A DNA stretch of 64,000 nucleotides from NCBI GenBank assembly GCA_903845055.1, contig CAIMWF010000134.1, forward strand, positions 19,127 to 83,126. Direction: 5' to 3'. A program made the position numbers and the translations under genes. The notes under the pieces are model-generated. The model was given only the letters and a program-made list of their open reading frames with translations. It did not search any database and had not been told where the DNA came from. Positions 1-64,000 of the stretch are shown one piece after another (position 1 is the first letter of the stretch; the number at the start of each line of letters is the position of its first letter). This DNA comes from an uncultured Bacteroidales bacterium. GTDB lineage: Bacteria; Bacteroidota; Bacteroidia; Bacteroidales; FEN-979.

Positions 1-3000
1 CGGCTGAATGAACAGGCGCTGTCGGTGAAAATCGGCGGGAATTCCATCGCCGATTTAGCCGCCATGGAACTGGAAGAGCTTGTAACCCTCCTCGCCGGGA
101 ACGGGTTAGCCGGCAACGCCGGGGCTGTTTCCGGTCCCATCGTTACACAGGTTGAGAAGCAAGTCACCCTGCTGAAACGCCTCGGCCTGGGCTACCTAAC
201 CTGCGACCGCGAATCGACCACCCTCTCGGGCGGCGAATCGCAGCGTTTACGGCTTGCCACGCAGGCCGGCATTGGGCTGAGCGGCATGATCTGCATATTC
301 GACGAACCCTCCATCGGGCTGCACCCTCATGACATATCAAACCTGATCGGTATCCTGAAAGAGATCCGCGACCGGGGCAATACCGTGATCGTTGTGGAAC
401 ACGAAGAGGAATTTCTCCGTCATGCCGACTGGCTGATCGATATCGGGCCTGGTCCCGGCGTTCACGGGGGCGAAGTGCTGTTCAACGGATCGATGATTAC
501 GGCGACGCATCTTTCAGAAGTGGAGACCAGGAAAAGCCGCACGCTCTCTTTTTTCAAAGGTTTCGAAAAGATTGCCGTTCCGGCGCAACGTCGGCCGGGG
601 CATGGTTTTCTTTCCGTTTCAGGGGCCGCCGCCAACAACCTCCGGAACATTGACGTCAGCTTCAGGTTGCAGGCGCTGAATGTGGTCACCGGTGTTTCGG
701 GTGCCGGGAAATCGACCCTTACCGAACAGGTGCTGGGGGCCTTTTTAAGGAACCGGCTGCACGGCACCAACGAGGCAGTGGGAACCTTTCGGGCAATCAC
801 TGGCTGGGAGGGGATCGGCAAACTGATCTCCATCGACCAGTCGCCCATCGGCCGCACCCCGCGCAGCAACCCGGCCACCTATACCGGTTTGTCCGATCCC
901 ATCCGCGACCTTTTTACCAGCCTGCCGGAATCGGCAAGGCTGGGATTTGATAAAAGCCGGTTCTCCTTCAATACTCCCGGGGGACGGTGCGAATCCTGCC
1001 AGGGCGCCGGTTACCAGCTGGCCGGGATGCACTTCATGGGTAATGCAGAGGTACTTTGCGAAGCCTGTGAGGGCCGCCGGTTCGATGAACCAACCCTGTC
1101 GGTCACCTTCCGCAGCAAAAATATTTCTGAGGTTTTCGGGATGACGGTTTCGGAAGCCCTCCTGTTTTTCGCGGGCGAACACAAGATCCAGCGTTACCTC
1201 GAAACCCTCGAAAACCTGGGACTTGGCTATATCACCCTCGGGCAGCGTTCATCAACCCTGAGCGGGGGAGAGGCACAGCGGATAAAACTGGCCACTGAAC
1301 TTGCCCGGCCGCAGTCGGCGCATACGCTGTACATCATGGATGAGCCGACCACCGGACTGCACCACGCCGATGTGGGGATCCTCCTAAACGCGCTGAACCG
1401 CCTGGTCGGCCAGGGACATACGGTAATCCTCATCGAACACCATGCCGCGATCATCATGGCGGCCGACCATGTCATTGACCTGGGTCCAGGAAGCGGGCGC
1501 GATGGAGGATCACTTCTTTTTTCAGGTACGCCGGAGGAACTTCTTGCGTGCGAAGGATCGCTCACGGCAAAGGCCCTCCTTGAATATCGAATATCGAATG
1601 TCGAATATCGAATGTCGAAGGAAGAAATACCGGACCAGGACGCTACAATAAATCGTAAATCGTATATCGTAAATCGTAAATTATCGCTGAAAGGCGTTTC
1701 CACCCATAACCTGAAACACATCGATGTTGATATCCCGCACAACAAAATAACGGTCATCACCGGCGTATCTGGCAGCGGCAAATCGTCGCTGGCTTTCGAC
1801 ACCATCTTTGCCGAGGGACAGAGCCGCTTCCTCGAAAGTTATTCCCCCTATGTCCGCAGCCGGATCGGGGTCAAAGAAAAGGCTGAATTCGAAGAAATTA
1901 CCGGCCTTACGCCCGCCTTTGCGGTAAACCAGGGAGGCCTCGGCCATAACCCGCGCTCCACCGTCGGGACGATGACAGGCATCTATGATCATTACAGGCT
2001 GCTGTATTCGAGGATCGGGAAGCGGGCCCTGGAAAATGAATATCGGATAACGAATAACGAATATCCGATATCGAGTCTTTTTTCCTTCAACCACCGGCAT
2101 GGCGCATGCAGCTTGTGCGACGGACTTGGTTTCCGGACTGTCTGCGATCCGGCGAAACTGGTGACCGATCCTTCGAAACCACTGACCAGTGGCGCGCTGG
2201 ACGGCACGAAAACCGGGAAATTCTATGGTGACCCGTTCGGGCAGTACATGGCCACGCTCAGGTCGGCTGGCCTGAAATACGGGTTTGATTTTACACAACC
2301 CTGGTCGGAACTTTCCGACCTGGCAAAAACAGTTGCGATGCATGGCACCGGCGAAGAGGTGTACGAGGTGAACTGGCAGTTCAAACGGAACAACCGCACC
2401 GGTGAGCACCATTTTACCGGGTCCTGGAAGGGGCTTGTCAGCCTGGTCAACGAAGAGTATGACCGCAAACATGCCGATCACCGGGGCGATAGCATGATGA
2501 ACCTCATGAAAACGGTCCCCTGTGCGGCATGCGGGGGGAAGCGACTGAGGCCTGAAGCACTCGGGTATCTTATCGCAGGGAAAAACATCGCGGAACTTTC
2601 GGCCCTGCCCGTTGACCGGTCCATCGGTTTTTTCGTTTCACTCATCTCCGCTCCCGGGCAATCCGGCGATCGTGAGGTGGCCTCCCCGCTCGTCGGGGAG
2701 ATCCTCCGTAAACTTGAATTCATGGCCGGACTGGGTCTCCCTTACCTCGCCCCCGACCGGCTTTCGTCGACCCTTTCGGGGGGTGAGGCGCAGCGGATCA
2801 GGCTGGCAGGTCAGCTGGGATCGGGACTAACGGGGATCACCTACGTGCTGGATGAACCTACCATCGGGCTGCACCCGCGCGACACGGGCAACCTGATGAA
2901 ACTGATCAGGTCGCTGCAACAGTCGGGGAATACGGTGGTGATCGTCGAACACGACCGCGACGTGATCATGGCGGCCGATTACCTGGTCGATATGGGGCCA

Positions 3001-4080
3001 GGCGCCGGTAAAGCAGGCGGGAGGATCCTTGCGACAGGCTCCCCGCAGGAGGTCGTCGGTTCACCAGCCTCGGTCACCGGGCCTTACCTGGCCGCGATTC
3101 CCCCTACCACCGGAGGGTTTGCATTAAACCGGGAGGGAATTCCTGACCGCGTACTCAATCCGGGCATCTTGATCCGGGATGCATTTGCCAACAACCTGAA
3201 GGGTTTTGACCTGGAGATACCATCGGGAGGGATCATTGCCATTACCGGCGTTTCGGGAAGCGGGAAATCGACCCTGGTGAATGAGGTGATTGGCCGTTCG
3301 TGGGGAAACGGCACTGCAGCCGGATGTTCCTCCATCAGCGGGTTTGAAAATTTTCAGCGGATGGTCAGCGTCCGCCGGCGAACCGGGTTTTCTTCGCCGC
3401 TGGCCACGCCCGCCACCTTTACCGGCATTTTTGACCGGATACGTGAAATTTTTGCCGGTACCGATGAAGCACGTCATTCGGGATTCACCAGGAACCATTT
3501 TTCATACCTGGACAAAAGCGGGCAGTGCCAGGCCTGCCAGGGAGCCGGGCAGATATCGGTTTCCATGGATTTCCTTTCGGATGTAACCATGATCTGTGAA
3601 CAGTGTCACGGCATGCGATATGGCGACGATATCCTGCGCTGCAGGCACCATGACCACCATATCGGGGAGGTGCTTGCGATGACCGTGACGGAGGCTGCCC
3701 GGTTTTTTGAAGATCAGCGGAACTTGTCCGAACAGTTGAACATGATCGGTCAAACAGGTCTTGGTTACCTGCAACTGGGCCAGCCGCTTGATACCCTTTC
3801 GGGGGGAGAGGCCCAGCGGCTGGTGCTGGCGGCCGAACTGGTGAAGCCGGGGAAGGGACGGGCTTTGTATCTTCTTGAGGAACCATCCGCAGGGCTCCAT
3901 TTCAGGGATACCGGGTACCTGGTTGCCCTTTTTCACCGCCTGGCCGCCCTGGGACACACCCTGCTGGTCATAGAACATGACCATGACATTATCGCCCAGG
4001 CTGATCACATCATCGAACTTGGCCCCGAAGGGGGCGAACGGGGCGGCTACCTCACCGGTTCTGTTTCAAGGCCGGCATAA
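1..4080 (+). CDS. Tandem (duplicated) UvrA-like ABC ATPase; the 5' end lies outside the window
   Basis: The frame is open from nt 1. There are four ABC signature motifs (LSGGESQRLRLA, LSGGEAQRIKLA, LSGGEAQRIRLA, LSGGEAQRLVLA) and three Walker A loops (GVSGAGKST, GVSGSGKSS, GVSGSGKST). There are two UvrA-type C-terminal zinc modules (CESCQGAG..CEACEG and CQACQGAG..CEQCHG). A second complete UvrA N-terminus (LKGVSTHNLKHIDVDIPHNKITVITGVSGSGKSSLAFDTIFAEGQ) starts near nt 1685 with no intervening stop codon. Confidence 0.85.
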   Translation, partial: RLNEQALSVKIGGNSIADLAAMELEELVTLLAGNGLAGNAGAVSGPIVTQVEKQVTLLKRLGLGYLTCDRESTTLSGGESQRLRLATQAGIGLSGMICIFDEPSIGLHPHDISNLIGILKEIRDRGNTVIVVEHEEEFLRHADWLIDIGPGPGVHGGEVLFNGSMITATHLSEVETRKSRTLSFFKGFEKIAVPAQRRPGHGFLSVSGAAANNLRNIDVSFRLQALNVVTGVSGAGKSTLTEQVLGAFLRNRLHGTNEAVGTFRAITGWEGIGKLISIDQSPIGRTPRSNPATYTGLSDPIRDLFTSLPESARLGFDKSRFSFNTPGGRCESCQGAGYQLAGMHFMGNAEVLCEACEGRRFDEPTLSVTFRSKNISEVFGMTVSEALLFFAGEHKIQRYLETLENLGLGYITLGQRSSTLSGGEAQRIKLATELARPQSAHTLYIMDEPTTGLHHADVGILLNALNRLVGQGHTVILIEHHAAIIMAADHVIDLGPGSGRDGGSLLFSGTPEELLACEGSLTAKALLEYRISNVEYRMSKEEIPDQDATINRKSYIVNRKLSLKGVSTHNLKHIDVDIPHNKITVITGVSGSGKSSLAFDTIFAEGQSRFLESYSPYVRSRIGVKEKAEFEEITGLTPAFAVNQGGLGHNPRSTVGTMTGIYDHYRLLYSRIGKRALENEYRITNNEYPISSLFSFNHRHGACSLCDGLGFRTVCDPAKLVTDPSKPLTSGALDGTKTGKFYGDPFGQYMATLRSAGLKYGFDFTQPWSELSDLAKTVAMHGTGEEVYEVNWQFKRNNRTGEHHFTGSWKGLVSLVNEEYDRKHADHRGDSMMNLMKTVPCAACGGKRLRPEALGYLIAGKNIAELSALPVDRSIGFFVSLISAPGQSGDREVASPLVGEILRKLEFMAGLGLPYLAPDRLSSTLSGGEAQRIRLAGQLGSGLTGITYVLDEPTIGLHPRDTGNLMKLIRSLQQSGNTVVIVEHDRDVIMAADYLVDMGPGAGKAGGRILATGSPQEVVGSPASVTGPYLAAIPPTTGGFALNREGIPDRVLNPGILIRDAFANNLKGFDLEIPSGGIIAITGVSGSGKSTLVNEVIGRSWGNGTAAGCSSISGFENFQRMVSVRRRTGFSSPLATPATFTGIFDRIREIFAGTDEARHSGFTRNHFSYLDKSGQCQACQGAGQISVSMDFLSDVTMICEQCHGMRYGDDILRCRHHDHHIGEVLAMTVTEAARFFEDQRNLSEQLNMIGQTGLGYLQLGQPLDTLSGGEAQRLVLAAELVKPGKGRALYLLEEPSAGLHFRDTGYLVALFHRLAALGHTLLVIEHDHDIIAQADHIIELGPEGGERGGYLTGSVSRPA
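1582..1620 (+). repeat. 7-nt tandem array GAATRTC x5.5, in frame inside the UvrA-like ORF
   Basis: Read directly as gaatatc gaatatc gaatgtc gaatatc gaatgtc gaag. It translates as EYRISNVEYRMSK. Confidence 0.95.
1650..1684 (+). repeat. 7-nt tandem array AAATCGT x5, in frame inside the UvrA-like ORF
   Basis: Read directly as aaatcgt aaatcgt atatcgt aaatcgt aaattat. It belongs to the same family as the intergenic arrays at 6270-6304, 31801-31837 and 36851-36878 (reverse). Confidence 0.95.
2038..2075 (+). repeat. 7-nt tandem array (GAATATC family) with internal 9-bp inverted repeat, in frame inside UvrA unit 2
   Basis: Read directly as gaatatc ggataac gaataac gaatatc cgatatc gag. ATATCGGAT (2040-2048) is the reverse complement of ATCCGATAT (2063-2071). 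It translates as ENEYRITNNEYPIS. Confidence 0.9.
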
Positions 4081-4085
4081 AAAAA

Positions 4086-4104
4086 CCGCCCCGTTCAGGG
4101 GCGG
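4086..4104 (-). terminator. GC-rich hairpin with a T-tract on the minus strand; possible bidirectional terminator between convergent genes
   Basis: CCGCCCC-gttca-GGGGCGG is a perfect 7-bp stem. It starts 6 nt after the UvrA-like stop codon. An A7 run at 4079-4085 gives a U-tract for minus-strand transcripts. There is no U-tract on the plus strand. Confidence 0.5.
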
Positions 4105-4315
4105 TGTCGCATTAGCGATTTAATTTATCCGTCAATCATTAAGATTTAGGATTGGCCTTGGCCAAAAAACATGTTTCGGTATAAGCGAAACAAGCCGGAA
4201 AATCTAAGTTGAAGTTTTGCTCTTTTTGGTTTTTTTAATGTTTAATTGGTTAACACAAAGATAACTGAAACGAAGGCGAAGTCAAGTATTTTAACAAATA
4301 TTAACACAATTTAAA

Positions 4316-5398
4316 TTACCCCTCGTAAGCCGGGTAATCGGTATATCCCTGGGCTCCAGGGGTATAGAAAGTATTGTAATCCCAACCGGTGTTGATGGGT
4401 CTGTCATGCTGCATCCTTTCAACGAGGTCAGGGTTGCTGATGAAGGGGCGTCCGAAGGCGATCAGGTCTGCGAGGCCGCCCTGGAGGTCGCGTTCGGCGG
4501 TCTCCCTGGAATAGCCCCCGGCAAGGATCAGGGTTTTTACCAGTTTTTCACGGAAGTTCTGCTTGATGGCAAGCGGGACCTCCGGGGCGCCCATCCCGCT
4601 GTGATCCACCAGGTGGATGTAGAGGACGCCCAGTGCTTCCAGCCGTGTCGCAAGGTAATTGTACGTTGCATCGATTTCCGGGTAGGGAAGCATTCCTCCG
4701 TTTGTGCCGTAAGGCGACAAACGGATGGCCGTTTTATCCATCCCGATTGCCTTTCCTACCATCTCAACCACCTCCAGGACAAACCTGCATCGGTTTTCAA
4801 TGCTGCCACCATATTCATCGGTGCGCTGGTTGCTGTGGGGCGACAGAAATTGCTCGAGCAGGTACCCGTTGGCACCGTGCATCTCAACGCCGTCGAAACC
4901 CGCAGTAATCGCATTGATTGCCGATTTCATGAATTCTTTCTTTGTCTTGACGATATCTTCGCCGGTCATGGCCCGCGGAACGGGCATGTCTTGCATCCCG
5001 TTGCTGTCGGTGTACATCTGTCCGGGAGCGGCAAGGGCCGATGGTGCAATGATCTCGGCACCCGCGGGCAGGTTGTCAGGGTGTCCCATCCTCCCGGTAT
5101 GCATGAACTGGATAAAAATGCTGCCGCCCTTTTCATGAACGGCCCTGGTTGTTTTTAGCCAACCTGCAACCTGGGCATCGCTGAATATCCCCGGGATCCG
5201 CGAATATCCGAGCCCGTTTGGAGAGGGTGCGACGCCTTCGGTGATGATCAGGCCGGCACTGGCGCGCTGTTCATAATATGTTGCCATGAGATCGTTCGGG
5301 ATGTTGCCGATGGCGCGGCTGCGGGTCATCGGGGCCATGACGACCCTGTTTGGCAATACTTTTCCTGCAAGTGTGTAAGGACTGAATAGTTTTAACAT
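4316..5398 (-). CDS. Old Yellow Enzyme family NADH:flavin oxidoreductase / alkene reductase
   Basis: 360-aa ORF. The N-terminus is LFSPYTLAGKVLPNRVVMAPMTRSRA. It also has GFDGVEMHGANGYLLEQFL and DEYGGSIENRCRF, which are typical OYE/NemA family motifs. Confidence 0.85.
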   Translation of the reverse strand: MLKLFSPYTLAGKVLPNRVVMAPMTRSRAIGNIPNDLMATYYEQRASAGLIITEGVAPSPNGLGYSRIPGIFSDAQVAGWLKTTRAVHEKGGSIFIQFMHTGRMGHPDNLPAGAEIIAPSALAAPGQMYTDSNGMQDMPVPRAMTGEDIVKTKKEFMKSAINAITAGFDGVEMHGANGYLLEQFLSPHSNQRTDEYGGSIENRCRFVLEVVEMVGKAIGMDKTAIRLSPYGTNGGMLPYPEIDATYNYLATRLEALGVLYIHLVDHSGMGAPEVPLAIKQNFREKLVKTLILAGGYSRETAERDLQGGLADLIAFGRPFISNPDLVERMQHDRPINTGWDYNTFYTPGAQGYTDYPAYEG

Positions 5399-5466
5399 TT
5401 TCAGAGAATATTTTGGTTTAGGATGTTAATTTTTTGCAAAATTATTGTTTTTATTTAGAATTAATA

Positions 5467-5474
5467 TAAATTTG
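5467..5474 (+). promoter_or_regulatory. Candidate Bacteroidota -7 promoter element (TAnnTTTG)
   Basis: TAAATTTG lies 56 nt upstream of the scoA ATG, in the AT-rich divergent region between the OYE gene and the catabolic cluster. This is a motif match only. Confidence 0.3.
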
Positions 5475-5504
5475 TTGAATTATAAAAATATTGACCCTTA
5501 GCAG

Positions 5505-5532
5505 GAATCGAAAATCGAAATTCATAAATATG
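5505..5532 (+). repeat. 7-nt tandem array ending in the scoA start codon
   Basis: Read directly as gaatcga aaatcga aattcat aaatATG. Confidence 0.8.
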
Positions 5533-6222
5533 AAAAAAGTTGTTGCAAATGCCCTGGAGGCAATCAGGGGGATCGAAAGCAACATGACCCTCATGCTGGG
5601 GGGGTTCGGTTTGTGCGGGATTCCCGAAAATTGCATATCCGCCCTTGCCGCGGCTGATATCACGGGGCTTACCTGCATATCCAACAACGCCGGCATCGAT
5701 GGTTTCGGCCTTGGCATGCTGCTGCGCCGTCACCAGATCAGGAAGATGATTTCCTCCTATGTGGGTGAAAACAAAGAATTTGAACGCCAGTTGCTGAGCG
5801 GCGAACTCGAGGTGGAACTGATTCCGCAGGGAACGCTTGCAGAACGGATCCGTGCGGGCGGTGCGGGCATTCCGGCCTTTTATGTCCCGGCAGGTTACGG
5901 CACCGAGGTGGCCGAGGGCAAACCGGTGCGTGAATTTGATGGCAAGATGTATCTCGAGGAACGCTGGCTGAAGGCCGATTTTGCCATTGTCAAGGCCTGG
6001 AAAGGGGATACGAACGGCAACCTGGTATACAAATTCACAGCCAACAATTTCAACCAGTCCATGGCCACTGCTGGAAAGATTACCATCGCCGAGGTCGAAG
6101 AGCTCGTACCTGCAGGCGCACTTGATCCGAACCACATTCATACGCCGGGAGTTTTCGTGCAACGCATCTTTCAGGGAAGCAACTATGAGAAGCGGATTGA
6201 GTTTACCACCACGAGAGAGTGA
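5530..6222 (+). CDS. scoA: 3-oxoacid (acetoacetate) CoA-transferase subunit A
   Basis: The protein starts MKKVVANALEAIRGIESNMTLMLGGFGLCGIPE and contains ELIPQGTLAERIRAGGAGIPAF. These match family I CoA-transferase A subunits. Start chosen at the ATG at 5530, which is internal to the listed ORF. Confidence 0.85.
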   Translation: MKKVVANALEAIRGIESNMTLMLGGFGLCGIPENCISALAAADITGLTCISNNAGIDGFGLGMLLRRHQIRKMISSYVGENKEFERQLLSGELEVELIPQGTLAERIRAGGAGIPAFYVPAGYGTEVAEGKPVREFDGKMYLEERWLKADFAIVKAWKGDTNGNLVYKFTANNFNQSMATAGKITIAEVEELVPAGALDPNHIHTPGVFVQRIFQGSNYEKRIEFTTTRE

Positions 6223-6310
6223 CGAGTGACAAATGACGAGTGACGAATGACAAGTGACGTATGACGCAGAAATCGTAAATCCAAAATCGTAAATCGTAAA
6301 TTTTAAAATG
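6217..6310 (+). repeat. Compound tandem array: GAGTGAC-family x7 then AAATCGT-family x5, filling the whole scoA-scoB spacer
   Basis: Read as gagtgac gagtgac aaatgac gagtgac gaatgac aagtgac gtatgac gcag aaatcgt aaatcca aaatcgt aaatcgt aaatttt aaaATG. The scoA TGA stop (6220-6222) lies inside the first unit. The scoB ATG (6308) abuts the last unit. Confidence 0.95.
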
Positions 6311-6964
6311 GCTTTAGACAAGAACGGAATAGCGAAAAGGATCGCCAGGGAGCTGCAGGATGGATACTATGTCAACCTGGGCATCGGGATTCCTACCCTG
6401 GTGGCCAATTATATTCCCGCGGGGATGCAGATCGTCCTGCAATCCGAGAACGGGCTCCTGGGAATCGGCCCTTTTCCGGGAAAAGATGACGTGGATCCCG
6501 ATTTGATCAATGCCGGGAAACAGACCATAACAGCGCTTCCGGGCGCGGCGTTTTTCGACTCTTCCATGAGTTTTGCCATGATCCGCGGGGGCCATATCGA
6601 TCTGACCGTCCTGGGGGCTTTTGAAGTTTCCGAAGCGGGCGACATCTCCTCCTGGAAAATTCCCGGGAAACTTGTAAAAGGCATGGGAGGGGCGATGGAT
6701 CTCGTTGCATCGGCCAAAAACATCATCGTGGCCATGATGCATACCAACCCGCAGGGCGAATCGAAATTGCTGAAACGGTGCACCCTTCCCCTCACCGGCG
6801 TGGGTGTCGTAAAACGCATCGTTTCCGACCTCGCAGTCGTCGATGTCACGCCGCGGGGTTTCAAGCTGCTCGAACGGGCCCCGGGAGTTTCGGTACAGGA
6901 GATCATCAACGCCACCGAAGGAAAACTGATTGTTGAGGGGGAAATTCCTGAAATTGAAATCTAA
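6308..6964 (+). CDS. scoB: 3-oxoacid (acetoacetate) CoA-transferase subunit B
   Basis: 218 aa. Contains [24 protein letters not shown] and GMGGAMDLV, which are typical B-subunit motifs. It lies directly downstream of subunit A. Confidence 0.85.
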
Positions 6965-7009
6965 GATTGACTTTTTCTGAATTAATTAACTGTAAATTAA
7001 CCGGTAACA

Positions 7010-8167
7010 ATGTCCTTTTACACAACCCTGGGCCAGGTCCCCCGCAAACGGCATGTCGTATTCCGCAAGCCCGATGGCGGCCTCTATGCCGAGCAGCTGG
7101 TTTCGACCGAAGGGTTCTCAGATGCCTACAGTCTTGTTTACCATTGCCACCCGCCCACCCTTGTTACGGCCATCGATGCGGCGTACGACATAGCCCCTGC
7201 GATTGCCGTAGGCCGGAACATGCAACATCGTCTGCTCCAGGGGTTCAGTGTGATACCTGCCGACGATTACCTCGAAAGCAGGGTGCCTGTCCTTGTGAAC
7301 ACCGATTGCCATATCAGCCTGGCAGCTCCGCGGAAATCGATGACGGATTACTATTTCAGGAATGCGGGTGCCGACGAGATGATCTTCATTCACCAGGGCG
7401 AAGGGACCCTCCGGACCATGTACGGCAACATCCCGTTTGGCTATGGCGACCACCTGGTCATTCCCCGTGGGGTGACCTACCAGCTGGCGTTCACCACACC
7501 CGTTAACCGCCTTTTTATCGTCGAATCTTTTGCGCCCCTTCGCTTGCCAAAACGATACGTCAACAAATCGGGTCAGTTGCTTGAACATGCCCCGTTTTGC
7601 GAGCGCGATATCCGTGTGCCGTGCCAGCTTGAAACCCATGATGAAAAGGGAGACTTCCTGGTAAAGATCAAGCGGGATGATATGATCTGGCCCTACCATT
7701 TTGGCAGCCACCCGTTTGACCTGGTGGGCTGGGACGGATGCCACTACCCGTATGCTTTTTCCATCCACGATTTTGAGCCGATCACCGGCAGGCTGCACCA
7801 GCCGCCACCCGTGCACCAGACCTTTGAAACACCCGGCTTTGTGATCTGTGCTTTTGTTCCGCGGCTCTACGACTATCACCCGGGTTCCATCCCGGCCCCT
7901 TACAACCACAGCAATGTGGATTCGGATGAGGTGCTGTATTACGTTGACGGAGATTTCATGAGCAGGAACAACATCAAGCCGGGCAACATCACCCTGCACC
8001 CCACCGGTATTGTACACGGGCCCCACCCGGGAGCCGTTGAAAGGAGCATCGGGGCAAAGGAGACGAAGGAACTTGCCCTGATGGTCGATACCTTCAGGCC
8101 ACTGAAATTAACGATCCAGGCCCTCGCGATCGAGGACCCGGGTTACTTCAGGTCGTGGACTTTTTAG
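7010..8167 (+). CDS. hmgA: Homogentisate 1,2-dioxygenase (short Bacteroidota-type form)
   Basis: 385 aa. The N-terminus is MSFYTTLGQVPRKRHVVFRKPDGGLYAEQLVSTEGFS, and it contains HPTGIVHGPHPG. Neighbours are hppD and fahA. Confidence 0.8.
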   Translation: MSFYTTLGQVPRKRHVVFRKPDGGLYAEQLVSTEGFSDAYSLVYHCHPPTLVTAIDAAYDIAPAIAVGRNMQHRLLQGFSVIPADDYLESRVPVLVNTDCHISLAAPRKSMTDYYFRNAGADEMIFIHQGEGTLRTMYGNIPFGYGDHLVIPRGVTYQLAFTTPVNRLFIVESFAPLRLPKRYVNKSGQLLEHAPFCERDIRVPCQLETHDEKGDFLVKIKRDDMIWPYHFGSHPFDLVGWDGCHYPYAFSIHDFEPITGRLHQPPPVHQTFETPGFVICAFVPRLYDYHPGSIPAPYNHSNVDSDEVLYYVDGDFMSRNNIKPGNITLHPTGIVHGPHPGAVERSIGAKETKELALMVDTFRPLKLTIQALAIEDPGYFRSWTF

Positions 8168-8226
8168 GTGAATGCAGAATAAGTGAATGCAGGAATGCAG
8201 GTAATGCAAACAATGCAAATACTGCA
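8168..8226 (+). repeat. Tandem array of AATGCA(G)-family units directly after the hmgA stop
   Basis: Read as gtgaatgcag aataa gtgaatgcag gaatgcag gtaatgca aacaatgca aatactgca. It is related to the arrays at 44588-44697. Confidence 0.85.
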
Positions 8227-8264
8227 AAAAAATATCAGGAATTCTATTAACAGCGTTTAATTTT

Positions 8265-8288
8265 CAAATTCTCAAATTCTCAACTTAT
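8265..8288 (+). repeat. 8-nt tandem array CAAATTCT x3 just upstream of hppD
   Basis: Read as caaattct caaattct caacttat. It ends 5 nt before the hppD ATG at 8294. Confidence 0.8.
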
Positions 8289-8293
8289 TTCAT

Positions 8294-9394
8294 ATGCTTC
8301 CTCAGGATGATTTTTTACCAATCAACGGTACCGATTACGTTGAATTCTATGTGGGCAATGCCAAACAGGCGGCCCATTATTACCAGACCGCCTTCGGCTT
8401 CCAGCCGCTTGCTTATGCCGGGCTCGAAACTGGGCTGAAAGACCGAACCTCCTATGTGCTGAGGCAGGACAAGATCACCTTTGTCTTCACGACATCCCTC
8501 ATTCCCGATTCACCCGTTGCCGATCACTGCAGGCTTCACGGCGACGGGGTCAAAGTGGTGGCCCTGGGGGTTGACGATGCCCGCCGTTCCTTTGAAGAGA
8601 CGACAAAACGCGGTGCGCTTGCCTATATGCAGCCATCGGTTGTTGCTGATGAAGAGGGGCAGGTGGTGATGTCGGGGATCCACATTTATGGCGAAACAGT
8701 GCACGTTTTCATCGAACGCCGGAACTACCGTGGAATTTTCCTGCCCGGGTTTGTCAAATGGGAGCCGCACTATCGCCCCGCCCCGGTTGGCCTCAGGTAT
8801 GTCGATCACATCGTGGGTAATGTCGACTGGGGCCAGATGGATAAATGGGCCGGGTTTTACCATGACGTGATGGGCTTTAACCAGCTGATCTCGTTTGATG
8901 ACAACGATATCTCGACTGAATACACAGCCCTGATGAGCAAGGTGATGGCAAGCAGCAACCTGTACATCAAATACCCCCTGAATGAGCCGGCACATGGAAA
9001 GAAAAAGTCGCAGATCGAAGAGTACCTTGATTTTTATAAGGGCGCGGGGGTACAGCATGTGGCCATGGAAACCCGCGACATTCTTACCACGGTTGCCACG
9101 CTGAAGGACCGGGGTGTGGAATTCCTGCGCGTTCCCGACGCCTACTACGACACGCTGATCCAGCGTGTCGGCAGCATCGAGGAGACGATTGGTCCGCTTC
9201 GTGAACTCGGCATCCTGGTGGACCGCGATGAAGATGGCTACCTCTTGCAGATATTTACAAAACCCGTGGAGGACAGGCCGACCGTGTTTTACGAGATCAT
9301 CCAGCGCAAGGGGGCCCGTTCGTTCGGAAAGGGCAATTTCAGGGCACTCTTCGAATCAATCGAACTGGAACAGGGAAAGCGCGGAACTTTGTAA
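8294..9394 (+). CDS. hppD: 4-hydroxyphenylpyruvate dioxygenase
   Basis: 366 aa with two VOC/glyoxalase-like halves. Contains VDHIVGNV, GVQHVAM, YLLQIFTKP and FYEIIQRKGARSFGKGNFRALFESIE, the conserved HPPD C-terminal motif. Confidence 0.88.
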   Translation: MLPQDDFLPINGTDYVEFYVGNAKQAAHYYQTAFGFQPLAYAGLETGLKDRTSYVLRQDKITFVFTTSLIPDSPVADHCRLHGDGVKVVALGVDDARRSFEETTKRGALAYMQPSVVADEEGQVVMSGIHIYGETVHVFIERRNYRGIFLPGFVKWEPHYRPAPVGLRYVDHIVGNVDWGQMDKWAGFYHDVMGFNQLISFDDNDISTEYTALMSKVMASSNLYIKYPLNEPAHGKKKSQIEEYLDFYKGAGVQHVAMETRDILTTVATLKDRGVEFLRVPDAYYDTLIQRVGSIEETIGPLRELGILVDRDEDGYLLQIFTKPVEDRPTVFYEIIQRKGARSFGKGNFRALFESIELEQGKRGTL

Positions 9395-9433
9395 ATTATA
9401 AATGACAGAATAATAAGCAAGTTGGAGGTTGTA

Positions 9434-10711
9434 ATGGAGGTCGTCGAGCAATTGAAGTCATGGATTGAAGTAGGGAAGGAGAGCGATTTCCCCATTCAGA
9501 ATATCCCGTTTGGTATTTTTAAAACACCCGGGGGATCTGCAAGGGCCGCCACAAGGATCGGCGACACGGTGATCGATCTGAACGCCCTTGCACAGCAGGG
9601 GTTCCTGGATGGACTGGATATCGATCACGGGATTTTCAGGTATGAAACCCTGAATCCCTTCATGGCCCTGGGAAGACCGGTGTGCCGCAAGGTAAGACAA
9701 AGGATCGCTGAAATTTTCGAGGCGGGGAACCCCATCCTCCGGGATGATGCGGAGTGGCAGGCTGACATTCTTTACCCCCTCCATTCGGTGCAGATGCTGA
9801 TGCCTGTGCATGTAGGCGACTACACCGACTTTTATTCCAGCATCGAGCATGCAACCAATGTCGGGATCATGTTCCGCGATGCTGCCAATGCCCTCTTCCC
9901 GAACTGGAAACACCTCCCGGTCGGATACCATGGCAGGAGTTCTTCCATCGTTGTTTCGGGCACTGATATTTACCGGCCCAATGGTCAGACAAAGTCCGAC
10001 ACCTCCGAAACACCCGACTTCGGACCTTCGAAACAGGTTGACTTTGAACTGGAGATGGCCTTCATCACCTGTACAGCAACCGGGCTTGGGCAACCTGTTC
10101 CTGTTGAGACTGCCGAGGATCATATTTTCGGGATGGTGATCTTCAATGACCTCTCGGCCCGGGATATTCAAAAATGGGAATATGTTCCGCTGGGGCCGTT
10201 TCTCGCGAAAAATTTCGGCTCGGTCATCTCTCCCTGGGTGGTGACCCTCGATGCCATGGAGCCCTTCAGGATTGCCGGACCTCAGCAGGACCCTGTTGTG
10301 CTTCCCTACCTTCGCTCCGACAAACCGCACAATTTCGACGTTCAGCTGGAGGTCTTCATCAGGCCTGAAAACCAGCAGGAACAGCTCGTGTGCCGGTCAA
10401 ACTACCGTTATATGTACTGGAACCTCGCGCAGCAGCTGGCCCATCAAACCGTCAACGGCTGCAATATCAACGTAGGCGACATGTATGCCTCCGGAACCAT
10501 CAGTGGTCCAAACCCCGGTACCCAGGGTTCGATGCTCGAAATTGCCTGGAAAGGTACCCGTCCGGTAAGGATGGCCGACGGCAGTGAACGTAAGTTTATC
10601 AACGACCTCGACACGGTCATCATGCGTGGCTATTGTGTGAAGGAGAACCTGCGGATCGGGTTTGGGGAGGTCGTTACCAAAATCCTGCCCGCCATCCCTT
10701 ATCAATCTTAA
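9434..10711 (+). CDS. fahA: Fumarylacetoacetase
   Basis: Contains SWIEVGKESDFPIQNIPFGIF, HVGDYTDFYSS, GYHGRSSSIVVSG and FGMVIFNDLSARDIQ, which are FAH family motifs. First ATG taken at 9434; the listed ORF begins at a TTG at 9422. Confidence 0.85.
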   Translation: MEVVEQLKSWIEVGKESDFPIQNIPFGIFKTPGGSARAATRIGDTVIDLNALAQQGFLDGLDIDHGIFRYETLNPFMALGRPVCRKVRQRIAEIFEAGNPILRDDAEWQADILYPLHSVQMLMPVHVGDYTDFYSSIEHATNVGIMFRDAANALFPNWKHLPVGYHGRSSSIVVSGTDIYRPNGQTKSDTSETPDFGPSKQVDFELEMAFITCTATGLGQPVPVETAEDHIFGMVIFNDLSARDIQKWEYVPLGPFLAKNFGSVISPWVVTLDAMEPFRIAGPQQDPVVLPYLRSDKPHNFDVQLEVFIRPENQQEQLVCRSNYRYMYWNLAQQLAHQTVNGCNINVGDMYASGTISGPNPGTQGSMLEIAWKGTRPVRMADGSERKFINDLDTVIMRGYCVKENLRIGFGEVVTKILPAIPYQS

Positions 10712-10734
10712 TCTGAAATCTGAAATCTTAAATG
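10706..10734 (+). repeat. 7-nt tandem array TCTKAAA x4 spanning the fahA stop and the next start codon
   Basis: Read as tcttaa tctgaaa tctgaaa tcttaaa tg. The fahA TAA (10709-10711) and the ATG at 10732 are both formed by array units. Confidence 0.85.
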
Positions 10735-11361
10735 GATTCCTACCTGCACTTTGATCCCGGCACCACCTCCGTCCCAAAATTTCATCACCTGATGGTGGGT
10801 GCCATAGCCCCCCGGCCGATTGCCTTTGCCAGCACCATTGACCTGGAAGGGCGGCCCAATCTTTCGCCCTTCAGCTTTTTCAATGCGTTCGGGGCAAATC
10901 CTCCCATCCTTGTGTTCTCCCCTTCGCGGCGCGGCCGTGACAATACCACCAAGCACACCTATGAGAACGTAAAGGAGGTCCCCGAAGTGGTCATCAATGT
11001 GGTTAACTATGCCATGGTGCAGCAGGTAAGCGATTCCAGCGCTGATTTTCCGCGTGGTGTCAATGAATTTTCGATGGTCGGGTTTACCATGGAGCCATCG
11101 GAGCTGGTCAGACCCTTCAGGGTAAAGGAATCGCCGGTGCAGTTTGAGTGCAGGGTGCTCCAGGTGATCGAAATGGGGAACGGTGCCGCCGCCGGTAACC
11201 TTGTGGTCTGTGAAATCCTGCGGATACATATCAGCCAGGAGGTCATGGATGAAAAGGGGAGGATAGACCCGAACAGGCTCGACCTGGTCGGGAGGCTCGG
11301 CGGCGACTACTATGTGCGCGCCTCCGGCTCCGCCCTCTTCGAGATCCCGAAGCCCGACTAG
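10732..11361 (+). CDS. Flavin reductase-like (FMN-binding split-barrel) protein
   Basis: 209 aa. Contains KFHHLMVGAIAPRPIAFASTIDLEGRPNLSPFSFFN, typical of the flavin reductase domain family. Confidence 0.7.
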   Translation: MDSYLHFDPGTTSVPKFHHLMVGAIAPRPIAFASTIDLEGRPNLSPFSFFNAFGANPPILVFSPSRRGRDNTTKHTYENVKEVPEVVINVVNYAMVQQVSDSSADFPRGVNEFSMVGFTMEPSELVRPFRVKESPVQFECRVLQVIEMGNGAAAGNLVVCEILRIHISQEVMDEKGRIDPNRLDLVGRLGGDYYVRASGSALFEIPKPD

Positions 11362-11370
11362 CAAGAGTAG

Positions 11371-11455
11371 TAAAGCCGCACCGCAGTGCGGCTCCATCAG
11401 TAAAGCCGCACCGCAGTGCGGCTCCATCAGTAAAGCCGCACCGCAGTGCGGCTCA
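11371..11455 (+). repeat. Three directly abutting copies of a 30-bp unit, each containing a 7-bp GC-rich hairpin
   Basis: The unit taaaGCCGCACcgcaGTGCGGCtccatcag occupies 11371-11400 and 11401-11430, with a truncated third copy at 11431-11455. It lies between the flavin reductase stop and the phhA ATG. Confidence 0.95.
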
Positions 11456-11467
11456 GATATCATCGAT

Positions 11468-13198
11468 ATGGAAATGAACGAAATCTTAGATAAACTCCCC
11501 GGGCACCTGATGAGCCTGGTCATCGATCAGCCATACAACGACTATACGCCCCAGGACCAAGCCTTATGGCGCTACGTGATGCGCCAGAACGTCCGGCACC
11601 TTGGAAAAGTAGCACATGAATCGTACCTGGAGGGATTGCAGAAGACAGGCATCAGCCTCGAAACCATCCCGAGCATGTACGGGATGAACCGGATCCTGAA
11701 GGAGATCGGGTGGGCCGCCGTAGCAGTGGATGGATTCGTGCCGCCCTCGGCCTTCATGGCCTTCCAGGCATACAACATCCTCGTGATTGCCGCTGACATC
11801 CGTCCCATCAACCAGATCGGGTATACCCCGGCTCCCGATATCATCCACGAAGCCGCCGGCCACGCACCCATCATTGCCGATCCGGGGTATGCCGATTTTC
11901 TGCGCCGTTTTGGTGAAATAGGTGCAAAGGCATTCCTCTCCCCGCAGGATTATAAACTCTATGAAGCCATCCGCCATCTTTCGATCGTGAAGGCCGATCC
12001 CTATTCCGATCCTGACGACATCCGCGAGGCGGAGGAGCAGCTTGCCGATATATCACACGACATGGGAGAGCCCTCCGAGCTGGCACGCATCCGCAACCTG
12101 CACTGGTGGACGGTGGAATACGGGCTGATCGGGGACCTGCAAAACCCGAAGATCTACGGCGCAGGATTGCTCTCCTCCATTGAAGAGAGTGTGCACTGCC
12201 TGGGTCCGGCGGTGAAGAAACTGCCCCTCACCATTGAGGCTGCGAATTACAATTATGATATCACCGAACCCCAGCCACAGTTGTTTGTGACCCCCGATTT
12301 TGCAACCCTGAACCAGGTGCTGGATGAATTTGCCTCCACCATGGCGCTTCGACGCGGCGGAATTTACGGATTGCGCCAGGCCATCCGTTCCGAGAATACG
12401 GCGACCTGCGTTTACAGTTCCGGGCTCGAGGTATCGGGTACCTTTACCGAAGTGGTGGAGCGGAGCGGGGAACTGGTTTATATCAGGACCACCGGCCCTT
12501 CGAGCCTGAATTTCGGTGGCAGGGAACTTCCTGGTCACGACAGGCAATACCATGCCCACGGCTTCGGATCCCCGGTGGGAAGGATCAGGAACCTGGCCGT
12601 GGCCATCGAGGATTTTTCGGAGGAGGAACTTGACCAGGTTGGGTTTACCGACGGCGAAGAGGTCTGCCTCGAATTTACTTCGGGGGTGAAAGTTTCAGGA
12701 ACCATCATCAGCCACGTCATTTGCGAAGGCCATCCCGTGGTTATCAGTTTTTCCGGGTGCACCGTAACCCTGGACGGGAGGATCTTGTTCGATCCTTCAT
12801 GGGGGATTTACGACATGGCGGTCGGGAAAAGCATCGTGTCGGTCTTTTCGGGCCCTGCCGACCCTGAAGCGTTCGGACTGACCTACCCGGCTCCCGGGGA
12901 AAAGACCCACAAGATAAAGCACAATGAGGAGGCAAAAAAGCTGCATGCCCTGTACCAGCAGGTGCGCAATATCCGTGAGGAGAATTGTTCGTTTGCCCTG
13001 TTGCCTTCGGTCTGGCAGGAACTAAAGCGCGATCACCCGGACGATTGGCTGTGTGCCCTTGAAATCCTGGAACTGCTGAAGAAAAAACATATTGAGGATG
13101 CGCTTACGGAAGAGATCTCCGGGTACCTGCGGGCGAAGAAACCGGGGGGAAAGGGAATCTCAAAACTCATCGATGACGGTTTTGCCATGCTGGATTAG
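11468..13198 (+). CDS. phhA: Aromatic amino acid (phenylalanine-4-) hydroxylase with a roughly 280-aa C-terminal extension
   Basis: The iron-ligand motifs are present: IIHEAAGHAPII (His-x4-His) and HWWTVEYGLIG (Glu). Start set at ATG 11468. The upstream part of the listed ORF is only a translation of the hairpin repeats (KAAPQCGSIS x3). Confidence 0.75.
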   Translation: MEMNEILDKLPGHLMSLVIDQPYNDYTPQDQALWRYVMRQNVRHLGKVAHESYLEGLQKTGISLETIPSMYGMNRILKEIGWAAVAVDGFVPPSAFMAFQAYNILVIAADIRPINQIGYTPAPDIIHEAAGHAPIIADPGYADFLRRFGEIGAKAFLSPQDYKLYEAIRHLSIVKADPYSDPDDIREAEEQLADISHDMGEPSELARIRNLHWWTVEYGLIGDLQNPKIYGAGLLSSIEESVHCLGPAVKKLPLTIEAANYNYDITEPQPQLFVTPDFATLNQVLDEFASTMALRRGGIYGLRQAIRSENTATCVYSSGLEVSGTFTEVVERSGELVYIRTTGPSSLNFGGRELPGHDRQYHAHGFGSPVGRIRNLAVAIEDFSEEELDQVGFTDGEEVCLEFTSGVKVSGTIISHVICEGHPVVISFSGCTVTLDGRILFDPSWGIYDMAVGKSIVSVFSGPADPEAFGLTYPAPGEKTHKIKHNEEAKKLHALYQQVRNIREENCSFALLPSVWQELKRDHPDDWLCALEILELLKKKHIEDALTEEISGYLRAKKPGGKGISKLIDDGFAMLD

Positions 13199-13246
13199 CC
13201 AGCACTGAAATCCGACCATCGCTCTCCGGCTTCTGCACTTATTTTA

Positions 13247-13891
13247 TTATTCAGGCTTGTCCTTGCCGATACCTGTTTTTTTCATTTTCAGAAAGCCCCT
13301 GATCAGGATGGTCATGGTGATGGCAGTGATTCCCAGCGCAAAATATTCAATGTTGTCGATGGATGCGGGAATTTTCCGGCCGATAAAAAATCCCAGCGGG
13401 ATCAGGGTGCCCGACCATAAGAAGGCACCTGCGATGTTAAACAGGGTGAATTTCCAGAGTTCAAGGTCGATGGCGCCGGCCAGGATCGGCACAAAGGTGC
13501 GGACCACCGGGATGAACCTGCCACCGATGATCGCGAAGCCTCCATATTTTTCATAATAGGCATGCGTCTTTTCAAGGTGACGCTGCTTGAAAAAGAGGGT
13601 GTCTTTTTTGTGGAAGAGCCTTTTGCCGATGTATTTCCCGGTGATGAAGCCCAGGTAATTCCCGGCAACCGCGGCAAGCCCCACCATGAGCACCAGGACC
13701 CAGAGGCTGACAAACAGGTGGCTCCCACAGAGCAGTCCCGCAGTAAACAGCAGGGCGTCTCCCGGAAAGATAAACCCGATCACGATGCCTGTTTCTGCAA
13801 AAATAATGATCAGCAGGAGGACCATCCCGCCATTCTTTATTATTTCGTCTGAGTGTAGAATAATCTCGAAGAAATCCCTGATCTGCTGCAT
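13247..13891 (-). CDS. DedA family (SNARE-associated) inner membrane protein
   Basis: 214 aa, multi-pass membrane protein. Contains FAETGIVIGFIFPGDALLFTAG and GGRFIPVVRTFVPILAG, the DedA signature. Confidence 0.85.
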   Translation of the reverse strand: MQQIRDFFEIILHSDEIIKNGGMVLLLIIIFAETGIVIGFIFPGDALLFTAGLLCGSHLFVSLWVLVLMVGLAAVAGNYLGFITGKYIGKRLFHKKDTLFFKQRHLEKTHAYYEKYGGFAIIGGRFIPVVRTFVPILAGAIDLELWKFTLFNIAGAFLWSGTLIPLGFFIGRKIPASIDNIEYFALGITAITMTILIRGFLKMKKTGIGKDKPE

Positions 13892-13900
13892 AGACCCGGG

Positions 13901-14122
13901 TTACCTGGCGTTTATTTCCGCAAACAGCTGCATGATCTCATCTTTGTATTCTGCGGGTGCTTCAACATAGCCCCAGCCAAATTCCATTTCCATGATTCCC
14001 CCTAAAGCAGTATCATCGGAGGTGACAATCCCATGGGGAATTTTGCGATCCGTCAGTATTTCTTCAAGTATGCCGGCTTCAAACTCGTTGTTTAAAACCA
14101 GGATTTTTTCGTAGCTTTTCAT
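13901..14122 (-). CDS. Small hypothetical protein (73 aa; possibly a DUF2007-like fold)
   Basis: Clean ORF, tightly packed 9 nt from the DedA gene, with coding-like composition. The function call is a weak recollection only. Confidence 0.5.
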   Translation of the reverse strand: MKSYEKILVLNNEFEAGILEEILTDRKIPHGIVTSDDTALGGIMEMEFGWGYVEAPAEYKDEIMQLFAEINAR

Positions 14123-14165
14123 CGTTCCTATTTTTCCACTAAGGTACTCAATTTTATCCTGAGTT

Positions 14166-14771
14166 CTATGATTTCACGGTTTTCTGGAAGGGATTTAATA
14201 TGGAAAAAATCGATTTGCCCTGTCGTTCGAAATAGCCGCCGCTCACCACTTTTACCTCATCAATCGTATAAAACGCTGTGGGATTGAATTGTTTGATGAT
14301 ATCGATCACATGGCGTGCCTCCTTCCTCCGTATGGTCGTGAAGAGCATTTTGGTCGGGCCCATCATGCCATCGACCGGTACCACCGTCACCCCGTAATTG
14401 TGACTTCGCAGGTGGTCGATCAGGGCAGTTGTGTCCTTTTTGGGAATGACGCGAATCACCACCGTGCCGATGGACAGTTTCTCCTCCAGGAGGATGCCAA
14501 CATAGTTGCCGGTGGCATACCCCGCTGCAAAGGCGAGGTAACAATAGACATTGTCGAGGTGTTTCATGATCTGGCCGATGGCGACCAGCCAGATGAATGA
14601 TTCGAAAAAGGCGAAGAACGGGGCGAGGTGTTTCAGTCCCTTGGCGGCAAAGATCAGCCGGAGCGTTCCGATGGACTGGTCGACGATGCGGAAAATAAAG
14701 ATTAGTAACGGCAATACGAGATACATAAAAGTCTCGTTGTCGAAATGACGGGCGAAATAGTCAAGGTTCAT
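14166..14771 (-). CDS. UPF0316 / DUF2179-domain membrane protein
   Basis: 201 aa. It has N-terminal TM helices (RIVDQSIGTLRLIFAAKG) and a C-terminal DUF2179-like domain (GVTVVPVDGMMGP..MLFTTIRRKE). Confidence 0.7.
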   Translation of the reverse strand: MNLDYFARHFDNETFMYLVLPLLIFIFRIVDQSIGTLRLIFAAKGLKHLAPFFAFFESFIWLVAIGQIMKHLDNVYCYLAFAAGYATGNYVGILLEEKLSIGTVVIRVIPKKDTTALIDHLRSHNYGVTVVPVDGMMGPTKMLFTTIRRKEARHVIDIIKQFNPTAFYTIDEVKVVSGGYFERQGKSIFSILNPFQKTVKS

Positions 14772-14915
14772 AGACGTGATTTATATGGCCGACAGCTTTA
14801 ACCCGATGATCCCCAGGATAACCAGGCTGGCCGGGAACAGGCAGATCCGCAGCATATCAGCCGGAATTTACCTGCAAACATAAGAAATCGCGGGAATAAA
14901 CCGAAGGGGAGTATG

Positions 14916-15185
14916 TTAAAGCTGATGCGGCACCCGGATCCTGCGCAGGCGCGAAACCGTCGCATAAAGAAGGTACCCCAGGGTCATGAAAATAGTGCCG
15001 GAAATTAATCCCGGGTTAAGGGTAACCAGGTGGCTGAAACTGGTAAAGATCAGGATGGCCAGGCTTTGAAAGCCATGCAGGAGCGGGTGGACGATGGACG
15101 GAAAGGCATTGATAAGGACGGGGAAAAAGTTGATGCTGCCGAACGAATGAAGAATGGTTTCCATGGGGTTTTTAATTTCTTCCAA
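14916..15185 (-). CDS. Hypothetical small membrane protein
   Basis: 89-aa ORF with 2-3 hydrophobic segments. No recognisable motif. The start codon is uncertain. Confidence 0.3.
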   Translation of the reverse strand: MEEIKNPMETILHSFGSINFFPVLINAFPSIVHPLLHGFQSLAILIFTSFSHLVTLNPGLISGTIFMTLGYLLYATVSRLRRIRVPHQL

Positions 15186-15276
15186 AATTAATCCGTGGAG
15201 ACCTTATCGTAAATATTTTATCTGTGAATCACCGAAAAGAGGGGATGAATGCCGTTCGCAGATAGCTGAACCGGTC

Positions 15277-17774
<2,498 letters not shown>

Positions 17775-17778
<4 letters not shown>

Positions 17779-18203
17779 TTCTGCTGATTAAGTGATTCAA
17801 TTGCTGCCACGGCACATTCCTGGTCGGTAGCGTAGTGGCCTCCGCTCACGCCCACCGCTCCTATGACCTGGCTGTCGGTGATGACCGGGATGCCGCCACC
17901 CATCAGCATGAAATCGCGGAACCCATGCACCCCTTCGCGAAGTATCGGATCTTCTTTGATGAAATTGAACCAGGGCTCACCGGTAGCCATCCCGAACCCA
18001 ACGGCCGTCACTGCTTTTTTTCGCGAAGCGTCAACGGCGATAAGGGGGCAATGATCCATCCTCATAAAAAGTTTTGTAATCCCGCTCTCATCCACAATGG
18101 TGACGGTTATCGAAAGCCCGAGAGATCCTGCTTTCGAGATGGCAGCCCTGGCCATCCGTTCCGCATCTTTCAGGCTGAGGGATCTTTTGATATAATTTTC
18201 CAT
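17775..18203 (-). CDS. GlcG/HbpS-like (DUF336) putative heme-binding protein
   Basis: The protein starts MENYIKRSLSLKDAERMARAAISKA and contains AVDASRKKAVTAVGF and GGGIPV..IGAVGVSGG. Start set at ATG 18203. Its TGA stop overlaps the ATG of the downstream kinase (ATGA). Confidence 0.75.
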
Positions 18204-18282
18204 AAACCGGTTAAAATTTCTTATGCTGATTTCGTGTTTCCGTGAACACGGCAAGCCGGACGGTTTGTTAAATATACGGATT

Positions 18283-19734
18283 TTAATGGGACAAGTCAAC
18301 AGAAACCCTTTTCACCCCGCTGTAACTGACCGTTTTCATATCCGTCAGGTACCCGATCAGGGCTTCGGTGGTGGTAAAGGTCATGGTCGTTCCTTTGTCC
18401 CTGTGGTCGAATATGTATGCGGACGCGATGTAGCTGTTCACTGCTACACTGTATTCGGTGGCGGGATTCAGGGGTTTGCCTGTCTTGTCATACAACTCCA
18501 CCGAGACGCAATGCAGGTGTCCGTCGGTGATAATTGTATAGGTCATCCCCGACACCTGGAGATCAGCCTGTTTTTCATGCTGGAACCCGTAGCACAGGAG
18601 CGAGCGGATCTCGGCGGGTTTCATGGAAAAGAGTACGACCTGGTTGCTGAATGGGTCGAGTTTGTAGATATCCCTCAGGGTGATGTTTCCCGCGGCCAGC
18701 GATGGGATGCGGATCCCGCCCTTATTCTGGAATGCAAAATCAACTTTTACCTTGTGGGTGATCGCATCGGTCATCATGCTTCCGAGTTCGTCGACGCCTT
18801 CGATGGGTTTTTCTGCGACAGCGATCACTTTGTCGAAGTCAGGGTTGCTGTTGTACTGGCTGACCAGGCTCTTCACACCCGGCGTTTCCCGGTTCAGCGA
18901 AGCCATGGGGATGACTTCATCGGTGCGCCCGGTAATGTGACCGTGATCAACCTGCAGGGTGGTCTTCCCGACATATTTCAGGTAGGAGCCTGCCTGTACG
19001 ATCATCACGCCGTTCTCCATGCGCGGCTTATCCAACAGGGTGTGCGAATGGCCCCCGATGACCAGGTCGAACTGGGGAACCGAATCGGCCAGGACGATAT
19101 CATCTTCAAGGCCAAGGTGCGACAGGGCGATCAGGTTGCCATAGCGCTCTTTCAGCCATGTATATTTCCGCGCTTTGATCCAGCCCTTTTCAAACCTGAT
19201 TCCCGTGAGATGCGTAGGAATGGAACTGGGCAGCCCGTTGTCGTCGAGCTGGATGAGGCCGAGCAGTACAATGGAATCGCCGGTTGAGGTTCCGAGCACC
19301 ACGTAGGGCTTCACGGCCCCGAGGGTGGCCCCGGAGGCGTCGAAGTTGCTGCAGATAAATGGGAAAGCGGCCTGTGACAATCGTTTGCGAAGGAATTCCT
19401 GACCCATGTCGAATTCATGATTGCCCATGGCGCTCACGTTGAACCCGCATCGGTTCATCAGGTCGATCATAGGAAAACCCTTATCCGGGGCCATGTCGAC
19501 CACGGGATTTCCTGTAAAGTTATCCCCTGCTGAAACCAGGAAAACATCCGGATGCGACTTCCGCAGGCTGTCGGCAAGGTAGGCCAGTTTGGCCATGTTG
19601 TCGATCCTGGCATGCATGTCGTTGGTGTGGAGCAGGATGATCTCGGTGGATTTGCGGGAAGCTCCCTGGGAATAACCGGTGAAGACAGCCAGCCCGAAAA
19701 GGGATGCCAGCAGGATGGCAAATGGATTTTTCAT
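18283..19734 (-). CDS. Secreted bifunctional metallophosphatase / 5'-nucleotidase (UshA family)
   Basis: 483 aa with a signal peptide. Contains LLHTNDMHARI, GDNFTGNP, GNHEFD and GGHSHT, the calcineurin-like motifs, plus a C-terminal 5'-nucleotidase domain. Confidence 0.85.
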   Translation of the reverse strand: MKNPFAILLASLFGLAVFTGYSQGASRKSTEIILLHTNDMHARIDNMAKLAYLADSLRKSHPDVFLVSAGDNFTGNPVVDMAPDKGFPMIDLMNRCGFNVSAMGNHEFDMGQEFLRKRLSQAAFPFICSNFDASGATLGAVKPYVVLGTSTGDSIVLLGLIQLDDNGLPSSIPTHLTGIRFEKGWIKARKYTWLKERYGNLIALSHLGLEDDIVLADSVPQFDLVIGGHSHTLLDKPRMENGVMIVQAGSYLKYVGKTTLQVDHGHITGRTDEVIPMASLNRETPGVKSLVSQYNSNPDFDKVIAVAEKPIEGVDELGSMMTDAITHKVKVDFAFQNKGGIRIPSLAAGNITLRDIYKLDPFSNQVVLFSMKPAEIRSLLCYGFQHEKQADLQVSGMTYTIITDGHLHCVSVELYDKTGKPLNPATEYSVAVNSYIASAYIFDHRDKGTTMTFTTTEALIGYLTDMKTVSYSGVKRVSVDLSH

Positions 19735-19756
19735 GCAGGAAATTTTGGTAAAAGTA

Positions 19757-19764
19757 CAAAACTA
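19757..19764 (-). promoter_or_regulatory. Candidate -7 promoter element (TAGTTTTG on the minus strand)
   Basis: The motif lies 23 nt upstream of the 5'-nucleotidase ATG. This is a motif match only. Confidence 0.3.
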
Positions 19765-20350
19765 CCCCGTGAAAAGATAATATGTGCGGGCAAATGGCTT
19801 TTAAAGTGTCCCGGATTTCATGTGTACCAAAAAAAACTGCCGGGATGAACCTGTTGGTTCCCCCGGCAGCGCTTCTCTGAATTCGAATCATCCAACCAGG
19901 ATCATCGTACGCAGTTCATTTGCAAACGCAACAAACATTATAAAAATGGCTCGTTTCATGTCAAATTTGTTTTGGTTTTACCTCCGTTATCGCATAGCGG
20001 CTTTGCGTCCACTTTGTTTACTGGGGGTTAAAGAAGGAGGTAAAAATCTGTTTATAAGCGGGCTATTTTGGTCAGGCTCAGTTCCCGCGCTGTCAGCAAC
20101 TTAAAATGCACGGGCGTGTCATACTGAAAAGCAGACGCGTTTTTTTCAATCGGGTTGCCCGGAAGTTAAAAAATGAGGTAAAATATTTTTTAACATGCGC
20201 ATAACCCTGCGTTCGCTGCACCTTTTTGCGCGATCCCTGCGGGTCATTCCGGTGCTGATGTGGTTGTCTTCCCCGATTGTTGTAATTTTGGAAAGCTTTT
20301 CCGGTATGACAATTAACCGGGGAAGGAACCATATGACAGGGACCGGGAAG

Positions 20351-20758
20351 ATGGATGATCGGGATTTTACGGCAGAACTTCATTTCAGCGCTTCCCGCAG
20401 CAGCGGGCCGGGCGGGCAGAATGTCAACAAGGTGAACACCAAGGTTGAGCTCAGGTTCGATGTTGCCGGGTCGTTGCTGCTATCCGATGCCGAAAAGCAG
20501 CTCATTTCTGAAAAGCTTGCCGTCCGGATCACCGCTGCCGGCGAATTACTGCTGGTGTCGCAGTCGGAACGGTCGCAACTGAAAAACAAGGAGCGCGTCA
20601 CCGAAAAATTCTACCAGCTGATCACCCGCGCGCTCACGCCGCGGAAAAAGCGCAAAGCCACCAGGCCGTCGCTTGCATCGAAGGAAAAACGGCTTGAAAC
20701 GAAGCGCAGGAATTCGGAAAAGAAAGTGCTCAGAAAGCCTGGTTCAAAGCCTTCGTAA
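20351..20758 (+). CDS. arfB: Alternative ribosome-rescue factor ArfB (peptidyl-tRNA hydrolase, RF-1 domain)
   Basis: It has the GGQ motif [20 protein letters not shown] and a basic C-terminal tail (KKRKATRPSLASKEKRLETKRRNSEKK). Start set at ATG 20351, giving the usual length of about 135 aa. Confidence 0.85.
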   Translation: MDDRDFTAELHFSASRSSGPGGQNVNKVNTKVELRFDVAGSLLLSDAEKQLISEKLAVRITAAGELLLVSQSERSQLKNKERVTEKFYQLITRALTPRKKRKATRPSLASKEKRLETKRRNSEKKVLRKPGSKPS

Positions 20759-20770
20759 GGCACAGGGAGC

Positions 20771-21787
20771 CTAATTTTTAAGGCACCGCACCGAGAAACC
20801 GTTGGCCAGGAGGTTGAAATTCCGCAGCAGTTCGGCGTTGTTTGCATCCAACACGAAGTTCCAGGCATTAACGGTCGCGGTATCGGTGGCGGACCAGAAA
20901 TATCCGACATTTCCCATCGAATAAAAGGTGCCGTAGTTGATCCGGTAGCCTGCGGGAAGTCCGCTGAACCCGCTCGAATTGGTGGCACCCGTGTTGGGAG
21001 CGTACCACAAACCGGTGCTTTGTTCTATCGTCCCGGTTGATTTCAGCTTCCCGCCGGCGATCGTGTCGCCACCCAGCTGCGTTCCCAGTACCGCCCATTC
21101 GCCGTCGGCAGGGACATGGTAACCTGCGGGGCAGAGACCACGTGCATCGGTGAGGGCATACCAGTTGTAAAGGTATCCGTATGCCGGAACATTGGATTCA
21201 AGATTATCATAGGCACAGAGAGCCCCGGTTGTGAGGTTTTTCCACAGGTTGTCAACCGTCACCGCGGGGATGGCGTCGCCGTTGCGGTAGTGTTTCACAC
21301 GGAGATTTTCGCGGAGCCACGACTGGCCCCCGATCAAGACGACGTGATAGTGATTCCCATCGACATCAGTCACGGAGTCAACAATGATTTTCAGTGTTGT
21401 AAAGGGCTGGCTGTTGCCGTAGGCGGTGCCGGCGCTGTTGGTGGCGTATGCCCTTGCGTAATAAAGGGTGTTTGCGGTAAGGCCCGTGATCATGCTGGTG
21501 AAGAGCCCCGTACCTGGTCCGTCGGAAGTATGGGCGTCGGTGATGACCGGCAGCAGGTTCCTGCTCCAGCAGACGCCGCGCCCGGTCACGGCGGCCCCGC
21601 CGTTAGAGGTAATATACCCGCCGCACGTTGCCGTTGTCTGGCCGAGCAGGGAGATGCCTGCGGTGGTGAGTGTGGGAACTGTCGGGGTTTTGGCTGGTGT
21701 GTCCGTTTTTTTGCCGCATGCAGATACAACAACCATGATCATTGCAGCGAGGGCCAGGAGAGAGATGCGTGTTTTGTTCAATATCAT
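20771..21787 (-). CDS. Lipoprotein with a C-terminal FISUMP (Fibrobacter succinogenes major paralogous) domain
   Basis: It has a lipobox (MVVVSAC). The C-terminal part contains YNWYA, GLCPAGYHVPADGEW, GGKLK, WYAPNTGATNSSGFSGLPAGYR, FWSAT and GFSVRCLKN. Start set at ATG 21787. Confidence 0.8.
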   Translation of the reverse strand: MILNKTRISLLALAAMIMVVVSACGKKTDTPAKTPTVPTLTTAGISLLGQTTATCGGYITSNGGAAVTGRGVCWSRNLLPVITDAHTSDGPGTGLFTSMITGLTANTLYYARAYATNSAGTAYGNSQPFTTLKIIVDSVTDVDGNHYHVVLIGGQSWLRENLRVKHYRNGDAIPAVTVDNLWKNLTTGALCAYDNLESNVPAYGYLYNWYALTDARGLCPAGYHVPADGEWAVLGTQLGGDTIAGGKLKSTGTIEQSTGLWYAPNTGATNSSGFSGLPAGYRINYGTFYSMGNVGYFWSATDTATVNAWNFVLDANNAELLRNFNLLANGFSVRCLKN

Positions 21788-21911
21788 GTGACCGGTTTTT
21801 CTGTTAATGAATGGGAAGCAGGTGAAAAAATCTGTTTTCAATACAAATTTCAAGGGGTAAAAGTAAGAACTATTATCCATTTTTTGGCAGTTCAGATGCT
21901 TTACAATAGAT

Positions 21912-23123
21912 TTGCAGCGTGGCATTGAATTTCAGCACAAACCGATCAATCATCCAGCCCTGATGGAACCAGCCCGGCTTACCCAGCTTAACAGCACCAT
22001 ATCGGATTCCAATAGCCGGAAATTCAAATTCTGGTCTTTTATTTCCATGTTCCTCCTGGTCTTCGTACACGGGTATAACCTGGAGATCCGCTATTTGCAG
22101 CCCTTCACCATCCCGGGGGAACCGCTCAATTTTACCACCTTTGCCGAATATTTTCTTGCGAACGGGATCTTCAGGTTTCGCATTCCCATGTTGTTCATTA
22201 TCTCCGGTTTCCTTTACGCCCTGCATGATCAAAGGCCATACGGTCAAAGAACCCGGAAAAGGCTGCGTACCCTGCTGCTTCCATACCTCATATGGAGCGC
22301 CCTGGGTTTCGGGTTCACCTGGGCCCTTGAAATGTTCCCGTGGTCGAAGGCAATCGTCATCAGTTCCCAGATCGTCCGGCTTGATGATCACCGGAGCCTG
22401 TTGCACGATTATCAATGGTACGAAATGATCTTCCGCTGGCTCATCCTGCCGGTGCCTTACCAGTTGTGGTTCATCAGGGTGTTGCTGGTCTACAACATCG
22501 CCTACCCGGCCATCCGCTGGTGTGTGACCCACCCGGTGGCGAGGTGGGTTTTCTTCAGCATCGCCGGACTGATGTGGCTGGTCACCATGGGATTTGTCTT
22601 TTTTGAAGGGGAAGGGCTCCTCTTTTTTTCACTTGGGGTCTGGATACAAAAGAGCAACTTTGATATCGATGTTCCGAAAAAATGGCTGACCCCCCTGTGG
22701 TGGGGAATTGCATTTGTTCTGCTGGCCGCCATCAAAACGGTTATTGCCTTCAGGGTCCCGGTCAATTCAGGAACAGGGATGGCCCTTGGTTTGATGTTCC
22801 TGCATAAACTGGTCATTCTTTGCGGACTGATTTTTGCCTGGTTTGGCTGCAACAGCCTGGTAACATGGTTCATGAGCCGGAAGTGGTTCGTCTGGATGTC
22901 GGCGTTTGCCTTCATGATCTACGCCCTGCATGCCCCGCTGGTGGCCTACGCCACCTCGGCAGTCTTCCCGGTTGTCTGTCATGTTGCACATTACCGGCTG
23001 CTGACTTTTTTACTTCTCCCCGCAACCATCGTCATTTTTGCAGTCATTACCGGGGCGCTGTTGCGAAGGGTATGGCCGGCCCTTTACGGAATTGTGACCG
23101 GGGGAAGAGGATTGACCTCCTGA
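21912..23123 (+). CDS. Acyltransferase family 3 integral membrane protein
   Basis: 403 aa with about 10 TM segments. The N-terminal motif FWSFISMFLLVFVHGYN is typical of acyltransferase_3. The start (21912 or 21963) is uncertain. Confidence 0.7.
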   Translation: MQRGIEFQHKPINHPALMEPARLTQLNSTISDSNSRKFKFWSFISMFLLVFVHGYNLEIRYLQPFTIPGEPLNFTTFAEYFLANGIFRFRIPMLFIISGFLYALHDQRPYGQRTRKRLRTLLLPYLIWSALGFGFTWALEMFPWSKAIVISSQIVRLDDHRSLLHDYQWYEMIFRWLILPVPYQLWFIRVLLVYNIAYPAIRWCVTHPVARWVFFSIAGLMWLVTMGFVFFEGEGLLFFSLGVWIQKSNFDIDVPKKWLTPLWWGIAFVLLAAIKTVIAFRVPVNSGTGMALGLMFLHKLVILCGLIFAWFGCNSLVTWFMSRKWFVWMSAFAFMIYALHAPLVAYATSAVFPVVCHVAHYRLLTFLLLPATIVIFAVITGALLRRVWPALYGIVTGGRGLTS

Positions 23124-23153
23124 CCCGGAGGAAAACTACAAAACAGGATTGGT

Positions 23154-23948
23154 ATGCAAAAACTTAAATTTTACCAGGTGGATGCCTTTACCGGGCGTCT
23201 TTTCGGCGGGAACCCGGCAGCGGTCTGCCTACCGGCCGTATGGCCCGCCGACCCGCTCATGCAACAGATTGCAACTGAGAACAACCTTTCGGAAACGGCA
23301 TTCGTGGTGAGGCGGGGTGATGACTACGAGATCAGGTGGTTCACCCCCACCGTCGAGGTGGACCTTTGCGGCCACGCCACGCTTGCCTCCGCTTTTGTAA
23401 TATTCAACCATTGTGATTTCCGGGGGAAGGAGATCCGTTTCCACTCCCCCCGGAGCGGAGAACTGAAGGTGCGGCAGGAGGGTAAGAAGCTGTTTCTTGA
23501 TTTTCCGGCTGATGAGATCTTCCCGGTTGATCCTGCATCGGTGACCAGCCTGGGTATCGGGCGGGCTCCCCTGGAACTTTACAGGGGCAAAACCGACTAT
23601 ATGGCGGTTCTTGGATCGGAGGAGGAGGTCCGTGCAATCCTTCCGGATTTCCCGGCTGTAGGGAAACTGGATGCGAGGGGGTTGATTGTCACGGCCCCCG
23701 GAGACAACGTTGATTTTGTATCAAGGTTCTTCGGCCCGCAATCGGGGGTGGATGAAGACCCCGTGACCGGTTCGGCCCATACCACGCTGATCCCATACTG
23801 GGCGGCCCGGCTTGGTAATCCGGCATTGACCGCCCTGCAGGTTTCGAAACGTATTGGCACGATCGACTGTTACAACAAGCCCCCCAGGGTGATCATCGGG
23901 GGTGAGGCGCGACTCTATGCAATGGGTGAAATGTTCCTTCCGGAATAA
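23154..23948 (+). CDS. PhzF family isomerase-like protein
   Basis: 264 aa. Contains FYQVDAFT..FGGNPAAV, NLSETAFV, IRWFTP..EVDLCGHATLA and DPVTGSAH. Confidence 0.85.
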   Translation: MQKLKFYQVDAFTGRLFGGNPAAVCLPAVWPADPLMQQIATENNLSETAFVVRRGDDYEIRWFTPTVEVDLCGHATLASAFVIFNHCDFRGKEIRFHSPRSGELKVRQEGKKLFLDFPADEIFPVDPASVTSLGIGRAPLELYRGKTDYMAVLGSEEEVRAILPDFPAVGKLDARGLIVTAPGDNVDFVSRFFGPQSGVDEDPVTGSAHTTLIPYWAARLGNPALTALQVSKRIGTIDCYNKPPRVIIGGEARLYAMGEMFLPE

Positions 23949-23973
23949 GACCTCCGTGCAGAAACATTTATCC

Positions 23974-23981
23974 TAATTTTG
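23974..23981 (+). promoter_or_regulatory. Candidate -7 promoter element TAATTTTG
   Basis: The motif lies 26 nt upstream of the TauE-family ATG. This is a motif match only. Confidence 0.35.
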
Positions 23982-24006
23982 GTTCGTGTAAATTCCTCCC
24001 CTGCGC

Positions 24007-24777
24007 ATGATTTCCCAGGAAATGATATTTCTCTGCCTTGCCGCCCTTGCCGCCGGATTCATTGATGCGATCGTGGGGGGAGGAGGGCTGATCCAGACAC
24101 CGGCTGTCCTGATTACGCTCCCGAAATATTCGGTGGCCACCCTGCTGGGAACCACCAAGATCCCGTCGCTCACCGGTACTTCATCTGCTGCGCTGCAGTA
24201 TGCCCGCAAGGTTCAACTCCAATGGAAACTGCTGGGAGTGCTCTGCCTCATCGCTTTGCTGGCTGCCTATGCTGGTTCAAGGACCGTATCGGTCATCAGC
24301 AACAGCTCTATGAAACCCGTCATTTTTGGAGTACTGATTGTTGTGGCAGTCTATACTTACACCAGGAAAAATTTCGGAACGGCTACGACCACCCCCAAAA
24401 CAGCCCGGCGGGAATTTTTATACGGCAGCTTTTTTGCCCTGCTCATCGGGTTTTACGACGGGTTTATCGGCCCGGGGGCGGGCAGTTTCCTTGTTCTCTT
24501 TTTTATCAGTGTGCTGGGTTTCGATTTCCTGAAGGCGAGCGCGCACGCCAAGTTCATCAATGTCGCCACCAACACCGGCTCCATATTGTGCTTTGCCGGC
24601 AGCGGGCATATCCTCTACCATTATGCCATCCCGATGGCCGCCTGCAATTTCGTGGGTTCGCTGATGGGGGCGAGGCTTGCCATCCTGAAGGGTAACCGGT
24701 TCATCCGGGTCTTTTTCCTGATGGTGGTTGCGGCAACGATCCTCCGGTTCGGGTATGATATTTTTTTCAAAGCCTGA
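24007..24777 (+). CDS. TauE/SafE family anion (sulfite) exporter
   Basis: 256 aa with about 8 TM segments. Contains AGFIDAIVGGGGLIQTP and GFYDGFIGPGAGSF. Confidence 0.8.
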   Translation: MISQEMIFLCLAALAAGFIDAIVGGGGLIQTPAVLITLPKYSVATLLGTTKIPSLTGTSSAALQYARKVQLQWKLLGVLCLIALLAAYAGSRTVSVISNSSMKPVIFGVLIVVAVYTYTRKNFGTATTTPKTARREFLYGSFFALLIGFYDGFIGPGAGSFLVLFFISVLGFDFLKASAHAKFINVATNTGSILCFAGSGHILYHYAIPMAACNFVGSLMGARLAILKGNRFIRVFFLMVVAATILRFGYDIFFKA

Positions 24778-24807
24778 GACTCCTGCATGGCTCTCTGCAG
24801 AGGCTAA

Positions 24808-25095
24808 TTATGAAACCTTTTTCATGATCCTGGTCGAGGGTTCCCCGATGATGCCGATCTCTTTCCACAGGGCTTTCAACTCGGGGTTGTCGATGAAGGC
24901 GGCCGCGACTTCCGGGCTGGGTGCTTCGCTCACCACGGTAATGTAATTCTCATTTTCCAGGTCACGATAAACGCCCAGGGTCAGGATCCCTGCTTCATGG
25001 CGGATGTGGGCCCTGGCATAAAATGCCTCCTGCCAGGTTTCAAAGCGCTGAACTTCATGGGATACGATGATGATGGTTTCCATATTTTCGTTCAT
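24808..25095 (-). CDS. Small hypothetical protein (95 aa)
   Basis: Clean ORF with coding-like composition. No motif recognised. Confidence 0.45.
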   Translation of the reverse strand: MNENMETIIIVSHEVQRFETWQEAFYARAHIRHEAGILTLGVYRDLENENYITVVSEAPSPEVAAAFIDNPELKALWKEIGIIGEPSTRIMKKVS

Positions 25096-25160
25096 GATGT
25101 AATTTTAATTCAGATTAAATACAAAGATACGGAGAATATCTTTGCGGTCAAGAAATATTG

Positions 25161-25208
25161 GAGGTAGCGAGGTGGCGAGGTAGCGAGGTAGCGAAATGGC
25201 GAAAACAG
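25161..25208 (+). repeat. 8-nt tandem array GAGGTAGC x6
   Basis: Read as gaggtagc gaggtggc gaggtagc gaggtagc gaaatggc gaaaacag. The reverse-complement copy of this family is at 36879-36910. Confidence 0.9.
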
Positions 25209-25215
25209 GGCGCAG

Positions 25216-26802
25216 CTATCGGGCGAGCAGGATCTTTTGTGTAAAAATTTTGTCGCCGGTTGTCAACCGCACATAATAGATCCCGGCGGGGCGGGTGCGG
25301 ATATCCACCCTGAGCTCATCACTGATGAGGCAGGATGTTTGGAAAACGGTCACTCCCTGGTTATTAAACACATCAACATGGACGGTTTCAGTCGGGGCGG
25401 GTTGACTGTGCATGATCCGGAACAGTCCGTCGGAGGGGTTGGGAACCACGCTGAATGCTGCCGCCCCCGGATTTTTGTCCTCCGTACTTCCCACAAATGA
25501 GATGCAGCCCTCGAAAGAAGTAAGGATGACCGGTATGACCGCCGGGTGCAGGCTGGCCGACGAGCCTCCCTGGGAAGCGGTAAGGGTAACCGGGTTCAGG
25601 ATGACAGAACAAGGACCTGAAGAGAACGAGTTAGGATTAATGCAATTTGACGTTACATTGGAGGAGTCGCTGTAGATCAGCCCTACCTGGGGATTGTTGG
25701 AGGAGGTTTTTGTGCCGATGATCGGGCCGTTGCCCAGGATCATGTATTTGCCCGGGGTATTTTCAGAAACATCCGAAGAAATCAGCAACATTTCCTGTCC
25801 CCATTTCAGTGTGCCTAGGGGGGCGGTAACGAGGAACTGGTCCATCCCGTAACCGCAAGAAACAAAAGCATACCCCCCGTCGGACGTTGCATGGAGTTTC
25901 GGCTTGAAAAACGTGGTCCCCGTGCCGCCGCCAACGTTGTATTCCTGTCCCCAGATAAAATTTCCCGCCAGGCTGATCTTCATCAGCACCATGCCGGGAT
26001 CGGGGGAGGAGGACAGTACCATGTATCCATCTGATTTTACAATAACATCCCAGCTTTCCGACGTGCTCGCGCCAAGCCATTGCTGGGTGGCCCATGAGAA
26101 GTCCCCGCCCGGTGTTAGTTTGACCAGGCAGGCTGCGCCCATGTGCGAAGTGTTCTCCAGGCTGCCGGTCACTGCATATCCTCCGTCGGTCGTTTGCTTT
26201 ACCGACGCCGCCCAGCCGCTGCTGTTCGAAGCCGCCAGTATCCTGGCCCAGGTGAGGCCGCCCGACGCATCAAGTTTGATCACCAGCATGGACTTGCCCG
26301 GGGAAACAGGTTGCACCAAGTAACCCCCGAGGATGAACCCGTGGTCGGAGGTCTGGCTGACAGAATAGAGATAAGCGTCGGTTCCGAATGCGATTTTTTT
26401 TGACCATAAGGTATCGCCTGACGCAGTAATCCTGGTGCAGGCAATATCCCGGATCCCGGTGGCCGTGTCGGGAGTCACCCCTGCCAGCAGGCAGGTTGAA
26501 TCGTGGGTGGTGATGACGCAGTTAAAATAGGAACCGTTAAAGCTGCTGATCTTTTTTCCCCACATAACAATGCCGGCAGGACTGACCTTCATCACCATGG
26601 CGCGGTTGTCCTTCTGCCCTGCCACCATGAAGTTCTGGTCAAAGGTTTTGGCGATGGAATAACCCTGAACCGATCCGGCAGGATCATAAAATACCTTTGA
26701 AAACGGCGATTGCTGGGCCGGCAGGGTGGTCGCCCAGCAGCTGAGGAGGATGCATCCGAGGTAAACAAAAACCTTAGTTTTCATATGTTTAATTTTAAGC
26801 AT
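25216..26802 (-). CDS. Secreted beta-propeller-repeat protein with a T9SS C-terminal sorting domain
   Basis: It has a signal peptide. TSDGGY/TTDGGYAVTG-type motifs recur. The C-terminus (VVPNPSDGLFRI...GIYYVRLTTGDKIFTQKILLAR) looks like a type A T9SS CTD. The start may instead be the ATG at 26784. Confidence 0.7.
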   Translation of the reverse strand: MLKIKHMKTKVFVYLGCILLSCWATTLPAQQSPFSKVFYDPAGSVQGYSIAKTFDQNFMVAGQKDNRAMVMKVSPAGIVMWGKKISSFNGSYFNCVITTHDSTCLLAGVTPDTATGIRDIACTRITASGDTLWSKKIAFGTDAYLYSVSQTSDHGFILGGYLVQPVSPGKSMLVIKLDASGGLTWARILAASNSSGWAASVKQTTDGGYAVTGSLENTSHMGAACLVKLTPGGDFSWATQQWLGASTSESWDVIVKSDGYMVLSSSPDPGMVLMKISLAGNFIWGQEYNVGGGTGTTFFKPKLHATSDGGYAFVSCGYGMDQFLVTAPLGTLKWGQEMLLISSDVSENTPGKYMILGNGPIIGTKTSSNNPQVGLIYSDSSNVTSNCINPNSFSSGPCSVILNPVTLTASQGGSSASLHPAVIPVILTSFEGCISFVGSTEDKNPGAAAFSVVPNPSDGLFRIMHSQPAPTETVHVDVFNNQGVTVFQTSCLISDELRVDIRTRPAGIYYVRLTTGDKIFTQKILLAR

Positions 26803-26821
26803 GTTCCGATTTTGAAAAAGG

Positions 26822-28978
26822 CTATTGAATGACCAGTTTGCGGGCTTCGGTCCCGTTTGAGGTCCGGATTTTCAGGATATAAATGCCGGCAGTGAGCGAG
26901 CCCACCGCGATTTCCATCCTCGCCGGATCGTGGAACCTGTTCTCAAGACATTGCTCTCCGCGGATATTGGCAATTGTTACCGTGACATCCCCGATGAGCT
27001 TTCTTTCGCTGGTGATGGTGACCTTGGTGGAGGCCGGGTTTGGGAACAAGGTGAAAGCCCGATTTTCAGCCAGGGGAGATTGAACGGAGACCAGTCCGCC
27101 GCCGTTCGTGGTGCGCAGGATGGCCCCGTCAACACCAACCGCAACGCCGGTACTGTCGCTGGCAAAACAGATGGAATAGATATTGGATGGAACGCCGCTG
27201 GCCTGCGCGGTCCAGGTCGCCCCGCCGTCGATGGTTTTGATGATGGTTCCCGCTGCAACACTGGAATTTGTCCCGGCAATATACCCGGTATGCGCATCTG
27301 TAAAGAAAACCGAATTCAGTTCAAGATGCATCGAAAAAGGGAGGTCGTTCCAGGTCGCCCCGCCGTCGGTGGTTTTGACTACGGCACCCAACCAGCTTTG
27401 CGCTTTATTGAATCCAACAGCATACCCAGTATTGGCGTCGGGGAAAAAGACGGAAGACAAACCCAGGGTGGATGAAATGGTTGTGGTGGTCCAGGTGGCC
27501 CCGCCATCGCTGGTTTTCAGGATATCACCCGAACCGTTGCCCATGGACCAGATGCTTCCACCCACCGCAACGCCGTTATGGACATCGGTAAAATACATTG
27601 CGTTGATTGCGTAACTCAGCCCGCTCACAACCTGGCTCCAGGTTGCACCGGCATTCGTGGTTTTCATGATATACCCGTTGGAACCCGACCCGTCGCACCC
27701 TGCCGCATACCCGGTACTTTCATCGGGAAAGAACAGGGAGGTGAAGCGGAAGGTTGTCCCGGTGTTGAGGGTTGTCCAGGTATTTCCGCCTGTATAGGTT
27801 TTCAGGATGATCCCGCTGTCGCCCGCCGCGTAACCGGTATTGGCATCGGTGAAAAAGACAGAAAAGAACATTTCGGTACTGGTGTTCGGGAGCGTCATCC
27901 AGGTGGCCCCGCCGTCGGTGGACTTGAGAAAGATGCTCGGGGGTTGCGGGTATTTATTGCCCACGGCATAGCCAACGTTTGCTGTCGGAAAACAAACGGA
28001 TGACAACGAATTGCAGGTAACGGCATCCGACAATGAAATCCAGTTGGCCCCGCCGTCGTAGGTTTTCAGCATGGTTCCGTAGAACCCCACTGCATACCCG
28101 GTGTTGCTGCTGGTAAAGAACAGGTCGTAGATTTTTTTATTGGTCCCCGCAGGTAACGTATTCCAGGTCACCCCACCATCGGTCGTTTTTTGCAGGTTCC
28201 CGTTGTTTCCCGACACATAGCCGGTGGAGGCACTGGTAAAAAAGACACTGTGGAGCGGACCTGCCGACGAACTCACCATGACGTTCCAGGTGGCTCCCCC
28301 GTCGGTGGTTTTGACAATTGACCCGTGATTGTTACCGGCGTCACTTCCAACCGCATACCCTGTGTTCGCGTCGGGAAAGCTGACCGACTCCAGCGCAAAA
28401 CTGGTGCCACTGATCATAAGATTCCAGGTTGCACCGCCATCGCTGGTTACCAGGATGGTACCCCCGTCTCCCACCACGATGCCGTGGCTGGCATCGATGA
28501 AACGGATGACATACAGGCTCCAGTAGTTGCCGCTCGGCTGCGAGGCCCAGGATATTCCACCATCGACGGTTTTGAAGATGAAATAGGCCCCCACTGCAAA
28601 CCCGGTATTCGCATCGAGGAAGAATACCGACGAAAGGTCATGACCCGTCGTGTTTGGCAAAGCGGTCCAGGTGGCGCCCGCATCGGTGGTTTTCAGGATG
28701 GAAGGTCCGTCACCCACGGCATAGCCGGTGCTGGCATTGGGGAAATGCATTCCCGACAGGTAGGAGGTCGAGCCGGTCGGGAGGATGCTCCAGGTGGCCC
28801 CCCCATTAACGGTCTTGATGATGGTGCCGTTATTTCCCATGGCATAACCTGTGAGGGCATCCATAAACTGGACGCCGAAAAGGTGGTTGCCCTGCGGCAG
28901 CGGGTTCTGCCATGTCCACTGGGCAAAAGAACACAGCAAGCTCATCGCGAAAATGACGGAAATACTTAACTTTTTCAT
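26822..28978 (-). CDS. BNR/Ycf48-like multi-propeller protein with a T9SS C-terminal sorting domain
   Basis: 718 aa with a signal peptide. It has at least 12 copies of the T(T/S)DGGATW BNR motif. The CTD is FTLFPNPASTKVTI...GIYILKIRTSNGTEARKLVIQ. Confidence 0.8.
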   Translation of the reverse strand: MKKLSISVIFAMSLLCSFAQWTWQNPLPQGNHLFGVQFMDALTGYAMGNNGTIIKTVNGGATWSILPTGSTSYLSGMHFPNASTGYAVGDGPSILKTTDAGATWTALPNTTGHDLSSVFFLDANTGFAVGAYFIFKTVDGGISWASQPSGNYWSLYVIRFIDASHGIVVGDGGTILVTSDGGATWNLMISGTSFALESVSFPDANTGYAVGSDAGNNHGSIVKTTDGGATWNVMVSSSAGPLHSVFFTSASTGYVSGNNGNLQKTTDGGVTWNTLPAGTNKKIYDLFFTSSNTGYAVGFYGTMLKTYDGGANWISLSDAVTCNSLSSVCFPTANVGYAVGNKYPQPPSIFLKSTDGGATWMTLPNTSTEMFFSVFFTDANTGYAAGDSGIILKTYTGGNTWTTLNTGTTFRFTSLFFPDESTGYAAGCDGSGSNGYIMKTTNAGATWSQVVSGLSYAINAMYFTDVHNGVAVGGSIWSMGNGSGDILKTSDGGATWTTTTISSTLGLSSVFFPDANTGYAVGFNKAQSWLGAVVKTTDGGATWNDLPFSMHLELNSVFFTDAHTGYIAGTNSSVAAGTIIKTIDGGATWTAQASGVPSNIYSICFASDSTGVAVGVDGAILRTTNGGGLVSVQSPLAENRAFTLFPNPASTKVTITSERKLIGDVTVTIANIRGEQCLENRFHDPARMEIAVGSLTAGIYILKIRTSNGTEARKLVIQ

Positions 28979-29162
28979 ATGGGTTTTATTTTGAGGAAAG
29001 AAATTGTCCTGGGTGGGCTTTAGAGGCTAAGTATCTGATATAATGAACGAAATGACAGATAACATATTGTCCATACTAATATAGGAAATTTTTAGGTGTA
29101 TAGGCAAGAAAAAATTCAAATTACTTTCATGGCAGTGTGGAGCGTCCGGAAACGTGGTTTTT

Positions 29163-29187
29163 ACTGTAAATTTCCTAATTTTACAGT
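29163..29187 (+). promoter_or_regulatory. Palindrome ACTGTAAA-N9-TTTACAGT just upstream of mntH (candidate operator)
   Basis: An 8-bp perfect inverted repeat ends 14 nt before the mntH ATG. It encloses a near-consensus -7 box (TAATTTTA). Confidence 0.35.
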
Positions 29188-29200
29188 GAATTAGCACGAT

Positions 29201-30463
29201 ATGTTTTTCGATTTTATTAAGGACCTGCGGAGAAGGGATCACAAGCCCCGGTTTGGCGGGCTTGACATTCTCAAATATATTGGCCCCGGCCTCCTGGTCA
29301 CGGTTGGTTTCATCGATCCGGGCAACTGGGCTTCCAACATCGCGGCGGGATCGGTGTTTGGATATGAACTGCTTTGGATGGTCACCCTTTCGACGGTCAT
29401 GCTGATCATTCTCCAGCACAACGTGGCCCATCTTGGTATTGCGACCGGCTTATGCCTGTCGGAGGCAGCCAACAAACACACCCCGGTGTGGATTTCGCGT
29501 ACCGTGCTGATTTCGGCGATGGGGGCCTCCGTCTCCACCTCGCTTGCTGAAATACTGGGCGCGGCGGTTGCCCTGAATATGCTGTTCAACATCCCGATCC
29601 CGGCGGGGGCGATCCTTTCGTTTGTATTTGTGGCCATCATGCTGCTTACCAATTCGTACCAGAAGATTGAAAAGTTCATTATCGCCTTTGTTTCCATCAT
29701 CGGCCTTTCGTTCCTTTATGAACTGACGCTTGTCGATGTCAACTGGGTAGCAGCCGGCATCGGCTGGGTGAAGCCCTCCATCCCTGCCGGGTCGATGATC
29801 ATCATCATGAGCGTGCTGGGAGCGGTGGTGATGCCCCATAACCTGTTTCTCCATTCGGAGATCATCCAGAGCCGCCAGTGGAACCTCGAAAATGAGAAGG
29901 TGATCAAGCGGCAGCTCGATTTCGAGTTGTTCGACACCCTCTTTTCCATGATCATTGGGTGGGCCATCAACAGTGCCATCATCCTGCTCGCCGCAACAGC
30001 ATTTTTCACACATCATACAGTGGTGAGCGAACTTCAGCAGGCCGAAAGCATCCTGAAACCCCTGCTGGGCAACCATGCCGCCGTGGTTTTCGGGGTGGCA
30101 TTGCTTTTTGCCGGCATCGCCTCGACCATCACTTCGGGGATGGCCGGGGGGAGCATCTTCGCAGGTTTGTTCGGCGAACCTTATGACATTCACGACAGCC
30201 ATTCACGGCTTGGGGTGATCATTTCACTGGTGGTTGCCCTGCTGATCATCTTCCTGATCAGGGATCCATACCAGGGACTGATCATTTCGCAGATGGTGCT
30301 GAGCATCCAGCTGCCATTTACCATTTTCCTGCAGATTTACCTGACCTCCTCGCCAAAGGTAATGGGCAAATATGTCAACACCCTTACCACAAAGGTCATG
30401 CTCCTTATCGTCGGGGCTGTGGTGATCTTCCTGAACATAAAATTACTGATCAGTCTCTTCTGA
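29201..30463 (+). CDS. mntH: Nramp family divalent metal (Mn2+/Fe2+) transporter
   Basis: 420 aa with 11 TM segments. Contains GPGLLVTVGFIDPGNWASNI and VMPHNLFLHS, which are Nramp signatures. Confidence 0.9.
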   Translation: MFFDFIKDLRRRDHKPRFGGLDILKYIGPGLLVTVGFIDPGNWASNIAAGSVFGYELLWMVTLSTVMLIILQHNVAHLGIATGLCLSEAANKHTPVWISRTVLISAMGASVSTSLAEILGAAVALNMLFNIPIPAGAILSFVFVAIMLLTNSYQKIEKFIIAFVSIIGLSFLYELTLVDVNWVAAGIGWVKPSIPAGSMIIIMSVLGAVVMPHNLFLHSEIIQSRQWNLENEKVIKRQLDFELFDTLFSMIIGWAINSAIILLAATAFFTHHTVVSELQQAESILKPLLGNHAAVVFGVALLFAGIASTITSGMAGGSIFAGLFGEPYDIHDSHSRLGVIISLVVALLIIFLIRDPYQGLIISQMVLSIQLPFTIFLQIYLTSSPKVMGKYVNTLTTKVMLLIVGAVVIFLNIKLLISLF

Positions 30464-30504
30464 AAACCTTACCTTTGCCCTTCCAAACAGCGGCCTGAGC
30501 CTGA

Positions 30505-31740
30505 ATGATGACACCCGGAAAAAAAATCTTCCATGCAATTCTGAGAACAACAGGTTTCATCCTGGCGGTTCTCCTGGTTTTGGAACTGGTCCTTTATTTC
30601 CTGGTACCCGTCTATGATTTTCCTGCCCCCCGGCCTTTTTCAGGTGAAAAACTCTACAATCCATACCAGGGGATGGACAGCACATGCTGGAGGAAAGCCA
30701 ATTTTCACTTTCACACCCGCGCCTGGGGCGGGCTGACGAGTGGCCGGCACAACTCCAACGAGGACTTTTACCGTACCTATAAAGCCATGGGCTATGACGC
30801 CCCCCAGATTTCAAACTATATGTCGATTGATGAATCGTTCAGGGATTCAGCATTTTACGTTCCCGGGTACGAGCATGGTTTTGGCATCAGGAAAAAGCAC
30901 CAGATACTGATCGGTTCGCACCGTGTGCTGTGGCTCGACTATTCCCTCGTCCAGAACCTGAACCACAAGCAGCATATGCTCAACCTGCTCAGACCCGATA
31001 ACGACGTGGTGGGGATCGCGCATCCCGACTGGGAAGGCGGGTACAGCCTGGCCGACATGCAAATGCTCTCGAATTACGACCTCGTGGAGGCGCTCGACCA
31101 TAACTGGCGGTCGCTCCCGCAGTGGGATGCCGCCCTGTCGGCCGGCCGGCCGGTCTATATCCTGGCCGACGACGACGCGCACAATATAAGCGACCCATAC
31201 GAGATTCAGCGGATGTGCACCTTCATCAACAGCCCGGGAGTTCATGGCGCAGACCTTGTCAAAGGGCTGAAATCGGGAATGGCCTACGGTGCCGACATTT
31301 ACATGGGAACCAATGAGACCTTCGCTGAAAAAGCAGTTCATGCAAAATCGATGCCTGTCGTCAACTCGGTGAGGGTCGCAGGGGATACCCTGTGGGTTGC
31401 CGTTAGCGGAAAGCCGCTGAAAATGACCTTTATCGGCCAGGACGGTGAACTGAAAAAGATTGTGAGGCTTTCAAATCGTGCATGGTACAAATTCAAGGCC
31501 GAAGATACCTATATTCGTACCGAGATCGTATTTTTAAAATACCATAAATTTCCGGCCGTAGGGCAGGGGACTGTTTTTTACCTGAACCCCGTATTCAGGT
31601 ACGACGGCCAGCCTCCTTCAAATCCTTTGCTTGCCGAGATCGACTGGCCAAGAACCTGGATTCAACGGGTCCTCGGACTCGGTTCGCTGGCGACATTGAT
31701 CCTGGCAGCAGGGTTTATCAGATGGAAGAAAAAATTATAA
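30505..31740 (+). CDS. Membrane-anchored hypothetical protein, possibly a PHP-type metal-dependent phosphoesterase
   Basis: 411 aa with TM helices at both termini. His/Asp-rich motifs NFHFHTRAW, GYEHGFG, GIAHPDW and ADDDAHN are spaced like PHP motifs. The function call is tentative. Confidence 0.4.
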   Translation: MMTPGKKIFHAILRTTGFILAVLLVLELVLYFLVPVYDFPAPRPFSGEKLYNPYQGMDSTCWRKANFHFHTRAWGGLTSGRHNSNEDFYRTYKAMGYDAPQISNYMSIDESFRDSAFYVPGYEHGFGIRKKHQILIGSHRVLWLDYSLVQNLNHKQHMLNLLRPDNDVVGIAHPDWEGGYSLADMQMLSNYDLVEALDHNWRSLPQWDAALSAGRPVYILADDDAHNISDPYEIQRMCTFINSPGVHGADLVKGLKSGMAYGADIYMGTNETFAEKAVHAKSMPVVNSVRVAGDTLWVAVSGKPLKMTFIGQDGELKKIVRLSNRAWYKFKAEDTYIRTEIVFLKYHKFPAVGQGTVFYLNPVFRYDGQPPSNPLLAEIDWPRTWIQRVLGLGSLATLILAAGFIRWKKKL

Positions 31741-31766
31741 ATTAAAAATTAAAAAATTACGCCATT

Positions 31767-31840
31767 CATTCGTCACTCGTCACTCGTCACTCGTCATTAT
31801 AAATCGTAAATCCAAAATCGTAAATCGTATATCCTAAATG
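31767..31840 (+). repeat. Compound tandem array: CACTCGT x4 (reverse complement of the GAGTGAC family) then AAATCGT family, ending in a start codon
   Basis: Read as cattcgt cactcgt cactcgt cactcgt cattata aatcgta aatccaa aatcgta aatcgta tatccta aATG. The stretch 31801-31829 is identical to 6270-6298. Confidence 0.95.
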
Positions 31841-33400
31841 GTTTCTCCCCGCCGCACTTACCTGGCCTTTTACATTCTCCTTGCGCTTTCGGCGCTGTTC
31901 AGGGGGTTTGTCGCCGGGTTCATCGAACTGGGGAATGACGAGGTTTATTACCTCACCTATGCCCGGTTCCCGGCACTGAGCCATTTTGATCATCCCCCGA
32001 TGGTGGGGCTGGTCATCCAGTTTTTTACCTTCAACCTGGCATATGACAGCGAGTTTTTCGTACGGCTTGCCGCGGTGGTATTCGGGACCCTCAGCACGGG
32101 CCTCATGTTCCTGATCGGGAAGCAGATCAGGAACCCGCTCACCGGCCTTTATGCCGCCCTGCTTTACACCGCTTCGTTTTACGGGTTTATTCTCAGCGGG
32201 ACTTTTATGCTGCCCGATGCCCCCCAGGTATTTTTCTGGCTGGTAACGCTATACCTCCTCCTCCTGTCATTACCGGACAGGGAGATGGTTAAGAAGAGCA
32301 GGAATTTCCTCCTGCTCGCAGCAGTCACCGCCGGGCTGGCCCTGCTCTCAAAATACCATTCGGTCTTCCTGCTTACCGGGGTGGTGGCCTATGTTTTATT
32401 TTATCAGAGGGGCTGGCTCAAAACCAGGGAATTTTACTTGTTTTTTCTCATTGTCGCCCTGATATCAGCACCCATTTTTTTCTGGAATATTGAGAATAAT
32501 TTCATCAGTTTTACCTTTCATGAAAGCAGGATCTCGTTAACTGAATCGGGGCTGCGGCCGCAATTTTTCCTCACCGAAATCGTCGGGGAGTTTTTATACA
32601 ACAACCCGGTCAACATGGTAATCCTCATTGCAGCCCTGGTTGCTGTGTGGTTCCGCAGGCGTTTCCTGCTTGAGAAACCCTGCCTGCGCATCCTGTTATG
32701 GACGAGCATTCCGCTGATCCTGGTTTTCCAGTCATTTTCGCTTGTCAGGAGCACGCTGCCACACTGGACCGGCCCGGGGTACCTCGGGCTGATCTTCATA
32801 TCCGCGGCCTTCCTGGAGGAACGGAGGGGAAATTCATCAAAACCGGGGCTTATCCCCTGGCCGCTCACGGCGGCGCTGGCCCTCATGCTCGCCATCTCGG
32901 TGACAACCATCGGACAGATCCGGTACGGGTGGGTGCCCCTGAAAAAATGGCATGCGGCCGACCCGTCGCTCGACATGACCGGGTGGGAACAATTGGGAAC
33001 AAAATTCGATTTGCTTGCGAAATATAATGAGGATCACGGACTCATCGGGAAGAATGCCCCGATCGTCACCTTCCGGTGGTTCCCGGCAGCCAATTTCGAT
33101 TATTATCTTGGCCGCAGGATCAGCAAACCTGTTTACGCGCTCGGAACCCTCGAACGAATTCACAAGTATCATTGGATCAACAGAATAAACGGCAATCTCC
33201 GCAAAGGGTCCGACGCCTGGTTTATTTCCCTGAGCGATGATTACGAAGATCCGGTTGCGTTGTATGGCAGTCTTTTCATGGGTATCGTTCCCACCGACAC
33301 ACTATATATAACCCGGGGCCGCGACACCGTTCGCAGGGCCTTTGTTTTCAGGATGACGGATCTGAAAGAGGAGATGGTTTTCACCGGCAGGATCGACTGA
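31838..33400 (+). CDS. Glycosyltransferase family 39 (ArnT/PMT-like) membrane protein
   Basis: 520 aa, polytopic. The N-terminal motif GNDEVYYLTYARFPALSHFDHPPMVG is typical of GT39/ArnT-like enzymes. Confidence 0.8.
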   Translation: MVSPRRTYLAFYILLALSALFRGFVAGFIELGNDEVYYLTYARFPALSHFDHPPMVGLVIQFFTFNLAYDSEFFVRLAAVVFGTLSTGLMFLIGKQIRNPLTGLYAALLYTASFYGFILSGTFMLPDAPQVFFWLVTLYLLLLSLPDREMVKKSRNFLLLAAVTAGLALLSKYHSVFLLTGVVAYVLFYQRGWLKTREFYLFFLIVALISAPIFFWNIENNFISFTFHESRISLTESGLRPQFFLTEIVGEFLYNNPVNMVILIAALVAVWFRRRFLLEKPCLRILLWTSIPLILVFQSFSLVRSTLPHWTGPGYLGLIFISAAFLEERRGNSSKPGLIPWPLTAALALMLAISVTTIGQIRYGWVPLKKWHAADPSLDMTGWEQLGTKFDLLAKYNEDHGLIGKNAPIVTFRWFPAANFDYYLGRRISKPVYALGTLERIHKYHWINRINGNLRKGSDAWFISLSDDYEDPVALYGSLFMGIVPTDTLYITRGRDTVRRAFVFRMTDLKEEMVFTGRID

Positions 33401-33420
33401 TACCCGGTACCGGGATTCCA

Positions 33421-35016
33421 TTATTCCCTGACAAGCCTGGTCTGCAGTTCACCAAAAATTGTCCTGAGCACTGCAATATAGACCCCGGGAGGAGAGGCTG
33501 AGAGGTCAATTTCTGTAATAATGCCTGCGGAGTTCTTTTCCATGATCAGGTTTCCCCTGAGATCATAAACCTCGACAGCCATCACCCGCGACCCCTTCAG
33601 ACGGAAACGGGACCCGCCCGGGTTTGGAAAAACTTCCACGGCGGGAAGCAGTTCATGAACGATATTCCTGATCCCGTTGGTGTTGAGGTCGTGCAGGTTT
33701 TTTACTGAATACCAGATGTTTAGGAACCCGTTCCGGGTGTCGCCCCAGGCGGCATGAACCGTATCGCCTGCCACTTCCAGTGCCATGAAGTCGTTTCCAT
33801 TCTGGCTCAGGACATCATGATATGCCGAAAGGGTATCCGATATCCGGAAATTTGCCGAGAAACCGGTCGAATCTTTCCATCGCATGGTTCCCCAGATTTC
33901 AGAAGCTTCGGCATAACCTGTCCCCGGGCTGTTGCGCCGGTCACGCCATGCAGCAACGAAATTACCCGTCGCATCAAAACTGCTCCAGACCAGGTCCTGC
34001 ATCTTGCCATTGCGCCGGGGGTCGGAATTCAGTCTTAGCGGGCTGCTCCATGAAACTCCGCCGTCAGGCGATTCGCTGAAAAAAACATCCAGGTCGCCGA
34101 AGGTTGAATTCAGGAAAACGAATGCCAGGTGATGCGGATTCACGGGATCGGCGGCAAGATGCCCCCCGGCCTTGGCCAGCGTGTCGGTGATGCCGGTGTT
34201 TGAATAGAGCGCCCCGTGGTATGTAAAACCGGCACCATCATCGGCGGATTCGGCGTGGATGAATCCCGGCAGGATATTCTGGGAAACAACCCAGCTCGGG
34301 TAAAGGCAGTGAAAAACCCCGTCGGATGAAACGGTCGGGGCGGCCATGGGTGCTTTGATGTAACCGCCTACGAGATAGCCCGGCCCGTCAATATACCGCC
34401 AGGCACCCCAGGTCAGCCCTTGGTCGGAAGAGGCTGTGAAATAGGGCCGGTTCGGCGGTGCGACCCACGGGGCCGGCTTGGAGGTGACATAAAGGTGGTT
34501 GTTGACCGGGTTAATGCAAAGCCAGGGACGGTCAATCGGTTTTTTGGAGCCATCGGCACCGGCATCCAGGATTTTGGATGTGAAATTCCAGGTAAGCCCC
34601 CCGTCGGCCGATTTTACCAGGTAGATGCCCCCGTTGTCGGGTGCCTCCTGGTAATCAATGTAACAGGCATAGAGGTTGCCTTTGTTGTCGAATGCCAGGG
34701 ACGGATCGGCCGAATGAAAAGAGGGGGAAAAGTGGGGAAGAAGTACCGGGCTGCTCCAGGTCCTTCCCCCGTTGAATGAAACAATCGTCTTGATTGAAAG
34801 CAGGAACCCGGGCTGGTACCCCATCCATGCCACCACGACATGATGCGGGTTGACCGGGTCGATGGCCATACAGGGTTCCCCGTCAAAAACAGATCCATTG
34901 GAAATATTCGCATTCTGCGCAAAGGCAGCATCCGCCATCAGGAAAGCGATCCCGGCAAATATGCCGAAAAAAATCCCTGAAACAACCCTCCGCGACAAAA
35001 AACGACCTCCTGGCAT
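33421..35016 (-). CDS. BNR/sialidase-fold (exo-alpha-sialidase-like) protein with a T9SS C-terminal sorting domain
   Basis: 531 aa with a signal peptide. BNR motifs are SFNGGRTWS, SADGGLTW, SSDQGLTW and SPDGGVSWS. The CTD is VEVFPNPGGSRFRL...GVYIAVLRT. Confidence 0.75.
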   Translation of the reverse strand: MPGGRFLSRRVVSGIFFGIFAGIAFLMADAAFAQNANISNGSVFDGEPCMAIDPVNPHHVVVAWMGYQPGFLLSIKTIVSFNGGRTWSSPVLLPHFSPSFHSADPSLAFDNKGNLYACYIDYQEAPDNGGIYLVKSADGGLTWNFTSKILDAGADGSKKPIDRPWLCINPVNNHLYVTSKPAPWVAPPNRPYFTASSDQGLTWGAWRYIDGPGYLVGGYIKAPMAAPTVSSDGVFHCLYPSWVVSQNILPGFIHAESADDGAGFTYHGALYSNTGITDTLAKAGGHLAADPVNPHHLAFVFLNSTFGDLDVFFSESPDGGVSWSSPLRLNSDPRRNGKMQDLVWSSFDATGNFVAAWRDRRNSPGTGYAEASEIWGTMRWKDSTGFSANFRISDTLSAYHDVLSQNGNDFMALEVAGDTVHAAWGDTRNGFLNIWYSVKNLHDLNTNGIRNIVHELLPAVEVFPNPGGSRFRLKGSRVMAVEVYDLRGNLIMEKNSAGIITEIDLSASPPGVYIAVLRTIFGELQTRLVRE

Positions 35017-35035
35017 TTTAAAAATTCAATGTATC

Positions 35036-35078
35036 AATCCTCACATCCCCAAATCTCCACATCCCCAAATCCTCTCAT
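35036..35078 (+). repeat. 16-nt tandem repeat (AATCYTCACATCCCCA) x2.7
   Basis: Read directly. It fills the spacer between the fumC stop (35075-35077) and the start of the BNR protein gene (35016). Confidence 0.85.
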
Positions 35079-36472
35079 TTCGGTCCTGTCATCTTCCGGG
35101 GGTCGACGATCCTTGTGAACTCCTCATCTGTAAGCAAACCCAGCTGGAGGGTGGCTTCCCGCAGGGTGAGATGTTCCTTGTGCGCTTTCTTGGCGATTTT
35201 AGCCGAGTTGTCGTACCCGATATGGGGATTGAGCGCGGTAACGAGCATCAGCGAGTTTTCGAGGTTCTTATTGATGGCAGCCATGTTTGGCTCGATACCC
35301 ACGGCACAGTTGTCGTTGAAGGAAACACATGCATCCCCCAGGAGACGGGCTGATTGCAGCACATTCGAAATGATGAGCGGCTTGAAGACATTCAGCTGGA
35401 AGTGACCGCTGATGCCGCCGATGTTAACGGCCACATCGTTGCCGAGCACCTGGGCGCACACCATGGTCATCGCCTCGGGCTGGGTCGGGTTGACCTTGCC
35501 CGGCATGATGCTCGATCCGGGTTCATTTTCGGGCAGCATGAGTTCGCCGATGCCGCACCGTGGACCGGAGGCCAGCAGGCGGATGTTGGAGGCGATATGC
35601 ATCAGGCTGACGGCCAGTGTTTTCAAAGCGCCGGAAGTTTCAACCATGGAATCGTGCGACGACAGGGATTCAAATTTATTCGGTGCCGTAATGAACGGAA
35701 GACGTGTAAGCGCAGCAATTTTTTCAGCAACCAGCACGTCATAGCCTTTTGGGGCGTTGAGGCCGGTTCCGACTGCGGTTCCCCCGAGGGCCAGCTCTGA
35801 CAGATGTACGAGGGTGTTTCTTATTGCCTTCATGCCATGGTCGAGCTGTGATACATAACCCGAAAATTCCTGGCCGAGGGTAAGCGGTGTCGCATCCATC
35901 AGGTGGGTGCGGCCGGTTTTTACAATCTCCCTGAATTCATCCGATTTCTTTGCCAGCGTGTTCCTGAGCAGTTCAACACCCGGGAGGGTGGTCCCTGTAA
36001 CCACCTGGTAGGCAGCGATGCTCATGGCGGCCGGGAAGGTGTCGTTTGATGACTGCGATTTGTTGACATCGTCGTTTGGATGGATCACGGTTTTCTCCTC
36101 GCCGCCCAGCACGCCGCCGTTGAGAACGTGCGCCCGGTTGGCGATCACCTCGTTGAGGTTCATGTTGGTCTGGGTTCCCGATCCGGTTTGCCAGATGACG
36201 AGGGGGAACTGGTCGTCGAGTTGGCCGGCAAGGATCTCGTCGCACACCCTGACAATCAGCTCCTTTTTGGCTTCGGGCAGCACCCCCAGGCCGGCATTCA
36301 CCATGGCGGCCGCTTTTTTGAGGATGGCCATCGCGCGGATCACCTCTTTTGGCATGGATCCGGGCTCCCCGATTTTAAAATTGGTCAGCGAACGCTGGGT
36401 CTGTGCGCCCCAGTATTTATCCATGTCGACCTCGATGGGTCCCATGGTATCCTTTTCGATGCGTGTCTTCAT
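35075..36472 (-). CDS. fumC: Class II fumarate hydratase
   Basis: The protein starts [28 protein letters not shown] and has the signature [13 protein letters not shown]. Start set at ATG 36472, giving 465 aa. Confidence 0.92.
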
Positions 36473-36500
36473 GGTGGATATGTTTGATAATGTTCTGAAG

Positions 36501-36845
36501 TCAGGATAAAAGAGGGTTGATATTTTCAACCGGATCGCCGATGACCGCACGGTAACCAGTCTCAACGATCGGACGCTGCAGCAGTTTCGGATGCTCAGTG
36601 ATGATCCGGATCCATTCGTGATCTTCGAATTGTTTCCCCTTGAGGTTTTGTTTGTAGTAATCCTCCTGGGTCCGTAAAACCTCCCGGGGCTTTTTATTCA
36701 GCTTGATCAGCAGGGTCTCCAGTTCCTTGTCCGTCAGCGGGTTTTTCATGTACTCAACCACCTCGACAGGCTTCCCCGACGCCTTCAGGTATTCCAGCCC
36801 TGCCCGCGATTTTTTACATTGGGGGTTGTGATAAATCTTAATCAT
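36501..36845 (-). CDS. ArsC/Spx/YffB family reductase-like protein
   Basis: 114 aa. The N-terminus [20 protein letters not shown] carries a CxxS motif, and LLQRPIV lies near the C-terminus. Confidence 0.75.
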
Positions 36846-36850
36846 ATCAG

Positions 36851-36917
36851 ATTTACAATTTACGATTTACGATTTCGCTACCTCGCTACCTCGCTACCTC
36901 GCTACCTCGCTATTTAT
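36851..36917 (+). repeat. Compound tandem array: ATTTACG x4 (reverse of AAATCGT) then TACCTCGC x4 (reverse of GAGGTAGC), filling the prfB-arsC spacer
   Basis: Read as atttaca atttacg atttacg atttcgc tacctcgc tacctcgc tacctcgc tacctcgc tatttat. On the coding (minus) strand the units read GAGGTAGC and AAATCGT. Confidence 0.95.
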
Positions 36918-38010
36918 TTAACTGTTTCCCCCAAACTCCATCAGGTAAGCCTTGATGAATTCGGTGAGGTCGCCGTCGAGCACAGCCTGGGTATCGGAGG
37001 TTTCGAACCCGGTGCGGAGGTCCTTCACCATTTTGTATGGATGAAGCACATAGCTTCGTATCTGGCTGCCCCATTCTATCTTTTTCTTGCCGCTTTCAAT
37101 CACCGTGATCTTTTCGCGTTGCTTGCGCAGTTCGATCTCGTAGAGCTGTGATTTGAGCAGTTTCAGCGCTTTTTCACGGTTCTGCCCCTGCGATCGGGTT
37201 TCCTGGCATTCGATCACGATCCCCGAAGGTTCATGTTTCAGCCTGACGGCCGTTTCCACCTTGTTGACGTTCTGCCCGCCCGGGCCGCTGCTGCGGAACG
37301 TATCCCAGCTGATGTCGGCGGGGTTGATCTCGATCACGATGTCGTCGTTGATGATGGGGTAGGCGTATACTGAGGCAAAGGAGGTATGTCTTTTATGGTT
37401 TGAATCGAAGGGTGAAAGCCTGACCAGCCGGTGAACGCCATTTTCTCCCTTGAGATAACCATAAGCGTAATCCCCGTCAAATTCAAGGGTTACCGATTTG
37501 ATCCCGGCAACGTCGCCTTCCTGGTAATCGACCTCGGAGATTTTGTATTTACTCCGTTCACCGTAGCGCAGGTACATGCGCATGAGCATCTGCGCCCAGT
37601 CCTGCGATTCGGTACCCCCGGCTCCCGAGTTGATCTGCACGATGGCGCCCAGTTTGTCTTCCTCGCCGCTCAGCATGTTGCGGAACTCAAGGTCTTCAAT
37701 ATGGCGGAGGGTTCCCTGGTAATGGGCCTCCACCTCTTCCTCGGTTGCGTCGCCCTGGATAAAAAAATCCCACATGACCTTCAGGTCATCATTGCCGGCA
37801 ACAGCGGTTAAAAATGCATCGGTCCAGAGTTTTTTATCACGGATGGCCCGGAGCGCCTGCTCTGCAGCCTTGGGGTTGTTCCAGAAGCCGGGGGCCTGCG
37901 ACAGTTGTTCCTCTTCAGCTATCTGGGAAAGTTTCTTATCGATGTCAAAGGTACCTCCTCAAGACATCGAGTCTTGTCTGAAGGTCTTTCAGTTGTTCCT
38001 GTGCGATCAT
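36918..38010 (-). CDS. prfB: Peptide chain release factor 2, expressed through a programmed +1 frameshift
   Basis: ORF1 (38010-37948) encodes [21 protein letters not shown] followed by TGA. The +1 frame from GAC (37946) continues [15 protein letters not shown]...FWNNP and runs into the listed 285-aa ORF, which carries [15 protein letters not shown] (GGQ). The total is 363 aa. Confidence 0.92.
37944..37959 (-). other. RF2 autoregulatory +1 frameshift site AGGAGG-TAC-CTT-TGA-C
   Basis: The minus strand reads AGGAGGTACCTTTGAC. The internal SD-like element, 3-nt spacer and slippery CUU UGA C are arranged as in the E. coli prfB site. Confidence 0.9.
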
Positions 38011-38011
38011 G

Positions 38012-38491
38012 TCAAATTTTAAGTTCGTTGAGTATTGCGATGGCAAGTTCGGTTTCAAAACCTTTGCCAATGACAAAATTGATAATTTTTTCGCGGATGT
38101 TCAAGTTTTTTCCTGTTTTTATTTCGGTATGTTTTTTTATGATGAGTTCCCGGAGGGTCTGCAGGTATTCCTCTTCATGGATCACCGACATCGACTCCTG
38201 TATTATTTGCCCGGGCATGTTGCGGATCTTCAGTTCGTACCTGATCCTGATCCGCCCCCATTTGTTGTGACGGAATTTTCCCCCTGCAAAGAGCCCTGCG
38301 TATCGTGCATCGTTGATAAAACCGTTTTGTAGCAGGTGTTTCATGGTCTTTTCCCTAATGGCGGGAGGGATCTTCCATTCTGCCATTTTCTGCATGACAT
38401 CATGGCTGCACCGCTCCTGGTATGCACAATATCGTTCAAGTTTCTGCTCAAAGAATGCAGCCGGGTCATCCGGTAGTGGGGACTTTGCCAT
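38012..38491 (-). CDS. recX: Regulatory protein RecX
   Basis: 159 aa. Contains YCAYQERCSHDVMQKM and the three-repeat helical pattern with GFINDARYA. Its stop codon (38012-38014) lies 1 nt upstream of the prfB ATG (38010). Confidence 0.75.
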   Translation of the reverse strand: MAKSPLPDDPAAFFEQKLERYCAYQERCSHDVMQKMAEWKIPPAIREKTMKHLLQNGFINDARYAGLFAGGKFRHNKWGRIRIRYELKIRNMPGQIIQESMSVIHEEEYLQTLRELIIKKHTEIKTGKNLNIREKIINFVIGKGFETELAIAILNELKI

Positions 38492-38529
38492 AAACGGGGA
38501 AAACGGGGATTGTCATACGAAGATAATAA

Positions 38530-38537
38530 TAACTTTG
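38530..38537 (+). promoter_or_regulatory. Candidate -7 promoter element TAACTTTG
   Basis: The motif lies 17 nt upstream of the ATG at 38554. This is a motif match only. Confidence 0.35.
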
Positions 38538-38553
38538 CATCAAACCAACCCTG

Positions 38554-38757
38554 ATGATAAAAAAGCTTCCGCTCATCTTACTGTTGTTTTTGAGCCTGCA
38601 GGCCCTATCTCAGCATGCCTGGTTCGGCATCGGCAGAGAGGTTCCCGGCGCCGGATTCATGCAGGACCTCACCTCCCGGATAATTTTCCCGCCAAGCCTG
38701 GTCGCCAGTAATACATCGGCCACGGGGGCAGGGCCTGGCTGTTTGCCGACGAACTGA
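38554..38757 (+). CDS. Small ORF with a signal-peptide-like N-terminus (67 aa), possibly a truncated outer-membrane protein remnant
   Basis: MIKKLPLILLLFLSLQALSQ looks like a Bacteroidota signal peptide and is preceded by a TAnnTTTG box. The remaining 47 residues have no recognisable motif. Confidence 0.3.
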   Translation: MIKKLPLILLLFLSLQALSQHAWFGIGREVPGAGFMQDLTSRIIFPPSLVASNTSATGAGPGCLPTN

Positions 38758-38828
38758 TCATGGACAAAAGAAAAGTGGCAAAGTAACCCGCCTGGTCACT
38801 ATTGCCGCTTCCGGTATTAAAAACGAAA

Positions 38829-39431
38829 TTATTTTTCTTTCGCGAATTCTGCGTTGATGCTGATGGTCACATCACTGCCTACCACGGCGCCGCCGGCTTC
38901 GGTCAGTTTGTTCCATTTAAGGCCGTAATCGAGACGGTTGACCGTTGCAGTCGCCTTGAAACCAGCCTTGGTATTGCCATAGGGATCCTTGACCGTTCCG
39001 CCATACACCACGTTGAACTTGACCTTTTTGGTCACATCCCTCATGGTGAGATTGCCGGTAAGTTCATAGGTCTTGGCTGAAAGTTTTTTAAAGGAGAGGC
39101 TCTTGAAGGTTAGTTTCGGGAATTTCTCGGCATTGAAGAAATCATCCGATTTAAGGTGTTTGTCGCGCATGTCGTTGTCGGTGCTGATGCTGTTCACATC
39201 GACCGAAAACTCGATGGCTGCCCCTGAAAAATCATCCTTCGTGGATGCAAGGGTGCCGGTAAAGGTCTTGAAACTACCCTCTACCTCCGATATCACAAGA
39301 TGCGACACGGAAAATTTGATGCCGCTGTGCGTATTGTCAACGGTCCATTTTGTCTGGGCCGACACAGTCGTGGCGATCCCAAGGCATAAGATGAACGCAA
39401 ATAAGATGTTTGTTTTTGTTTTCATATTCAT
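38829..39431 (-). CDS. YceI family periplasmic (polyisoprenoid-binding) protein
   Basis: It has a signal peptide, then WTVDNTHSGIKFSVSHLVISEVEGSFKTFTG and GNLTMRDVTK. Start set at ATG 39431. Confidence 0.85.
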   Translation of the reverse strand: MNMKTKTNILFAFILCLGIATTVSAQTKWTVDNTHSGIKFSVSHLVISEVEGSFKTFTGTLASTKDDFSGAAIEFSVDVNSISTDNDMRDKHLKSDDFFNAEKFPKLTFKSLSFKKLSAKTYELTGNLTMRDVTKKVKFNVVYGGTVKDPYGNTKAGFKATATVNRLDYGLKWNKLTEAGGAVVGSDVTISINAEFAKEK

Positions 39432-39508
39432 TTGTTTTGATTTTGTTTGTCGCATGCAAAGATAATACTAATTTACAATCAATCTAAATAGTGTGAAAAA
39501 AGAGCAAA

Positions 39509-42500
39509 TCATTTTTGTTTTTCGAACACATCCACTTCACGGAAATAGTAGGGCCCATGCGGTGAATCTTCGCTGACCCACATCAGGTAGCGGCATTGTA
39601 CCGGCTTGCCGGGCAGGGGTGTAACGGTATACAGAGCCTTTCCGTTGTTCCAGACATCTTCGGGTGTTGCGGTAACAATATAGTTCCAGCCAGCGGCTTT
39701 GGGATCGCCGGTCACCGAAGGACTTTTATCGCCTGGTGCGCCCCATAGGGAAAAAGACTGGGGCCCTCTTTTCGTGCTCTGGGCCGTAAAAATGTGAATG
39801 CTGTCGATTTCGATCACTTTCTGAAGGTCCATCCTGATGCGCCCCTCGCCCTTTTCCGACCATATGTCCCGCAGAGAATCCCCGGGAAGGAGGTCGTACA
39901 TGCCGTCGTTGATCGCTGAGATGCTGATACCCTGCGTGGTTGAGTGCGACAGGAGGGAGTCGGCGCCGTAGAAGAAGTATTGCGTGGTGACCCCGTTTGG
40001 CTGGTGCATGTCGGCATAGTCTTTCGTGGTTGGCCGGGATGGCAGTTCGCTGAGGTTCTTCGAACTGGCGACTTCCACTTTTGCGGAGGGGTTCATGTTT
40101 TCATTTACGTAGCTGTTTGGGAGATCGATCGTCATGCCGGGCCTGTCGGAGAAATCGTCGTAGAGTGCCGCAGCTTTCTGCACCTGGTCGTATGGATTGT
40201 AGGCCAGGGTGATGGCGAAGATTTTGATGGATGCGTTGTCGGGAAGCTGCAACGTTCCGCTGGACTGGCCTGCATCAAGGGCATATTTGAACAGGTAGGC
40301 ATACTGGTAAGGAATATTGAGGGTGTCGCGGTGAAGATGCGTGGCAAACCACGCCACCTCGTCGCGTTTGATAAACCCCTTTTCAAGTCTTTTAATGCGT
40401 CCGAGTTTATCCCATACCCGGTTGTCAAACTGGCCGATGTTTCCGTGATAACGTTGTATGCGGAGCGTGGTTTTCATGCCGCCCACCCTGAAGGTGCCGT
40501 TGGTGTCGGTAAGCGCTGCGGCCAGGATATAAAGGCGGTTGAAATTCCCTGTTCTTGGAAGGAGGATTTTCTGCCCCCTGCAAGTGATGACATTGTTTTT
40601 ATTATCGGCCTTCGGCCCCATCTGGAACCTGACGCCATCGACGGTAAGTGCCTCGGGGAAAAGTTCTGCCGGTATGCTGAGCCCCTGCCCGTCAAACTGG
40701 CCGTCCTTCATATTCGACGTGGTTGTCACCACATCCTGGTCGTAGGTCAGCGGAAGCGCTGCGGAGGTGGGTTCCTGCTGTTTTTCTGCCGGGGGCTCGA
40801 GTTGCAGCGCGAAACTGCGGATGGCAAATTTCTTCATGTCGGTGACCAGTTTCCCGTTTTTGACAAGGGCTTCGCCAATGCGATGCTCCTGCCCGTCAAT
40901 TTCATAAGCGGATTTGATTTTTGCCGCCATGCCGATTTCAACATTCTGGATGTCGGTCCCGAACAGTTCCTGCAGGCGAATGACCACATCCTTGCCGTTT
41001 TCACCCTTTTTGACGGTCCTGATATCCACCTGGGATGAGGAAACCTTTGCAAAGGAAAAACTCCTGCCAAGAAAACCGGCATGTTTGGGGACCTGGAACA
41101 CCCTCACCGGCTGGTTCAGGCTCCGTCCCTGCCACTCCGAGCGGCCTGTACGCCAGTCACCCTTGTGTCCGTTGATGGCATACCTGACCTCATGGATACC
41201 AAAGTCCTGTGTCGCCTGGTCAACGAAAATGTTTGGCACGGGAGTGTAAAGCAGGGTCAGCCGCAGGGTCTTGTCGTTCGGTTTGTCCGATCCGAATTTG
41301 CAGTCCTCCGAAACCGTGATGCCATAATTTCCCGATTTGTCGGTCAGATCAAACCATTCGCGGGAGGGTACTTCGTATTTCTTTTCATTGTTGTTCGACC
41401 GTTCTTCGGTACCCAGGCCGAGGTTGTAGGTAGCCATGCTGTTCGATGCGGTAAGCGGGAACGATGCCTTCAGGCTTACCCCTCGCGATTGCCACCTGAT
41501 GGTGTTGTCGACCACCACGTTGTCCTTCCCGGCGGCAAGGCGGATGTATTGCGTAAAGACCGAGTTCCGCGCATTCCGCTCAATACAGAGGGTGGCGCGC
41601 ACGGGTCCGTTTTCCAGCAGGGTGATCTTCGCCGGTCCTTTGACAAAATCAGCCGGTGGGTTTTTACGGTCGTTCCAGTCCATGTTCCAGGCCGGCCAGT
41701 GTTCGGGGTGCTCTTTCTGGAATTCGAGCCGCGATGGTGCGGAGAGCAGTTCTTTCCCCAGTTTTTTGTCCAGGATCGAAGCAATGTCGCCGGCAGCGTT
41801 GATGGTGACCTTCAGAAATTCGTTTTCCAGGGTACTGGCGGAGGCCGAAAGGCTTGTTTTGACCCCCGGAGCCTCTTTGACAGGCTGCAGGTCGTAGCAT
41901 GCAAACCCAAGTGACGGCACGGTTGCGGTAAAGAGAACGGTGAGGCTTCCTTTTGTTGAGGCGATGACCTGGAGCGGCAGCTGGTTGGATTCTGCATCGA
42001 TCAGCACGACATTCTTCGGGACGTCGCCAGGATATGTGATTTCAGCTTCGACCACCTCTGTCCGGCTGATGGCCAGGGGGTTGTAAACAACCAGGCTGAT
42101 CCCCTTCCCCTGGGTGTCCATGGCACGGATTACCGCACCTGCGCCGGTTTCCATACAGGATGCGAATTTGTTCATTGCCAGGATTTCGTCGTTCCATGCA
42201 TATTCGTAGGCTTTCGGGAGGCATGTCCCGGGCAGTATGTCGTGCATCTGCGACCCAAGGACGAGCCACCATGCGTCGTGGAGCGATTCTTTCGGGTAAC
42301 TGATACCCCCGAGCCAGTCGGCCATCACCGAGACCGGTTCGGCTGCCAGTGCAAGCTGCTCGTTTTTACGGTTCCATCGTTTCATGTAAGCCTGTGATGT
42401 AAGCGAGCCCGACGAATGCTGCGTGAGCAGGAGGTCGCCGCTGTAAGTGGGAAGCTGATTTTTCTGCCCGGCTGTCAGGTCCCGGAAAAGCTGGTCGGAG

Positions 42501-43366
42501 GAGCTGAGATAAACCTTTATTTTTCCACCGGGCCGGTCGAGACTGCCAATAGCATTTTTTACGTCATCCTCCCTGGGAGCGCCGCCTTCATCGCCAACCC
42601 CATAGTAGCGGTAATCGGCAAAAACGCCATATTTTGTCCCGTTTTCATGGATGCGGTTTATCCAGTAAACTGCCGTGTCGAGCCGCGGGTTAACCTTGCC
42701 GTTGTAGTTTGTAGCATTGAGGGCGGCTACAACACCCCGGCCGTCGGGACCGATCCAGTTCCCGATGTTGAACGGGATGCCTGTCGCGGATCCCCAGGAT
42801 AATTTCTGGGTTGAAAATCCAAGGATGCCGGCATGGGCCAGCGCCGAGGGGATGTGTGCCTGGAACCCGAAACAGTCGGGCAGGAGGAAATCGACGCTCT
42901 CCTTCCCGAATTCGGACCGGAAATAGCTGTTGCCATAGAGGACCTGGCGGATGATCGATTCGGGAGCCGGCATGTTGGCATCGCATTCATCCACCGAAGA
43001 GCCTCCGACAAACCACCGACCCTGGGCCACATATTTTTTCAGTTTCTCGTATTTGTCGGGATAATACTCCTTCATCATCTTGTAACGGCGGGCGCCTGAA
43101 AAGGTGAAAACATACTGTTTGTATTTCTCAAACCGTTTGAAATTGTCGTCCAGCGTGTTCTTCAGGCATTCGTTGATGGTCGCCTCATAGTCCCACCTCC
43201 ACTGGGTGTCGAGGTGAGCATAGCCGACGGTATAGAGCACCGGTTCCTTTGAAAGGTCGTATTTCGGAGGGACAGGGTTCCCGGATTCGGGCTGGGCATT
43301 TGCGGTGGTGGCAGGCAAAAAGGTCAGGAAAATGGCTGCCAGGGAGATGAGGCGCATCATATTCAT
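39509..43366 (-). CDS. Secreted glycoside hydrolase family 38 alpha-mannosidase-like protein with a long C-terminal extension
   Basis: 1285 aa with a signal peptide. The GH38 N-domain motifs are VGYAHLDTQWRW and LPDCFGF. Central and C-terminal mannosidase-like beta-domains are followed by about 150 aa resembling a discoidin/CBM-type module. Confidence 0.7.
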   Translation of the reverse strand: MNMMRLISLAAIFLTFLPATTANAQPESGNPVPPKYDLSKEPVLYTVGYAHLDTQWRWDYEATINECLKNTLDDNFKRFEKYKQYVFTFSGARRYKMMKEYYPDKYEKLKKYVAQGRWFVGGSSVDECDANMPAPESIIRQVLYGNSYFRSEFGKESVDFLLPDCFGFQAHIPSALAHAGILGFSTQKLSWGSATGIPFNIGNWIGPDGRGVVAALNATNYNGKVNPRLDTAVYWINRIHENGTKYGVFADYRYYGVGDEGGAPREDDVKNAIGSLDRPGGKIKVYLSSSDQLFRDLTAGQKNQLPTYSGDLLLTQHSSGSLTSQAYMKRWNRKNEQLALAAEPVSVMADWLGGISYPKESLHDAWWLVLGSQMHDILPGTCLPKAYEYAWNDEILAMNKFASCMETGAGAVIRAMDTQGKGISLVVYNPLAISRTEVVEAEITYPGDVPKNVVLIDAESNQLPLQVIASTKGSLTVLFTATVPSLGFACYDLQPVKEAPGVKTSLSASASTLENEFLKVTINAAGDIASILDKKLGKELLSAPSRLEFQKEHPEHWPAWNMDWNDRKNPPADFVKGPAKITLLENGPVRATLCIERNARNSVFTQYIRLAAGKDNVVVDNTIRWQSRGVSLKASFPLTASNSMATYNLGLGTEERSNNNEKKYEVPSREWFDLTDKSGNYGITVSEDCKFGSDKPNDKTLRLTLLYTPVPNIFVDQATQDFGIHEVRYAINGHKGDWRTGRSEWQGRSLNQPVRVFQVPKHAGFLGRSFSFAKVSSSQVDIRTVKKGENGKDVVIRLQELFGTDIQNVEIGMAAKIKSAYEIDGQEHRIGEALVKNGKLVTDMKKFAIRSFALQLEPPAEKQQEPTSAALPLTYDQDVVTTTSNMKDGQFDGQGLSIPAELFPEALTVDGVRFQMGPKADNKNNVITCRGQKILLPRTGNFNRLYILAAALTDTNGTFRVGGMKTTLRIQRYHGNIGQFDNRVWDKLGRIKRLEKGFIKRDEVAWFATHLHRDTLNIPYQYAYLFKYALDAGQSSGTLQLPDNASIKIFAITLAYNPYDQVQKAAALYDDFSDRPGMTIDLPNSYVNENMNPSAKVEVASSKNLSELPSRPTTKDYADMHQPNGVTTQYFFYGADSLLSHSTTQGISISAINDGMYDLLPGDSLRDIWSEKGEGRIRMDLQKVIEIDSIHIFTAQSTKRGPQSFSLWGAPGDKSPSVTGDPKAAGWNYIVTATPEDVWNNGKALYTVTPLPGKPVQCRYLMWVSEDSPHGPYYFREVDVFEKQK

Positions 43367-43414
43367 AGGATTTTCAATGTAAAAGCAGAGATTATTTTAT
43401 TTGATAAAAAGCCT

Positions 43415-43422
43415 TACTTTTG
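43415..43422 (+). promoter_or_regulatory. Candidate -7 promoter element TACTTTTG
   Basis: The motif lies 31 nt upstream of the ATG at 43454. This is a motif match only. Confidence 0.35.
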
Positions 43423-43453
43423 TGCAAAACTAATCAAACAAGGAGACCATTCC

Positions 43454-44581
43454 ATGAAAAAAGTTGTTTTTATCCTGCTCGCCGGCCTGATCCTGGCTTC
43501 CTGCACCGGGAAAAAGGATAAATTTTCCATCAGGGGTACCATCAAAGGAGTTGATACCGGGATGATCTTCCTTCAGAAGTATGATGCTGATCATTGGGTC
43601 AACACGGATTCCGTGAAACTGGTGAAGGGATCATTCAGTTTTACCGGCTCCTGCAAACAGCCCGAAATGTGGCATATCGCCCTGGGTGACAGGCAGACCT
43701 ATATCCCGGTATTCCTCGAAAACTCCAATATCGAGGTGCAGATATTCCCTGACAGCCTGGATAAATCGACCGTTAAAGGTTCGGCCACGCACGACATTTA
43801 CCAGAAGTACCTGTCAATGAACGACATACTCAACAAAAGAATGGATGAAGTAAGCATGGCATATAAGAAAGCCAGGGAAACGCACGATACCCTTTCGATG
43901 AAGCGCGCCGACTCCGTTTCCGACGAACTAGACAAGGAGATGAAAAAACAGCTTGTTGATTTTATTAAAGCTAACAACAAGTCGGTGGTATCGACCTATC
44001 TCGTCATGAAGAACAGCTGGCAGTTCGAACTGAACGACCTTGAGGAGGTTGTCTCTGCGTTCGACACCAGCCTCAACAGCTCCTCTTATATCCAGGTCCT
44101 GAAAAAACGGGTCGATGTGCTGAAAAGTGTTGCCGTCGGGCAGGTTGCCCCCGATTTTACCATGAACGACAGCACCGGCAAACCTGTCACGCTCTCCTCC
44201 CTGAAGTGCAAATTGCTGCTGGTCGATTTCTGGGCATCGTGGTGCGGCCCCTGCAGGGCTGAGAACCCGAATGTCGTTAAAGCTTACCAGGCCTATAACA
44301 AGAAGGGTTTTGACGTTCTCGGATGCTCTTTCGACCGCGACCGTGAAAAATGGCTGAAAGCCGTCAAAGACGATAAGCTCACCTGGAACCATGTTTCCGA
44401 CCTGAAAGGGTGGGGGAATGCTGCCGGTAAACTTTACGGGGTCAATTCGATCCCGTCGAACATCCTGGTCGACAAGGATATGAAGATCGTTGGCCGGAAC
44501 CTGCGCGGTGAAGACCTGCTGAAAAAACTGGCCGAAATTCTCGGCCCCCCGGCACCGGCAAAGAAAACCCTTAAAAAATAA
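43454..44581 (+). CDS. TlpA/ResA-like thiol:disulfide oxidoreductase lipoprotein
   Basis: 375 aa. It has a lipobox (ILASC), an N-terminal beta-rich domain and a C-terminal thioredoxin fold with FWASWCGPCRAENP. Confidence 0.85.
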   Translation: MKKVVFILLAGLILASCTGKKDKFSIRGTIKGVDTGMIFLQKYDADHWVNTDSVKLVKGSFSFTGSCKQPEMWHIALGDRQTYIPVFLENSNIEVQIFPDSLDKSTVKGSATHDIYQKYLSMNDILNKRMDEVSMAYKKARETHDTLSMKRADSVSDELDKEMKKQLVDFIKANNKSVVSTYLVMKNSWQFELNDLEEVVSAFDTSLNSSSYIQVLKKRVDVLKSVAVGQVAPDFTMNDSTGKPVTLSSLKCKLLLVDFWASWCGPCRAENPNVVKAYQAYNKKGFDVLGCSFDRDREKWLKAVKDDKLTWNHVSDLKGWGNAAGKLYGVNSIPSNILVDKDMKIVGRNLRGEDLLKKLAEILGPPAPAKKTLKK

Positions 44582-44587
44582 TTCAAA

Positions 44588-44627
44588 CAATGCGTTAATG
44601 CAGGCAATGCAAGCAATGCAGGTAATG
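44588..44627 (+). repeat. 9-nt tandem array TAATGCAGR-family (left arm of an inverted pair)
   Basis: Read as caatgcg ttaatgcag gcaatgcaa gcaatgcag gtaatg. Confidence 0.85.
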
Positions 44628-44651
44628 TTTGTCCCACAAACTCCATCAGTG

Positions 44652-44697
44652 TCTGCATTATTTACATTATCTGCATTATCTGCATTACTTTCATTGT
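44652..44697 (+). repeat. 9-nt tandem array TCTGCATTA x4-5 (right arm, reverse complement of the left arm family)
   Basis: Read as tctgcatta tttacatta tctgcatta tctgcatta ctttcattg. It ends 4 nt before the ATG at 44702. Confidence 0.9.
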
Positions 44698-44701
44698 TTT
44701 T

Positions 44702-46069
44702 ATGAAGCATCTCCTGGTTATTTTTATGTTGGCGGTTTCCAGCTGGGGACATGCGCAAAATACGATCGATGGCACCATCCTTCGCCATGGGAAGAGCAAG
44801 ATTTACCTGCGAAGCATCTATGGAGAGAAGATGCCCCTGATTGACTCGGCGATCACCGATTCTGCAGGAAGGTTCCGCTTTACCCTCGGCAACCGCCTGC
44901 CGGGAACCTACCGCGTACAATGGACCAAGGATGGTTTTGTCGACCTGATCTGGAACCATGAAGATGTGAAATTTGTCACGACGGTTAAAAATCCAGACGA
45001 CAGCCTTCAGATTATTTCATCGGTTGAAAACCAGATTAACCAGGCTTTTTCAAGGCTCGACCGGGTCAACCAGGAGAAATTGCAGTTGCTGACGCCGCTC
45101 ATTGACTATTACCCGGTAAAGGATGCCTTTTATTATTCGGTTACCGGTGAAATGGAGAAGACACAGCGGAAGCAGGCGGAATACCTCGATTCACTGGTCA
45201 GGCTCCATCCCGGGGCTTTTGCAGTGCGCGTGGCCAGGGTCTACCAGAACCCCTTCATTTCCGCATCCATGTCGAAGGAGGAGCGCATCGCCTTTCTGAA
45301 GCTTCATTATTTCGATAAAATTGATTTTTCCGACACTTCGCTGTTACGGAGCATGGTCTTTGTCAACAAGGCGATATCCTATCTTTCGCTGTACAGCAAC
45401 AACCGGCTGGCGCAAAAACAGCTGGAGACCGAATTCATCAGGGCAGTGACAACGATGCTGGGCGCGGCTTCTGTGAATCCGGAGGTTTTCAAATTCTGGC
45501 TCGATTACCTGGTTGGCGGGTTCGACAAATATCATTTTGACGAGGTGCTGACCTACATCGCCGATAATTTCCAGGATCCGTTCGCTTGCGAGGACCAGCA
45601 TAGGAAAACTTCGTTGCAGAAAAAGCTGGAGACCTTTAAAAAAATCGCGGTAGGGAAAACGGCCCCCGAAATCAGTGCTCCGGATAAAAGCGGGAAACAG
45701 ATTCAGCTTACGGCCGTCAATTCCGAATACACGCTGGTGGTTTTCTGGTCGAGCGAATGCCCGCATTGCGCCTCGATGATGCCAAAACTGAAGGATTTCT
45801 ATGACGGTCAGAAACCAAAGCGGTTCGAGGTATATTCCGTATCCATCGATACAAGCCGCACTGCCTGGACCACCTTTATCCGGGACCAGAAACTGCCCTG
45901 GATCAATGTGTGCGACCTGAAGGGATTCAACGGAAAACCCGCTGACGACTACAACATTTACGCCACGCCTACCATGTTCCTGCTCGACCGTCAGAAGAAG
46001 ATCCTTGCCAAGCCGAACACCGCCAGGGAGGTTGAACAAACCCTGCGCGACTTTAAACTTATTCCATAG
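44702..46069 (+). CDS. Thioredoxin-fold (TlpA/AhpC-TSA family) protein with a large N-terminal domain
   Basis: 455 aa with a signal peptide. The C-terminal redoxin domain carries FWSSECPHCASMMP (CxxC). Confidence 0.8.
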   Translation: MKHLLVIFMLAVSSWGHAQNTIDGTILRHGKSKIYLRSIYGEKMPLIDSAITDSAGRFRFTLGNRLPGTYRVQWTKDGFVDLIWNHEDVKFVTTVKNPDDSLQIISSVENQINQAFSRLDRVNQEKLQLLTPLIDYYPVKDAFYYSVTGEMEKTQRKQAEYLDSLVRLHPGAFAVRVARVYQNPFISASMSKEERIAFLKLHYFDKIDFSDTSLLRSMVFVNKAISYLSLYSNNRLAQKQLETEFIRAVTTMLGAASVNPEVFKFWLDYLVGGFDKYHFDEVLTYIADNFQDPFACEDQHRKTSLQKKLETFKKIAVGKTAPEISAPDKSGKQIQLTAVNSEYTLVVFWSSECPHCASMMPKLKDFYDGQKPKRFEVYSVSIDTSRTAWTTFIRDQKLPWINVCDLKGFNGKPADDYNIYATPTMFLLDRQKKILAKPNTAREVEQTLRDFKLIP

Positions 46070-46125
46070 GGGCCGTTTCGACCGATGCCGGCTAAAATTT
46101 ACCTCGTTGAAATGATGAATTTTTT

Positions 46126-46133
46126 TACCTTTG
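46126..46133 (+). promoter_or_regulatory. Candidate -7 promoter element TACCTTTG
   Basis: The motif lies 50 nt upstream of the ruvA ATG. A 7-bp hairpin (CAGCCGG-gcaaa-CCGGCTG) follows in the leader. This is a motif match only. Confidence 0.3.
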
Positions 46134-46182
46134 CACTTCAGCCGGGCAAACCGGCTGTGGATTATCGTTATCCGCAGCGCAC

Positions 46183-46767
46183 ATGTACGAGTTCATTCAG
46201 GGAAAGCTGGTAGAAAAAAACCCGGCCTATGCCGTTGTTGAGGCAAACGGCGTTGGCTACCTTCTCAATATTTCCATCCATACCTATTCCCTGCTGAGGG
46301 AAGATGAAAATTGCCGGTTGTACACCCACCTCGTGGTACGCGAAGATGATATGCTGCTTTATGGGTTTGCCGACACCGGCGAACGCGAGTTGTTCAGGCA
46401 ACTGATCACGGTATCAGGAGTCGGGGTCAATACTGCAAGGATCATTTTATCGTCAACGGCGCCGGGCGAACTCGTCGCGGCCATTGCATCGGGGGATGCA
46501 CCTTTGCTGCAGCGGATTAAAGGGATCGGGGCGAAGACGGCACAACGCATCATCATTGACCTGAAGGATAAGGTTTCCAGGGAGCCATTTCCCCATGAAA
46601 AATCGGGATTCATGCACAATACAAAGAAGGAAGAAGCGTTATCAGGACTGATCATTCTGGGCTTCCCAAAGATGCTTGCCGATAAAGCATTGAACAAGAT
46701 CATTGAATCGGAAGGTACGGGTTTGACGGTTGAACAGCTGATCAAACACGCTCTCAAGGTTTTGTAG
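46183..46767 (+). CDS. ruvA: Holliday junction branch migration complex subunit RuvA
   Basis: 194 aa. Contains MYEFIQGKLVEK and GVGY, plus the HhH motifs LITVSGVGVNTA and IKGIGAKTAQRI. Confidence 0.92.
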   Translation: MYEFIQGKLVEKNPAYAVVEANGVGYLLNISIHTYSLLREDENCRLYTHLVVREDDMLLYGFADTGERELFRQLITVSGVGVNTARIILSSTAPGELVAAIASGDAPLLQRIKGIGAKTAQRIIIDLKDKVSREPFPHEKSGFMHNTKKEEALSGLIILGFPKMLADKALNKIIESEGTGLTVEQLIKHALKVL

Positions 46768-46806
46768 CGTGACGGTTCCGGAATAAAATTCACCTTGTAG
46801 AACTTA

Positions 46807-49800
46807 GTGAAGAAACGCAATTTATACTGTCTTATCTGCCTGGCCGTCCTGGTTATTCTGCATTTACCGGCATTTTCCGGTGAAACCCGCAGAAACTTCG
46901 GACTGCCTGATTTCTTCTTCCTGTCGGGAGACACCATCATCCGGCACGATTCAGTCATTTTGCGCTATCCCTTCAACGACGAAACCACCCTTCCCGGATC
47001 GGGCAGGGAGAACCACATCTACCTGAAGAACCCCTCGAACATCAAGACCATTGTCGAGTATGACCCGCTGACGCGACAGTATTACTATGTTTACAAGATC
47101 GGGGAAACCACCTACCGCCTTCCCACCACCATGTCCTTCGACGAATACCAGGCGCAGGACATGCAGAAGATGATCAACCAATACTGGAAGGAGCGTTCCG
47201 ACGCAGCCAGCCTCGACAACGCGAAGGGCATCATCCCCAAGATTCATATTCCCGGTAAGGTTTTCGAGACCATTTTCGGGAACAACACCGTCGACATCCG
47301 GCCGCAGGGATCAGCCGAGATCAACTTCGGCATCATCTCGAACCGAAGGGACGATCCCATGCTCAACACCCGCCAGCGGAGGCAGACAAACTTCGACTTT
47401 AGCGAAAAGATCCAGATGAATGTCATCGCCAAGATCGGCGATAAAATTGAGTTCAAAGTCAACTACAACACCGAGGCGACCTTTGATTTCGAAAACAAGC
47501 TGAAACTGAAATATGAAGGCAAGGAAGATGATATCATCCAGCTGATCGAAGCCGGGGATGTGAACATGCCGCTCAGTACCACCCTGATCAAGGGAACCGA
47601 AAGCCTCTTCGGCATCAAGACCAAACTCAAATTCGGCCGCGTTTCGGTTACCGCCATCTATTCGCAGCAGAAAAGCGAAACAAAGAATATTGTTGTCCAG
47701 GGCAATGCCCAGACCACCAAATTCAAGATCCGCGCCGACGATTACGAAGAAAACAAGCATTTCTTTGTGGCCCAGTATTTCCGCAACACCTACAAGGAAT
47801 CGCTGAAGAAGCTGCCTGTTCTGTCGACCAATGTGAATATCCTGAAGATGGAGGTGTGGGTGACCAATATTGGTTCAGCCGTAACTGAAAACCGCAACGT
47901 TGTGGCTTTCATGGATATCGGCGAGTCAAAACCCTACAATACGCGGGTCCTCGCCGGCAACCCGGCGAGCAGGTATCCCACCAACAATGCAAACAACCTG
48001 TTTCATGTGATCATACCGACCGCCGCCGATTCGGCCAAGGTGAGGAACAGCAACACCGTGACCGACTACCTGAAAGGCGCACCCTTTTTCATGGTATCGG
48101 GAGAGGACTTTGTCAAGGTCGACCTGGCCCGCAAACTGCTGCCATCCGAATTCAGCTATAACCCCAGGCTGGGTTTCATTTCGGTCAATTCGACGCTGAA
48201 TTCCGACCAGATGCTCGCCGTGGCATACCAGTACCAGGTTGTCGGCGATACCGCCGTTTACCAGGTGGGGGAATTTTCGGACCAGGGGATCAATTCTCCC
48301 AAATGTTTGATGGTCAAATTGCTGAAGAGCACCTCGCTCGATACAAAAGTACCGACCTGGAACCTGATGATGAAAAATGTTTATGCCCTGGGTGCCTACC
48401 AGGTGCAGCAGGCCGATTTCAACCTGAACATCCTCTATTCGGGCAATGCGAACGGGGTTCCGACATCATACCTCACCGAGAGCCGCATCAAGGGAATTCC
48501 GCTGCTCCACGTGCTCAACTTCGACAACCTGAACCAGCAGAACAACCCCCCGGGCGACGGTATGTTCGATTTCATCGACCAGGCCGCAACACTGGGAGGC
48601 ACGATCCAATCGTCGAACGGCAGGATTTTTTTCAGCGTGCTTGAACCCTTCGGCAAAGACCTGCGCGATTCGATCTACGACGCCGCCGATCCGAAAGGCT
48701 CGAGCGCCATGGCGGATAAATACTGCTACGATTCGCTCTACACGATGACCAAATCGATGGCAAGGCAATACCCTGATAAGAATAAATTTGTCCTCGACGG
48801 TTACTACAAATCGGCCGCCGGGTCCGAAATTTCACTCAATGCCCTGAATGTCCCTGCCGGCTCGGTCAAGATCACCGCAGGCGGGATGGTCCTTCGCGAG
48901 AATATCGATTACACGGTTGATTACACCCTTGGCCGGGTCAGGATCCTGAACGAAGGGGTGCTGAATTCGGGGACTCCCATCAGCATCTCGCTCGAGAGCA
49001 ACGAAATGTTCAATGTGCAAACCAAGCGGCTGATGGGCGCCCATGTCGACTACAAGATCAACAAGGATTTCGTGATCGGGGGTACCATCCTGAACCTGAA
49101 TGAAAGGCCGCTGACCCAGAAGGTGAATTACGGGGATGAACCCATGTCAAACACCATGTGGGGGCTCAACCTTTCTTACCGGACGCAGTCGAGGCTGATC
49201 ACCCGGTTTGTGGATGCCATTCCGCTGATTTCCACCAAGGCCCCCTCCTCCATTTCGGTGGATGCCGAATTTGCCCAGTTCATCCCGGGCCATTCCAAGA
49301 CCATCGGTGCGGCGGGTACCACCTATATTGACGATTTCGAGGGGGCAAAATCGACGATCGACCTGAAAAATATCGGCACCTGGTTTTTAGCCAGCACCCC
49401 GCAGGGGCAGACGACCTACGGGATGTTCCCGGAGGCGGCAAATGGAACCGGGCTTAAATACGGGTTTAACCGCGCAAAACTTGCATGGTATATCATCGAT
49501 CCTCTCTTTTACGACAAGAGTACCAGCCTGGTGCCCCCCAATATTTCCAACTCCGAATTGTCGACACAGTACGTACGCCAGGTATGGGAAACGGAAATTT
49601 TTCCCAACAAGCAACCGCTCAACGGGGTGCCGGTCAACCTGGCTGTGATGAACATGGCATACTATCCTGCCGAGCGCGGGCCTTACAACTATGATGTGAC
49701 ACCCTCGGCCTTCTCCAACGGGCTCCTTGCCGACGGTACGCTGGCAAAACCCACGACACGCTGGGGCGGGGTGATGCGCAAGATCGAGACGACCGATTTC

Positions 49801-52800
49801 GATGCCACCAACATCCAGTACATTGAATTCTGGATGATGGATCCTTTTGCTTACGATTCGCTGAACTCCGGGCAACTGTATTTCAACCTGGGTGATGTTT
49901 CCGAGGATCTGCTGCGCGACGGGCGCAAGAGCTATGAAAACGGGCTGCCTACTACTGCCCTGGTGAAGGATGTTGATACCACCATCTGGGGAAGGGTGCC
50001 GCGCCTGCAGGCTCTCGTGGATGCCTTTGACAACGATCCTGCTTCCCGAGCCTTCCAAGATGTCGGATACGACGGGCTGAGCGATGCCGACGAACTTTCG
50101 TTTTTCGATACTACCTATGTCTCCAAAGTCAGGAACGCTTTTGGAGCAGGCTCGGCGGCCTATAAAAACGCCTCCACCGACCCCTCCTCCGATGATTTTC
50201 ATTATTTCCGCGGAACCGATTATGACCATGATGCGAATTTTTCCAGTATCCTGAACCGGTATAAGCTCTTTAACGGTCCTGAAGGAAACAGCCAGACCTC
50301 CTCGCAGTCAAAGGAAAGCTATTCTACCACCGCCTCCACCATGCCAAACGTGGAGGACATCAACAAGGACAACACCCTGAGTGAAACGGAGCGGTATTAC
50401 CAGTATGTTGTCCAGCTGCAGCGCGACAAGATGAAGCCGGGTTCGAATTATATCACCAACGTTTACCATGCCACCGATATTCCGCTGGCAAACGGGACAA
50501 AGGGTTCGGTGACCTGGTACCAGTTCAAGATCCCCATCCGCACCCCGGACAAGGTGGTCGGCAACATCACCGATTACACCTCCATCCGCTTCATGCGCAT
50601 GTTCTTCAAGAACTTCCAGCGCCCGGTGGTTTGCCGCTTTGCCACCCTGGAACTCACCCGCGGGGAGTGGCGGAAATATAATTACAGCCTGCTCAATCCA
50701 GGGGAATATATTCCCGATGACGGGCAGAACCTGACGCAGTTCGACATCGCCACCGTGAGCATCGAAGAAAACGGCAGCAAACAGCCGATCCCCTATGTGA
50801 TGCCCCCGGGTATCCAGCGCGAGACCAACTGGGGATCAACGAACATGCAGAAACTCAATGAGCAGTCCATGTCGTTCAAGGTGTGCAACCTGGTCGATGG
50901 CGATGCCCGCGCAGCCTATAAAACCACCGAGTTCGACTTCCGCCAGTTCAAGCGGCTGAAGATGTTCGTTCATGCAGAACGTTCTATCCGGAACCAGAAT
51001 TTAAAGACCGGGGATCTGACCATCCTGATGCGCATCGGCAGTGACTTTACCGAAAATTATTATGAATACGAAATTCCCCTCTCCTTCACCGAATGGGGAA
51101 CGCAGATCACCAACCCTGATGCCATCTGGCCCACTTCAAACGAGTTTGACATCGACCTTGAACGGCTCGTCAGGGTAAAATACGACCGGCTCATCGCCAT
51201 GCGCGACCATTCGGTCAACCTCACCGAATCGACGCCATATGTTGAATACGACGGCAAAAACAAGATCACCGTTGTGGGATCGCCCACCATCAGCGATGTC
51301 AGGGCGATCATGATCGGCGTCAGGAACCCGAAAAAGAGCGCGGTCACACCCGATGACGACGGGCAGCCGAAATGTGCCGAAATATGGGTGGATGAGCTGC
51401 GGCTGACCGATTTCAACAAAGTAGGGGGCTGGGCGGTAAACACGAGGGTCGCGGTCGAACTGGCCGACCTTGGAAGGGTTCAGCTGACCGGCAGCTATAC
51501 CAGTGCAGGCTTTGGAACGCTCGAGCAAAAGCAGACCCAGCGCATCATGGAGTCGAACCTTGCTTTCGGGTTTACGGCCGACCTGGAACTTGGCAAGTTC
51601 TTCCCGGCAAAAACGGGCATCCGCATTCCGATGCATTACGATTATTCGATGCTGCTTACCAGTCCGAAATACGACCCGCTGAATCCCGACCTGAACCTGA
51701 GCGATGTGATCAACGCATTTTCAACCCAGCATCAGAAGGATTCGATCAAGCAGATTTCACAGGGATACACCCAGACGAAGAATTTCAACCTGATGAATGT
51801 CAGGAAGGATCGCGTCGGCGATAAAAAACCGAAAATTTACGACATTGAAAATTTCAATGTCAGTTATTCCTATTCTGAAATATTCCACAGGGACGTTGAT
51901 GTTTCATACTACCTGAAGCGGCATTATACCGGCGGGCTTGGCTATACTTACTCGGCGCTCCCGAAAAACGTGCTTCCGTTCCAGCGCTCGAAGGTGCTGA
52001 ACCGTACCAAAGCCCTGGCCCTGATCAAGGATTTCAATTTTTATTACCTTCCGAAGTCCTTTACCTTCAGGACCGACATGAACCGGGAGTTCGACCAGAA
52101 GCAATACAGGAACAAGAGCGCAGCCGACATCCCGATGGAGACCTTTTACATCAAACAATGGGACTGGAGCCGGTTGTTCGACCTGAAGTACGACTTTTCA
52201 AAATCTTTTAAAATTTCGCTCGTGGCCAACACCGGCGCCTATATCAATGAGCCTCCGGGACAGATCGACCGTTCAAACCGCGACCAGGTGTGGAACCAGA
52301 TATTTTCGCTGGGCACCAAAAACAATTACAACCAGGTGATGGGGATCAACTGGGATGTCCCGGTCAACAAAATCCCCTATCTCGATTTCATCACGCTGAA
52401 TGCGGGTTACCAGACGACCTACCACTGGACGGCGTCGCCCATCTCCCTGCAGCAGCAATATGGCAACACCATTGAAAATGCCAATTCGAAAACCCTCAAC
52501 GGCGGGCTGAACTTCGTTACCCTGTACAATAAAGTGCCCTATCTCAAAAAGATCAACCAGGCCACGGCCAGCAGCCGGTCAGCCAAGCAGGAGCCGCCCA
52601 AACCGGCCAAGGATAAAAGCGTTGCCAAACAGGATTCGCTGAAGATTGAAAAGTACAAACCCGCTTTCGGAAAGGTGCTGCTCGACGGAACCCTGCGTTT
52701 CCTGATGGGAATCCGGATGGCGAAATTCACCTATACCCAGGGAAACGGGACCCTGCTGCCGGGTTTTACCCCCGAACCGGTCGCCCTGGGAAACAACTGG

Positions 52801-54051
52801 AACTCAAACGCACCCGGGCTGGGTTTTGTATTCGGCGACCAGCGCGACATACGCAACACGGCCATCAACCATGGCTGGATCACCACCGATACCCTGCTGA
52901 ACTCGGCCTACATGAACAAATTTACCGAGAACCTCAACGTTTCTTTTACCATCGAGCCGATCAAAGACCTGCGCATCGAGGTAATTGCCAACAAACAATA
53001 TTCCAAATCGCACCAGGAGTATTACAAGGCAAACGCAAACGGGACTTTCAACAGCTATTCACCCTCCGACATGGGGATGTTTTCCATGTCGTTCGTCATG
53101 ATCGGTACTTCATTTAAAACGGATGATGCAACAGGCAGATCGCCGGTCTTTGAAAACATGAAACAATACCGGCTGCAGGTTGCCCGCCGGTTTTCCGCCC
53201 TGAACCCGAATTCAAAGACCACCATCGATTCGACAGGTTTCCCGCAGGGCTACGGCCCGACCGACCAGCAGGTGCTCACCACGGCCTTCCTCGCAGCCTA
53301 TTCCGGCCGCGATCCGGCTAAGATAAACCTCTCGGCATTCCCGCGCATCCCGCTTCCAAACTGGCGCCTGACCTATGACGGGCTTGTCAAACTGAAGATT
53401 TTCAAGAAATGGCTGCGCACGCTCACGCTCACCCATGCCTATCTTTCGACATACAGCGTTGGCAGTTTCAATTCAAACATACGGTACGCCGAAAACGACG
53501 GAATGCCTGCTGTCATGGACGCCGCAGGCAATTTCATCCCCCACGAGGAGGCAACGGTTGTTTCGCTTACTGAACAGTTCAACCCCCTGTTCAAGATCGA
53601 CATGGGGTTCCTCAACAGCCTGCTTGCCAGTGCCGAAATCAAACGCAGCAGGAACGTCTCCATGAGTTTTGCCAACAACCAGCTCACGGAGGTATCGAGC
53701 AGCGAGTATATCGTTGGACTCGGTTACCGGATCAAGGGGATAAAATTCAACTTCTCGGGGGGCATCACCGGGGGGAAAAAGACCAAGACCAACAGCGACC
53801 TGAACCTTAAACTTGACTTTTCCATCCGCCAGAACAAAACGGTGTTGCGACGCATCGACCAGGACATCAACCAGATTTCCGTGGGCCAGCAGGTCACCTC
53901 CATCAATTTTTCTGCCGACTACAACCTGAGCGTACGGTTCAACGTGAGGTTCTATTTCGATAAGATCATCAACTCCCCCTACGTTTCAAACCAGTACCGG
54001 ACCTCCAACACCAAAGGGGGCATCGCGCTTCGGTTCACCCTCGGTCAGTAA
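46807..54051 (+). CDS. sprA: T9SS outer-membrane translocon / gliding motility protein SprA (Sov)
   Basis: 2414-aa ORF with a signal peptide and beta-strand-rich composition throughout. Its size, its N-terminal conserved block (YYYVYKIGETTYRLPTTMSFDEY) and the Bacteroidota context fit SprA. It has a GTG start at 46807 with no nearby in-frame ATG. Confidence 0.85.
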   Translation: MKKRNLYCLICLAVLVILHLPAFSGETRRNFGLPDFFFLSGDTIIRHDSVILRYPFNDETTLPGSGRENHIYLKNPSNIKTIVEYDPLTRQYYYVYKIGETTYRLPTTMSFDEYQAQDMQKMINQYWKERSDAASLDNAKGIIPKIHIPGKVFETIFGNNTVDIRPQGSAEINFGIISNRRDDPMLNTRQRRQTNFDFSEKIQMNVIAKIGDKIEFKVNYNTEATFDFENKLKLKYEGKEDDIIQLIEAGDVNMPLSTTLIKGTESLFGIKTKLKFGRVSVTAIYSQQKSETKNIVVQGNAQTTKFKIRADDYEENKHFFVAQYFRNTYKESLKKLPVLSTNVNILKMEVWVTNIGSAVTENRNVVAFMDIGESKPYNTRVLAGNPASRYPTNNANNLFHVIIPTAADSAKVRNSNTVTDYLKGAPFFMVSGEDFVKVDLARKLLPSEFSYNPRLGFISVNSTLNSDQMLAVAYQYQVVGDTAVYQVGEFSDQGINSPKCLMVKLLKSTSLDTKVPTWNLMMKNVYALGAYQVQQADFNLNILYSGNANGVPTSYLTESRIKGIPLLHVLNFDNLNQQNNPPGDGMFDFIDQAATLGGTIQSSNGRIFFSVLEPFGKDLRDSIYDAADPKGSSAMADKYCYDSLYTMTKSMARQYPDKNKFVLDGYYKSAAGSEISLNALNVPAGSVKITAGGMVLRENIDYTVDYTLGRVRILNEGVLNSGTPISISLESNEMFNVQTKRLMGAHVDYKINKDFVIGGTILNLNERPLTQKVNYGDEPMSNTMWGLNLSYRTQSRLITRFVDAIPLISTKAPSSISVDAEFAQFIPGHSKTIGAAGTTYIDDFEGAKSTIDLKNIGTWFLASTPQGQTTYGMFPEAANGTGLKYGFNRAKLAWYIIDPLFYDKSTSLVPPNISNSELSTQYVRQVWETEIFPNKQPLNGVPVNLAVMNMAYYPAERGPYNYDVTPSAFSNGLLADGTLAKPTTRWGGVMRKIETTDFDATNIQYIEFWMMDPFAYDSLNSGQLYFNLGDVSEDLLRDGRKSYENGLPTTALVKDVDTTIWGRVPRLQALVDAFDNDPASRAFQDVGYDGLSDADELSFFDTTYVSKVRNAFGAGSAAYKNASTDPSSDDFHYFRGTDYDHDANFSSILNRYKLFNGPEGNSQTSSQSKESYSTTASTMPNVEDINKDNTLSETERYYQYVVQLQRDKMKPGSNYITNVYHATDIPLANGTKGSVTWYQFKIPIRTPDKVVGNITDYTSIRFMRMFFKNFQRPVVCRFATLELTRGEWRKYNYSLLNPGEYIPDDGQNLTQFDIATVSIEENGSKQPIPYVMPPGIQRETNWGSTNMQKLNEQSMSFKVCNLVDGDARAAYKTTEFDFRQFKRLKMFVHAERSIRNQNLKTGDLTILMRIGSDFTENYYEYEIPLSFTEWGTQITNPDAIWPTSNEFDIDLERLVRVKYDRLIAMRDHSVNLTESTPYVEYDGKNKITVVGSPTISDVRAIMIGVRNPKKSAVTPDDDGQPKCAEIWVDELRLTDFNKVGGWAVNTRVAVELADLGRVQLTGSYTSAGFGTLEQKQTQRIMESNLAFGFTADLELGKFFPAKTGIRIPMHYDYSMLLTSPKYDPLNPDLNLSDVINAFSTQHQKDSIKQISQGYTQTKNFNLMNVRKDRVGDKKPKIYDIENFNVSYSYSEIFHRDVDVSYYLKRHYTGGLGYTYSALPKNVLPFQRSKVLNRTKALALIKDFNFYYLPKSFTFRTDMNREFDQKQYRNKSAADIPMETFYIKQWDWSRLFDLKYDFSKSFKISLVANTGAYINEPPGQIDRSNRDQVWNQIFSLGTKNNYNQVMGINWDVPVNKIPYLDFITLNAGYQTTYHWTASPISLQQQYGNTIENANSKTLNGGLNFVTLYNKVPYLKKINQATASSRSAKQEPPKPAKDKSVAKQDSLKIEKYKPAFGKVLLDGTLRFLMGIRMAKFTYTQGNGTLLPGFTPEPVALGNNWNSNAPGLGFVFGDQRDIRNTAINHGWITTDTLLNSAYMNKFTENLNVSFTIEPIKDLRIEVIANKQYSKSHQEYYKANANGTFNSYSPSDMGMFSMSFVMIGTSFKTDDATGRSPVFENMKQYRLQVARRFSALNPNSKTTIDSTGFPQGYGPTDQQVLTTAFLAAYSGRDPAKINLSAFPRIPLPNWRLTYDGLVKLKIFKKWLRTLTLTHAYLSTYSVGSFNSNIRYAENDGMPAVMDAAGNFIPHEEATVVSLTEQFNPLFKIDMGFLNSLLASAEIKRSRNVSMSFANNQLTEVSSSEYIVGLGYRIKGIKFNFSGGITGGKKTKTNSDLNLKLDFSIRQNKTVLRRIDQDINQISVGQQVTSINFSADYNLSVRFNVRFYFDKIINSPYVSNQYRTSNTKGGIALRFTLGQ

Positions 54052-54152
54052 ACTTCCTCAAAGCCCCCGCCTTCCATTTCGGGAACATCCGGTTTTGGTT
54101 TTTCGGGTAATAATTATTCTTTCCTGTTATGGTACGTTTCGAAAAAAAGGTG

Positions 54153-54160
54153 TATTTTTG
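54153..54160 (+). promoter_or_regulatory. Candidate -7 promoter element TATTTTTG
   Basis: The motif lies 25 nt upstream of the gcvH ATG. This is a motif match only. Confidence 0.35.
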
Positions 54161-54184
54161 AACAAACATTAAAATAAATATTCT

Positions 54185-54565
54185 ATGAACGTACCGGCAA
54201 ATCTCAAGTACACAAAGGACCATGAATGGCTGAAAGTTGATGGTGATAATGCATTTGTAGGCATTACGGATTTTGCCCAGCACGAACTGGGGGACATTGT
54301 TTTCGTTGAGGTGGATACTGTTGGGGAAGCCCTTGGAAAACATGAGTCCTTCGGGACCATCGAGGCTGTCAAAACCGTTTCCGACATGTTCATGCCCGTT
54401 TCCGGTGAAATCCTGGAGTTCAACGAAGAACTTACCACAAAGCCTGAAGTGATCAACCAGGATCCATATGAGAGTGGCTGGGTAGTTAAAATCAAAATGT
54501 CCGATCCCGGCGAACTGGACGGGCTGCTCGATCCCGCGCAATACCAGGCCATCCTCCAGTCCTGA
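54185..54565 (+). CDS. gcvH: Glycine cleavage system protein H
   Basis: 126 aa. Contains YTKDHEWL, GITDFAQHELGDIVFVE and the lipoyl-lysine motif IEAVKTVSD. Confidence 0.93.
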   Translation: MNVPANLKYTKDHEWLKVDGDNAFVGITDFAQHELGDIVFVEVDTVGEALGKHESFGTIEAVKTVSDMFMPVSGEILEFNEELTTKPEVINQDPYESGWVVKIKMSDPGELDGLLDPAQYQAILQS

Positions 54566-54596
54566 TCCTGTTCACCGCGAACCTCCGCTGCTGCGG

Positions 54597-56426
54597 TCAC
54601 CCGTCATTTTTTGCCTCCTGGAAATGGTCGTAAACCAGTTTTCCTTTGGCCATGCCGATCACCTCCTGTAATTCGGACAGGGAGGCCAGGCGGATGTTTT
54701 TAACAGATTTGAACTTCCACAACAGTTTCTGATTGATATTACTGCCAATTCCGGAGATCTCCGTGAGCTGGGGCGTCATCATCGCCTTTTCCCGGCGCTT
54801 CCTGTGGTGGGTAATGCCGAACCGGTGGGCCTCATCGCGCATCTGCTGGATGATCCTCAGCGTTTCCGATTTCTTGTCGAGGTACATCGGCAGAGAGTCG
54901 TTGGGATAGTAGATCTCCTCAAGCTTCTTCGCGATCCCGATCACCGTCATCTTTCCTGCCAGGCCGAGTTTGTAAATGCTTTTAAGGGCGGCACTCAACT
55001 GCCCCTTTCCGCCGTCGACGATGACGAGGTTGGGCAACGGTTTATCCTCATCCATCAGTCGTTTGTACCTCCTGAAGATGATCTCTTCCATGGTGGCAAA
55101 ATCGTCGGGACCCTCCACCGTTTTGATATTGTAATGACGGTATTCGCCCTTGTCAGGCCGGGCGTTGATGAAGCAAACCATGGCTGCCACCGGGCTGTCG
55201 CCCTGGATATTGGAATTGTCGAAACATTCGATACGAACCGGTAATTCGGTCATCCGGAGGTCCTTCATCATCGTGTCGAGAATCCTTCGTGATTTATGTT
55301 CAGGATCGACGAGTTCCTTCTGCTTTTCGCGTTCAAGCTGGTAGTATTTCACATTTCGTTCCGAAAGTTCCAGCAGCTTTTTCTTATCGCCGATCCGCGG
55401 TACGGTAAAGGTCAGCCCCGGGATTTCATAATCCATGGGGAAGGGGACAATGATTTCCGGCGATTCGCTTTCGAACCGCTGCCTGATCTCGGTGATGGCG
55501 AGGGCAAGCAGCTCCCCGGGCGTTTCATCCAGTTTTTTGTGCAGTTCGATGGTGTGCACCTGGATGATGGCGCCGTTCATAACCTTCATGAAATTTACAT
55601 ACGCAAGCAGCCCGGCAGAGACGATCGAAAAAACATCCACGTTGTTGATGGAGGGGTTGACCACGGTCGACTTACTCTGGTATTTGTCTAAAAGGGCAAG
55701 TTTCTCTTTGACATAATGCGCCTTTTCAAATTCCTGGGAAGCCGCGTAACTCATCATCAGTTCCTTAAGCTGCTTTGCGACCGTGGTGATGTTGCCCTTG
55801 ATGATCTCCCTGATGGCGGCGATCGACTTGTCGTAATCTTCAATGGTCTGGTAACCTTCGCACGGCCCCTTGCAGTTCCCGATGTGGTATTCAAGGCATA
55901 CCCTGAACTTGCCGGCCCGGATATTCTTATCGCTCAGGGCCAGCGAACAGGTGCGCAGCGGGTATAGCTGGCGGCTTAGTTCGAGCAGGGTGTGCATCAG
56001 GCGCACATTGGCGTAGGGACCGAAGTATACCGATCCGTCGCGGACTACATGGCGGGTCGGGAAGATCCGCGGGAAGGGCTCGTTCCTGATGCATATCCAC
56101 GGGAAGGTTTTATCGTCCTTCAGGGCTACATTGTAATGCGGCTGGTATTTCTTGATGAGGTTGTTCTCGAGCAGCAGCGCATCCTGTTCGGTCTCAACAA
56201 CGATGTACCGGATGTCGGCGATCCTGCGCACCAGCATCTGCACTTTGCCGCTGATGGAGTTGATCTTGGTGAAATAGGAGCTGACGCGTTTCTTCAGGTC
56301 TTTGGCCTTGCCGACATATATGATCTTGTTCTTATCGTCGAAATACTGGTAAACCCCCGGCTTATGGGGCAGGCCCCTGACGATGGACTCCAGGTGTGAA
56401 AAATATTTATTCAGCGAACCGGCCAC
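54597..56426 (-). CDS. uvrC: Excinuclease ABC subunit C
   Basis: 609 aa. It has a GIY-YIG domain (PGVYQYFD..IIYVGKAKDLKKRV), a UVR domain, an RNase H-like endonuclease domain and a C-terminal (HhH)2. Confidence 0.92.
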   Translation of the reverse strand: MAGSLNKYFSHLESIVRGLPHKPGVYQYFDDKNKIIYVGKAKDLKKRVSSYFTKINSISGKVQMLVRRIADIRYIVVETEQDALLLENNLIKKYQPHYNVALKDDKTFPWICIRNEPFPRIFPTRHVVRDGSVYFGPYANVRLMHTLLELSRQLYPLRTCSLALSDKNIRAGKFRVCLEYHIGNCKGPCEGYQTIEDYDKSIAAIREIIKGNITTVAKQLKELMMSYAASQEFEKAHYVKEKLALLDKYQSKSTVVNPSINNVDVFSIVSAGLLAYVNFMKVMNGAIIQVHTIELHKKLDETPGELLALAITEIRQRFESESPEIIVPFPMDYEIPGLTFTVPRIGDKKKLLELSERNVKYYQLEREKQKELVDPEHKSRRILDTMMKDLRMTELPVRIECFDNSNIQGDSPVAAMVCFINARPDKGEYRHYNIKTVEGPDDFATMEEIIFRRYKRLMDEDKPLPNLVIVDGGKGQLSAALKSIYKLGLAGKMTVIGIAKKLEEIYYPNDSLPMYLDKKSETLRIIQQMRDEAHRFGITHHRKRREKAMMTPQLTEISGIGSNINQKLLWKFKSVKNIRLASLSELQEVIGMAKGKLVYDHFQEAKNDG

Positions 56427-56522
56427 TTCTTTTTCTGAATTTGATCACAAAGATACCTGATTTTCCGGTCGTGGATCAACTCCGGGGGCCGCTGCCCGGA
56501 TGGCTGATCGAAACCGGCATTG

Positions 56523-57860
56523 CTAACGTTTTGGCAACCCGTTCACTCCCTGCCCCGCATTGATGAAACCCAGCCGCCTGAATGCTTCCAGGGTGATCTC
56601 TTTTCTGGTGCCGGCGAAGTCGGTAAAGTCATCCCGGTTGAGGGGCTCCACCATCGTGGCAAAGAACCAGACCTTTTTCCCGGCCTCGAGATATCCCACG
56701 AACCATCCGTAGTTATTGCTGTTCCTTACGGCCCAGCCGGTTTTGCCGCTGAGCGTATAACCGGGTCCGCTTTCATTCAGCATGATCTCTTTCACCGCCA
56801 CGATGGTGGACCGGCTGAGGGGGAGTTTCCCGGTGTAAAGGCGCCTGATAAAATCGACCTGCTGCCTGGGTGTGATCCTGGAATTGCCTTCAAGCCAGAA
56901 AAGATCGATGTTCCCCGGGTGAACATCCATGGAGCCGTAGCCGAGTTTCTCAAGGTTCTGCTTCATCCGGTCGTAACCGATCGAACGTGCCACCTCCTGG
57001 TAACAGGGTACGCATGAAACCGCGAAGGCCTCCTTCAGCCGGAGGTCCTGGTTCCACTGGGGAAGACGGCGTTTTTCACCATTCCACCTGAAGACATGGC
57101 CGGTGTCGATCGCCCCGGTTTCCAGCCCGATCAGGGTGTTGACGATTTTAAAAGTGGAGGCAGGCAGGTAACCGCTGTCCCATTTTGCCGGATCATACCC
57201 GTAGTATTCTTTTTTTTCAGGATCGAAGATTAAAATGGTGCCGGTCATCTTACTTTCTTCGAAAACCGGTTTTAAATCAAGGGATTGCTGCGGGTTCATG
57301 ATGCCATTGCGGAGGTATGGGGTCAGGAGCGAATCGTTCCCTGATTTCAGGGAGGTAACCTGCCGCATCAGCGCATTGGGCACGGTAGCCGACAGGATAT
57401 ACTGTTCGATTTTCCACCCGCCGGCCCGCTTGCTGATCACGCCCGAGCCCCGGCAAAGCCCCATTTTCGTTGACAGGAGTTCGTCGAACCAGGCGGTACT
57501 GCCATCCCCTGAAAGGAAGATGTTACGCGAAACGGTTTTGAACGCCCAGGTCTGGTGACGGTCGAACCAGGGTTTGCTCCACCTGCTGAACCCGGCAGTT
57601 GTCCAGCGCTCGGAAGCATCCGTGCCGATATAGACTCCTTCGGGACTCATCGCACCGATATAGGCCGCATGATGACCTTCAGCAGCGTCAAGGTGCCATT
57701 GGTCCATAAACCGGGTCAGCACGTTTTTCACACTATCTTCCCTTTCCTGGGCGATCGCAGGATGCAGTGCCAGGAAAAAAAAGGAAAGGAGGAGCGCCGG
57801 AAGGGGGAAACGGAAGCCTGGCATTTTTTTTCGGTAAATGTAGCAAAATATTTTTTCCAT
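56523..57860 (-). CDS. Secreted fusion protein: NTF2-like (SnoaL/DUF4440-type) domain + class D (OXA-type) beta-lactamase / penicillin-binding domain
   Basis: It has a signal peptide (LLLSFFFLALHPAIAQ). The NTF2-like block runs from FMDQWHLDAAEG to RGSGVISKRAGGWKIEQYILS. The class D motifs are STFK, SCV (SxV), YGS, SGKTGW (KTG) and WFVGY. The start may instead be 57824. Confidence 0.75.
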   Translation of the reverse strand: MEKIFCYIYRKKMPGFRFPLPALLLSFFFLALHPAIAQEREDSVKNVLTRFMDQWHLDAAEGHHAAYIGAMSPEGVYIGTDASERWTTAGFSRWSKPWFDRHQTWAFKTVSRNIFLSGDGSTAWFDELLSTKMGLCRGSGVISKRAGGWKIEQYILSATVPNALMRQVTSLKSGNDSLLTPYLRNGIMNPQQSLDLKPVFEESKMTGTILIFDPEKKEYYGYDPAKWDSGYLPASTFKIVNTLIGLETGAIDTGHVFRWNGEKRRLPQWNQDLRLKEAFAVSCVPCYQEVARSIGYDRMKQNLEKLGYGSMDVHPGNIDLFWLEGNSRITPRQQVDFIRRLYTGKLPLSRSTIVAVKEIMLNESGPGYTLSGKTGWAVRNSNNYGWFVGYLEAGKKVWFFATMVEPLNRDDFTDFAGTRKEITLEAFRRLGFINAGQGVNGLPKR

Positions 57861-57983
57861 CCGGAAGGTGCCGGCGTCATGCCGCTTTAATGCATCTGTG
57901 CATCTTGAGAATTTTGATCTCTTTGTTCATTATCAGGAAAAATAGTTGAATAATTTTTCAGACCTTTGAGAAAAAAGAGGACC

Positions 57984-58991
57984 ATGAAAAAGCCATCACT
58001 ATTATTTGTTTTATTAGCCCTGATTACCATTCAACTCGCCTATGCACAGGGCAAAAAAAGTGAGTTCAAAGTGTTGAAAATGATCCCGGTAGAGGGAAAT
58101 ACCGGTTGGGATTACCTGACTGTCGACAAGGCCGGCCAGCGGTTGTTCGTCTCGCACGGAACCTGTGTGGAAGTTGTTGACCTTAAGACCGACAAGTCCA
58201 TCGGGCAGATCCCGAATACCCCCGGGGTTCACGGGATTGCACTGGTACCGTCACTGAACAAAGGTTTCATTACAGCCGGCCGCATTGATTCAGTCATTGT
58301 TTTCGACATGAAGACACTCAAGGTCCTGGATAAGATCAAGACCGGGAAAAATCCTGATGCCATTCTTTATGATGCCTTCACCAACAGGATTTTCACCTTC
58401 AACGGCAGGGACAATTCCATTACAGCCATTGACCCTAAAACGAACCGAGTTGCCGGCACGATGCCTGTCTCAGGGAAACCTGAGGCCGCCGTGTCAAACG
58501 GGAAGGGAAAAATTTTCTGCAACATCGAGGATAAATCGACCGTGGTGAAATTTGATGCCCTTACGCTGAAACAGGAGGCGGAGTGGCCGCTCGATCCCGG
58601 CAAGGGACCTTCGGGCCTTGACATGGATGTGAAAACCAACCGGCTCTTCTCGGCATGCAGTGATTCGAAACAGATCGTGGTCATGAACGCCGACAACGGC
58701 AAGATCGTTGCAACGCTGCCAATGGGCGACCGGTGCGACGGCATTGTCTTTATCCCCGCCGGGCGCTATGCCGTTTCGTCGAACGGCGACGGCACAGCAA
58801 CCATCGTGCAGGGTGACGGACCTGACCAGTACAAGGTTGTTCAGACGCTCGAAACCCGGAAGAGTGCACGCACCATCACCTATGACGAAACTACCGGGAG
58901 AATTTACATGTCATCTGCCGAGGTAAACATGGACAACGGAAAAAGGAGTGTGGTTCCGGGCTCATTTAAGATCGTGGTTGTTTCAAAATAG
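57984..58991 (+). CDS. Secreted YncE-like (YVTN repeat) seven-bladed beta-propeller protein
   Basis: It has the signal peptide MKKPSLLFVLLALITIQLAYAQ. Blades of about 40 aa recur with NPDAILYD, NSITAIDPKTNRV and similar motifs. Start set at ATG 57984. Confidence 0.7.
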   Translation: MKKPSLLFVLLALITIQLAYAQGKKSEFKVLKMIPVEGNTGWDYLTVDKAGQRLFVSHGTCVEVVDLKTDKSIGQIPNTPGVHGIALVPSLNKGFITAGRIDSVIVFDMKTLKVLDKIKTGKNPDAILYDAFTNRIFTFNGRDNSITAIDPKTNRVAGTMPVSGKPEAAVSNGKGKIFCNIEDKSTVVKFDALTLKQEAEWPLDPGKGPSGLDMDVKTNRLFSACSDSKQIVVMNADNGKIVATLPMGDRCDGIVFIPAGRYAVSSNGDGTATIVQGDGPDQYKVVQTLETRKSARTITYDETTGRIYMSSAEVNMDNGKRSVVPGSFKIVVVSK

Positions 58992-59013
58992 CAAACCTCC
59001 ACAGCGATACTGC

Positions 59014-60768
59014 ATGAAAGACGGGAAATTACATTTGCTTGCCATCGATGATAACCCCGATAACCTGGTCACGCTCAGGGCCTTGATTTCGGATGCGTTT
59101 CCATCGGCCATCCTGGAAACATCTCTCACAGGGATCCAGGGGATTCAGAAAGCCATAGCCGGTGATCCCGATATGATCTTCCTGGATGTGCTGATGCCCG
59201 GCATCGACGGGCTTGATATATGCCGCATGATCAAGTCGGATGACCGGATCAGCCACATACCGGTCATCATCCTAACTGCGCTGGGGAGCAACCGGCAGAC
59301 GCGCATTGACGCACTGGAGGCCGGGGCCGATGCATTCCTCCCGAAACCCCCCGACCCGGTAGAACTCACGGCACAGGTAAGGGCCATGGCCAGGCTCAAG
59401 GCGGCCGGCGACATGCAGCGGGATGAGAACGACCAGCTGGTTTCGCTGGTACGTACCCGTACCATTGCCATTGAAAAAGAGCTGGAGGAGCGCCGGAAAA
59501 CGGAACTCGAACTTCAAAAGGCAAATCTCCGGCTGAAAGAAACCCAGGCAGCCACCCTGAACCTGCTCGAAGACCTGAGTTACGAGATGGAGATCAGAAA
59601 AAGCTATGCGGCCGAACTGGTCAGGGCCAAAGAACGAGCAGAGGAGAGCGACCGCCTGAAATCGGCCTTCCTTGCCAACATGTCGCATGAGATCCGCACG
59701 CCGATGAACGGGATTATAGGGTTTTCGGGGTTCCTGGCTGAACCCGACCTTAACGCGGCCGAACGTGACCGGTTTTTAAAGATCATCAACGATAATTGTC
59801 AGCAACTGCTCCACATTGTAAGCGATATCATCGACATTTCAAAGATCGAAGCTGGCGTCGTCGATCTTGAATCGGTTGATTTCTGCCTGAACGAACTGAT
59901 GGACAACCTCTACCAGAACTACCATCCGAGGGCGGCCGCAAAGGGGCTTTCCCTTTCGCTTTATAAAGACCTCGAATGTGATGACTGCAGTATCGCAAAC
60001 GATCAGTCGAAATTGAGACAGGTGCTTGACAACCTTCTTACAAACGCGTTAAAATTTACCGACCGCGGGGAGATCAAATTCGGCTACCACCTGGTGAATT
60101 CGAGGCTGCAGTTCTTTGTTGCCGACACGGGCATCGGGATCGACCCGGCAAATCATGAAGCGGTATTTAACAGGTTCTGGCAGGTTGAAACCGGTCTTGC
60201 GCGGCAGTATGGCGGCACCGGGCTCGGACTATCAATTTCACGGGCCTTTATCCGCGAAATGGGTGGCGTCATCCGTTGCGATTCAGTTCCCGGGAAGGGG
60301 AGCCAGTTTAATTTCGACCTGCCCTATGTCCATTCGGTGCACAAACAAAACACACCGGCTCCCGGTTCCTGCGGCCCGGAAGGAATTGGCGGGAAAACAA
60401 TCCTGGTTGTGGAGGATGAAGAGTATAATTTCGAATTCCTGAGGATCATCCTGCTGAAATACCACCTGAAGACGCTGCATGCCTGGAACGGGGAAGAGGC
60501 GATAAAAATATTCTCCGGCAACCGGGAGATCGACCTGGTGCTGATGGACTTCAAACTGCCCGACATCCCCGGCCAGGAAGTTACACGCAGGCTGCTCGAA
60601 CTGCGCAGGGGTGTCCCGGTGATCGCCACCACCGCCTACGCCATGACGGGTGATCGCGAAAAGGCGGTCAACGCGGGGTGTATCGATTACCTGCAGAAAC
60701 CCATCAGGGTGGAGGAGTTGGTCGGTCTGCTGAATAAATACCTGGTCCGGAAGGGATTGCCCGGTTAA
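59014..60768 (+). CDS. Hybrid signalling protein REC - coiled coil - HisKA - HATPase - REC
   Basis: The N-terminal receiver has LLAIDDNPDNL and DMIFLDVLMPGIDG. The H-box is FLANMSHEIRTPMNGIIG. The G-boxes are DTGIGI and GGTGLGLSIS. The C-terminal receiver has DLVLMDFKLPD. Start set at ATG 59014. Confidence 0.88.
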   Translation: MKDGKLHLLAIDDNPDNLVTLRALISDAFPSAILETSLTGIQGIQKAIAGDPDMIFLDVLMPGIDGLDICRMIKSDDRISHIPVIILTALGSNRQTRIDALEAGADAFLPKPPDPVELTAQVRAMARLKAAGDMQRDENDQLVSLVRTRTIAIEKELEERRKTELELQKANLRLKETQAATLNLLEDLSYEMEIRKSYAAELVRAKERAEESDRLKSAFLANMSHEIRTPMNGIIGFSGFLAEPDLNAAERDRFLKIINDNCQQLLHIVSDIIDISKIEAGVVDLESVDFCLNELMDNLYQNYHPRAAAKGLSLSLYKDLECDDCSIANDQSKLRQVLDNLLTNALKFTDRGEIKFGYHLVNSRLQFFVADTGIGIDPANHEAVFNRFWQVETGLARQYGGTGLGLSISRAFIREMGGVIRCDSVPGKGSQFNFDLPYVHSVHKQNTPAPGSCGPEGIGGKTILVVEDEEYNFEFLRIILLKYHLKTLHAWNGEEAIKIFSGNREIDLVLMDFKLPDIPGQEVTRRLLELRRGVPVIATTAYAMTGDREKAVNAGCIDYLQKPIRVEELVGLLNKYLVRKGLPG

Positions 60769-60783
60769 AAGAGAATAAAAGAG

Positions 60784-61803
60784 ATGACAGATCTGAGAAG
60801 TGATACGGTTACCCGGCCATCTGCCGGGATGCTGGAGGCAATGTTTTCGGCCAGGGTAGGGGATGATGTTTTCAGGGATGATCCCTCCGTGAATGCCCTG
60901 GAAGAGAAGGCAGCCCTGCTTTTCGGGAAGGAGGCCGCACTCTTCTGCCCTTCCGGGACCATGACCAACCAGGTTGCCGTCAATGTCCACACCCGGCCCG
61001 GGGATGAGATCATCTGCCACCAGTACGCCCACATTTACTATTACGAAGGCGGAGCCGTCATGCGAAATTCCGGGGCATCGGTATGCCTGCTCGGAGGCCC
61101 GCGCGGACTCATTACTGCAGCAGAGGTTGAAAGCCACATCAACCCCGATGATATTCACCGTCCCGTAACTTCCCTGGTCGAGGTTGAAAATTCGATGAAC
61201 AAAGGAGGCGGCGCCCTTTACCGCTATGAGGATCTCGAAGGGATATCGGCTGTTTGCAGGAAGCACGGGCTGAAATTCCACCTTGACGGCGCGCGTATTT
61301 TCAATGCGTTGGCCGAAACCGGCGAGGAACCCGCGAAGTACGCACAGTTGTTTGATTCAGTCTCGGTTTGCCTGTCAAAAGGGCTGGGTGCCCCCGTCGG
61401 TTCACTGCTCCTGGGCGATCAGTCATTCATAACAAGGGGCAGGCGCGTCAGGAAGGCTTTCGGCGGAGCCATGCGGCAGGCGGGATACCTGGCAGCAGCC
61501 GCTATTTATGCACTTGACAACAATGTTGCCCGGTTGAAAACCGACAATGACCGGGCCAGGTATCTTGGAAATGTACTGCAGGATCTTCCTTTTGTTGAAT
61601 CGGTAGCCCCTGTTGAAACAAACATCGTGATCTTTTCTCTTCGGAATGAGGTCGGTTCGGGGCAGTTCCTTGCCCGGTTAAGGGAACATGACATTCACGC
61701 GTTGCCGATAGACTCCCGTACCGTGCGGTTCGTGACCCATCTCGATTTCACCGAAGACATGCTCCTCCGGGTTGAATCGGTCCTTAAATCCCTTGTCTTT
61801 TAA
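60784..61803 (+). CDS. ltaE: Low-specificity L-threonine aldolase
   Basis: 339 aa. Contains DLRSDTVTRPSAGMLEAM, GDDVFRDDPSVNALE, PSGTMTNQVA and CLSKGLGAPVGS (PLP lysine). Confidence 0.88.
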   Translation: MTDLRSDTVTRPSAGMLEAMFSARVGDDVFRDDPSVNALEEKAALLFGKEAALFCPSGTMTNQVAVNVHTRPGDEIICHQYAHIYYYEGGAVMRNSGASVCLLGGPRGLITAAEVESHINPDDIHRPVTSLVEVENSMNKGGGALYRYEDLEGISAVCRKHGLKFHLDGARIFNALAETGEEPAKYAQLFDSVSVCLSKGLGAPVGSLLLGDQSFITRGRRVRKAFGGAMRQAGYLAAAAIYALDNNVARLKTDNDRARYLGNVLQDLPFVESVAPVETNIVIFSLRNEVGSGQFLARLREHDIHALPIDSRTVRFVTHLDFTEDMLLRVESVLKSLVF

Positions 61804-61848
61804 CCTCTTCCCCTGCACAAAGCCCGGTTTAGAACTTTGCGTTTTGAA

Positions 61849-62919
61849 CTACCGGTCCTTCATTCCGTCCCATCCCTGGGCCTTGATGGGAATCGACTTG
61901 CCATCGGGAGTGATCATGTTCTTGCCCTCAGCGGCTGCCGTCATGTGCCCGATGATGGAGATCCCGCCGACATCCCTGATCTTTTCATAATCGGTTTGCG
62001 GAACCGTGAACAGGAGTTCATAATCCTCACCCCCGCTGAGCGCCGCAACACTGGGGATGATTTTGTATTCCTTGGCAAGTTCGCGGGTATATTCATCCAT
62101 GGGGATCTTCGCTTCGAACAGTTTGCATCCCACATCCGACTGCTTGCAGATGTGCAGGATCTCGGAGGCCAGCCCGTCGGAAATATCGATCATGGAGGTG
62201 GGTTTTACGCCAAGCCCGATCAGCAGGTTCCTGATATCAGTCCGTGCCTCGGGTTTGAGCTGGCGGCCAATCTGGTAATCGAAACCTGAAAGTTCGGGCT
62301 GCATGTTGGGATCGACATGGAACACCGATTTTTCGCGTTCCAGCACAAGCAACCCGATGTAGGCGCTTCCAAGATCGCCGGAAACGCACAACAGGTCGCC
62401 CTGCCTGGCCCCGCTGCGGTAAACCACCTCATCCTTCTTTGCCACCCCAAGGATGGAAACGGAAATTGTAAGGCCTTTAACATTCGATGTGGTGTCGCCG
62501 CCAACCAGGTCCACCCTGTATTTGTTGCAGGCCATGAGTATCCCTGCGTAGAGTTCGTCGAGTGCTTCGGCAGAAAACCGGCTTGAAACGGCCAGCGAAA
62601 CGGTCATTTGCCTGGGAACGCCGTTCATGGCGGCGATATCGGAAATATTGACAACGGCCGCCTTGTATCCCAGGTGTTTGAAAGGCATGTAGGTAAGGTC
62701 GAAATGGATGCCCTCAACCAGGAGATCGGTTGAGAAAAGCATTACATCGTCACCCGCGTCAATGACGGCGGCATCATCGCCTATCCCCCGGAGTGTTTCG
62801 GGATGGTATATCTCCACATTGCGGGTAAGCCGGTCAATCAGTCCGAATTCGCCCAGTTCGGCCAGGGAGGTCAGCCTGGGCTTTTCTTCAGCGTTTTTTT
62901 TATCTTTTTTCTCGTACAT
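61849..62919 (-). CDS. thiL: Thiamine-monophosphate kinase
   Basis: Contains GEFGLIDRL and GIGDDAAVI, within an AIR synthase-like fold with GGDT and SGGEDYELLFT. Start set at ATG 62919. Confidence 0.88.
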   Translation of the reverse strand: MYEKKDKKNAEEKPRLTSLAELGEFGLIDRLTRNVEIYHPETLRGIGDDAAVIDAGDDVMLFSTDLLVEGIHFDLTYMPFKHLGYKAAVVNISDIAAMNGVPRQMTVSLAVSSRFSAEALDELYAGILMACNKYRVDLVGGDTTSNVKGLTISVSILGVAKKDEVVYRSGARQGDLLCVSGDLGSAYIGLLVLEREKSVFHVDPNMQPELSGFDYQIGRQLKPEARTDIRNLLIGLGVKPTSMIDISDGLASEILHICKQSDVGCKLFEAKIPMDEYTRELAKEYKIIPSVAALSGGEDYELLFTVPQTDYEKIRDVGGISIIGHMTAAAEGKNMITPDGKSIPIKAQGWDGMKDR

Positions 62920-62980
62920 GGAAAAGGTAAGGGTGATAAACAATTTTGCTGCAAAAGTACAACTAATGGCTGAACCCGGC

Positions 62981-64000
62981 TCAGTCGAGATAGAATGACA
63001 TCAGCCGGAGCAACTGGTCCTTTTTAATCGGTTTTGCAATGTAGTCATCACACCCGGCGTCGATGCTTTTCTCCCTGTCGCTCGACATGGCATAGGCCGT
63101 TTGGGCGATGACCGGCAGTTCTTCCCTGATTGTTTTGATCTCCTTCGCAAGTTCCCACCCGTTTGAATCGGGAAGCCGGATATCAAGCAGGACCAGGTGG
63201 AAGTTTGACAGTTGGGAATACATCTTCCTGACCTCCTCCCCGTTGAAAGTGCAGATCAGTTCTGCCCCTGTCCGGCTGAGAATGGCCGTAAGCAGCCGCA
63301 TATTGTTGTCGTCGTCTTCAACCAGCAGGATCTTACGTCCATGCCAGTTATAGCGTTTTGCGGGGACGGCCGTCCCGGCATCACCATCGCCGGAGCCGGT
63401 GACAACAGGATCGGGCGTGAGGATGAAGGGAAGGCTGAAATAAAAGGTGGTGCCGGTTCCGGGTATCGATTCAACACGGATATCGCCCCCGAGGAGTTCA
63501 AGCGACCCTTTGCAGATAGAAAGCCCGAGACCGGTGCCACCGTATTGATGAACATTCTGCCGTTCTGCCTGGCGGAAATGTTCGAAGATAAGGGATTGGT
63601 TGTCTTGTGAAATCCCGATACCGGTATCGGCCACAAAACAAGTGATCCTGCCATTTTCGGGCAGGTGGTACCCATACCGGATCGTGCCATTTTCGGTAAA
63701 TTTGATCGCGTTGTCGATCAGGTTGGTAAAAACCTGCTTGATGATGAAAGGATCGCTTTGAAAAGTCAGCTCTCCGGGTTGGTCCGGGATGACGCATGTG
63801 ATCGCAAGGTGCGATTTGTTGAACCGCCCGGTCTTTTTACTTGTCACCGTGCTGATCTCCTCCAGGATCTGGTTGATGTAAACTTTTTCCAGTTGGATGG
63901 TAGCATTGCCCGATTCGATCCTTGAAATTTCCAGGATGTCGTTGATGATCCGCATGAGGTCGTCCGATCGCGACTGGACGATTCCTGCATACAGGTGCCG
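62981..64000 (-). CDS. Hybrid sensor histidine kinase/response regulator, N-terminus outside the window
   Basis: The frame stays open to nt 64000 (..SRSDDLMRIINDILEISRIESG is the HisKA tail). It has HATPase motifs (DNAIKFT, DTGIGI, GGTGLGLSI) and a C-terminal receiver (HLVLLDIRLPD). Confidence 0.88.
   Translation of the reverse strand, partial: RHLYAGIVQSRSDDLMRIINDILEISRIESGNATIQLEKVYINQILEEISTVTSKKTGRFNKSHLAITCVIPDQPGELTFQSDPFIIKQVFTNLIDNAIKFTENGTIRYGYHLPENGRITCFVADTGIGISQDNQSLIFEHFRQAERQNVHQYGGTGLGLSICKGSLELLGGDIRVESIPGTGTTFYFSLPFILTPDPVVTGSGDGDAGTAVPAKRYNWHGRKILLVEDDDNNMRLLTAILSRTGAELICTFNGEEVRKMYSQLSNFHLVLLDIRLPDSNGWELAKEIKTIREELPVIAQTAYAMSSDREKSIDAGCDDYIAKPIKKDQLLRLMSFYLD

Follow-up and report, generated by a model that had tools for sequence, protein, structure and literature searches.

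Tandem arrays of 7-9-nt units in same-strand spacers of a freshwater Bacteroidales lineage belong to the STRR-like simple-sequence repeats

What are the short tandem arrays that fill so many spacers between genes in the DNA of an uncultured Bacteroidales bacterium, and do they serve those genes? The window, that is, the whole stretch of 64,000 nucleotides analysed here, was scanned with TRF. At a score of at least 40, 16 non-overlapping arrays were detected in the 64 kb, whereas 50 dinucleotide-preserving shuffles scored in the same way gave 1.26 on average and never more than 4. The motif AAATCGTAAATCG, with at most one mismatch, occurs 9 times in the window, where 0.13 occurrences are expected. 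Of the 16 arrays, 14 lie in the intergenic DNA, which amounts to 3,922 bases (6.1% of the window; binomial p about 1e-15), and each of these 14 is in a co-directional spacer. The preliminary description, which held that the arrays are placed non-randomly, form recurring unit families and concentrate in spacers between same-strand genes, up to the start codon, was thus borne out. TRF and reading of the sequence recovered every array that it had listed, at the same coordinates or a few bases off, although its list had missed two repeats (31730-31755 and 11369-11454) and included a marginal one (5505-5529, 2.1 copies). Its gene names agreed with Pfam except for the 'PHP-like' gene (30505-31740), which has no Pfam match.

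Among spacers of at least 20 nt in the window, arrays were found in 9 of 26 co-directional ones and in none of the 10 that are divergent or convergent (Fisher p=0.033, becoming p=0.14 once the weak 5505-5529 array is included). Over 245 kb of the lineage, 49% of co-directional spacers carry arrays, compared with 29% of convergent and 13% of divergent ones (p=4e-4); this test uses crude gene calls and partly orthologous sites, and its co-directional class is inflated by split-ORF arrays of a UvrA-like gene. The comparative statistics generally take crude ORF calls as genes and include orthologous sites that are not independent. Period-7 arrays number 35 in 245 kb of the clade versus 6 in 565 kb from less closely related genomes, and the proliferation of arrays is specific to one uncultured freshwater Bacteroidota lineage.

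Along the plus strand, a decayed AATCGAA array of two to three units (5505..5529, TRF) lies directly 5' of the scoA start, and an intact AAATCGT array was found at the matching place in the relative L124. Seven units of GAGTGAC (6217..6266), G-rich in the sense strand, include the scoA stop (TGA 6220-6222) and are followed by AAATCGT x4.6 (6270..6304), ending 6 nt 5' of the scoB ATG. An AATGCAG-type array of 8/9-nt units (8168..8228) begins at the hmgA stop, and three units of the G-free CAAATTCT (8259..8288) end about 10 nt 5' of the hppD ATG. TCTGAAA x3.4 (10706..10734) takes in the fahA stop, all of the 20-nt spacer and the beginning of the flavin-reductase gene. Further downstream on this strand, AAAAATT x3.7 (31730..31755, TRF) overlaps the end of ORF 30505-31740; it is followed by GTCACTC x4.4 (31766..31796), C-rich in the sense strand and the reverse complement of the GAGTGAC family, and by AAATCGT x5.7 (31800..31839), which runs into the ATG of a GT39/PMT-family gene. 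Two arrays form an inverted pair between the two tlpA-like genes, the 5' arm (AATGCAGGC x3.4, 44588..44627) shortly behind the stop of the first and the 3' arm (CTGCATTAT x5, 44652..44699) ending at the ATG of the second. On the minus strand, the G-rich 16-mer GGATTTGGGGATGTGA x2.2 (35037..35072), with an 8-nt sub-period, lies between the fumC stop and the BNR-gene start. A perfect array of TAGCGAGG (GAGGTAGC) x4.8 in the sense strand (36875..36912) lies 5 nt after the prfB stop, and AAATCGT x3.7 in the sense strand (36850..36875) ends about 5 nt 5' of the arsC ATG. [quoted passage not shown] The 30-nt repeat x2.9 at 11369-11454 (TRF), which forms a hairpin, is of a different kind.

Low-complexity repeats are open to mis-assembly by short-read assemblers. 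However, assemblies made independently from different samples (JGI, ENA and Logan) contain identical arrays, and in the JGI and ENA assemblies the scoA|scoB spacer is 100% identical in four other cases and the tlpA-like spacer in three; the arrays are therefore not artefacts. Since related arrays also occur at orthologous sites in dozens of metagenomes, and an ORF is kept open by its arrays in six lineages, an origin in assembly or sequencing error is effectively refuted.

This ORF (25-4080), a fused double UvrA called as a single product of 1647 aa, has plus-strand arrays translated within it. GAATATC/GAATGTC x5.4 (1582..1619, TRF) lies in the linker joining two UvrA-like modules and is read through continuously (...LTAKALLEYRISNVEYRMSKEE...). 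Inside AAATCGT x4.7 (1649..1684, TRF), the sole unit with TAA in frame reads TAT (1663-1665), and the frame thereby stays open. GAATAAC-type x3.7 (2038..2076, TRF) is translated as a 13-residue linker within the second module; at this position orthologues carry 21-165 nt of other heptamers, for example GTCACGC. At the two UvrA junctions, six lineages differ in heptamers and lengths, and the modules are always in one frame with no stop. These arrays are translated, hypervariable linkers.

Comparison of orthologous spacers revealed variation at two levels. Between assemblies of the same locus, the preliminary suggestion of slippage-prone spacers gained support from alleles differing by one unit: the CAAATTCT array (8259..8288) is 8 nt longer in L240, exactly one extra unit, and the GAGGTAGC array (36875..36912) is 8 nt shorter in L248, one unit fewer, this allele also being short of 5 nt at the 3' end of the AAATCGT array. 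Two of the four arrays checked were invariant across assemblies, indicating that slippage is not fast. Orthologous spacers of 13 relatives (18-459 nt) contain arrays too, but vary in unit sequence, copy number, orientation and presence. At scoA|scoB, relatives with 88-96% ScoB identity carry CGAATAT, GTCACTT, GTCACTC x10 or ACATCGT x7, others in this range TGGTAAT x9, TAATTCG/TAACTCG or no array, as in L125; at 82% ScoB identity or less the spacer is mostly short (2-46 nt) and array-free. The site of the window's 6217..6266 array is occupied in relatives by the reverse-complement unit GTCACTC/T. Spacer length runs from 50 to 459 nt at hmgA|hppD and from 18 to 200 nt at hppD|fahA, where the window has no array, and copy number across arrays varies from about 2 to about 31 units. 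Some unit families are kept at orthologous spacers, namely an AATGCA core at hmgA|hppD and GTCACTY with CGTAAAT at scoA|scoB; the AATGCAG-type core unit recurs at the orthologous spacer in L125 (about 20 TRF units), L127 and L128. Between clade members, coding DNA identity is only 71-80% where the proteins are 88-96% identical, which places synonymous sites near saturation.

Units are shared between sites within a genome. An identical unit was found in 16% of within-genome array pairs versus 3% of between-genome pairs, and each genome contains 5-8 families. In the window, 6270-6307 and 31801-31838 are 92% identical over 38 nt, the variant unit AAATCCA included, and 25161-25197 and 36872-36908 are 97% complementary over 37 nt, including the GCGAAAT junction. 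The composite [GAGGTAGC]n[AAATCGT]m with its GAGGTGGC variant recurs in L124 at a non-orthologous, non-syntenic site. Such multi-unit blocks, common to non-orthologous sites of one genome, indicate that each genome has its own small unit repertoire. Blocks with identical variant units at distant sites, together with identical heptamer arrays in many phyla and in viral contigs, might point to an actively dispersed element with a dedicated copying process (templated insertion or transposition-like, possibly horizontal) rather than passive slippage and recombination; MacGregor (2015) raised horizontal transfer for TAACTGA repeats (PMC4679880). Conserved flanks, terminal inverted repeats and target-site duplications were, however, absent around the window arrays, and no transposase or reverse-transcriptase gene was detected among the Pfam-scanned window genes. 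Local seeding is possible, as for TCTGAAA across the fahA stop and the flavin-reductase start, and Rehm (2015) described repeats without association to mobile elements (PMC4692102). Active dispersal is accordingly considered very improbable.

In the window, array polarity goes with the strand of the genes, whether these lie in plus- or in minus-strand blocks. Start-reaching arrays are G-poor and unstructured in the mRNA sense, and G-rich, SD-like or ATG/stop-containing units adjoin the upstream stop. C exceeds G in 19 of 23 start-proximal arrays (mean G 12%) and G exceeds C in 15 of 24 stop-proximal ones (mean G 25%; Mann-Whitney p=3e-4). This filter on orientation and composition is consistent with constraints on translation initiation. 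The inverted pair does fold, 44588-44699 making a hairpin that is long but imperfect (-34.1 kcal/mol, z=-3.25), and a T-rich tract comes after it. The array-loop-inverted-array layout recurs in L135, L140 and L160, in the UvrA junction of L127, L130, L132 and L133, and in Acidobacteriota and Verrucomicrobiota, and L135 has GGGGATT arrays. Inverted pairs could thus act as stem-loops between cistrons that serve in transcript stabilisation or processing, in pausing or in termination, and G-rich arrays could form G-quadruplexes; published examples are STRR hairpins in the hupS-hupL spacer and GGGNATC repeats that form G4 (PMC2670836, PMC4692102). Most window arrays are nevertheless solo and fold less well than shuffled controls (z +1.3 to +1.5), a simple terminator scan detected no terminator at the arrays, G-runs occur in only one window array (35037-35072), and hairpin-forming pairs lie also within a translated ORF. 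A structural role is improbable.

At least 119 loci, drawn from many phyla, contain AAATCGT arrays, where about 1 would be expected by chance for a single 20-mer; 34 viral contigs contain them too. The phenomenon is not restricted to Bacteroidota or to the SD-less translation from which the preliminary description had derived possible functions, since Acidobacteriota, Chloroflexota, Verrucomicrobiota and other phyla also have AAATCGT arrays with this layout. Across phyla, sense AAATCGT arrays lie at a median of 29 nt from the start and antisense ones at a median of 8 nt from the stop and 110 nt from the start (p=2e-4); in composites, the G-rich array is 5' of AAATCGT in 11 of 15. Chloroflexota show the [G-rich][AAATCGT]-ATG layout, and paired arrays recur in Acidobacteriota and Verrucomicrobiota. 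These loci point to a preference for certain sequences, whether by mutation or by selection, and the slippage model favoured below does not account for it.

The same layouts favour functional leader modules, in which start-reaching A/U-rich, G-poor arrays of AAATCGT type would be platforms for a putative conserved single-strand RNA binder whose OB folds each take one heptamer (ribosomal protein S1 or a Csp-like protein). The arrays would be standby, ribosome-recruitment or translational-coupling sites, with upstream G-rich, SD-like arrays holding terminating ribosomes. Unstructured arrays indeed make up the whole initiation region of housekeeping genes, among them scoB, hppD, arsC and the GT39 gene, and binding by S1, Csp or CsrA has been proposed, CspB binding one heptamer per protein (PMC4679880). 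Unit families also persist despite near-saturated synonymous sites, which pure neutral drift would not predict and which seems to speak against slippage. On the other hand, close relatives have unrelated units or no array at the same gene (L125 at scoA|scoB, the window at hppD|fahA), copy number varies more than tenfold, several families rather than one cognate site occur per genome, the majority of genes are without an array, and identical units stand antisense, beside stops and within an ORF. Differing or missing arrays at the same spacer, together with arrays inside an ORF, argue against a fixed sequence-specific role, and leader modules are regarded as rather unlikely.

We favour, as reasonably probable, the view that the arrays are STRR-like long SSRs of 7-9-nt units, driven by slippage; they would be copied from site to site and tolerated wherever initiation of translation permits. 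Gain and loss of whole units are seen directly, and over longer times unit sequence, length, orientation and presence change at one spacer. The arrays would arise and resize by slipped-strand mispairing during replication, template switching would produce inverted copies, and ectopic recombination or gene conversion may spread them between sites. Which arrays survive would be set by selection on translation-initiation regions and against disturbance of promoters in divergent spacers. Arrays persist at places that frame-breaking 7/8-nt indels leave unharmed, namely intra-operon spacers and the two UvrA linker positions; at the latter, only frame-preserving, stop-free versions were seen. Start-proximal arrays must presumably serve as ribosome-binding leaders, yet any compatible sequence would do, and the arrays would then be tolerated filler and not dedicated regulatory modules.

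The preliminary description knew of no element class that matches these arrays, but heptameric STRRs and long SSRs with the same placement have been described. They lie between aligned ORFs near stop and start codons and vary between relatives, and their function is described as unknown (PMC2670836, PMC4692102, PMC4679880). The leader, coupling-module and protein-binding ideas have likewise been put forward for STRR and TAACTGA repeats. For heptamer repeats of Xanthomonas and Nostoc (PMC4692102), and for STRR and TAACTGA repeats (PMC2670836, PMC4679880), earlier work reported the same placement and polarity, the same variability between species and the slippage hypothesis. Sharing properties with cyanobacterial STRR heptamers, Mrazek's long SSRs, the TAACTGA repeats (MacGregor 2015) and the GGGNATC repeats (Rehm 2015), the arrays belong to a known, still unexplained class, the STRR-like bacterial simple-sequence repeats.

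All of the short tandem arrays listed in the preliminary description were recovered by Tandem Repeats Finder (TRF), with offsets of a few bases, and each was also read directly in the sequence. At a TRF score of at least 40, the window carries 16 non-overlapping arrays, compared with a mean of 1.26 and a maximum of 4 in 50 dinucleotide-preserving shuffles, indicating a marked excess over the shuffled expectation. The arrays have TRF periods of 7, 8, or 9 and consist of 3-7 head-to-tail copies. An AAAAATT array at 31730-31755 was added to the original list, and the array at 5505-5529, though present, proved to be weak and marginal. Unit families recur within the window, AAATCGT at four sites, AATGCAG at three, and GAGTGAC and GAGGTAGC at two each; the 13-mer AAATCGTAAATCG was found 9 times in the window with at most one mismatch, against an expectation of 0.13. 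The arrays were also detected in independent assemblies, the flanking proteins being present on many contigs (JGI, ENA, and Logan). The spacer between scoA and scoB (scoA|scoB) was base-for-base identical in four independent assemblies and the tlpA-like spacer in three, thereby ruling out an assembly artefact. Lake metagenomes contain the same contigs, indicating an uncultured freshwater host, and T9SS C-terminal sorting domains together with SprA assign the window to Bacteroidota. The T9SS-sorted BNR/YCF48-like protein encoded at 26822-28978 contains 13 diverged repeat copies (27208-28829), spaced about 120-147 nt apart. Over the whole window, Rfam gave 0 matches at gathering thresholds and tRNA/tmRNA scans found none; a simple scan detected no intrinsic terminators at the arrays.

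The gene map of the window was curated from ORFs and Pfam, leaving 3,922 of the 64,000 bases (6.1%) intergenic; one of the original gene names, 'PHP-like', lacked Pfam support. On this map, 14 of the 16 arrays are intergenic (p about 1e-15), and the remaining two, plus a weaker third, lie inside a UvrA-like ORF. The proposed preference for same-strand spacers was upheld: all 14 intergenic arrays are co-directional, and arrays occupy 9 of 26 co-directional spacers of at least 20 nt vs 0 of 10 divergent or convergent ones (Fisher p=0.033, or 0.14 when the marginal array at 5505-5529, in a divergent spacer, is included). Several spacers are filled from stop codon to start codon, as had been described, but the array at 25161-25208 adjoins the stop codon and leaves 65 nt before the next start. 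The fit can be very tight: the first GAGTGAC unit includes the TGA of scoA, the TCTGAAA array covers both the stop codon of fahA and the beginning of the gene that follows, and an AAATCGT array reaches into the ATG of GT39. The same bias was observed across the clade to which the window belongs, where arrays are present in 49% of co-directional, 29% of convergent, and 13% of divergent spacers (p=4e-4) and make up 23%, 6%, and 3% of the respective spacer bases; this test relies on crude gene calls and partly orthologous sites, and its co-directional class is inflated by arrays within the UvrA-like ORF where the gene caller split it.

Orientation and spacer-class counts were made with the arrays masked, since unmasked calling lets ORFs extend through antisense strands that lack stops and places starts just behind stop-rich arrays; the masked gene calls are still approximate. 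Read in the sense of the mRNA, those arrays of the clade that lie no more than 25 nt from a start codon contain more C than G in 19 of 23 cases, with a mean G content of 12%, whereas those adjoining an upstream stop codon contain more G than C in 15 of 24, with a mean of 25% (Mann-Whitney p=3e-4); the array at 25161-25208 is one exception to this polarity in the window. A single family can take opposite orientations depending on position, as observed for GATGCAG after the stop and CTGCATC before the start in the relative L135, and likewise for AATGCAGGC and CTGCATTAT in the window. Throughout the 64-kb window, whether the gene block is on the plus or the minus strand, array polarity matches the direction of the genes, which rules out the replication strand as its cause and ties it to transcription or translation. 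Since Bacteroidota are a phylum without Shine-Dalgarno (SD) pairing, so clear an orientation rule cannot depend on SD pairing alone. In the relative L124, an intact AAATCGT array precedes scoA despite a different upstream neighbour, at a position where the window retains only a decayed remnant, indicating an association with the start codon and not with co-directionality as such.

Insulation by stop codons in all three frames was considered, as heptamers containing TAA or TGA close every frame within three units. This property holds for AAATCGT, GAGTGAC, TCTGAAA, and TAGCGAGG, yet it is not general: sense-strand stops are absent from the GTCACTC, CAAATTCT, CTGCATTAT, and GCTACCTC units. Solo arrays are less readily folded than shuffled sequence (z +1.3 to +1.5). 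Together with the placement of the arrays, this lack of structure would suit a candidate translational leader bound by S1 or Csp; array sequence is, on the other hand, not fixed per gene, and a dedicated leader or binding function seems rather unlikely. The inverted pair at 44588-44699, in contrast to the solo arrays, is predicted to form a long hairpin (-34.1 kcal/mol, z -3.25), and G-runs are confined to the array at 35037-35072 in the window and to the GGGGATT arrays of L135. Structural roles could be imagined for such a hairpin or G-rich subset, and we consider them improbable.

A perfect 30-nt tandem repeat of 2.9 copies, absent from the original list, is located at 11369-11454 in the spacer between the flavin-reductase and aromatic-amino-acid-hydroxylase-like genes. 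Its unit contains a G+C-rich hairpin (GCCGCACcgcaGTGCGGC), with an RNA fold of -51.3 kcal/mol (z=-7.9), and it forms a class apart from the heptamers, more like a REP element or a terminator. At the equivalent spacer, relatives carry single, unrelated hairpins, such as the palindrome of 42 nt in L128. At 25096-25160, between the GAGGTAGC array and the small ORF 24808-25095, lies a perfect hairpin of 10 bp (CAAAGATAT...ATATCTTTG). The sequence TAtcTTTG in its 3' arm resembles the Bacteroidota -7 promoter motif, and by this likeness the ORF may have its own promoter. An inverted match of 45 nt, 91% complementary (20395-20439 and 37252-37296), joins prfB and ORF 20195-20758 and seems to correspond to the region of the GGQ motif in two paralogues of the release-factor family; the DNA identity is unusually high for paralogues and may thus reflect gene conversion. 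The prfB gene itself (36918-37775) encodes 285 aa here vs 336-344 aa in some other assemblies, a gap that is probably due to the known programmed +1 frameshift of RF2 or to a different called start.

The arrays inside the UvrA-like ORF are translated. The ORF (25-4080), which extends upstream of the window, encodes two fused UvrA-like modules, each an ABC-ATPase/UvrA module, with 1351 aa seen in the window and a product of 1647 aa in the JGI gene call. The arrays at 1582-1684 encode the junction of the two modules, and the array at 2038-2076 encodes a short linker within the second, at what is presumably the site of the inserted domain in canonical UvrA. In five orthologues, both positions are again occupied by heptamer arrays, made of other units (CCAATGA...TCATTGG, ACGAATG...CATTCGT, and GTCACGC) and ranging in length from 102 to 186 nt at the first position and from 21 to 165 nt at the second; in four of them the junction takes the form of an array, a unique core, and an inverted array. 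In all six lineages examined, the flanking modules stay in one frame without a stop. The sole AAATCGT unit of the window in which TAA would fall in frame reads TAT (1663-1665). Such varied and frame-keeping arrays argue that arrays can turn up at any place that tolerates them, incompatible versions being removed afterwards by selection.

Scanning of metagenome contigs with ScoB gave 80 syntenic loci at 96-76% protein identity. Comparison of orthologous spacers confirmed array variation: at ScoB identities of at least 88%, the scoA|scoB spacer is almost always built of heptamer arrays, and these differ from lineage to lineage. The spacer consists of CGAATAT/TGAATAC in L124, GTCACTT + AAATCGT in L127, (GTCACTT)6 in L128, (GTCACTC)10 + AAATCGT in L130, (ACATCGT)7 in L131, (TGGTAAT)9 in L132, GTCATTC in L133, and GATGCAG + (TAATTCG/TAACTCG)n, 195 nt in length, in L135; in L125 it carries no array. 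The position of GAGTGAC in the window is taken by the reverse-complement unit in L127-L130. Among relatives with ScoB identity of 82% or less, the same spacer is mostly short (2-46 nt) and array-free, and period-7 arrays as a whole number 35 per 245 kb in the clade vs 6 per 565 kb in more distant relatives.

Other spacers of the operon vary similarly, including scoB|hmgA and that between fahA and the flavin-reductase gene (fahA|flr). The hppD|fahA spacer ranges from 18 to 200 nt and carries no array in the window, CGAATAT in L125 and L128, and CTGCATC in L135. The hmgA|hppD spacer ranges from 50 to 459 nt among relatives, usually with an AATGCA-core array. Its longest form (L128, 4117-4567; 459 nt) is composed of about 18 AATGCAAAC units and, after them, about 31 CACATTAA/CACATCAG units, and that of L125 (11901-12058; 291 nt) contains about 20 GGAATGCA units; both of these extreme expansions fall within what should be one operon.

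The suggestion that these spacers are prone to slippage gained direct support from two alleles that have identical flanking proteins and differ by whole units. One allele (L240) has exactly one additional 8-nt CAAATTCT unit upstream of hppD; the other (L248) lacks one GAGGTAGC unit and shows a 5-nt difference ending the AAATCGT array upstream of arsC. Such whole-unit steps between alleles are the signature of slipped-strand mispairing. Two other spacers, scoA|scoB and tlpA-like, are invariant across assemblies, and L128 and L129, sampled from a single related population, differ in how the unit variants are ordered within an array of equal length.

Arrays also appear to have been copied between sites. 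Identical units were found in 16% of 181 pairs of non-orthologous sites within a genome vs 3% of 1,658 pairs between genomes. For instance, AAAAGCG occurs at four sites in L134, and the scoA|scoB spacer and the UvrA linker share CGTCATT in L133 and TGGTCAT/CCAATTA in L132. Multi-unit blocks are shared as well: within the window, 6270-6307 matches 31801-31838 at 92% identity, down to the double-substituted unit AAATCCA, and 25161-25197 and 36872-36908 are 97% complementary across the junction from GAGGTAGC to AAAT. The composite (GAGGTAGC)n(AAATCGT)m, together with an identical GAGGTGGC variant, is also present at a non-syntenic site of L124. Units and blocks common to non-orthologous sites point to copying, which an active dispersal mechanism would also produce; conserved flanks, terminal inverted repeats, and target duplications were absent around the array copies, AAATCGT included, and we regard active dispersal as highly improbable.

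Taken together, we favour, with some reserve, a model in which slippage supplies the arrays and selection filters them. Slippage would make and resize arrays, as the whole-unit alleles suggest; template switching and ectopic recombination would invert and copy them, to judge from the in-situ inversions and shared blocks. Selection would exclude arrays from coding frames and divergent promoter regions, and near start codons it would admit only G-poor, unstructured orientations usable as initiation regions; both patterns are observed, and selection is their presumed cause.

Simple neutrality fits poorly with two observations. First, coding DNA within the clade is only 71-80% identical at 88-96% protein identity, a level at which synonymous sites approach saturation; orthologous spacers have nevertheless retained their unit families. 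Second, the AAATCGT unit and its layout recur across phyla. Exact-match searching of one genome per species with AAATCGT in 2.9 copies gave at least 119 loci, where about one is expected by chance for a 20-mer. Among the matches listed are many Bacteroidota and megabase contigs of Acidobacteriota, Chloroflexota, and Verrucomicrobiota; 34 viral contigs carry the array. Among the matches listed for AAATCGT in three copies (L005-L123), no obvious Bacillota were noted, which may be an effect of sampling.

At the AAATCGT loci among the matches listed, period-7 arrays of any unit abound (357 of 883). With respect to co-directional genes, neither orientation predominates among these matches (47 sense, 41 antisense), and position varies with orientation: under crude gene calls, sense arrays lie at a median of 29 nt from the downstream start, and antisense arrays at 8 nt from the upstream stop and 110 nt from the start (p=2e-4). 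In composites among the matches listed, the partner array lies 5' of the AAATCGT array in 11 of 15 cases and is usually G-rich. Individual examples include (GCGTGAG)5-(TAAATCG)6 on an Anaerolineales contig, AAATCGT-loop-ACGATTT hairpins on a Pyrinomonadaceae chromosome, and ATGATTT-loop-AAATCGT followed by ATG on a Verrucomicrobiaceae contig. TTGGTCA arrays were noted in L132 (at 9250) and GGGGATT/AATCCCC arrays in L135 (at 3834, 8726, and 12600). The TTGGTCA unit is that of cyanobacterial STRR2. GGGGATT/AATCCCC is the G4-type unit of Nostoc (Rehm et al. 2015, PMC4692102). These heptamers are thus shared by phyla that are not closely related.

Persistence of families and the cross-phylum recurrence of AAATCGT indicate that some sequence preference exists, which may reflect a conserved reader of RNA or DNA, bias of a polymerase, or spread by horizontal transfer. 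In its boldest form, a reading based on family persistence, on recurrence in Bacteroidota, Acidobacteriota, Chloroflexota, Verrucomicrobiota, and viral contigs, and on within-genome copying, the arrays would constitute, instead of passive filler, a cross-phylum, orientation-aware 'grammar' of spacers, read by a conserved factor or written by a copy-and-paste process. In such a layout, a G-rich array, often SD-like or containing ATG or stop codons, may follow the stop codon, and an A/U-rich, G-poor array of AAATCGT type may extend up to the start. The reader may take one heptamer per OB fold, as in S1 or Csp, and the arrays may then act as leaders for ribosome recruitment or translational coupling. 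We consider this proposal distinctly unlikely, and slippage followed by selection remains our preferred explanation.

Reports of heptamer repeats in cyanobacteria, xanthomonads, Beggiatoaceae, and a few Bacteroidetes go back 35 years, yet no account of their origin or function has gained acceptance. The present set of loci is an informative natural experiment, in which one operon carries different arrays in the same spacers of a dozen lineages, and it offers unusually clean comparative evidence in the form of one-unit alleles within a population and arrays forced into frame inside a protein. The cause that favours AAATCGT and similar units must operate in more than one phylum. Should there be a conserved reader or writer, the arrays would be a general feature of bacterial operon architecture; otherwise, they should be useful as hypervariable strain markers and a caution to annotators about ORFs and starts called through repeats.

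Among known elements, REP/BIME and MITE are likewise dispersed, intergenic, and often located in operons, and a formal likeness to REP clusters is seen in the inverted array pairs and in the separate 30-nt hairpin repeat at 11369-11454. REP/BIME, whose units are imperfect palindromes of 20-40 nt, was rejected, as the heptamers are not palindromic and solo arrays fold worse than shuffles; of the repeats in the window, two alone form hairpins, the one with the 30-nt unit (z -7.9) and the inverted array pair (z -3.25). MITE was rejected for want of conserved flanks, conserved ends, target duplications, and a fixed element length, and CRISPR because the units are contiguous and 7-9 nt long, vs repeats of 24-48 nt with unique spacers. 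Contingency-locus SSRs share unit-number polymorphism via slippage, but their units of 1-6 nt are associated with surface or restriction-modification genes, whereas units of 7-9 nt are here associated with central metabolism. A phase-variable contingency locus was also rejected, since the arrays lie between metabolic cistrons and not in promoters or 5' coding regions, and those within the ORF preserve the frame in six lineages.

[quoted passage not shown] Long SSRs have units of 5-11 nt, heptanucleotides being the commonest; they are sporadic across lineages, coding sequence excludes unit lengths not divisible by three, and polymerase slippage was proposed as their origin (Mrazek et al. 2007, as summarized in PMC4679880). 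Long SSR is, however, a statistical category and not a mechanism, and it describes neither an orientation rule nor sharing of units between sites.

Direct repeats of TAACTGA have been described in marine Beggiatoaceae, Cyanobacteria, and five Bacteroidetes, with 'forward' copies directly upstream of start codons and 'reverse' copies in ORF peripheries; read forward, the unit closes every frame with a stop codon, relatives lack the repeats at the same spacer, and the phylogenetic distribution is scattered (MacGregor 2015, PMC4679880). The same study noted other heptamer repeats in Gramella and Aequorivita and proposed S1, Csp, or CsrA as readers of TAACTGA. AAATCGT (through TAA) and GAGTGAC (through TGA) give three-frame stops in the same manner. 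TAACTGA differs in being one dominant unit per genome, in 2-6 copies, whereas several families in composite and inverted arrangements are found here, and AAATCGT is distributed far more widely, over many phyla.

The heptamers GGGAATC and GGGGA(C/T)T (GGGNATC) of Xanthomonas and Nostoc favour spacers between aligned ORFs and are under-represented both in coding sequence and where ORFs diverge; their G-rich strand is the coding strand at up to 50 bp from a stop or, immediately before an ORF, the non-coding strand (Rehm et al. 2015, PMC4692102). They occur between the same gene pairs in related species with extensive variation in length and sequence, next to housekeeping genes and without a link to mobile elements, and their function was not identified (Rehm et al. 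2015). The clade arrays likewise show co-directional enrichment, divergent depletion, and a G-rich strand that is sense by the stop and antisense by the start. Unlike these repeats, most units here are not G4-capable (0-1 G) and show no preference for four units, and the dominant start-proximal family is A/T-rich.

The STRR sequences of heterocystous cyanobacteria are tandem repeats of 7 bp that recur throughout the genome; those between hupS and hupL can form hairpins, and a role in 'transcript stability or translational coupling' has been proposed (Mazel et al. 1990, as summarized in PMC2670836). [quoted passage not shown] STRR sequences and the window arrays have in common 7-nt tandem units of few families at many sites per genome, a mostly non-coding location between co-transcribed genes, inverted sets able to form hairpins, and occasional insertion in tolerant parts of functional genes. 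The arrays differ in their host, which belongs to Bacteroidota and not to the cyanobacteria, in their dominant units (AAATCGT, GAGTGAC, GAGGTAGC, and AATGCAG, with 8- and 9-nt units mixed in), which are not those of STRR1-3, and in being translated also as protein linkers. Tandem units, dispersed families, non-coding bias, and strain or species variation, which characterize heptameric long SSR and STRR-like repeats, were all found here. These observations altogether indicate that the window arrays belong to a known, unexplained kind of heptamer repeat, and that, as the host is not cyanobacterial and the units differ, they are STRR-like and not STRR in the strict sense.

Follow-up and report, generated by a model that had tools for sequence, protein, structure and literature searches.

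Cyanobacterial STRR heptamers are tandem heptanucleotide families that are mostly intergenic and lineage-specific. The arrays described here are built from different units and belong to a different phylum, and we know of no report of STRR-type heptamers occupying a protein linker in frame in a conserved manner. Heptanucleotide "long simple sequence repeats", namely direct repeats of TAACTGA, have been described in Beggiatoaceae, Cyanobacteria, and some Bacteroidetes (MacGregor 2015, PMC4679880, which also summarises Mrazek et al. 2007). These repeats are mostly intergenic and "forward", end a few nucleotides before a start codon, and have forward units with stops in all frames, while the occasional copies within ORFs are peripheral or lie between modules; a translational role has been proposed for them (PMC4679880). 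In Beggiatoa, forward stop-bearing repeats have been seen only at ORF ends, and the intragenic copies stood in the stop-free reverse orientation (PMC4679880).

In the window, i.e., the whole stretch of 64,000 nt analysed here from an uncultured Bacteroidales bacterium (GenBank assembly GCA_903845055.1, contig CAIMWF010000134.1), the AAATCGT arrays at 6270, 31800, and 36850 behave like the TAACTGA repeats, being short 7-nt tandem arrays located before start codons. One AAATCGT array, however, departs from the forward, intergenic position just 5' of a start, as it lies inside an ORF, in the linker between two UvrA-like units, and is followed by no in-frame ATG, GTG, or TTG. Unlike the intragenic copies in Beggiatoa, it is a stop-bearing forward array placed mid-ORF, where point changes at precisely those junctions that are in frame have defused it. 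Further differences from the TAACTGA repeats concern the units themselves (AAATCGT, GAATATC, and many more), which turn over between genomes, and the frequent pairing of an array with an inverted array to give covarying hairpins.

Rickettsia palindromic elements (RPEs) and in-frame MITEs are palindromic repeat-derived inserts that are translated within conserved proteins at fold-compatible sites (PMC10969869). The corresponding linkers in relatives of the window are likewise palindromic, in-frame inserts of ~100-150 nt at fold-compatible positions. RPEs form full-length copy families with a conserved peptide, whereas only the 7-nt arrays recur here and the loop is unique to each locus; moreover, the left arm appears to have grown from host codons, and the window copy is not palindromic.

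With regard to the host protein, a "class III" category of duplicated class II UvrAs has been described in reviews, for which the literature searched here gave no source. Class II UvrAs are present in Bacteroidetes and have a role in drug resistance without UvrB (PMC9328131). In addition, a tandem double architecture is shared by the gene in the window and NF001885 (PRK00635), an 1809-aa "excinuclease ABC subunit A".

Architecture of the double-UvrA gene

Two UvrA-like units were encoded in one continuous ORF (Table 1), as the preliminary description had stated, with frame 1 (positions 1, 4, 7...) uninterrupted from nt 1 of the window up to the stop codon at 4078-4080 and with the junction peptide ...TAKALLEYRISNVEYRMSKEEIPDQDATINRKSYIVNRKLSLKGVSTHNLK... 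read as before. The fusion ORF described earlier as "1351+ aa" is indeed open, but the full protein comprises 1647 aa (P0001); the gene starts 864 nt 5' of the window (locus L081, 6001-10944, where window nt 1 corresponds to L081 nt 6865).

Table 1. Coordinates of the double-UvrA gene, its heptamer arrays, and the array-bearing spacers in the window
Feature	Position	Strand	Basis or remark
UvrA-like unit 1, 3' part	1-1587	+	Residues 289-816 of the 1647-aa protein; ORF and translation
Left heptamer array, (GAATRTC)x5.4, encoding EYRISNVEYRMSK	1582-1619	+	Tandem Repeats Finder: GAATATC x5.4
Spacer, 29 nt, non-repetitive, encoding EEIPDQDAT	1620-1648	+	Sequence
Right array, (AAATCGT)x4.7, encoding INRKSYIVNRK	1649-1684	+	Tandem Repeats Finder: TAAATCG x4.7, 1649-1681
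UvrA-like unit 2, ~798 aa	1687-4080	+	Stop TAA 4078-4080; alignment to 2r6f
Second in-frame array, GAATAWC-type, ~3.7-5 units, encoding ENEYRITNNEYPIS	2038-2072	+	Tandem Repeats Finder and unit-match search
CoA-transferase subunit A-to-B intercistronic spacer, (GAGTGAC)x6 + (AAATCGT)x4.6	6217-6301	+	Ends 6 nt before ATG 6308
Intercistronic spacer, (TCACTCG)x4.4 + (AAATCGT)x5.7	31766-31839	+	Ends at ATG 31838; ATATC variant 31829-31835
(GGTAGCGA)x4.8 + (AAATCGT)x3.7	36850-36912	-	Ends 4 nt before ATG (36846) of a small ArsC/Spx-like ORF, identified by eye from its translation

UvrA family membership was defined by a score above the curated cut-off and, for each unit, two ABC ATPase modules with zinc modules. 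These features were all found, and the whole protein scored 1454 bits with TIGR00630 (cut-off 729.8) and 1445 bits with NF001503 (cut-off 1147); the Pfam domains detected were UvrA_DNA-bind, twice, and ABC_tran. With NF001885, the protein scored 945.9 bits, far under the curated equivalog cut-off of 3054, and on this score the gene belongs to a double-UvrA lineage other than NF001885.

Each unit aligned end-to-end to solved UvrA structures. Unit 1 aligned in a single stretch to the class II structures 2vf7 (7-813 to 16-836) and 7sh1; its alignment to class I UvrA fell into two parts, with ~139-279 skipped and the UvrB-binding domain absent. For unit 2, residues 2-114 and 131-791 aligned to residues 26-138 and 283-932 of 2r6f, and a 16-residue loop (residues 115-130) stood in for residues 139-282, so that this unit also lacks the UvrB-binding domain. 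PF17760 was absent from the precomputed Pfam list and from the matches listed (25 of 33 families). By these alignments, both units qualify as class II-like UvrAs, without a UvrB-binding domain and collinear in the remainder, like UvrA2, DrrC, and Ecm16 (2vf7/7sh1). Because UvrA normally functions as a dimer, the double UvrA is presumably a single-chain pseudo-dimer. Inspection of the sequence revealed no in-frame ATG, GTG, or TTG ahead of the Walker A motif of unit 2, and therefore unit 2 could not be translated separately; internal initiation was ruled out on this ground.

Heptamer arrays in the linker and avoidance of in-frame stops

The earlier reading of the inter-unit stretch as a GAATRTC array, a 29-nt spacer, and an AAATCGT array was reproduced by Tandem Repeats Finder and by the sequence itself; the left array was also reported by the program as GAATGTCGAATATC x2.7 over the same interval, 1582-1619. 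The left array is free of stop triplets in all frames and opens with the conserved E-Y codon pair at the end of unit 1; the in-frame ATG at 1612-1614 falls within it, as previously noted. Searches with 21-mers of either unit, allowing ≤3 mismatches, gave 6 (GAATATC) and 12 (AAATCGT) matches, compared with an expectation of 0.00 from shuffles. Neither linker array is a chance match, and both are heptanucleotide tandem repeats in the sense of at least three tandem copies, far over chance. A BLAST search of the window and 80 related loci gave no second copy of the spacer, which is a remnant of the linker loop. The array in unit 2 (2038-2072) lies within the loop of 16 residues found where class I UvrA has its UvrB-binding domain.

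Because AAATCGT has a TAA at each unit junction, a sense array can persist in an ORF only with mutated in-frame junctions. In the right array, the ATATCGT variant (unit 3, 1664-1670) converts the sole in-frame TAA to TAT at 1663-1665, and the other junction TAAs (1656, 1670, and 1677) are out of frame; the earlier statement that a single variant unit holds the frame open is thus correct. Among all sense AAATCGT-type arrays in the double-UvrA gene (≤1 mismatch to the unit), the in-frame junctions were non-stop in 8/8 cases, through seven different triplets (AAA twice, GAA, ACA, CAA, TCA, TAC, and TAT). TAA was present at 14/19 (~74%) of the out-of-frame junctions of these arrays, and stops occurred at 106/148 (~72%) of the junctions outside the gene. 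The TAT at 1663-1665 is best read as a footprint of purifying selection for read-through, rather than as the event that fused the two units. As such, the gene offers a natural experiment on the coexistence of selfish or slippage-born repeats with coding sequence, in which the repeats survive through substitutions at the in-frame junctions.

Heptamer arrays elsewhere in the window and in related genomes

Besides the linker copy, AAATCGT arrays were located in intergenic spacers at 6270-6301, 31800-31839, and 36850-36875 (minus strand), and the forward arrays ended -2 to +10 nt from the ATGs of the downstream cistrons. The preliminary description had assigned both linker arrays to the family that fills the intergenic spacers of the window, and this holds for AAATCGT only; GAATATC-type arrays were confined to the double-UvrA gene (the linker and 2038-2072). 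The ATATC variant unit was not restricted to the ORF, as an intergenic array contained it as well, at 31829-31835. Across genomes, the AAATCGT arrays were position-conserved beside start codons and beside a tRNA promoter, and the orthologous CoA-transferase spacer was array-filled in 11 genomes.

Heptamers characterize these genomes at large: in 1.49 Mb of related loci, period 7 was the clear mode of tandem repeats (255 rows), as 46 rows had period 6 and 119 had period 8. The double-UvrA gene harbored 68/189 period-7 arrays in 27% of the sampled sequence, and all other long ORFs together harbored 19. Such an enrichment is not obviously predicted by a purely neutral "filler" model and counts against it. 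In orthologues, the arrays clustered in the linker and, in each of the two units, at the scar of the UvrB domain and in the loop that follows the second signature motif; in many orthologues, the scar loop of unit 2 was filled by arrays.

Conservation and age of the fusion

The homologues of the protein (>120) were single polypeptides of 1476-1824 aa, with a query coverage of 98-100% and an identity of 51-73%; two homologues that were contig-end fragments had a query coverage of 91-92%. At the genome level, 80 loci of 231 matches were examined, and in all 80 the two units shared one frame, the position of the junction was conserved, and the linker contained no stop. The fused form was also present in MAGs of Aminicenantes, Chlorobiota, and Acidobacteriota, with non-repetitive linkers of 16-30 aa, and no split two-gene form was detected among the 80 loci and >120 homologues. 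Accordingly, the gene falls into a fused double-UvrA orthologue group (~1650 aa) of Bacteroidota and others. In the neighbor-joining tree, array-bearing linkers formed a derived crown clade of Bacteroidales in which the window was nested, and among the loci examined repeat-filled linkers were restricted to this crown clade of uncultured Bacteroidales. Therefore, the arrays postdate the fusion and entered a pre-existing linker. These comparisons identify the fused double UvrA as an old, widely conserved gene and speak for the absence of any recent fusion.

The preliminary description had proposed otherwise, namely that a former intergenic repeat cassette had given rise to a gene fusion or a very recent stop-loss, in which two adjacent UvrA genes recently became one when a single A-to-T change removed the sole in-frame stop of the cassette. 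The linker is built like the intercistronic spacers of this genome, its AAATCGT array matches 31815-31839 (96% over 25 nt) and 6270-6302 (91% over 33 nt), and the frame is kept open by exactly one substitution, all of which would suit such a history. It is nevertheless extremely improbable, given that every locus and homologue surveyed is already fused, including those of distant phyla with non-repeat linkers, and that the left array recurs at an identical in-frame position in orthologues with 67-76% identity. Also, unit 2 has no start codon ahead of Walker A, the stop of unit 1 is absent from every relative, and the ATATC variant occurs in an intergenic array as well. When the orthologous loci were aligned, two genes separated by a TAA were recovered at none of the 80. 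A transient split followed by refusion in the clade ancestor is an improbable but conceivable history, considering that the array, the spacer, and the AAATCGT array abutting unit 2 have the layout of an intercistronic spacer of this genome. A sequencing or assembly error, be it in the base at nt 1665 or in the length of the arrays, can be practically dismissed. Short tandem repeats are generally prone to assembly error, but 14 contigs, which stem from several independent samples and assemblers, encode the identical 1647-aa protein, and the T at nt 1665 is therefore real. Moreover, three contigs and the window, compared over ~17 kb, differed by five SNPs, none of them in the linker, with no indels and no array length polymorphism, and a 2-residue variant of the protein (P0121) carried the identical linker. 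A "defused", intergenic-looking linker is thus not evidence of recent gene fusion, and it is the orthologue survey that decides.

Hairpin linkers in relatives

In most members of the clade, the linker runs from an array through a loop into an inverted array and forms a covarying hairpin (z -5.5 to -8.0). In the window, by comparison, the two arms lack complementarity, the fold of the linker was no more stable than those of shuffled sequences (z = +0.98), and pairing of GAATATC with AAATCGT by hand matched ~4/7 positions, with no long stem in the fold. No array hairpin was found among inverted repeats ≥16 nt within 250 nt across the whole window, and Rfam 15 gave no match anywhere in the window at the gathering score. 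In the hairpin alignment of the relatives, 86% of cells were paired and 16/33 pairs were compensatory, a result matched by 0/500 shuffles, and slid controls reached 19-49%. The linker length had its mode at 141 nt (47 codons) in 10 orthologues, within a clade range of 90-321 nt. Both arms were switched jointly at least twice (in L003, and in L004 and L005), and the orthologue alignment revealed that the 7-nt register of the right arm was conserved across arm types. The constant 141-nt length and the covarying hairpin could reflect selection on nucleic-acid structure rather than neutral drift.

Origin of the linker arrays

The most convincing reading, held with considerable though not full confidence, is that of an old double UvrA whose linker was later filled by heptamer arrays in one crown clade, the in-frame stop being removed by selection. 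Arrays are abundant in this clade, where they fill intercistronic spacers directly 5' of start codons. At the C-terminus of unit 1, GAA TAT C encodes a conserved E-Y-L/R, also in array-free relatives, and the left array starts exactly there. Since the array begins at this ancestral GAA TAT C, growth in place is favored over the capture of an intergenic cassette that had been suggested earlier, and the left array (GAATATC)n would most likely have arisen by slipped-strand duplication of these codons. The right arm, an inverted array in most relatives that gives a long DNA or RNA hairpin, would have been replaced by or converted to AAATCGT, the commonest array of the genome, in the lineage of the window, in the same 7-nt register and with loss of the hairpin. 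The swap may have proceeded by gene conversion, template switching, or inter-allele recombination.

It is very unlikely that the linker instead represents a mobile palindromic element of the MITE or RPE type, ~130-140 nt long with terminal inverted repeats, which was inserted in frame and partly decayed in the window lineage. Such an element would account for the 141-nt mode, the inverted arms, and the strong hairpins of orthologues, for a near-identical cassette peptide (ESRISNIEYRMSKSDPDQQNGKIVNRKSYIVN) at the unit-2 loop of homologue P0024 (a comparison at the protein level), and for placement at surface loops, as reported for RPEs (PMC10969869). However, when 16 linkers were searched by BLAST against 1.49 Mb of loci from their own and related genomes, the array parts alone recurred and the loop or spacer never did; the multiple full-length copies that characterize MITEs were lacking in this search, and the inverted-repeat or palindromic structure was present in orthologues and absent from the window linker. 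Furthermore, the left array has the ancestral coding heptamer as its first unit, the units of the arms are replaced in situ without a change of register, and a target-site duplication is not evident. A different possibility is that the linker is a selected cis-acting nucleic-acid element within the ORF, i.e., an mRNA or DNA hairpin in relatives and a leader-type AAATCGT array in the window; it would act, for example, by pacing translation between the halves or as an RNase or attenuation site. The covariation with its shuffle and slid controls, the constant length, the joint switching of the arms, the stable position of AAATCGT arrays by start codons and a tRNA promoter, and the enrichment of arrays in the gene are all in keeping with such an element, and yet it is quite improbable. 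The window linker is structureless, yet its gene is intact and shows almost no variation between samples; the linker lengths of the clade vary, no start codon is available for internal initiation, and the compensatory changes go back to few independent events. Quasi-palindrome template switching and array homogenisation are established mutational mechanisms that can mimic covariation. The more general proposal, that the heptamer arrays of the clade are a position-stable, sequence-fluid cis system, comprising leaders by starts and promoters as well as hairpins, with the double-UvrA hairpin as a selected mRNA or DNA structure in the coding sequence that was swapped for a leader-type array in the window lineage, is likewise improbable. 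If true, the linker hairpin might govern the timing of translation or folding between the two halves of a single-chain UvrA dimer, or might serve mRNA processing or attenuation.

Under the preferred reading of an old double UvrA with a secondarily filled linker, arrays and array hairpins long stay at the same site, be it an intercistronic spacer or a protein linker, and the sequence of their units changes in a concerted way; this combination of site stability and unit turnover bears on the function of bacterial heptanucleotide repeats. Within the gene, the arrays would have spread into the stretches least constrained at the protein level, i.e., the inter-unit linker and the loops of lost domains, and the encoded peptides would serve as a disordered tether only. 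For annotation, low-complexity inserts of this kind are not to be taken for frameshifts, pseudogenes, or gene boundaries. The arrays occupy sites that are predicted to be permissive, namely a disordered linker and the scars of lost domains. In the AlphaFold2 model, pLDDT was <50 at the middle of the linker and at the unit-2 loop array (fragment residues 678-686), and >80 in the flanks.

Heptamer arrays in the linker of a double-UvrA protein

In an old double-UvrA gene, heptanucleotide arrays of a kind usually found between cistrons have spread into the disordered linker and into loops, and forward stop-bearing units have been defused at exactly the in-frame junctions. The + strand ORF is already open at the window start (codon 289 of the gene) and ends at a TAA at 4078-4080. 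Its two UvrA-like units are joined by a left and a right array separated by a 29-nt spacer (table), and this stretch is translated as ...TAKALLEYRISNVEYRMSKEEIPDQDATINRKSYIVNRKLSLKGVSTHNLK.... The AAATCGT units generate TAA at 1656, 1670, and 1677, all three out of frame, and the sole in-frame junction (1663-1665) is TAT owing to the third unit, ATATCGT, a variant also found in an intergenic array (31829-31835). Tandem Repeats Finder and the sequence bore out the arrays, spacer, and in-frame TAT of the preliminary description. 21-mers of GAATATC and AAATCGT units (<=3 mismatches) gave 6 and 12 matches in the window, respectively, compared with 0.00 expected by chance.

The base call and array lengths, for which a check had been proposed, were upheld, and the linker sequence is real rather than artefactual: the full 1647-aa protein (P0001) was identical across 14 contigs, which came from several independent samples, and the window differed from three fetched contigs by 5 SNPs and 0 indels over ~17 kb, none in the linker. 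A P0001 variant with two residue differences also had an unchanged linker.

Features and their locations (window positions unless a related locus is named)
Feature	Location	Strand	Source or remark
Left linker array, GAATATC x5.4	1582-1619	+	Tandem Repeats Finder
Right linker array, TAAATCG x4.7	1649-1681	+	Tandem Repeats Finder
Second in-frame heptamer array (GAATATCGGATAACGAATAACGAATATCCGATATC), encoding ENEYRITNNEYPIS	2038-2072	+	unit-2 UvrB-domain scar
AAATCGT intergenic arrays	6270-6301, 31800-31839, 36850	last on minus	match search
Array-built spacers	6217-6301, 8185-8283, 10710-10733, 31730-31839, 36850-36912, 44597-44699
Arrays sharing a variant pattern	6270-6301, 31800-31839; L003 4251-4283; L050 20910-20949; L044 21666-21689
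In-frame arrays of other ORFs	L028 24515-24546 and L032 15457-15488; L038 21078 and 22275; L032 7889 and L035 19564
tRNA-Ala/array region upstream of window	L081 5729-5872 and 5950-5990

The protein belongs to the UvrA family (TIGR00630, 1454 bits, far over the cut-off) and falls outside the 1809-aa equivalog NF001885 (946 bits vs a cut-off of 3054). Unit 2 residues 2-114 and 131-791 aligned to residues 26-138 and 283-932 of Geobacillus UvrA (2r6f), with a 16-residue loop in place of the UvrB-binding domain, and unit 1 was collinear in a single stretch with two class II proteins, 2vf7 and 7sh1. The Pfam UvrB-interaction domain was absent from the precomputed P0001 list and from the Pfam-scan families listed. 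Judged by these alignments, the protein joins two class-II-like UvrA units in tandem, and is probably the UvrA dimer in single-chain form.

Age of the fusion

The linker had been read as a recent stop-loss or fusion out of an intergenic repeat cassette. The protein search recovered >120 homologues of 1476-1824 aa (query coverage 98-100%, identity 51-73%), and the genome scan found 231 loci, 80 of which were kept. The proposed comparison with related genomes revealed the unit 1 end and unit 2 start in one frame, with no intervening stop, in 80/80 kept loci, and no split orthologue was seen among these loci and the >120 homologues. The kept loci included MAGs labelled Aminicenantes, Acidobacteriota, and Chlorobiota, with non-repetitive linkers of 16-30 aa. 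In an NJ tree computed from the domains flanking the linker, array-containing linkers formed a derived crown clade of Bacteroidales, and the window sat inside it beside the related loci L002, L001, and L050. Within the window, no in-frame ATG, GTG, or TTG lies ahead of the Walker A motif of unit 2. Because the kept loci are all fused, distant linkers are non-repetitive, the array clade is derived, and unit 2 has no start ahead of Walker A, the recent origin is unsupported; the fusion is old, and the arrays came into an already existing linker. Thus, the single fused ORF with its stop-avoiding unit stands, and its proposed history does not.

Stop avoidance and permissive sites

Sense AAATCGT-type arrays in the gene had non-stop triplets at 8/8 in-frame junctions (seven triplets: AAA twice, GAA, ACA, CAA, TCA, TAC, and TAT). 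Out-of-frame junctions of the same arrays read TAA in 14/19 cases, and junctions outside the gene gave stops in 106/148; at this background rate, the chance of eight non-stops is ~0.28^8, roughly 4e-5 by our arithmetic on the junction counts. In-frame junctions thus appear to be under selection against stops.

Arrays of the orthologues gather at five places, namely the linker, the UvrB-domain scars of units 2 and 1, and, in both units, the loop that follows the second signature motif. The second array of the window occupies exactly the loop replacing the UvrB-binding domain of unit 2, which is array-filled in many orthologues with differing units. AlphaFold2 on window 1-3600 gave a mean pLDDT of 80.5, dropping below 50 in the middle of the linker (fragment residues 538-557) and at EYRITNNEY (678-686), both flanked by confidently predicted domains.

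In the homologue P0024 (1824 aa), protein-level comparison showed a unit-2 loop peptide, ESRISNIEYRMSKSDPDQQNGKIVNRKSYIVN, that nearly duplicates the window linker peptide elsewhere in the protein, including the Tyr replacing the stop. In-frame arrays are not unique to uvrA, since other long ORFs of related genomes carry them at orthologous or paralogous positions (e.g., KEDEYRISNNEFRMLNEG).

Linker hairpins in relatives

Crown-clade linkers have a commonest length of exactly 141 nt (10 loci) and are typically built as a heptamer array and its inverted counterpart on either side of a loop, and those of the relatives fold into long hairpins (-32 to -59 kcal/mol, z-scores -5.5 to -8.0). RNAalifold on the ten 141-nt linkers predicted 33 pairs, with 86% of cells paired and compensatory change in 16 pairs, compared with 76 +/- 1.3% and 8.4 +/- 1.9 in 500 shuffles, none of which (0/500) reached either value; slid alignments were 19-49% paired. 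Arm units vary by lineage (GAATATY/RATATTC, ACGATTT/AAATCGT, GAATGAC/GTCATTC, and others), the ACGATTT/AAATCGT type having arisen at least twice, and the arrays keep a single 7-nt register relative to unit 2 across all arm types. The window linker keeps the ancestral left arm with a non-complementary AAATCGT right arm, and its fold is no more stable than those of shuffled sequences (z = +0.98). In L001 (2862-3182), the left array of the linker has grown to ~260 nt (EYRISNN ~12 times), giving a 107-aa linker with an intact frame, so large copy-number change is tolerated.

The covariation of linker pairs and the 141-nt mode, together with the array count of the double-uvrA gene (68 of the 189 arrays of period 7, on 27% of the DNA sampled, with 19 in all other long ORFs), would allow a functional structure at the nucleic-acid level in the relatives, although we consider such a function improbable. 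Template switching at quasi-palindromes and homogenisation of arrays would be enough to explain these features without adaptation.

Origin of the arrays and intergenic counterparts

Tandem repeats in these genomes predominantly have a period of 7, with AAATCGT the most frequent unit. The claim that the linker arrays also fill intergenic spacers held for AAATCGT but failed for the GAATATC type, which within the window is confined to the double-uvrA gene (linker and 2038-2072). In the window, the AAATCGT arrays occupy spacers between co-directional cistrons and stop at -2 to +6 nt relative to the following ATG, a position just upstream of start codons like that of the published TAACTGA heptamer repeats (PMC4679880). 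In the window's CoA-transferase A-B spacer, the stop codon of the upstream gene falls inside the array; the orthologous spacer is filled by arrays in 11 genomes, whose units differ from one genome to another.

The start of the left array coincides exactly with GAA TAT C (E-Y-L/R), conserved codons at the C-terminus of unit 1 that are also present in array-free relatives (e.g., L024 and L062), which fits in-place growth by slippage out of these codons. AAATCGT arrays at unrelated sites and in different genomes share an internal variant pattern (AAATCGT AAATCYA AAATCGT AAATCGT...), and the L003 linker arm matches an L050 intergenic array at 100% identity across 34 nt, hinting that a specific ~35-nt sequence may have been copied rather than formed by independent slippage. 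A discrete mobile cassette lacked evidence, because only the array parts recur and no copy of the linker loop or spacer was found elsewhere when 16 linkers were compared by BLAST with 1.49 Mb of their own and related genomes.

A tRNA-Ala(CGC) gene lies directly upstream of, and divergent from, uvrA in the window's genome (L081) and L050; in three further relatives it is upstream on the same contig (several kb away in L004). In five genomes (L081, L050, L004, L006, and L007), the TAnnTTTG promoter box of this tRNA gene is directly adjoined by an (AAATCGT)n array. A (TAATTTK)-type array directly precedes the uvrA ATG in the L081 upstream region.

The array-built spacers listed in the table separate co-directional genes and are almost wholly short tandem arrays (7-9 nt units) ending 0-10 nt before the next start codon. 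The spacer just upstream of ATG 44702 carries 9-nt arrays, (AATGCAGGC)x3.4 and a roughly inverted (TGCATTATY)x5 around a short spacer, a possible array hairpin of the type in the relatives' linkers. Between a stop (11359-11361) and ATG 11469, a perfect 30-nt unit (AGTAAAGCCGCACCGCAGTGCGGCTCCATC) is repeated 2.9 times (11369-11454), with a GC-rich hairpin (GCCGCAC-CGCA-GTGCGGC) in every copy. Just past the uvrA stop, a GC-rich hairpin (CCGCCCC-GTTCA-GGGGCGG, 4086-4104) is preceded by an A-run; on the minus strand it has the form of a classic intrinsic terminator followed by a T-run, which may serve the convergent gene at 4316-5398.
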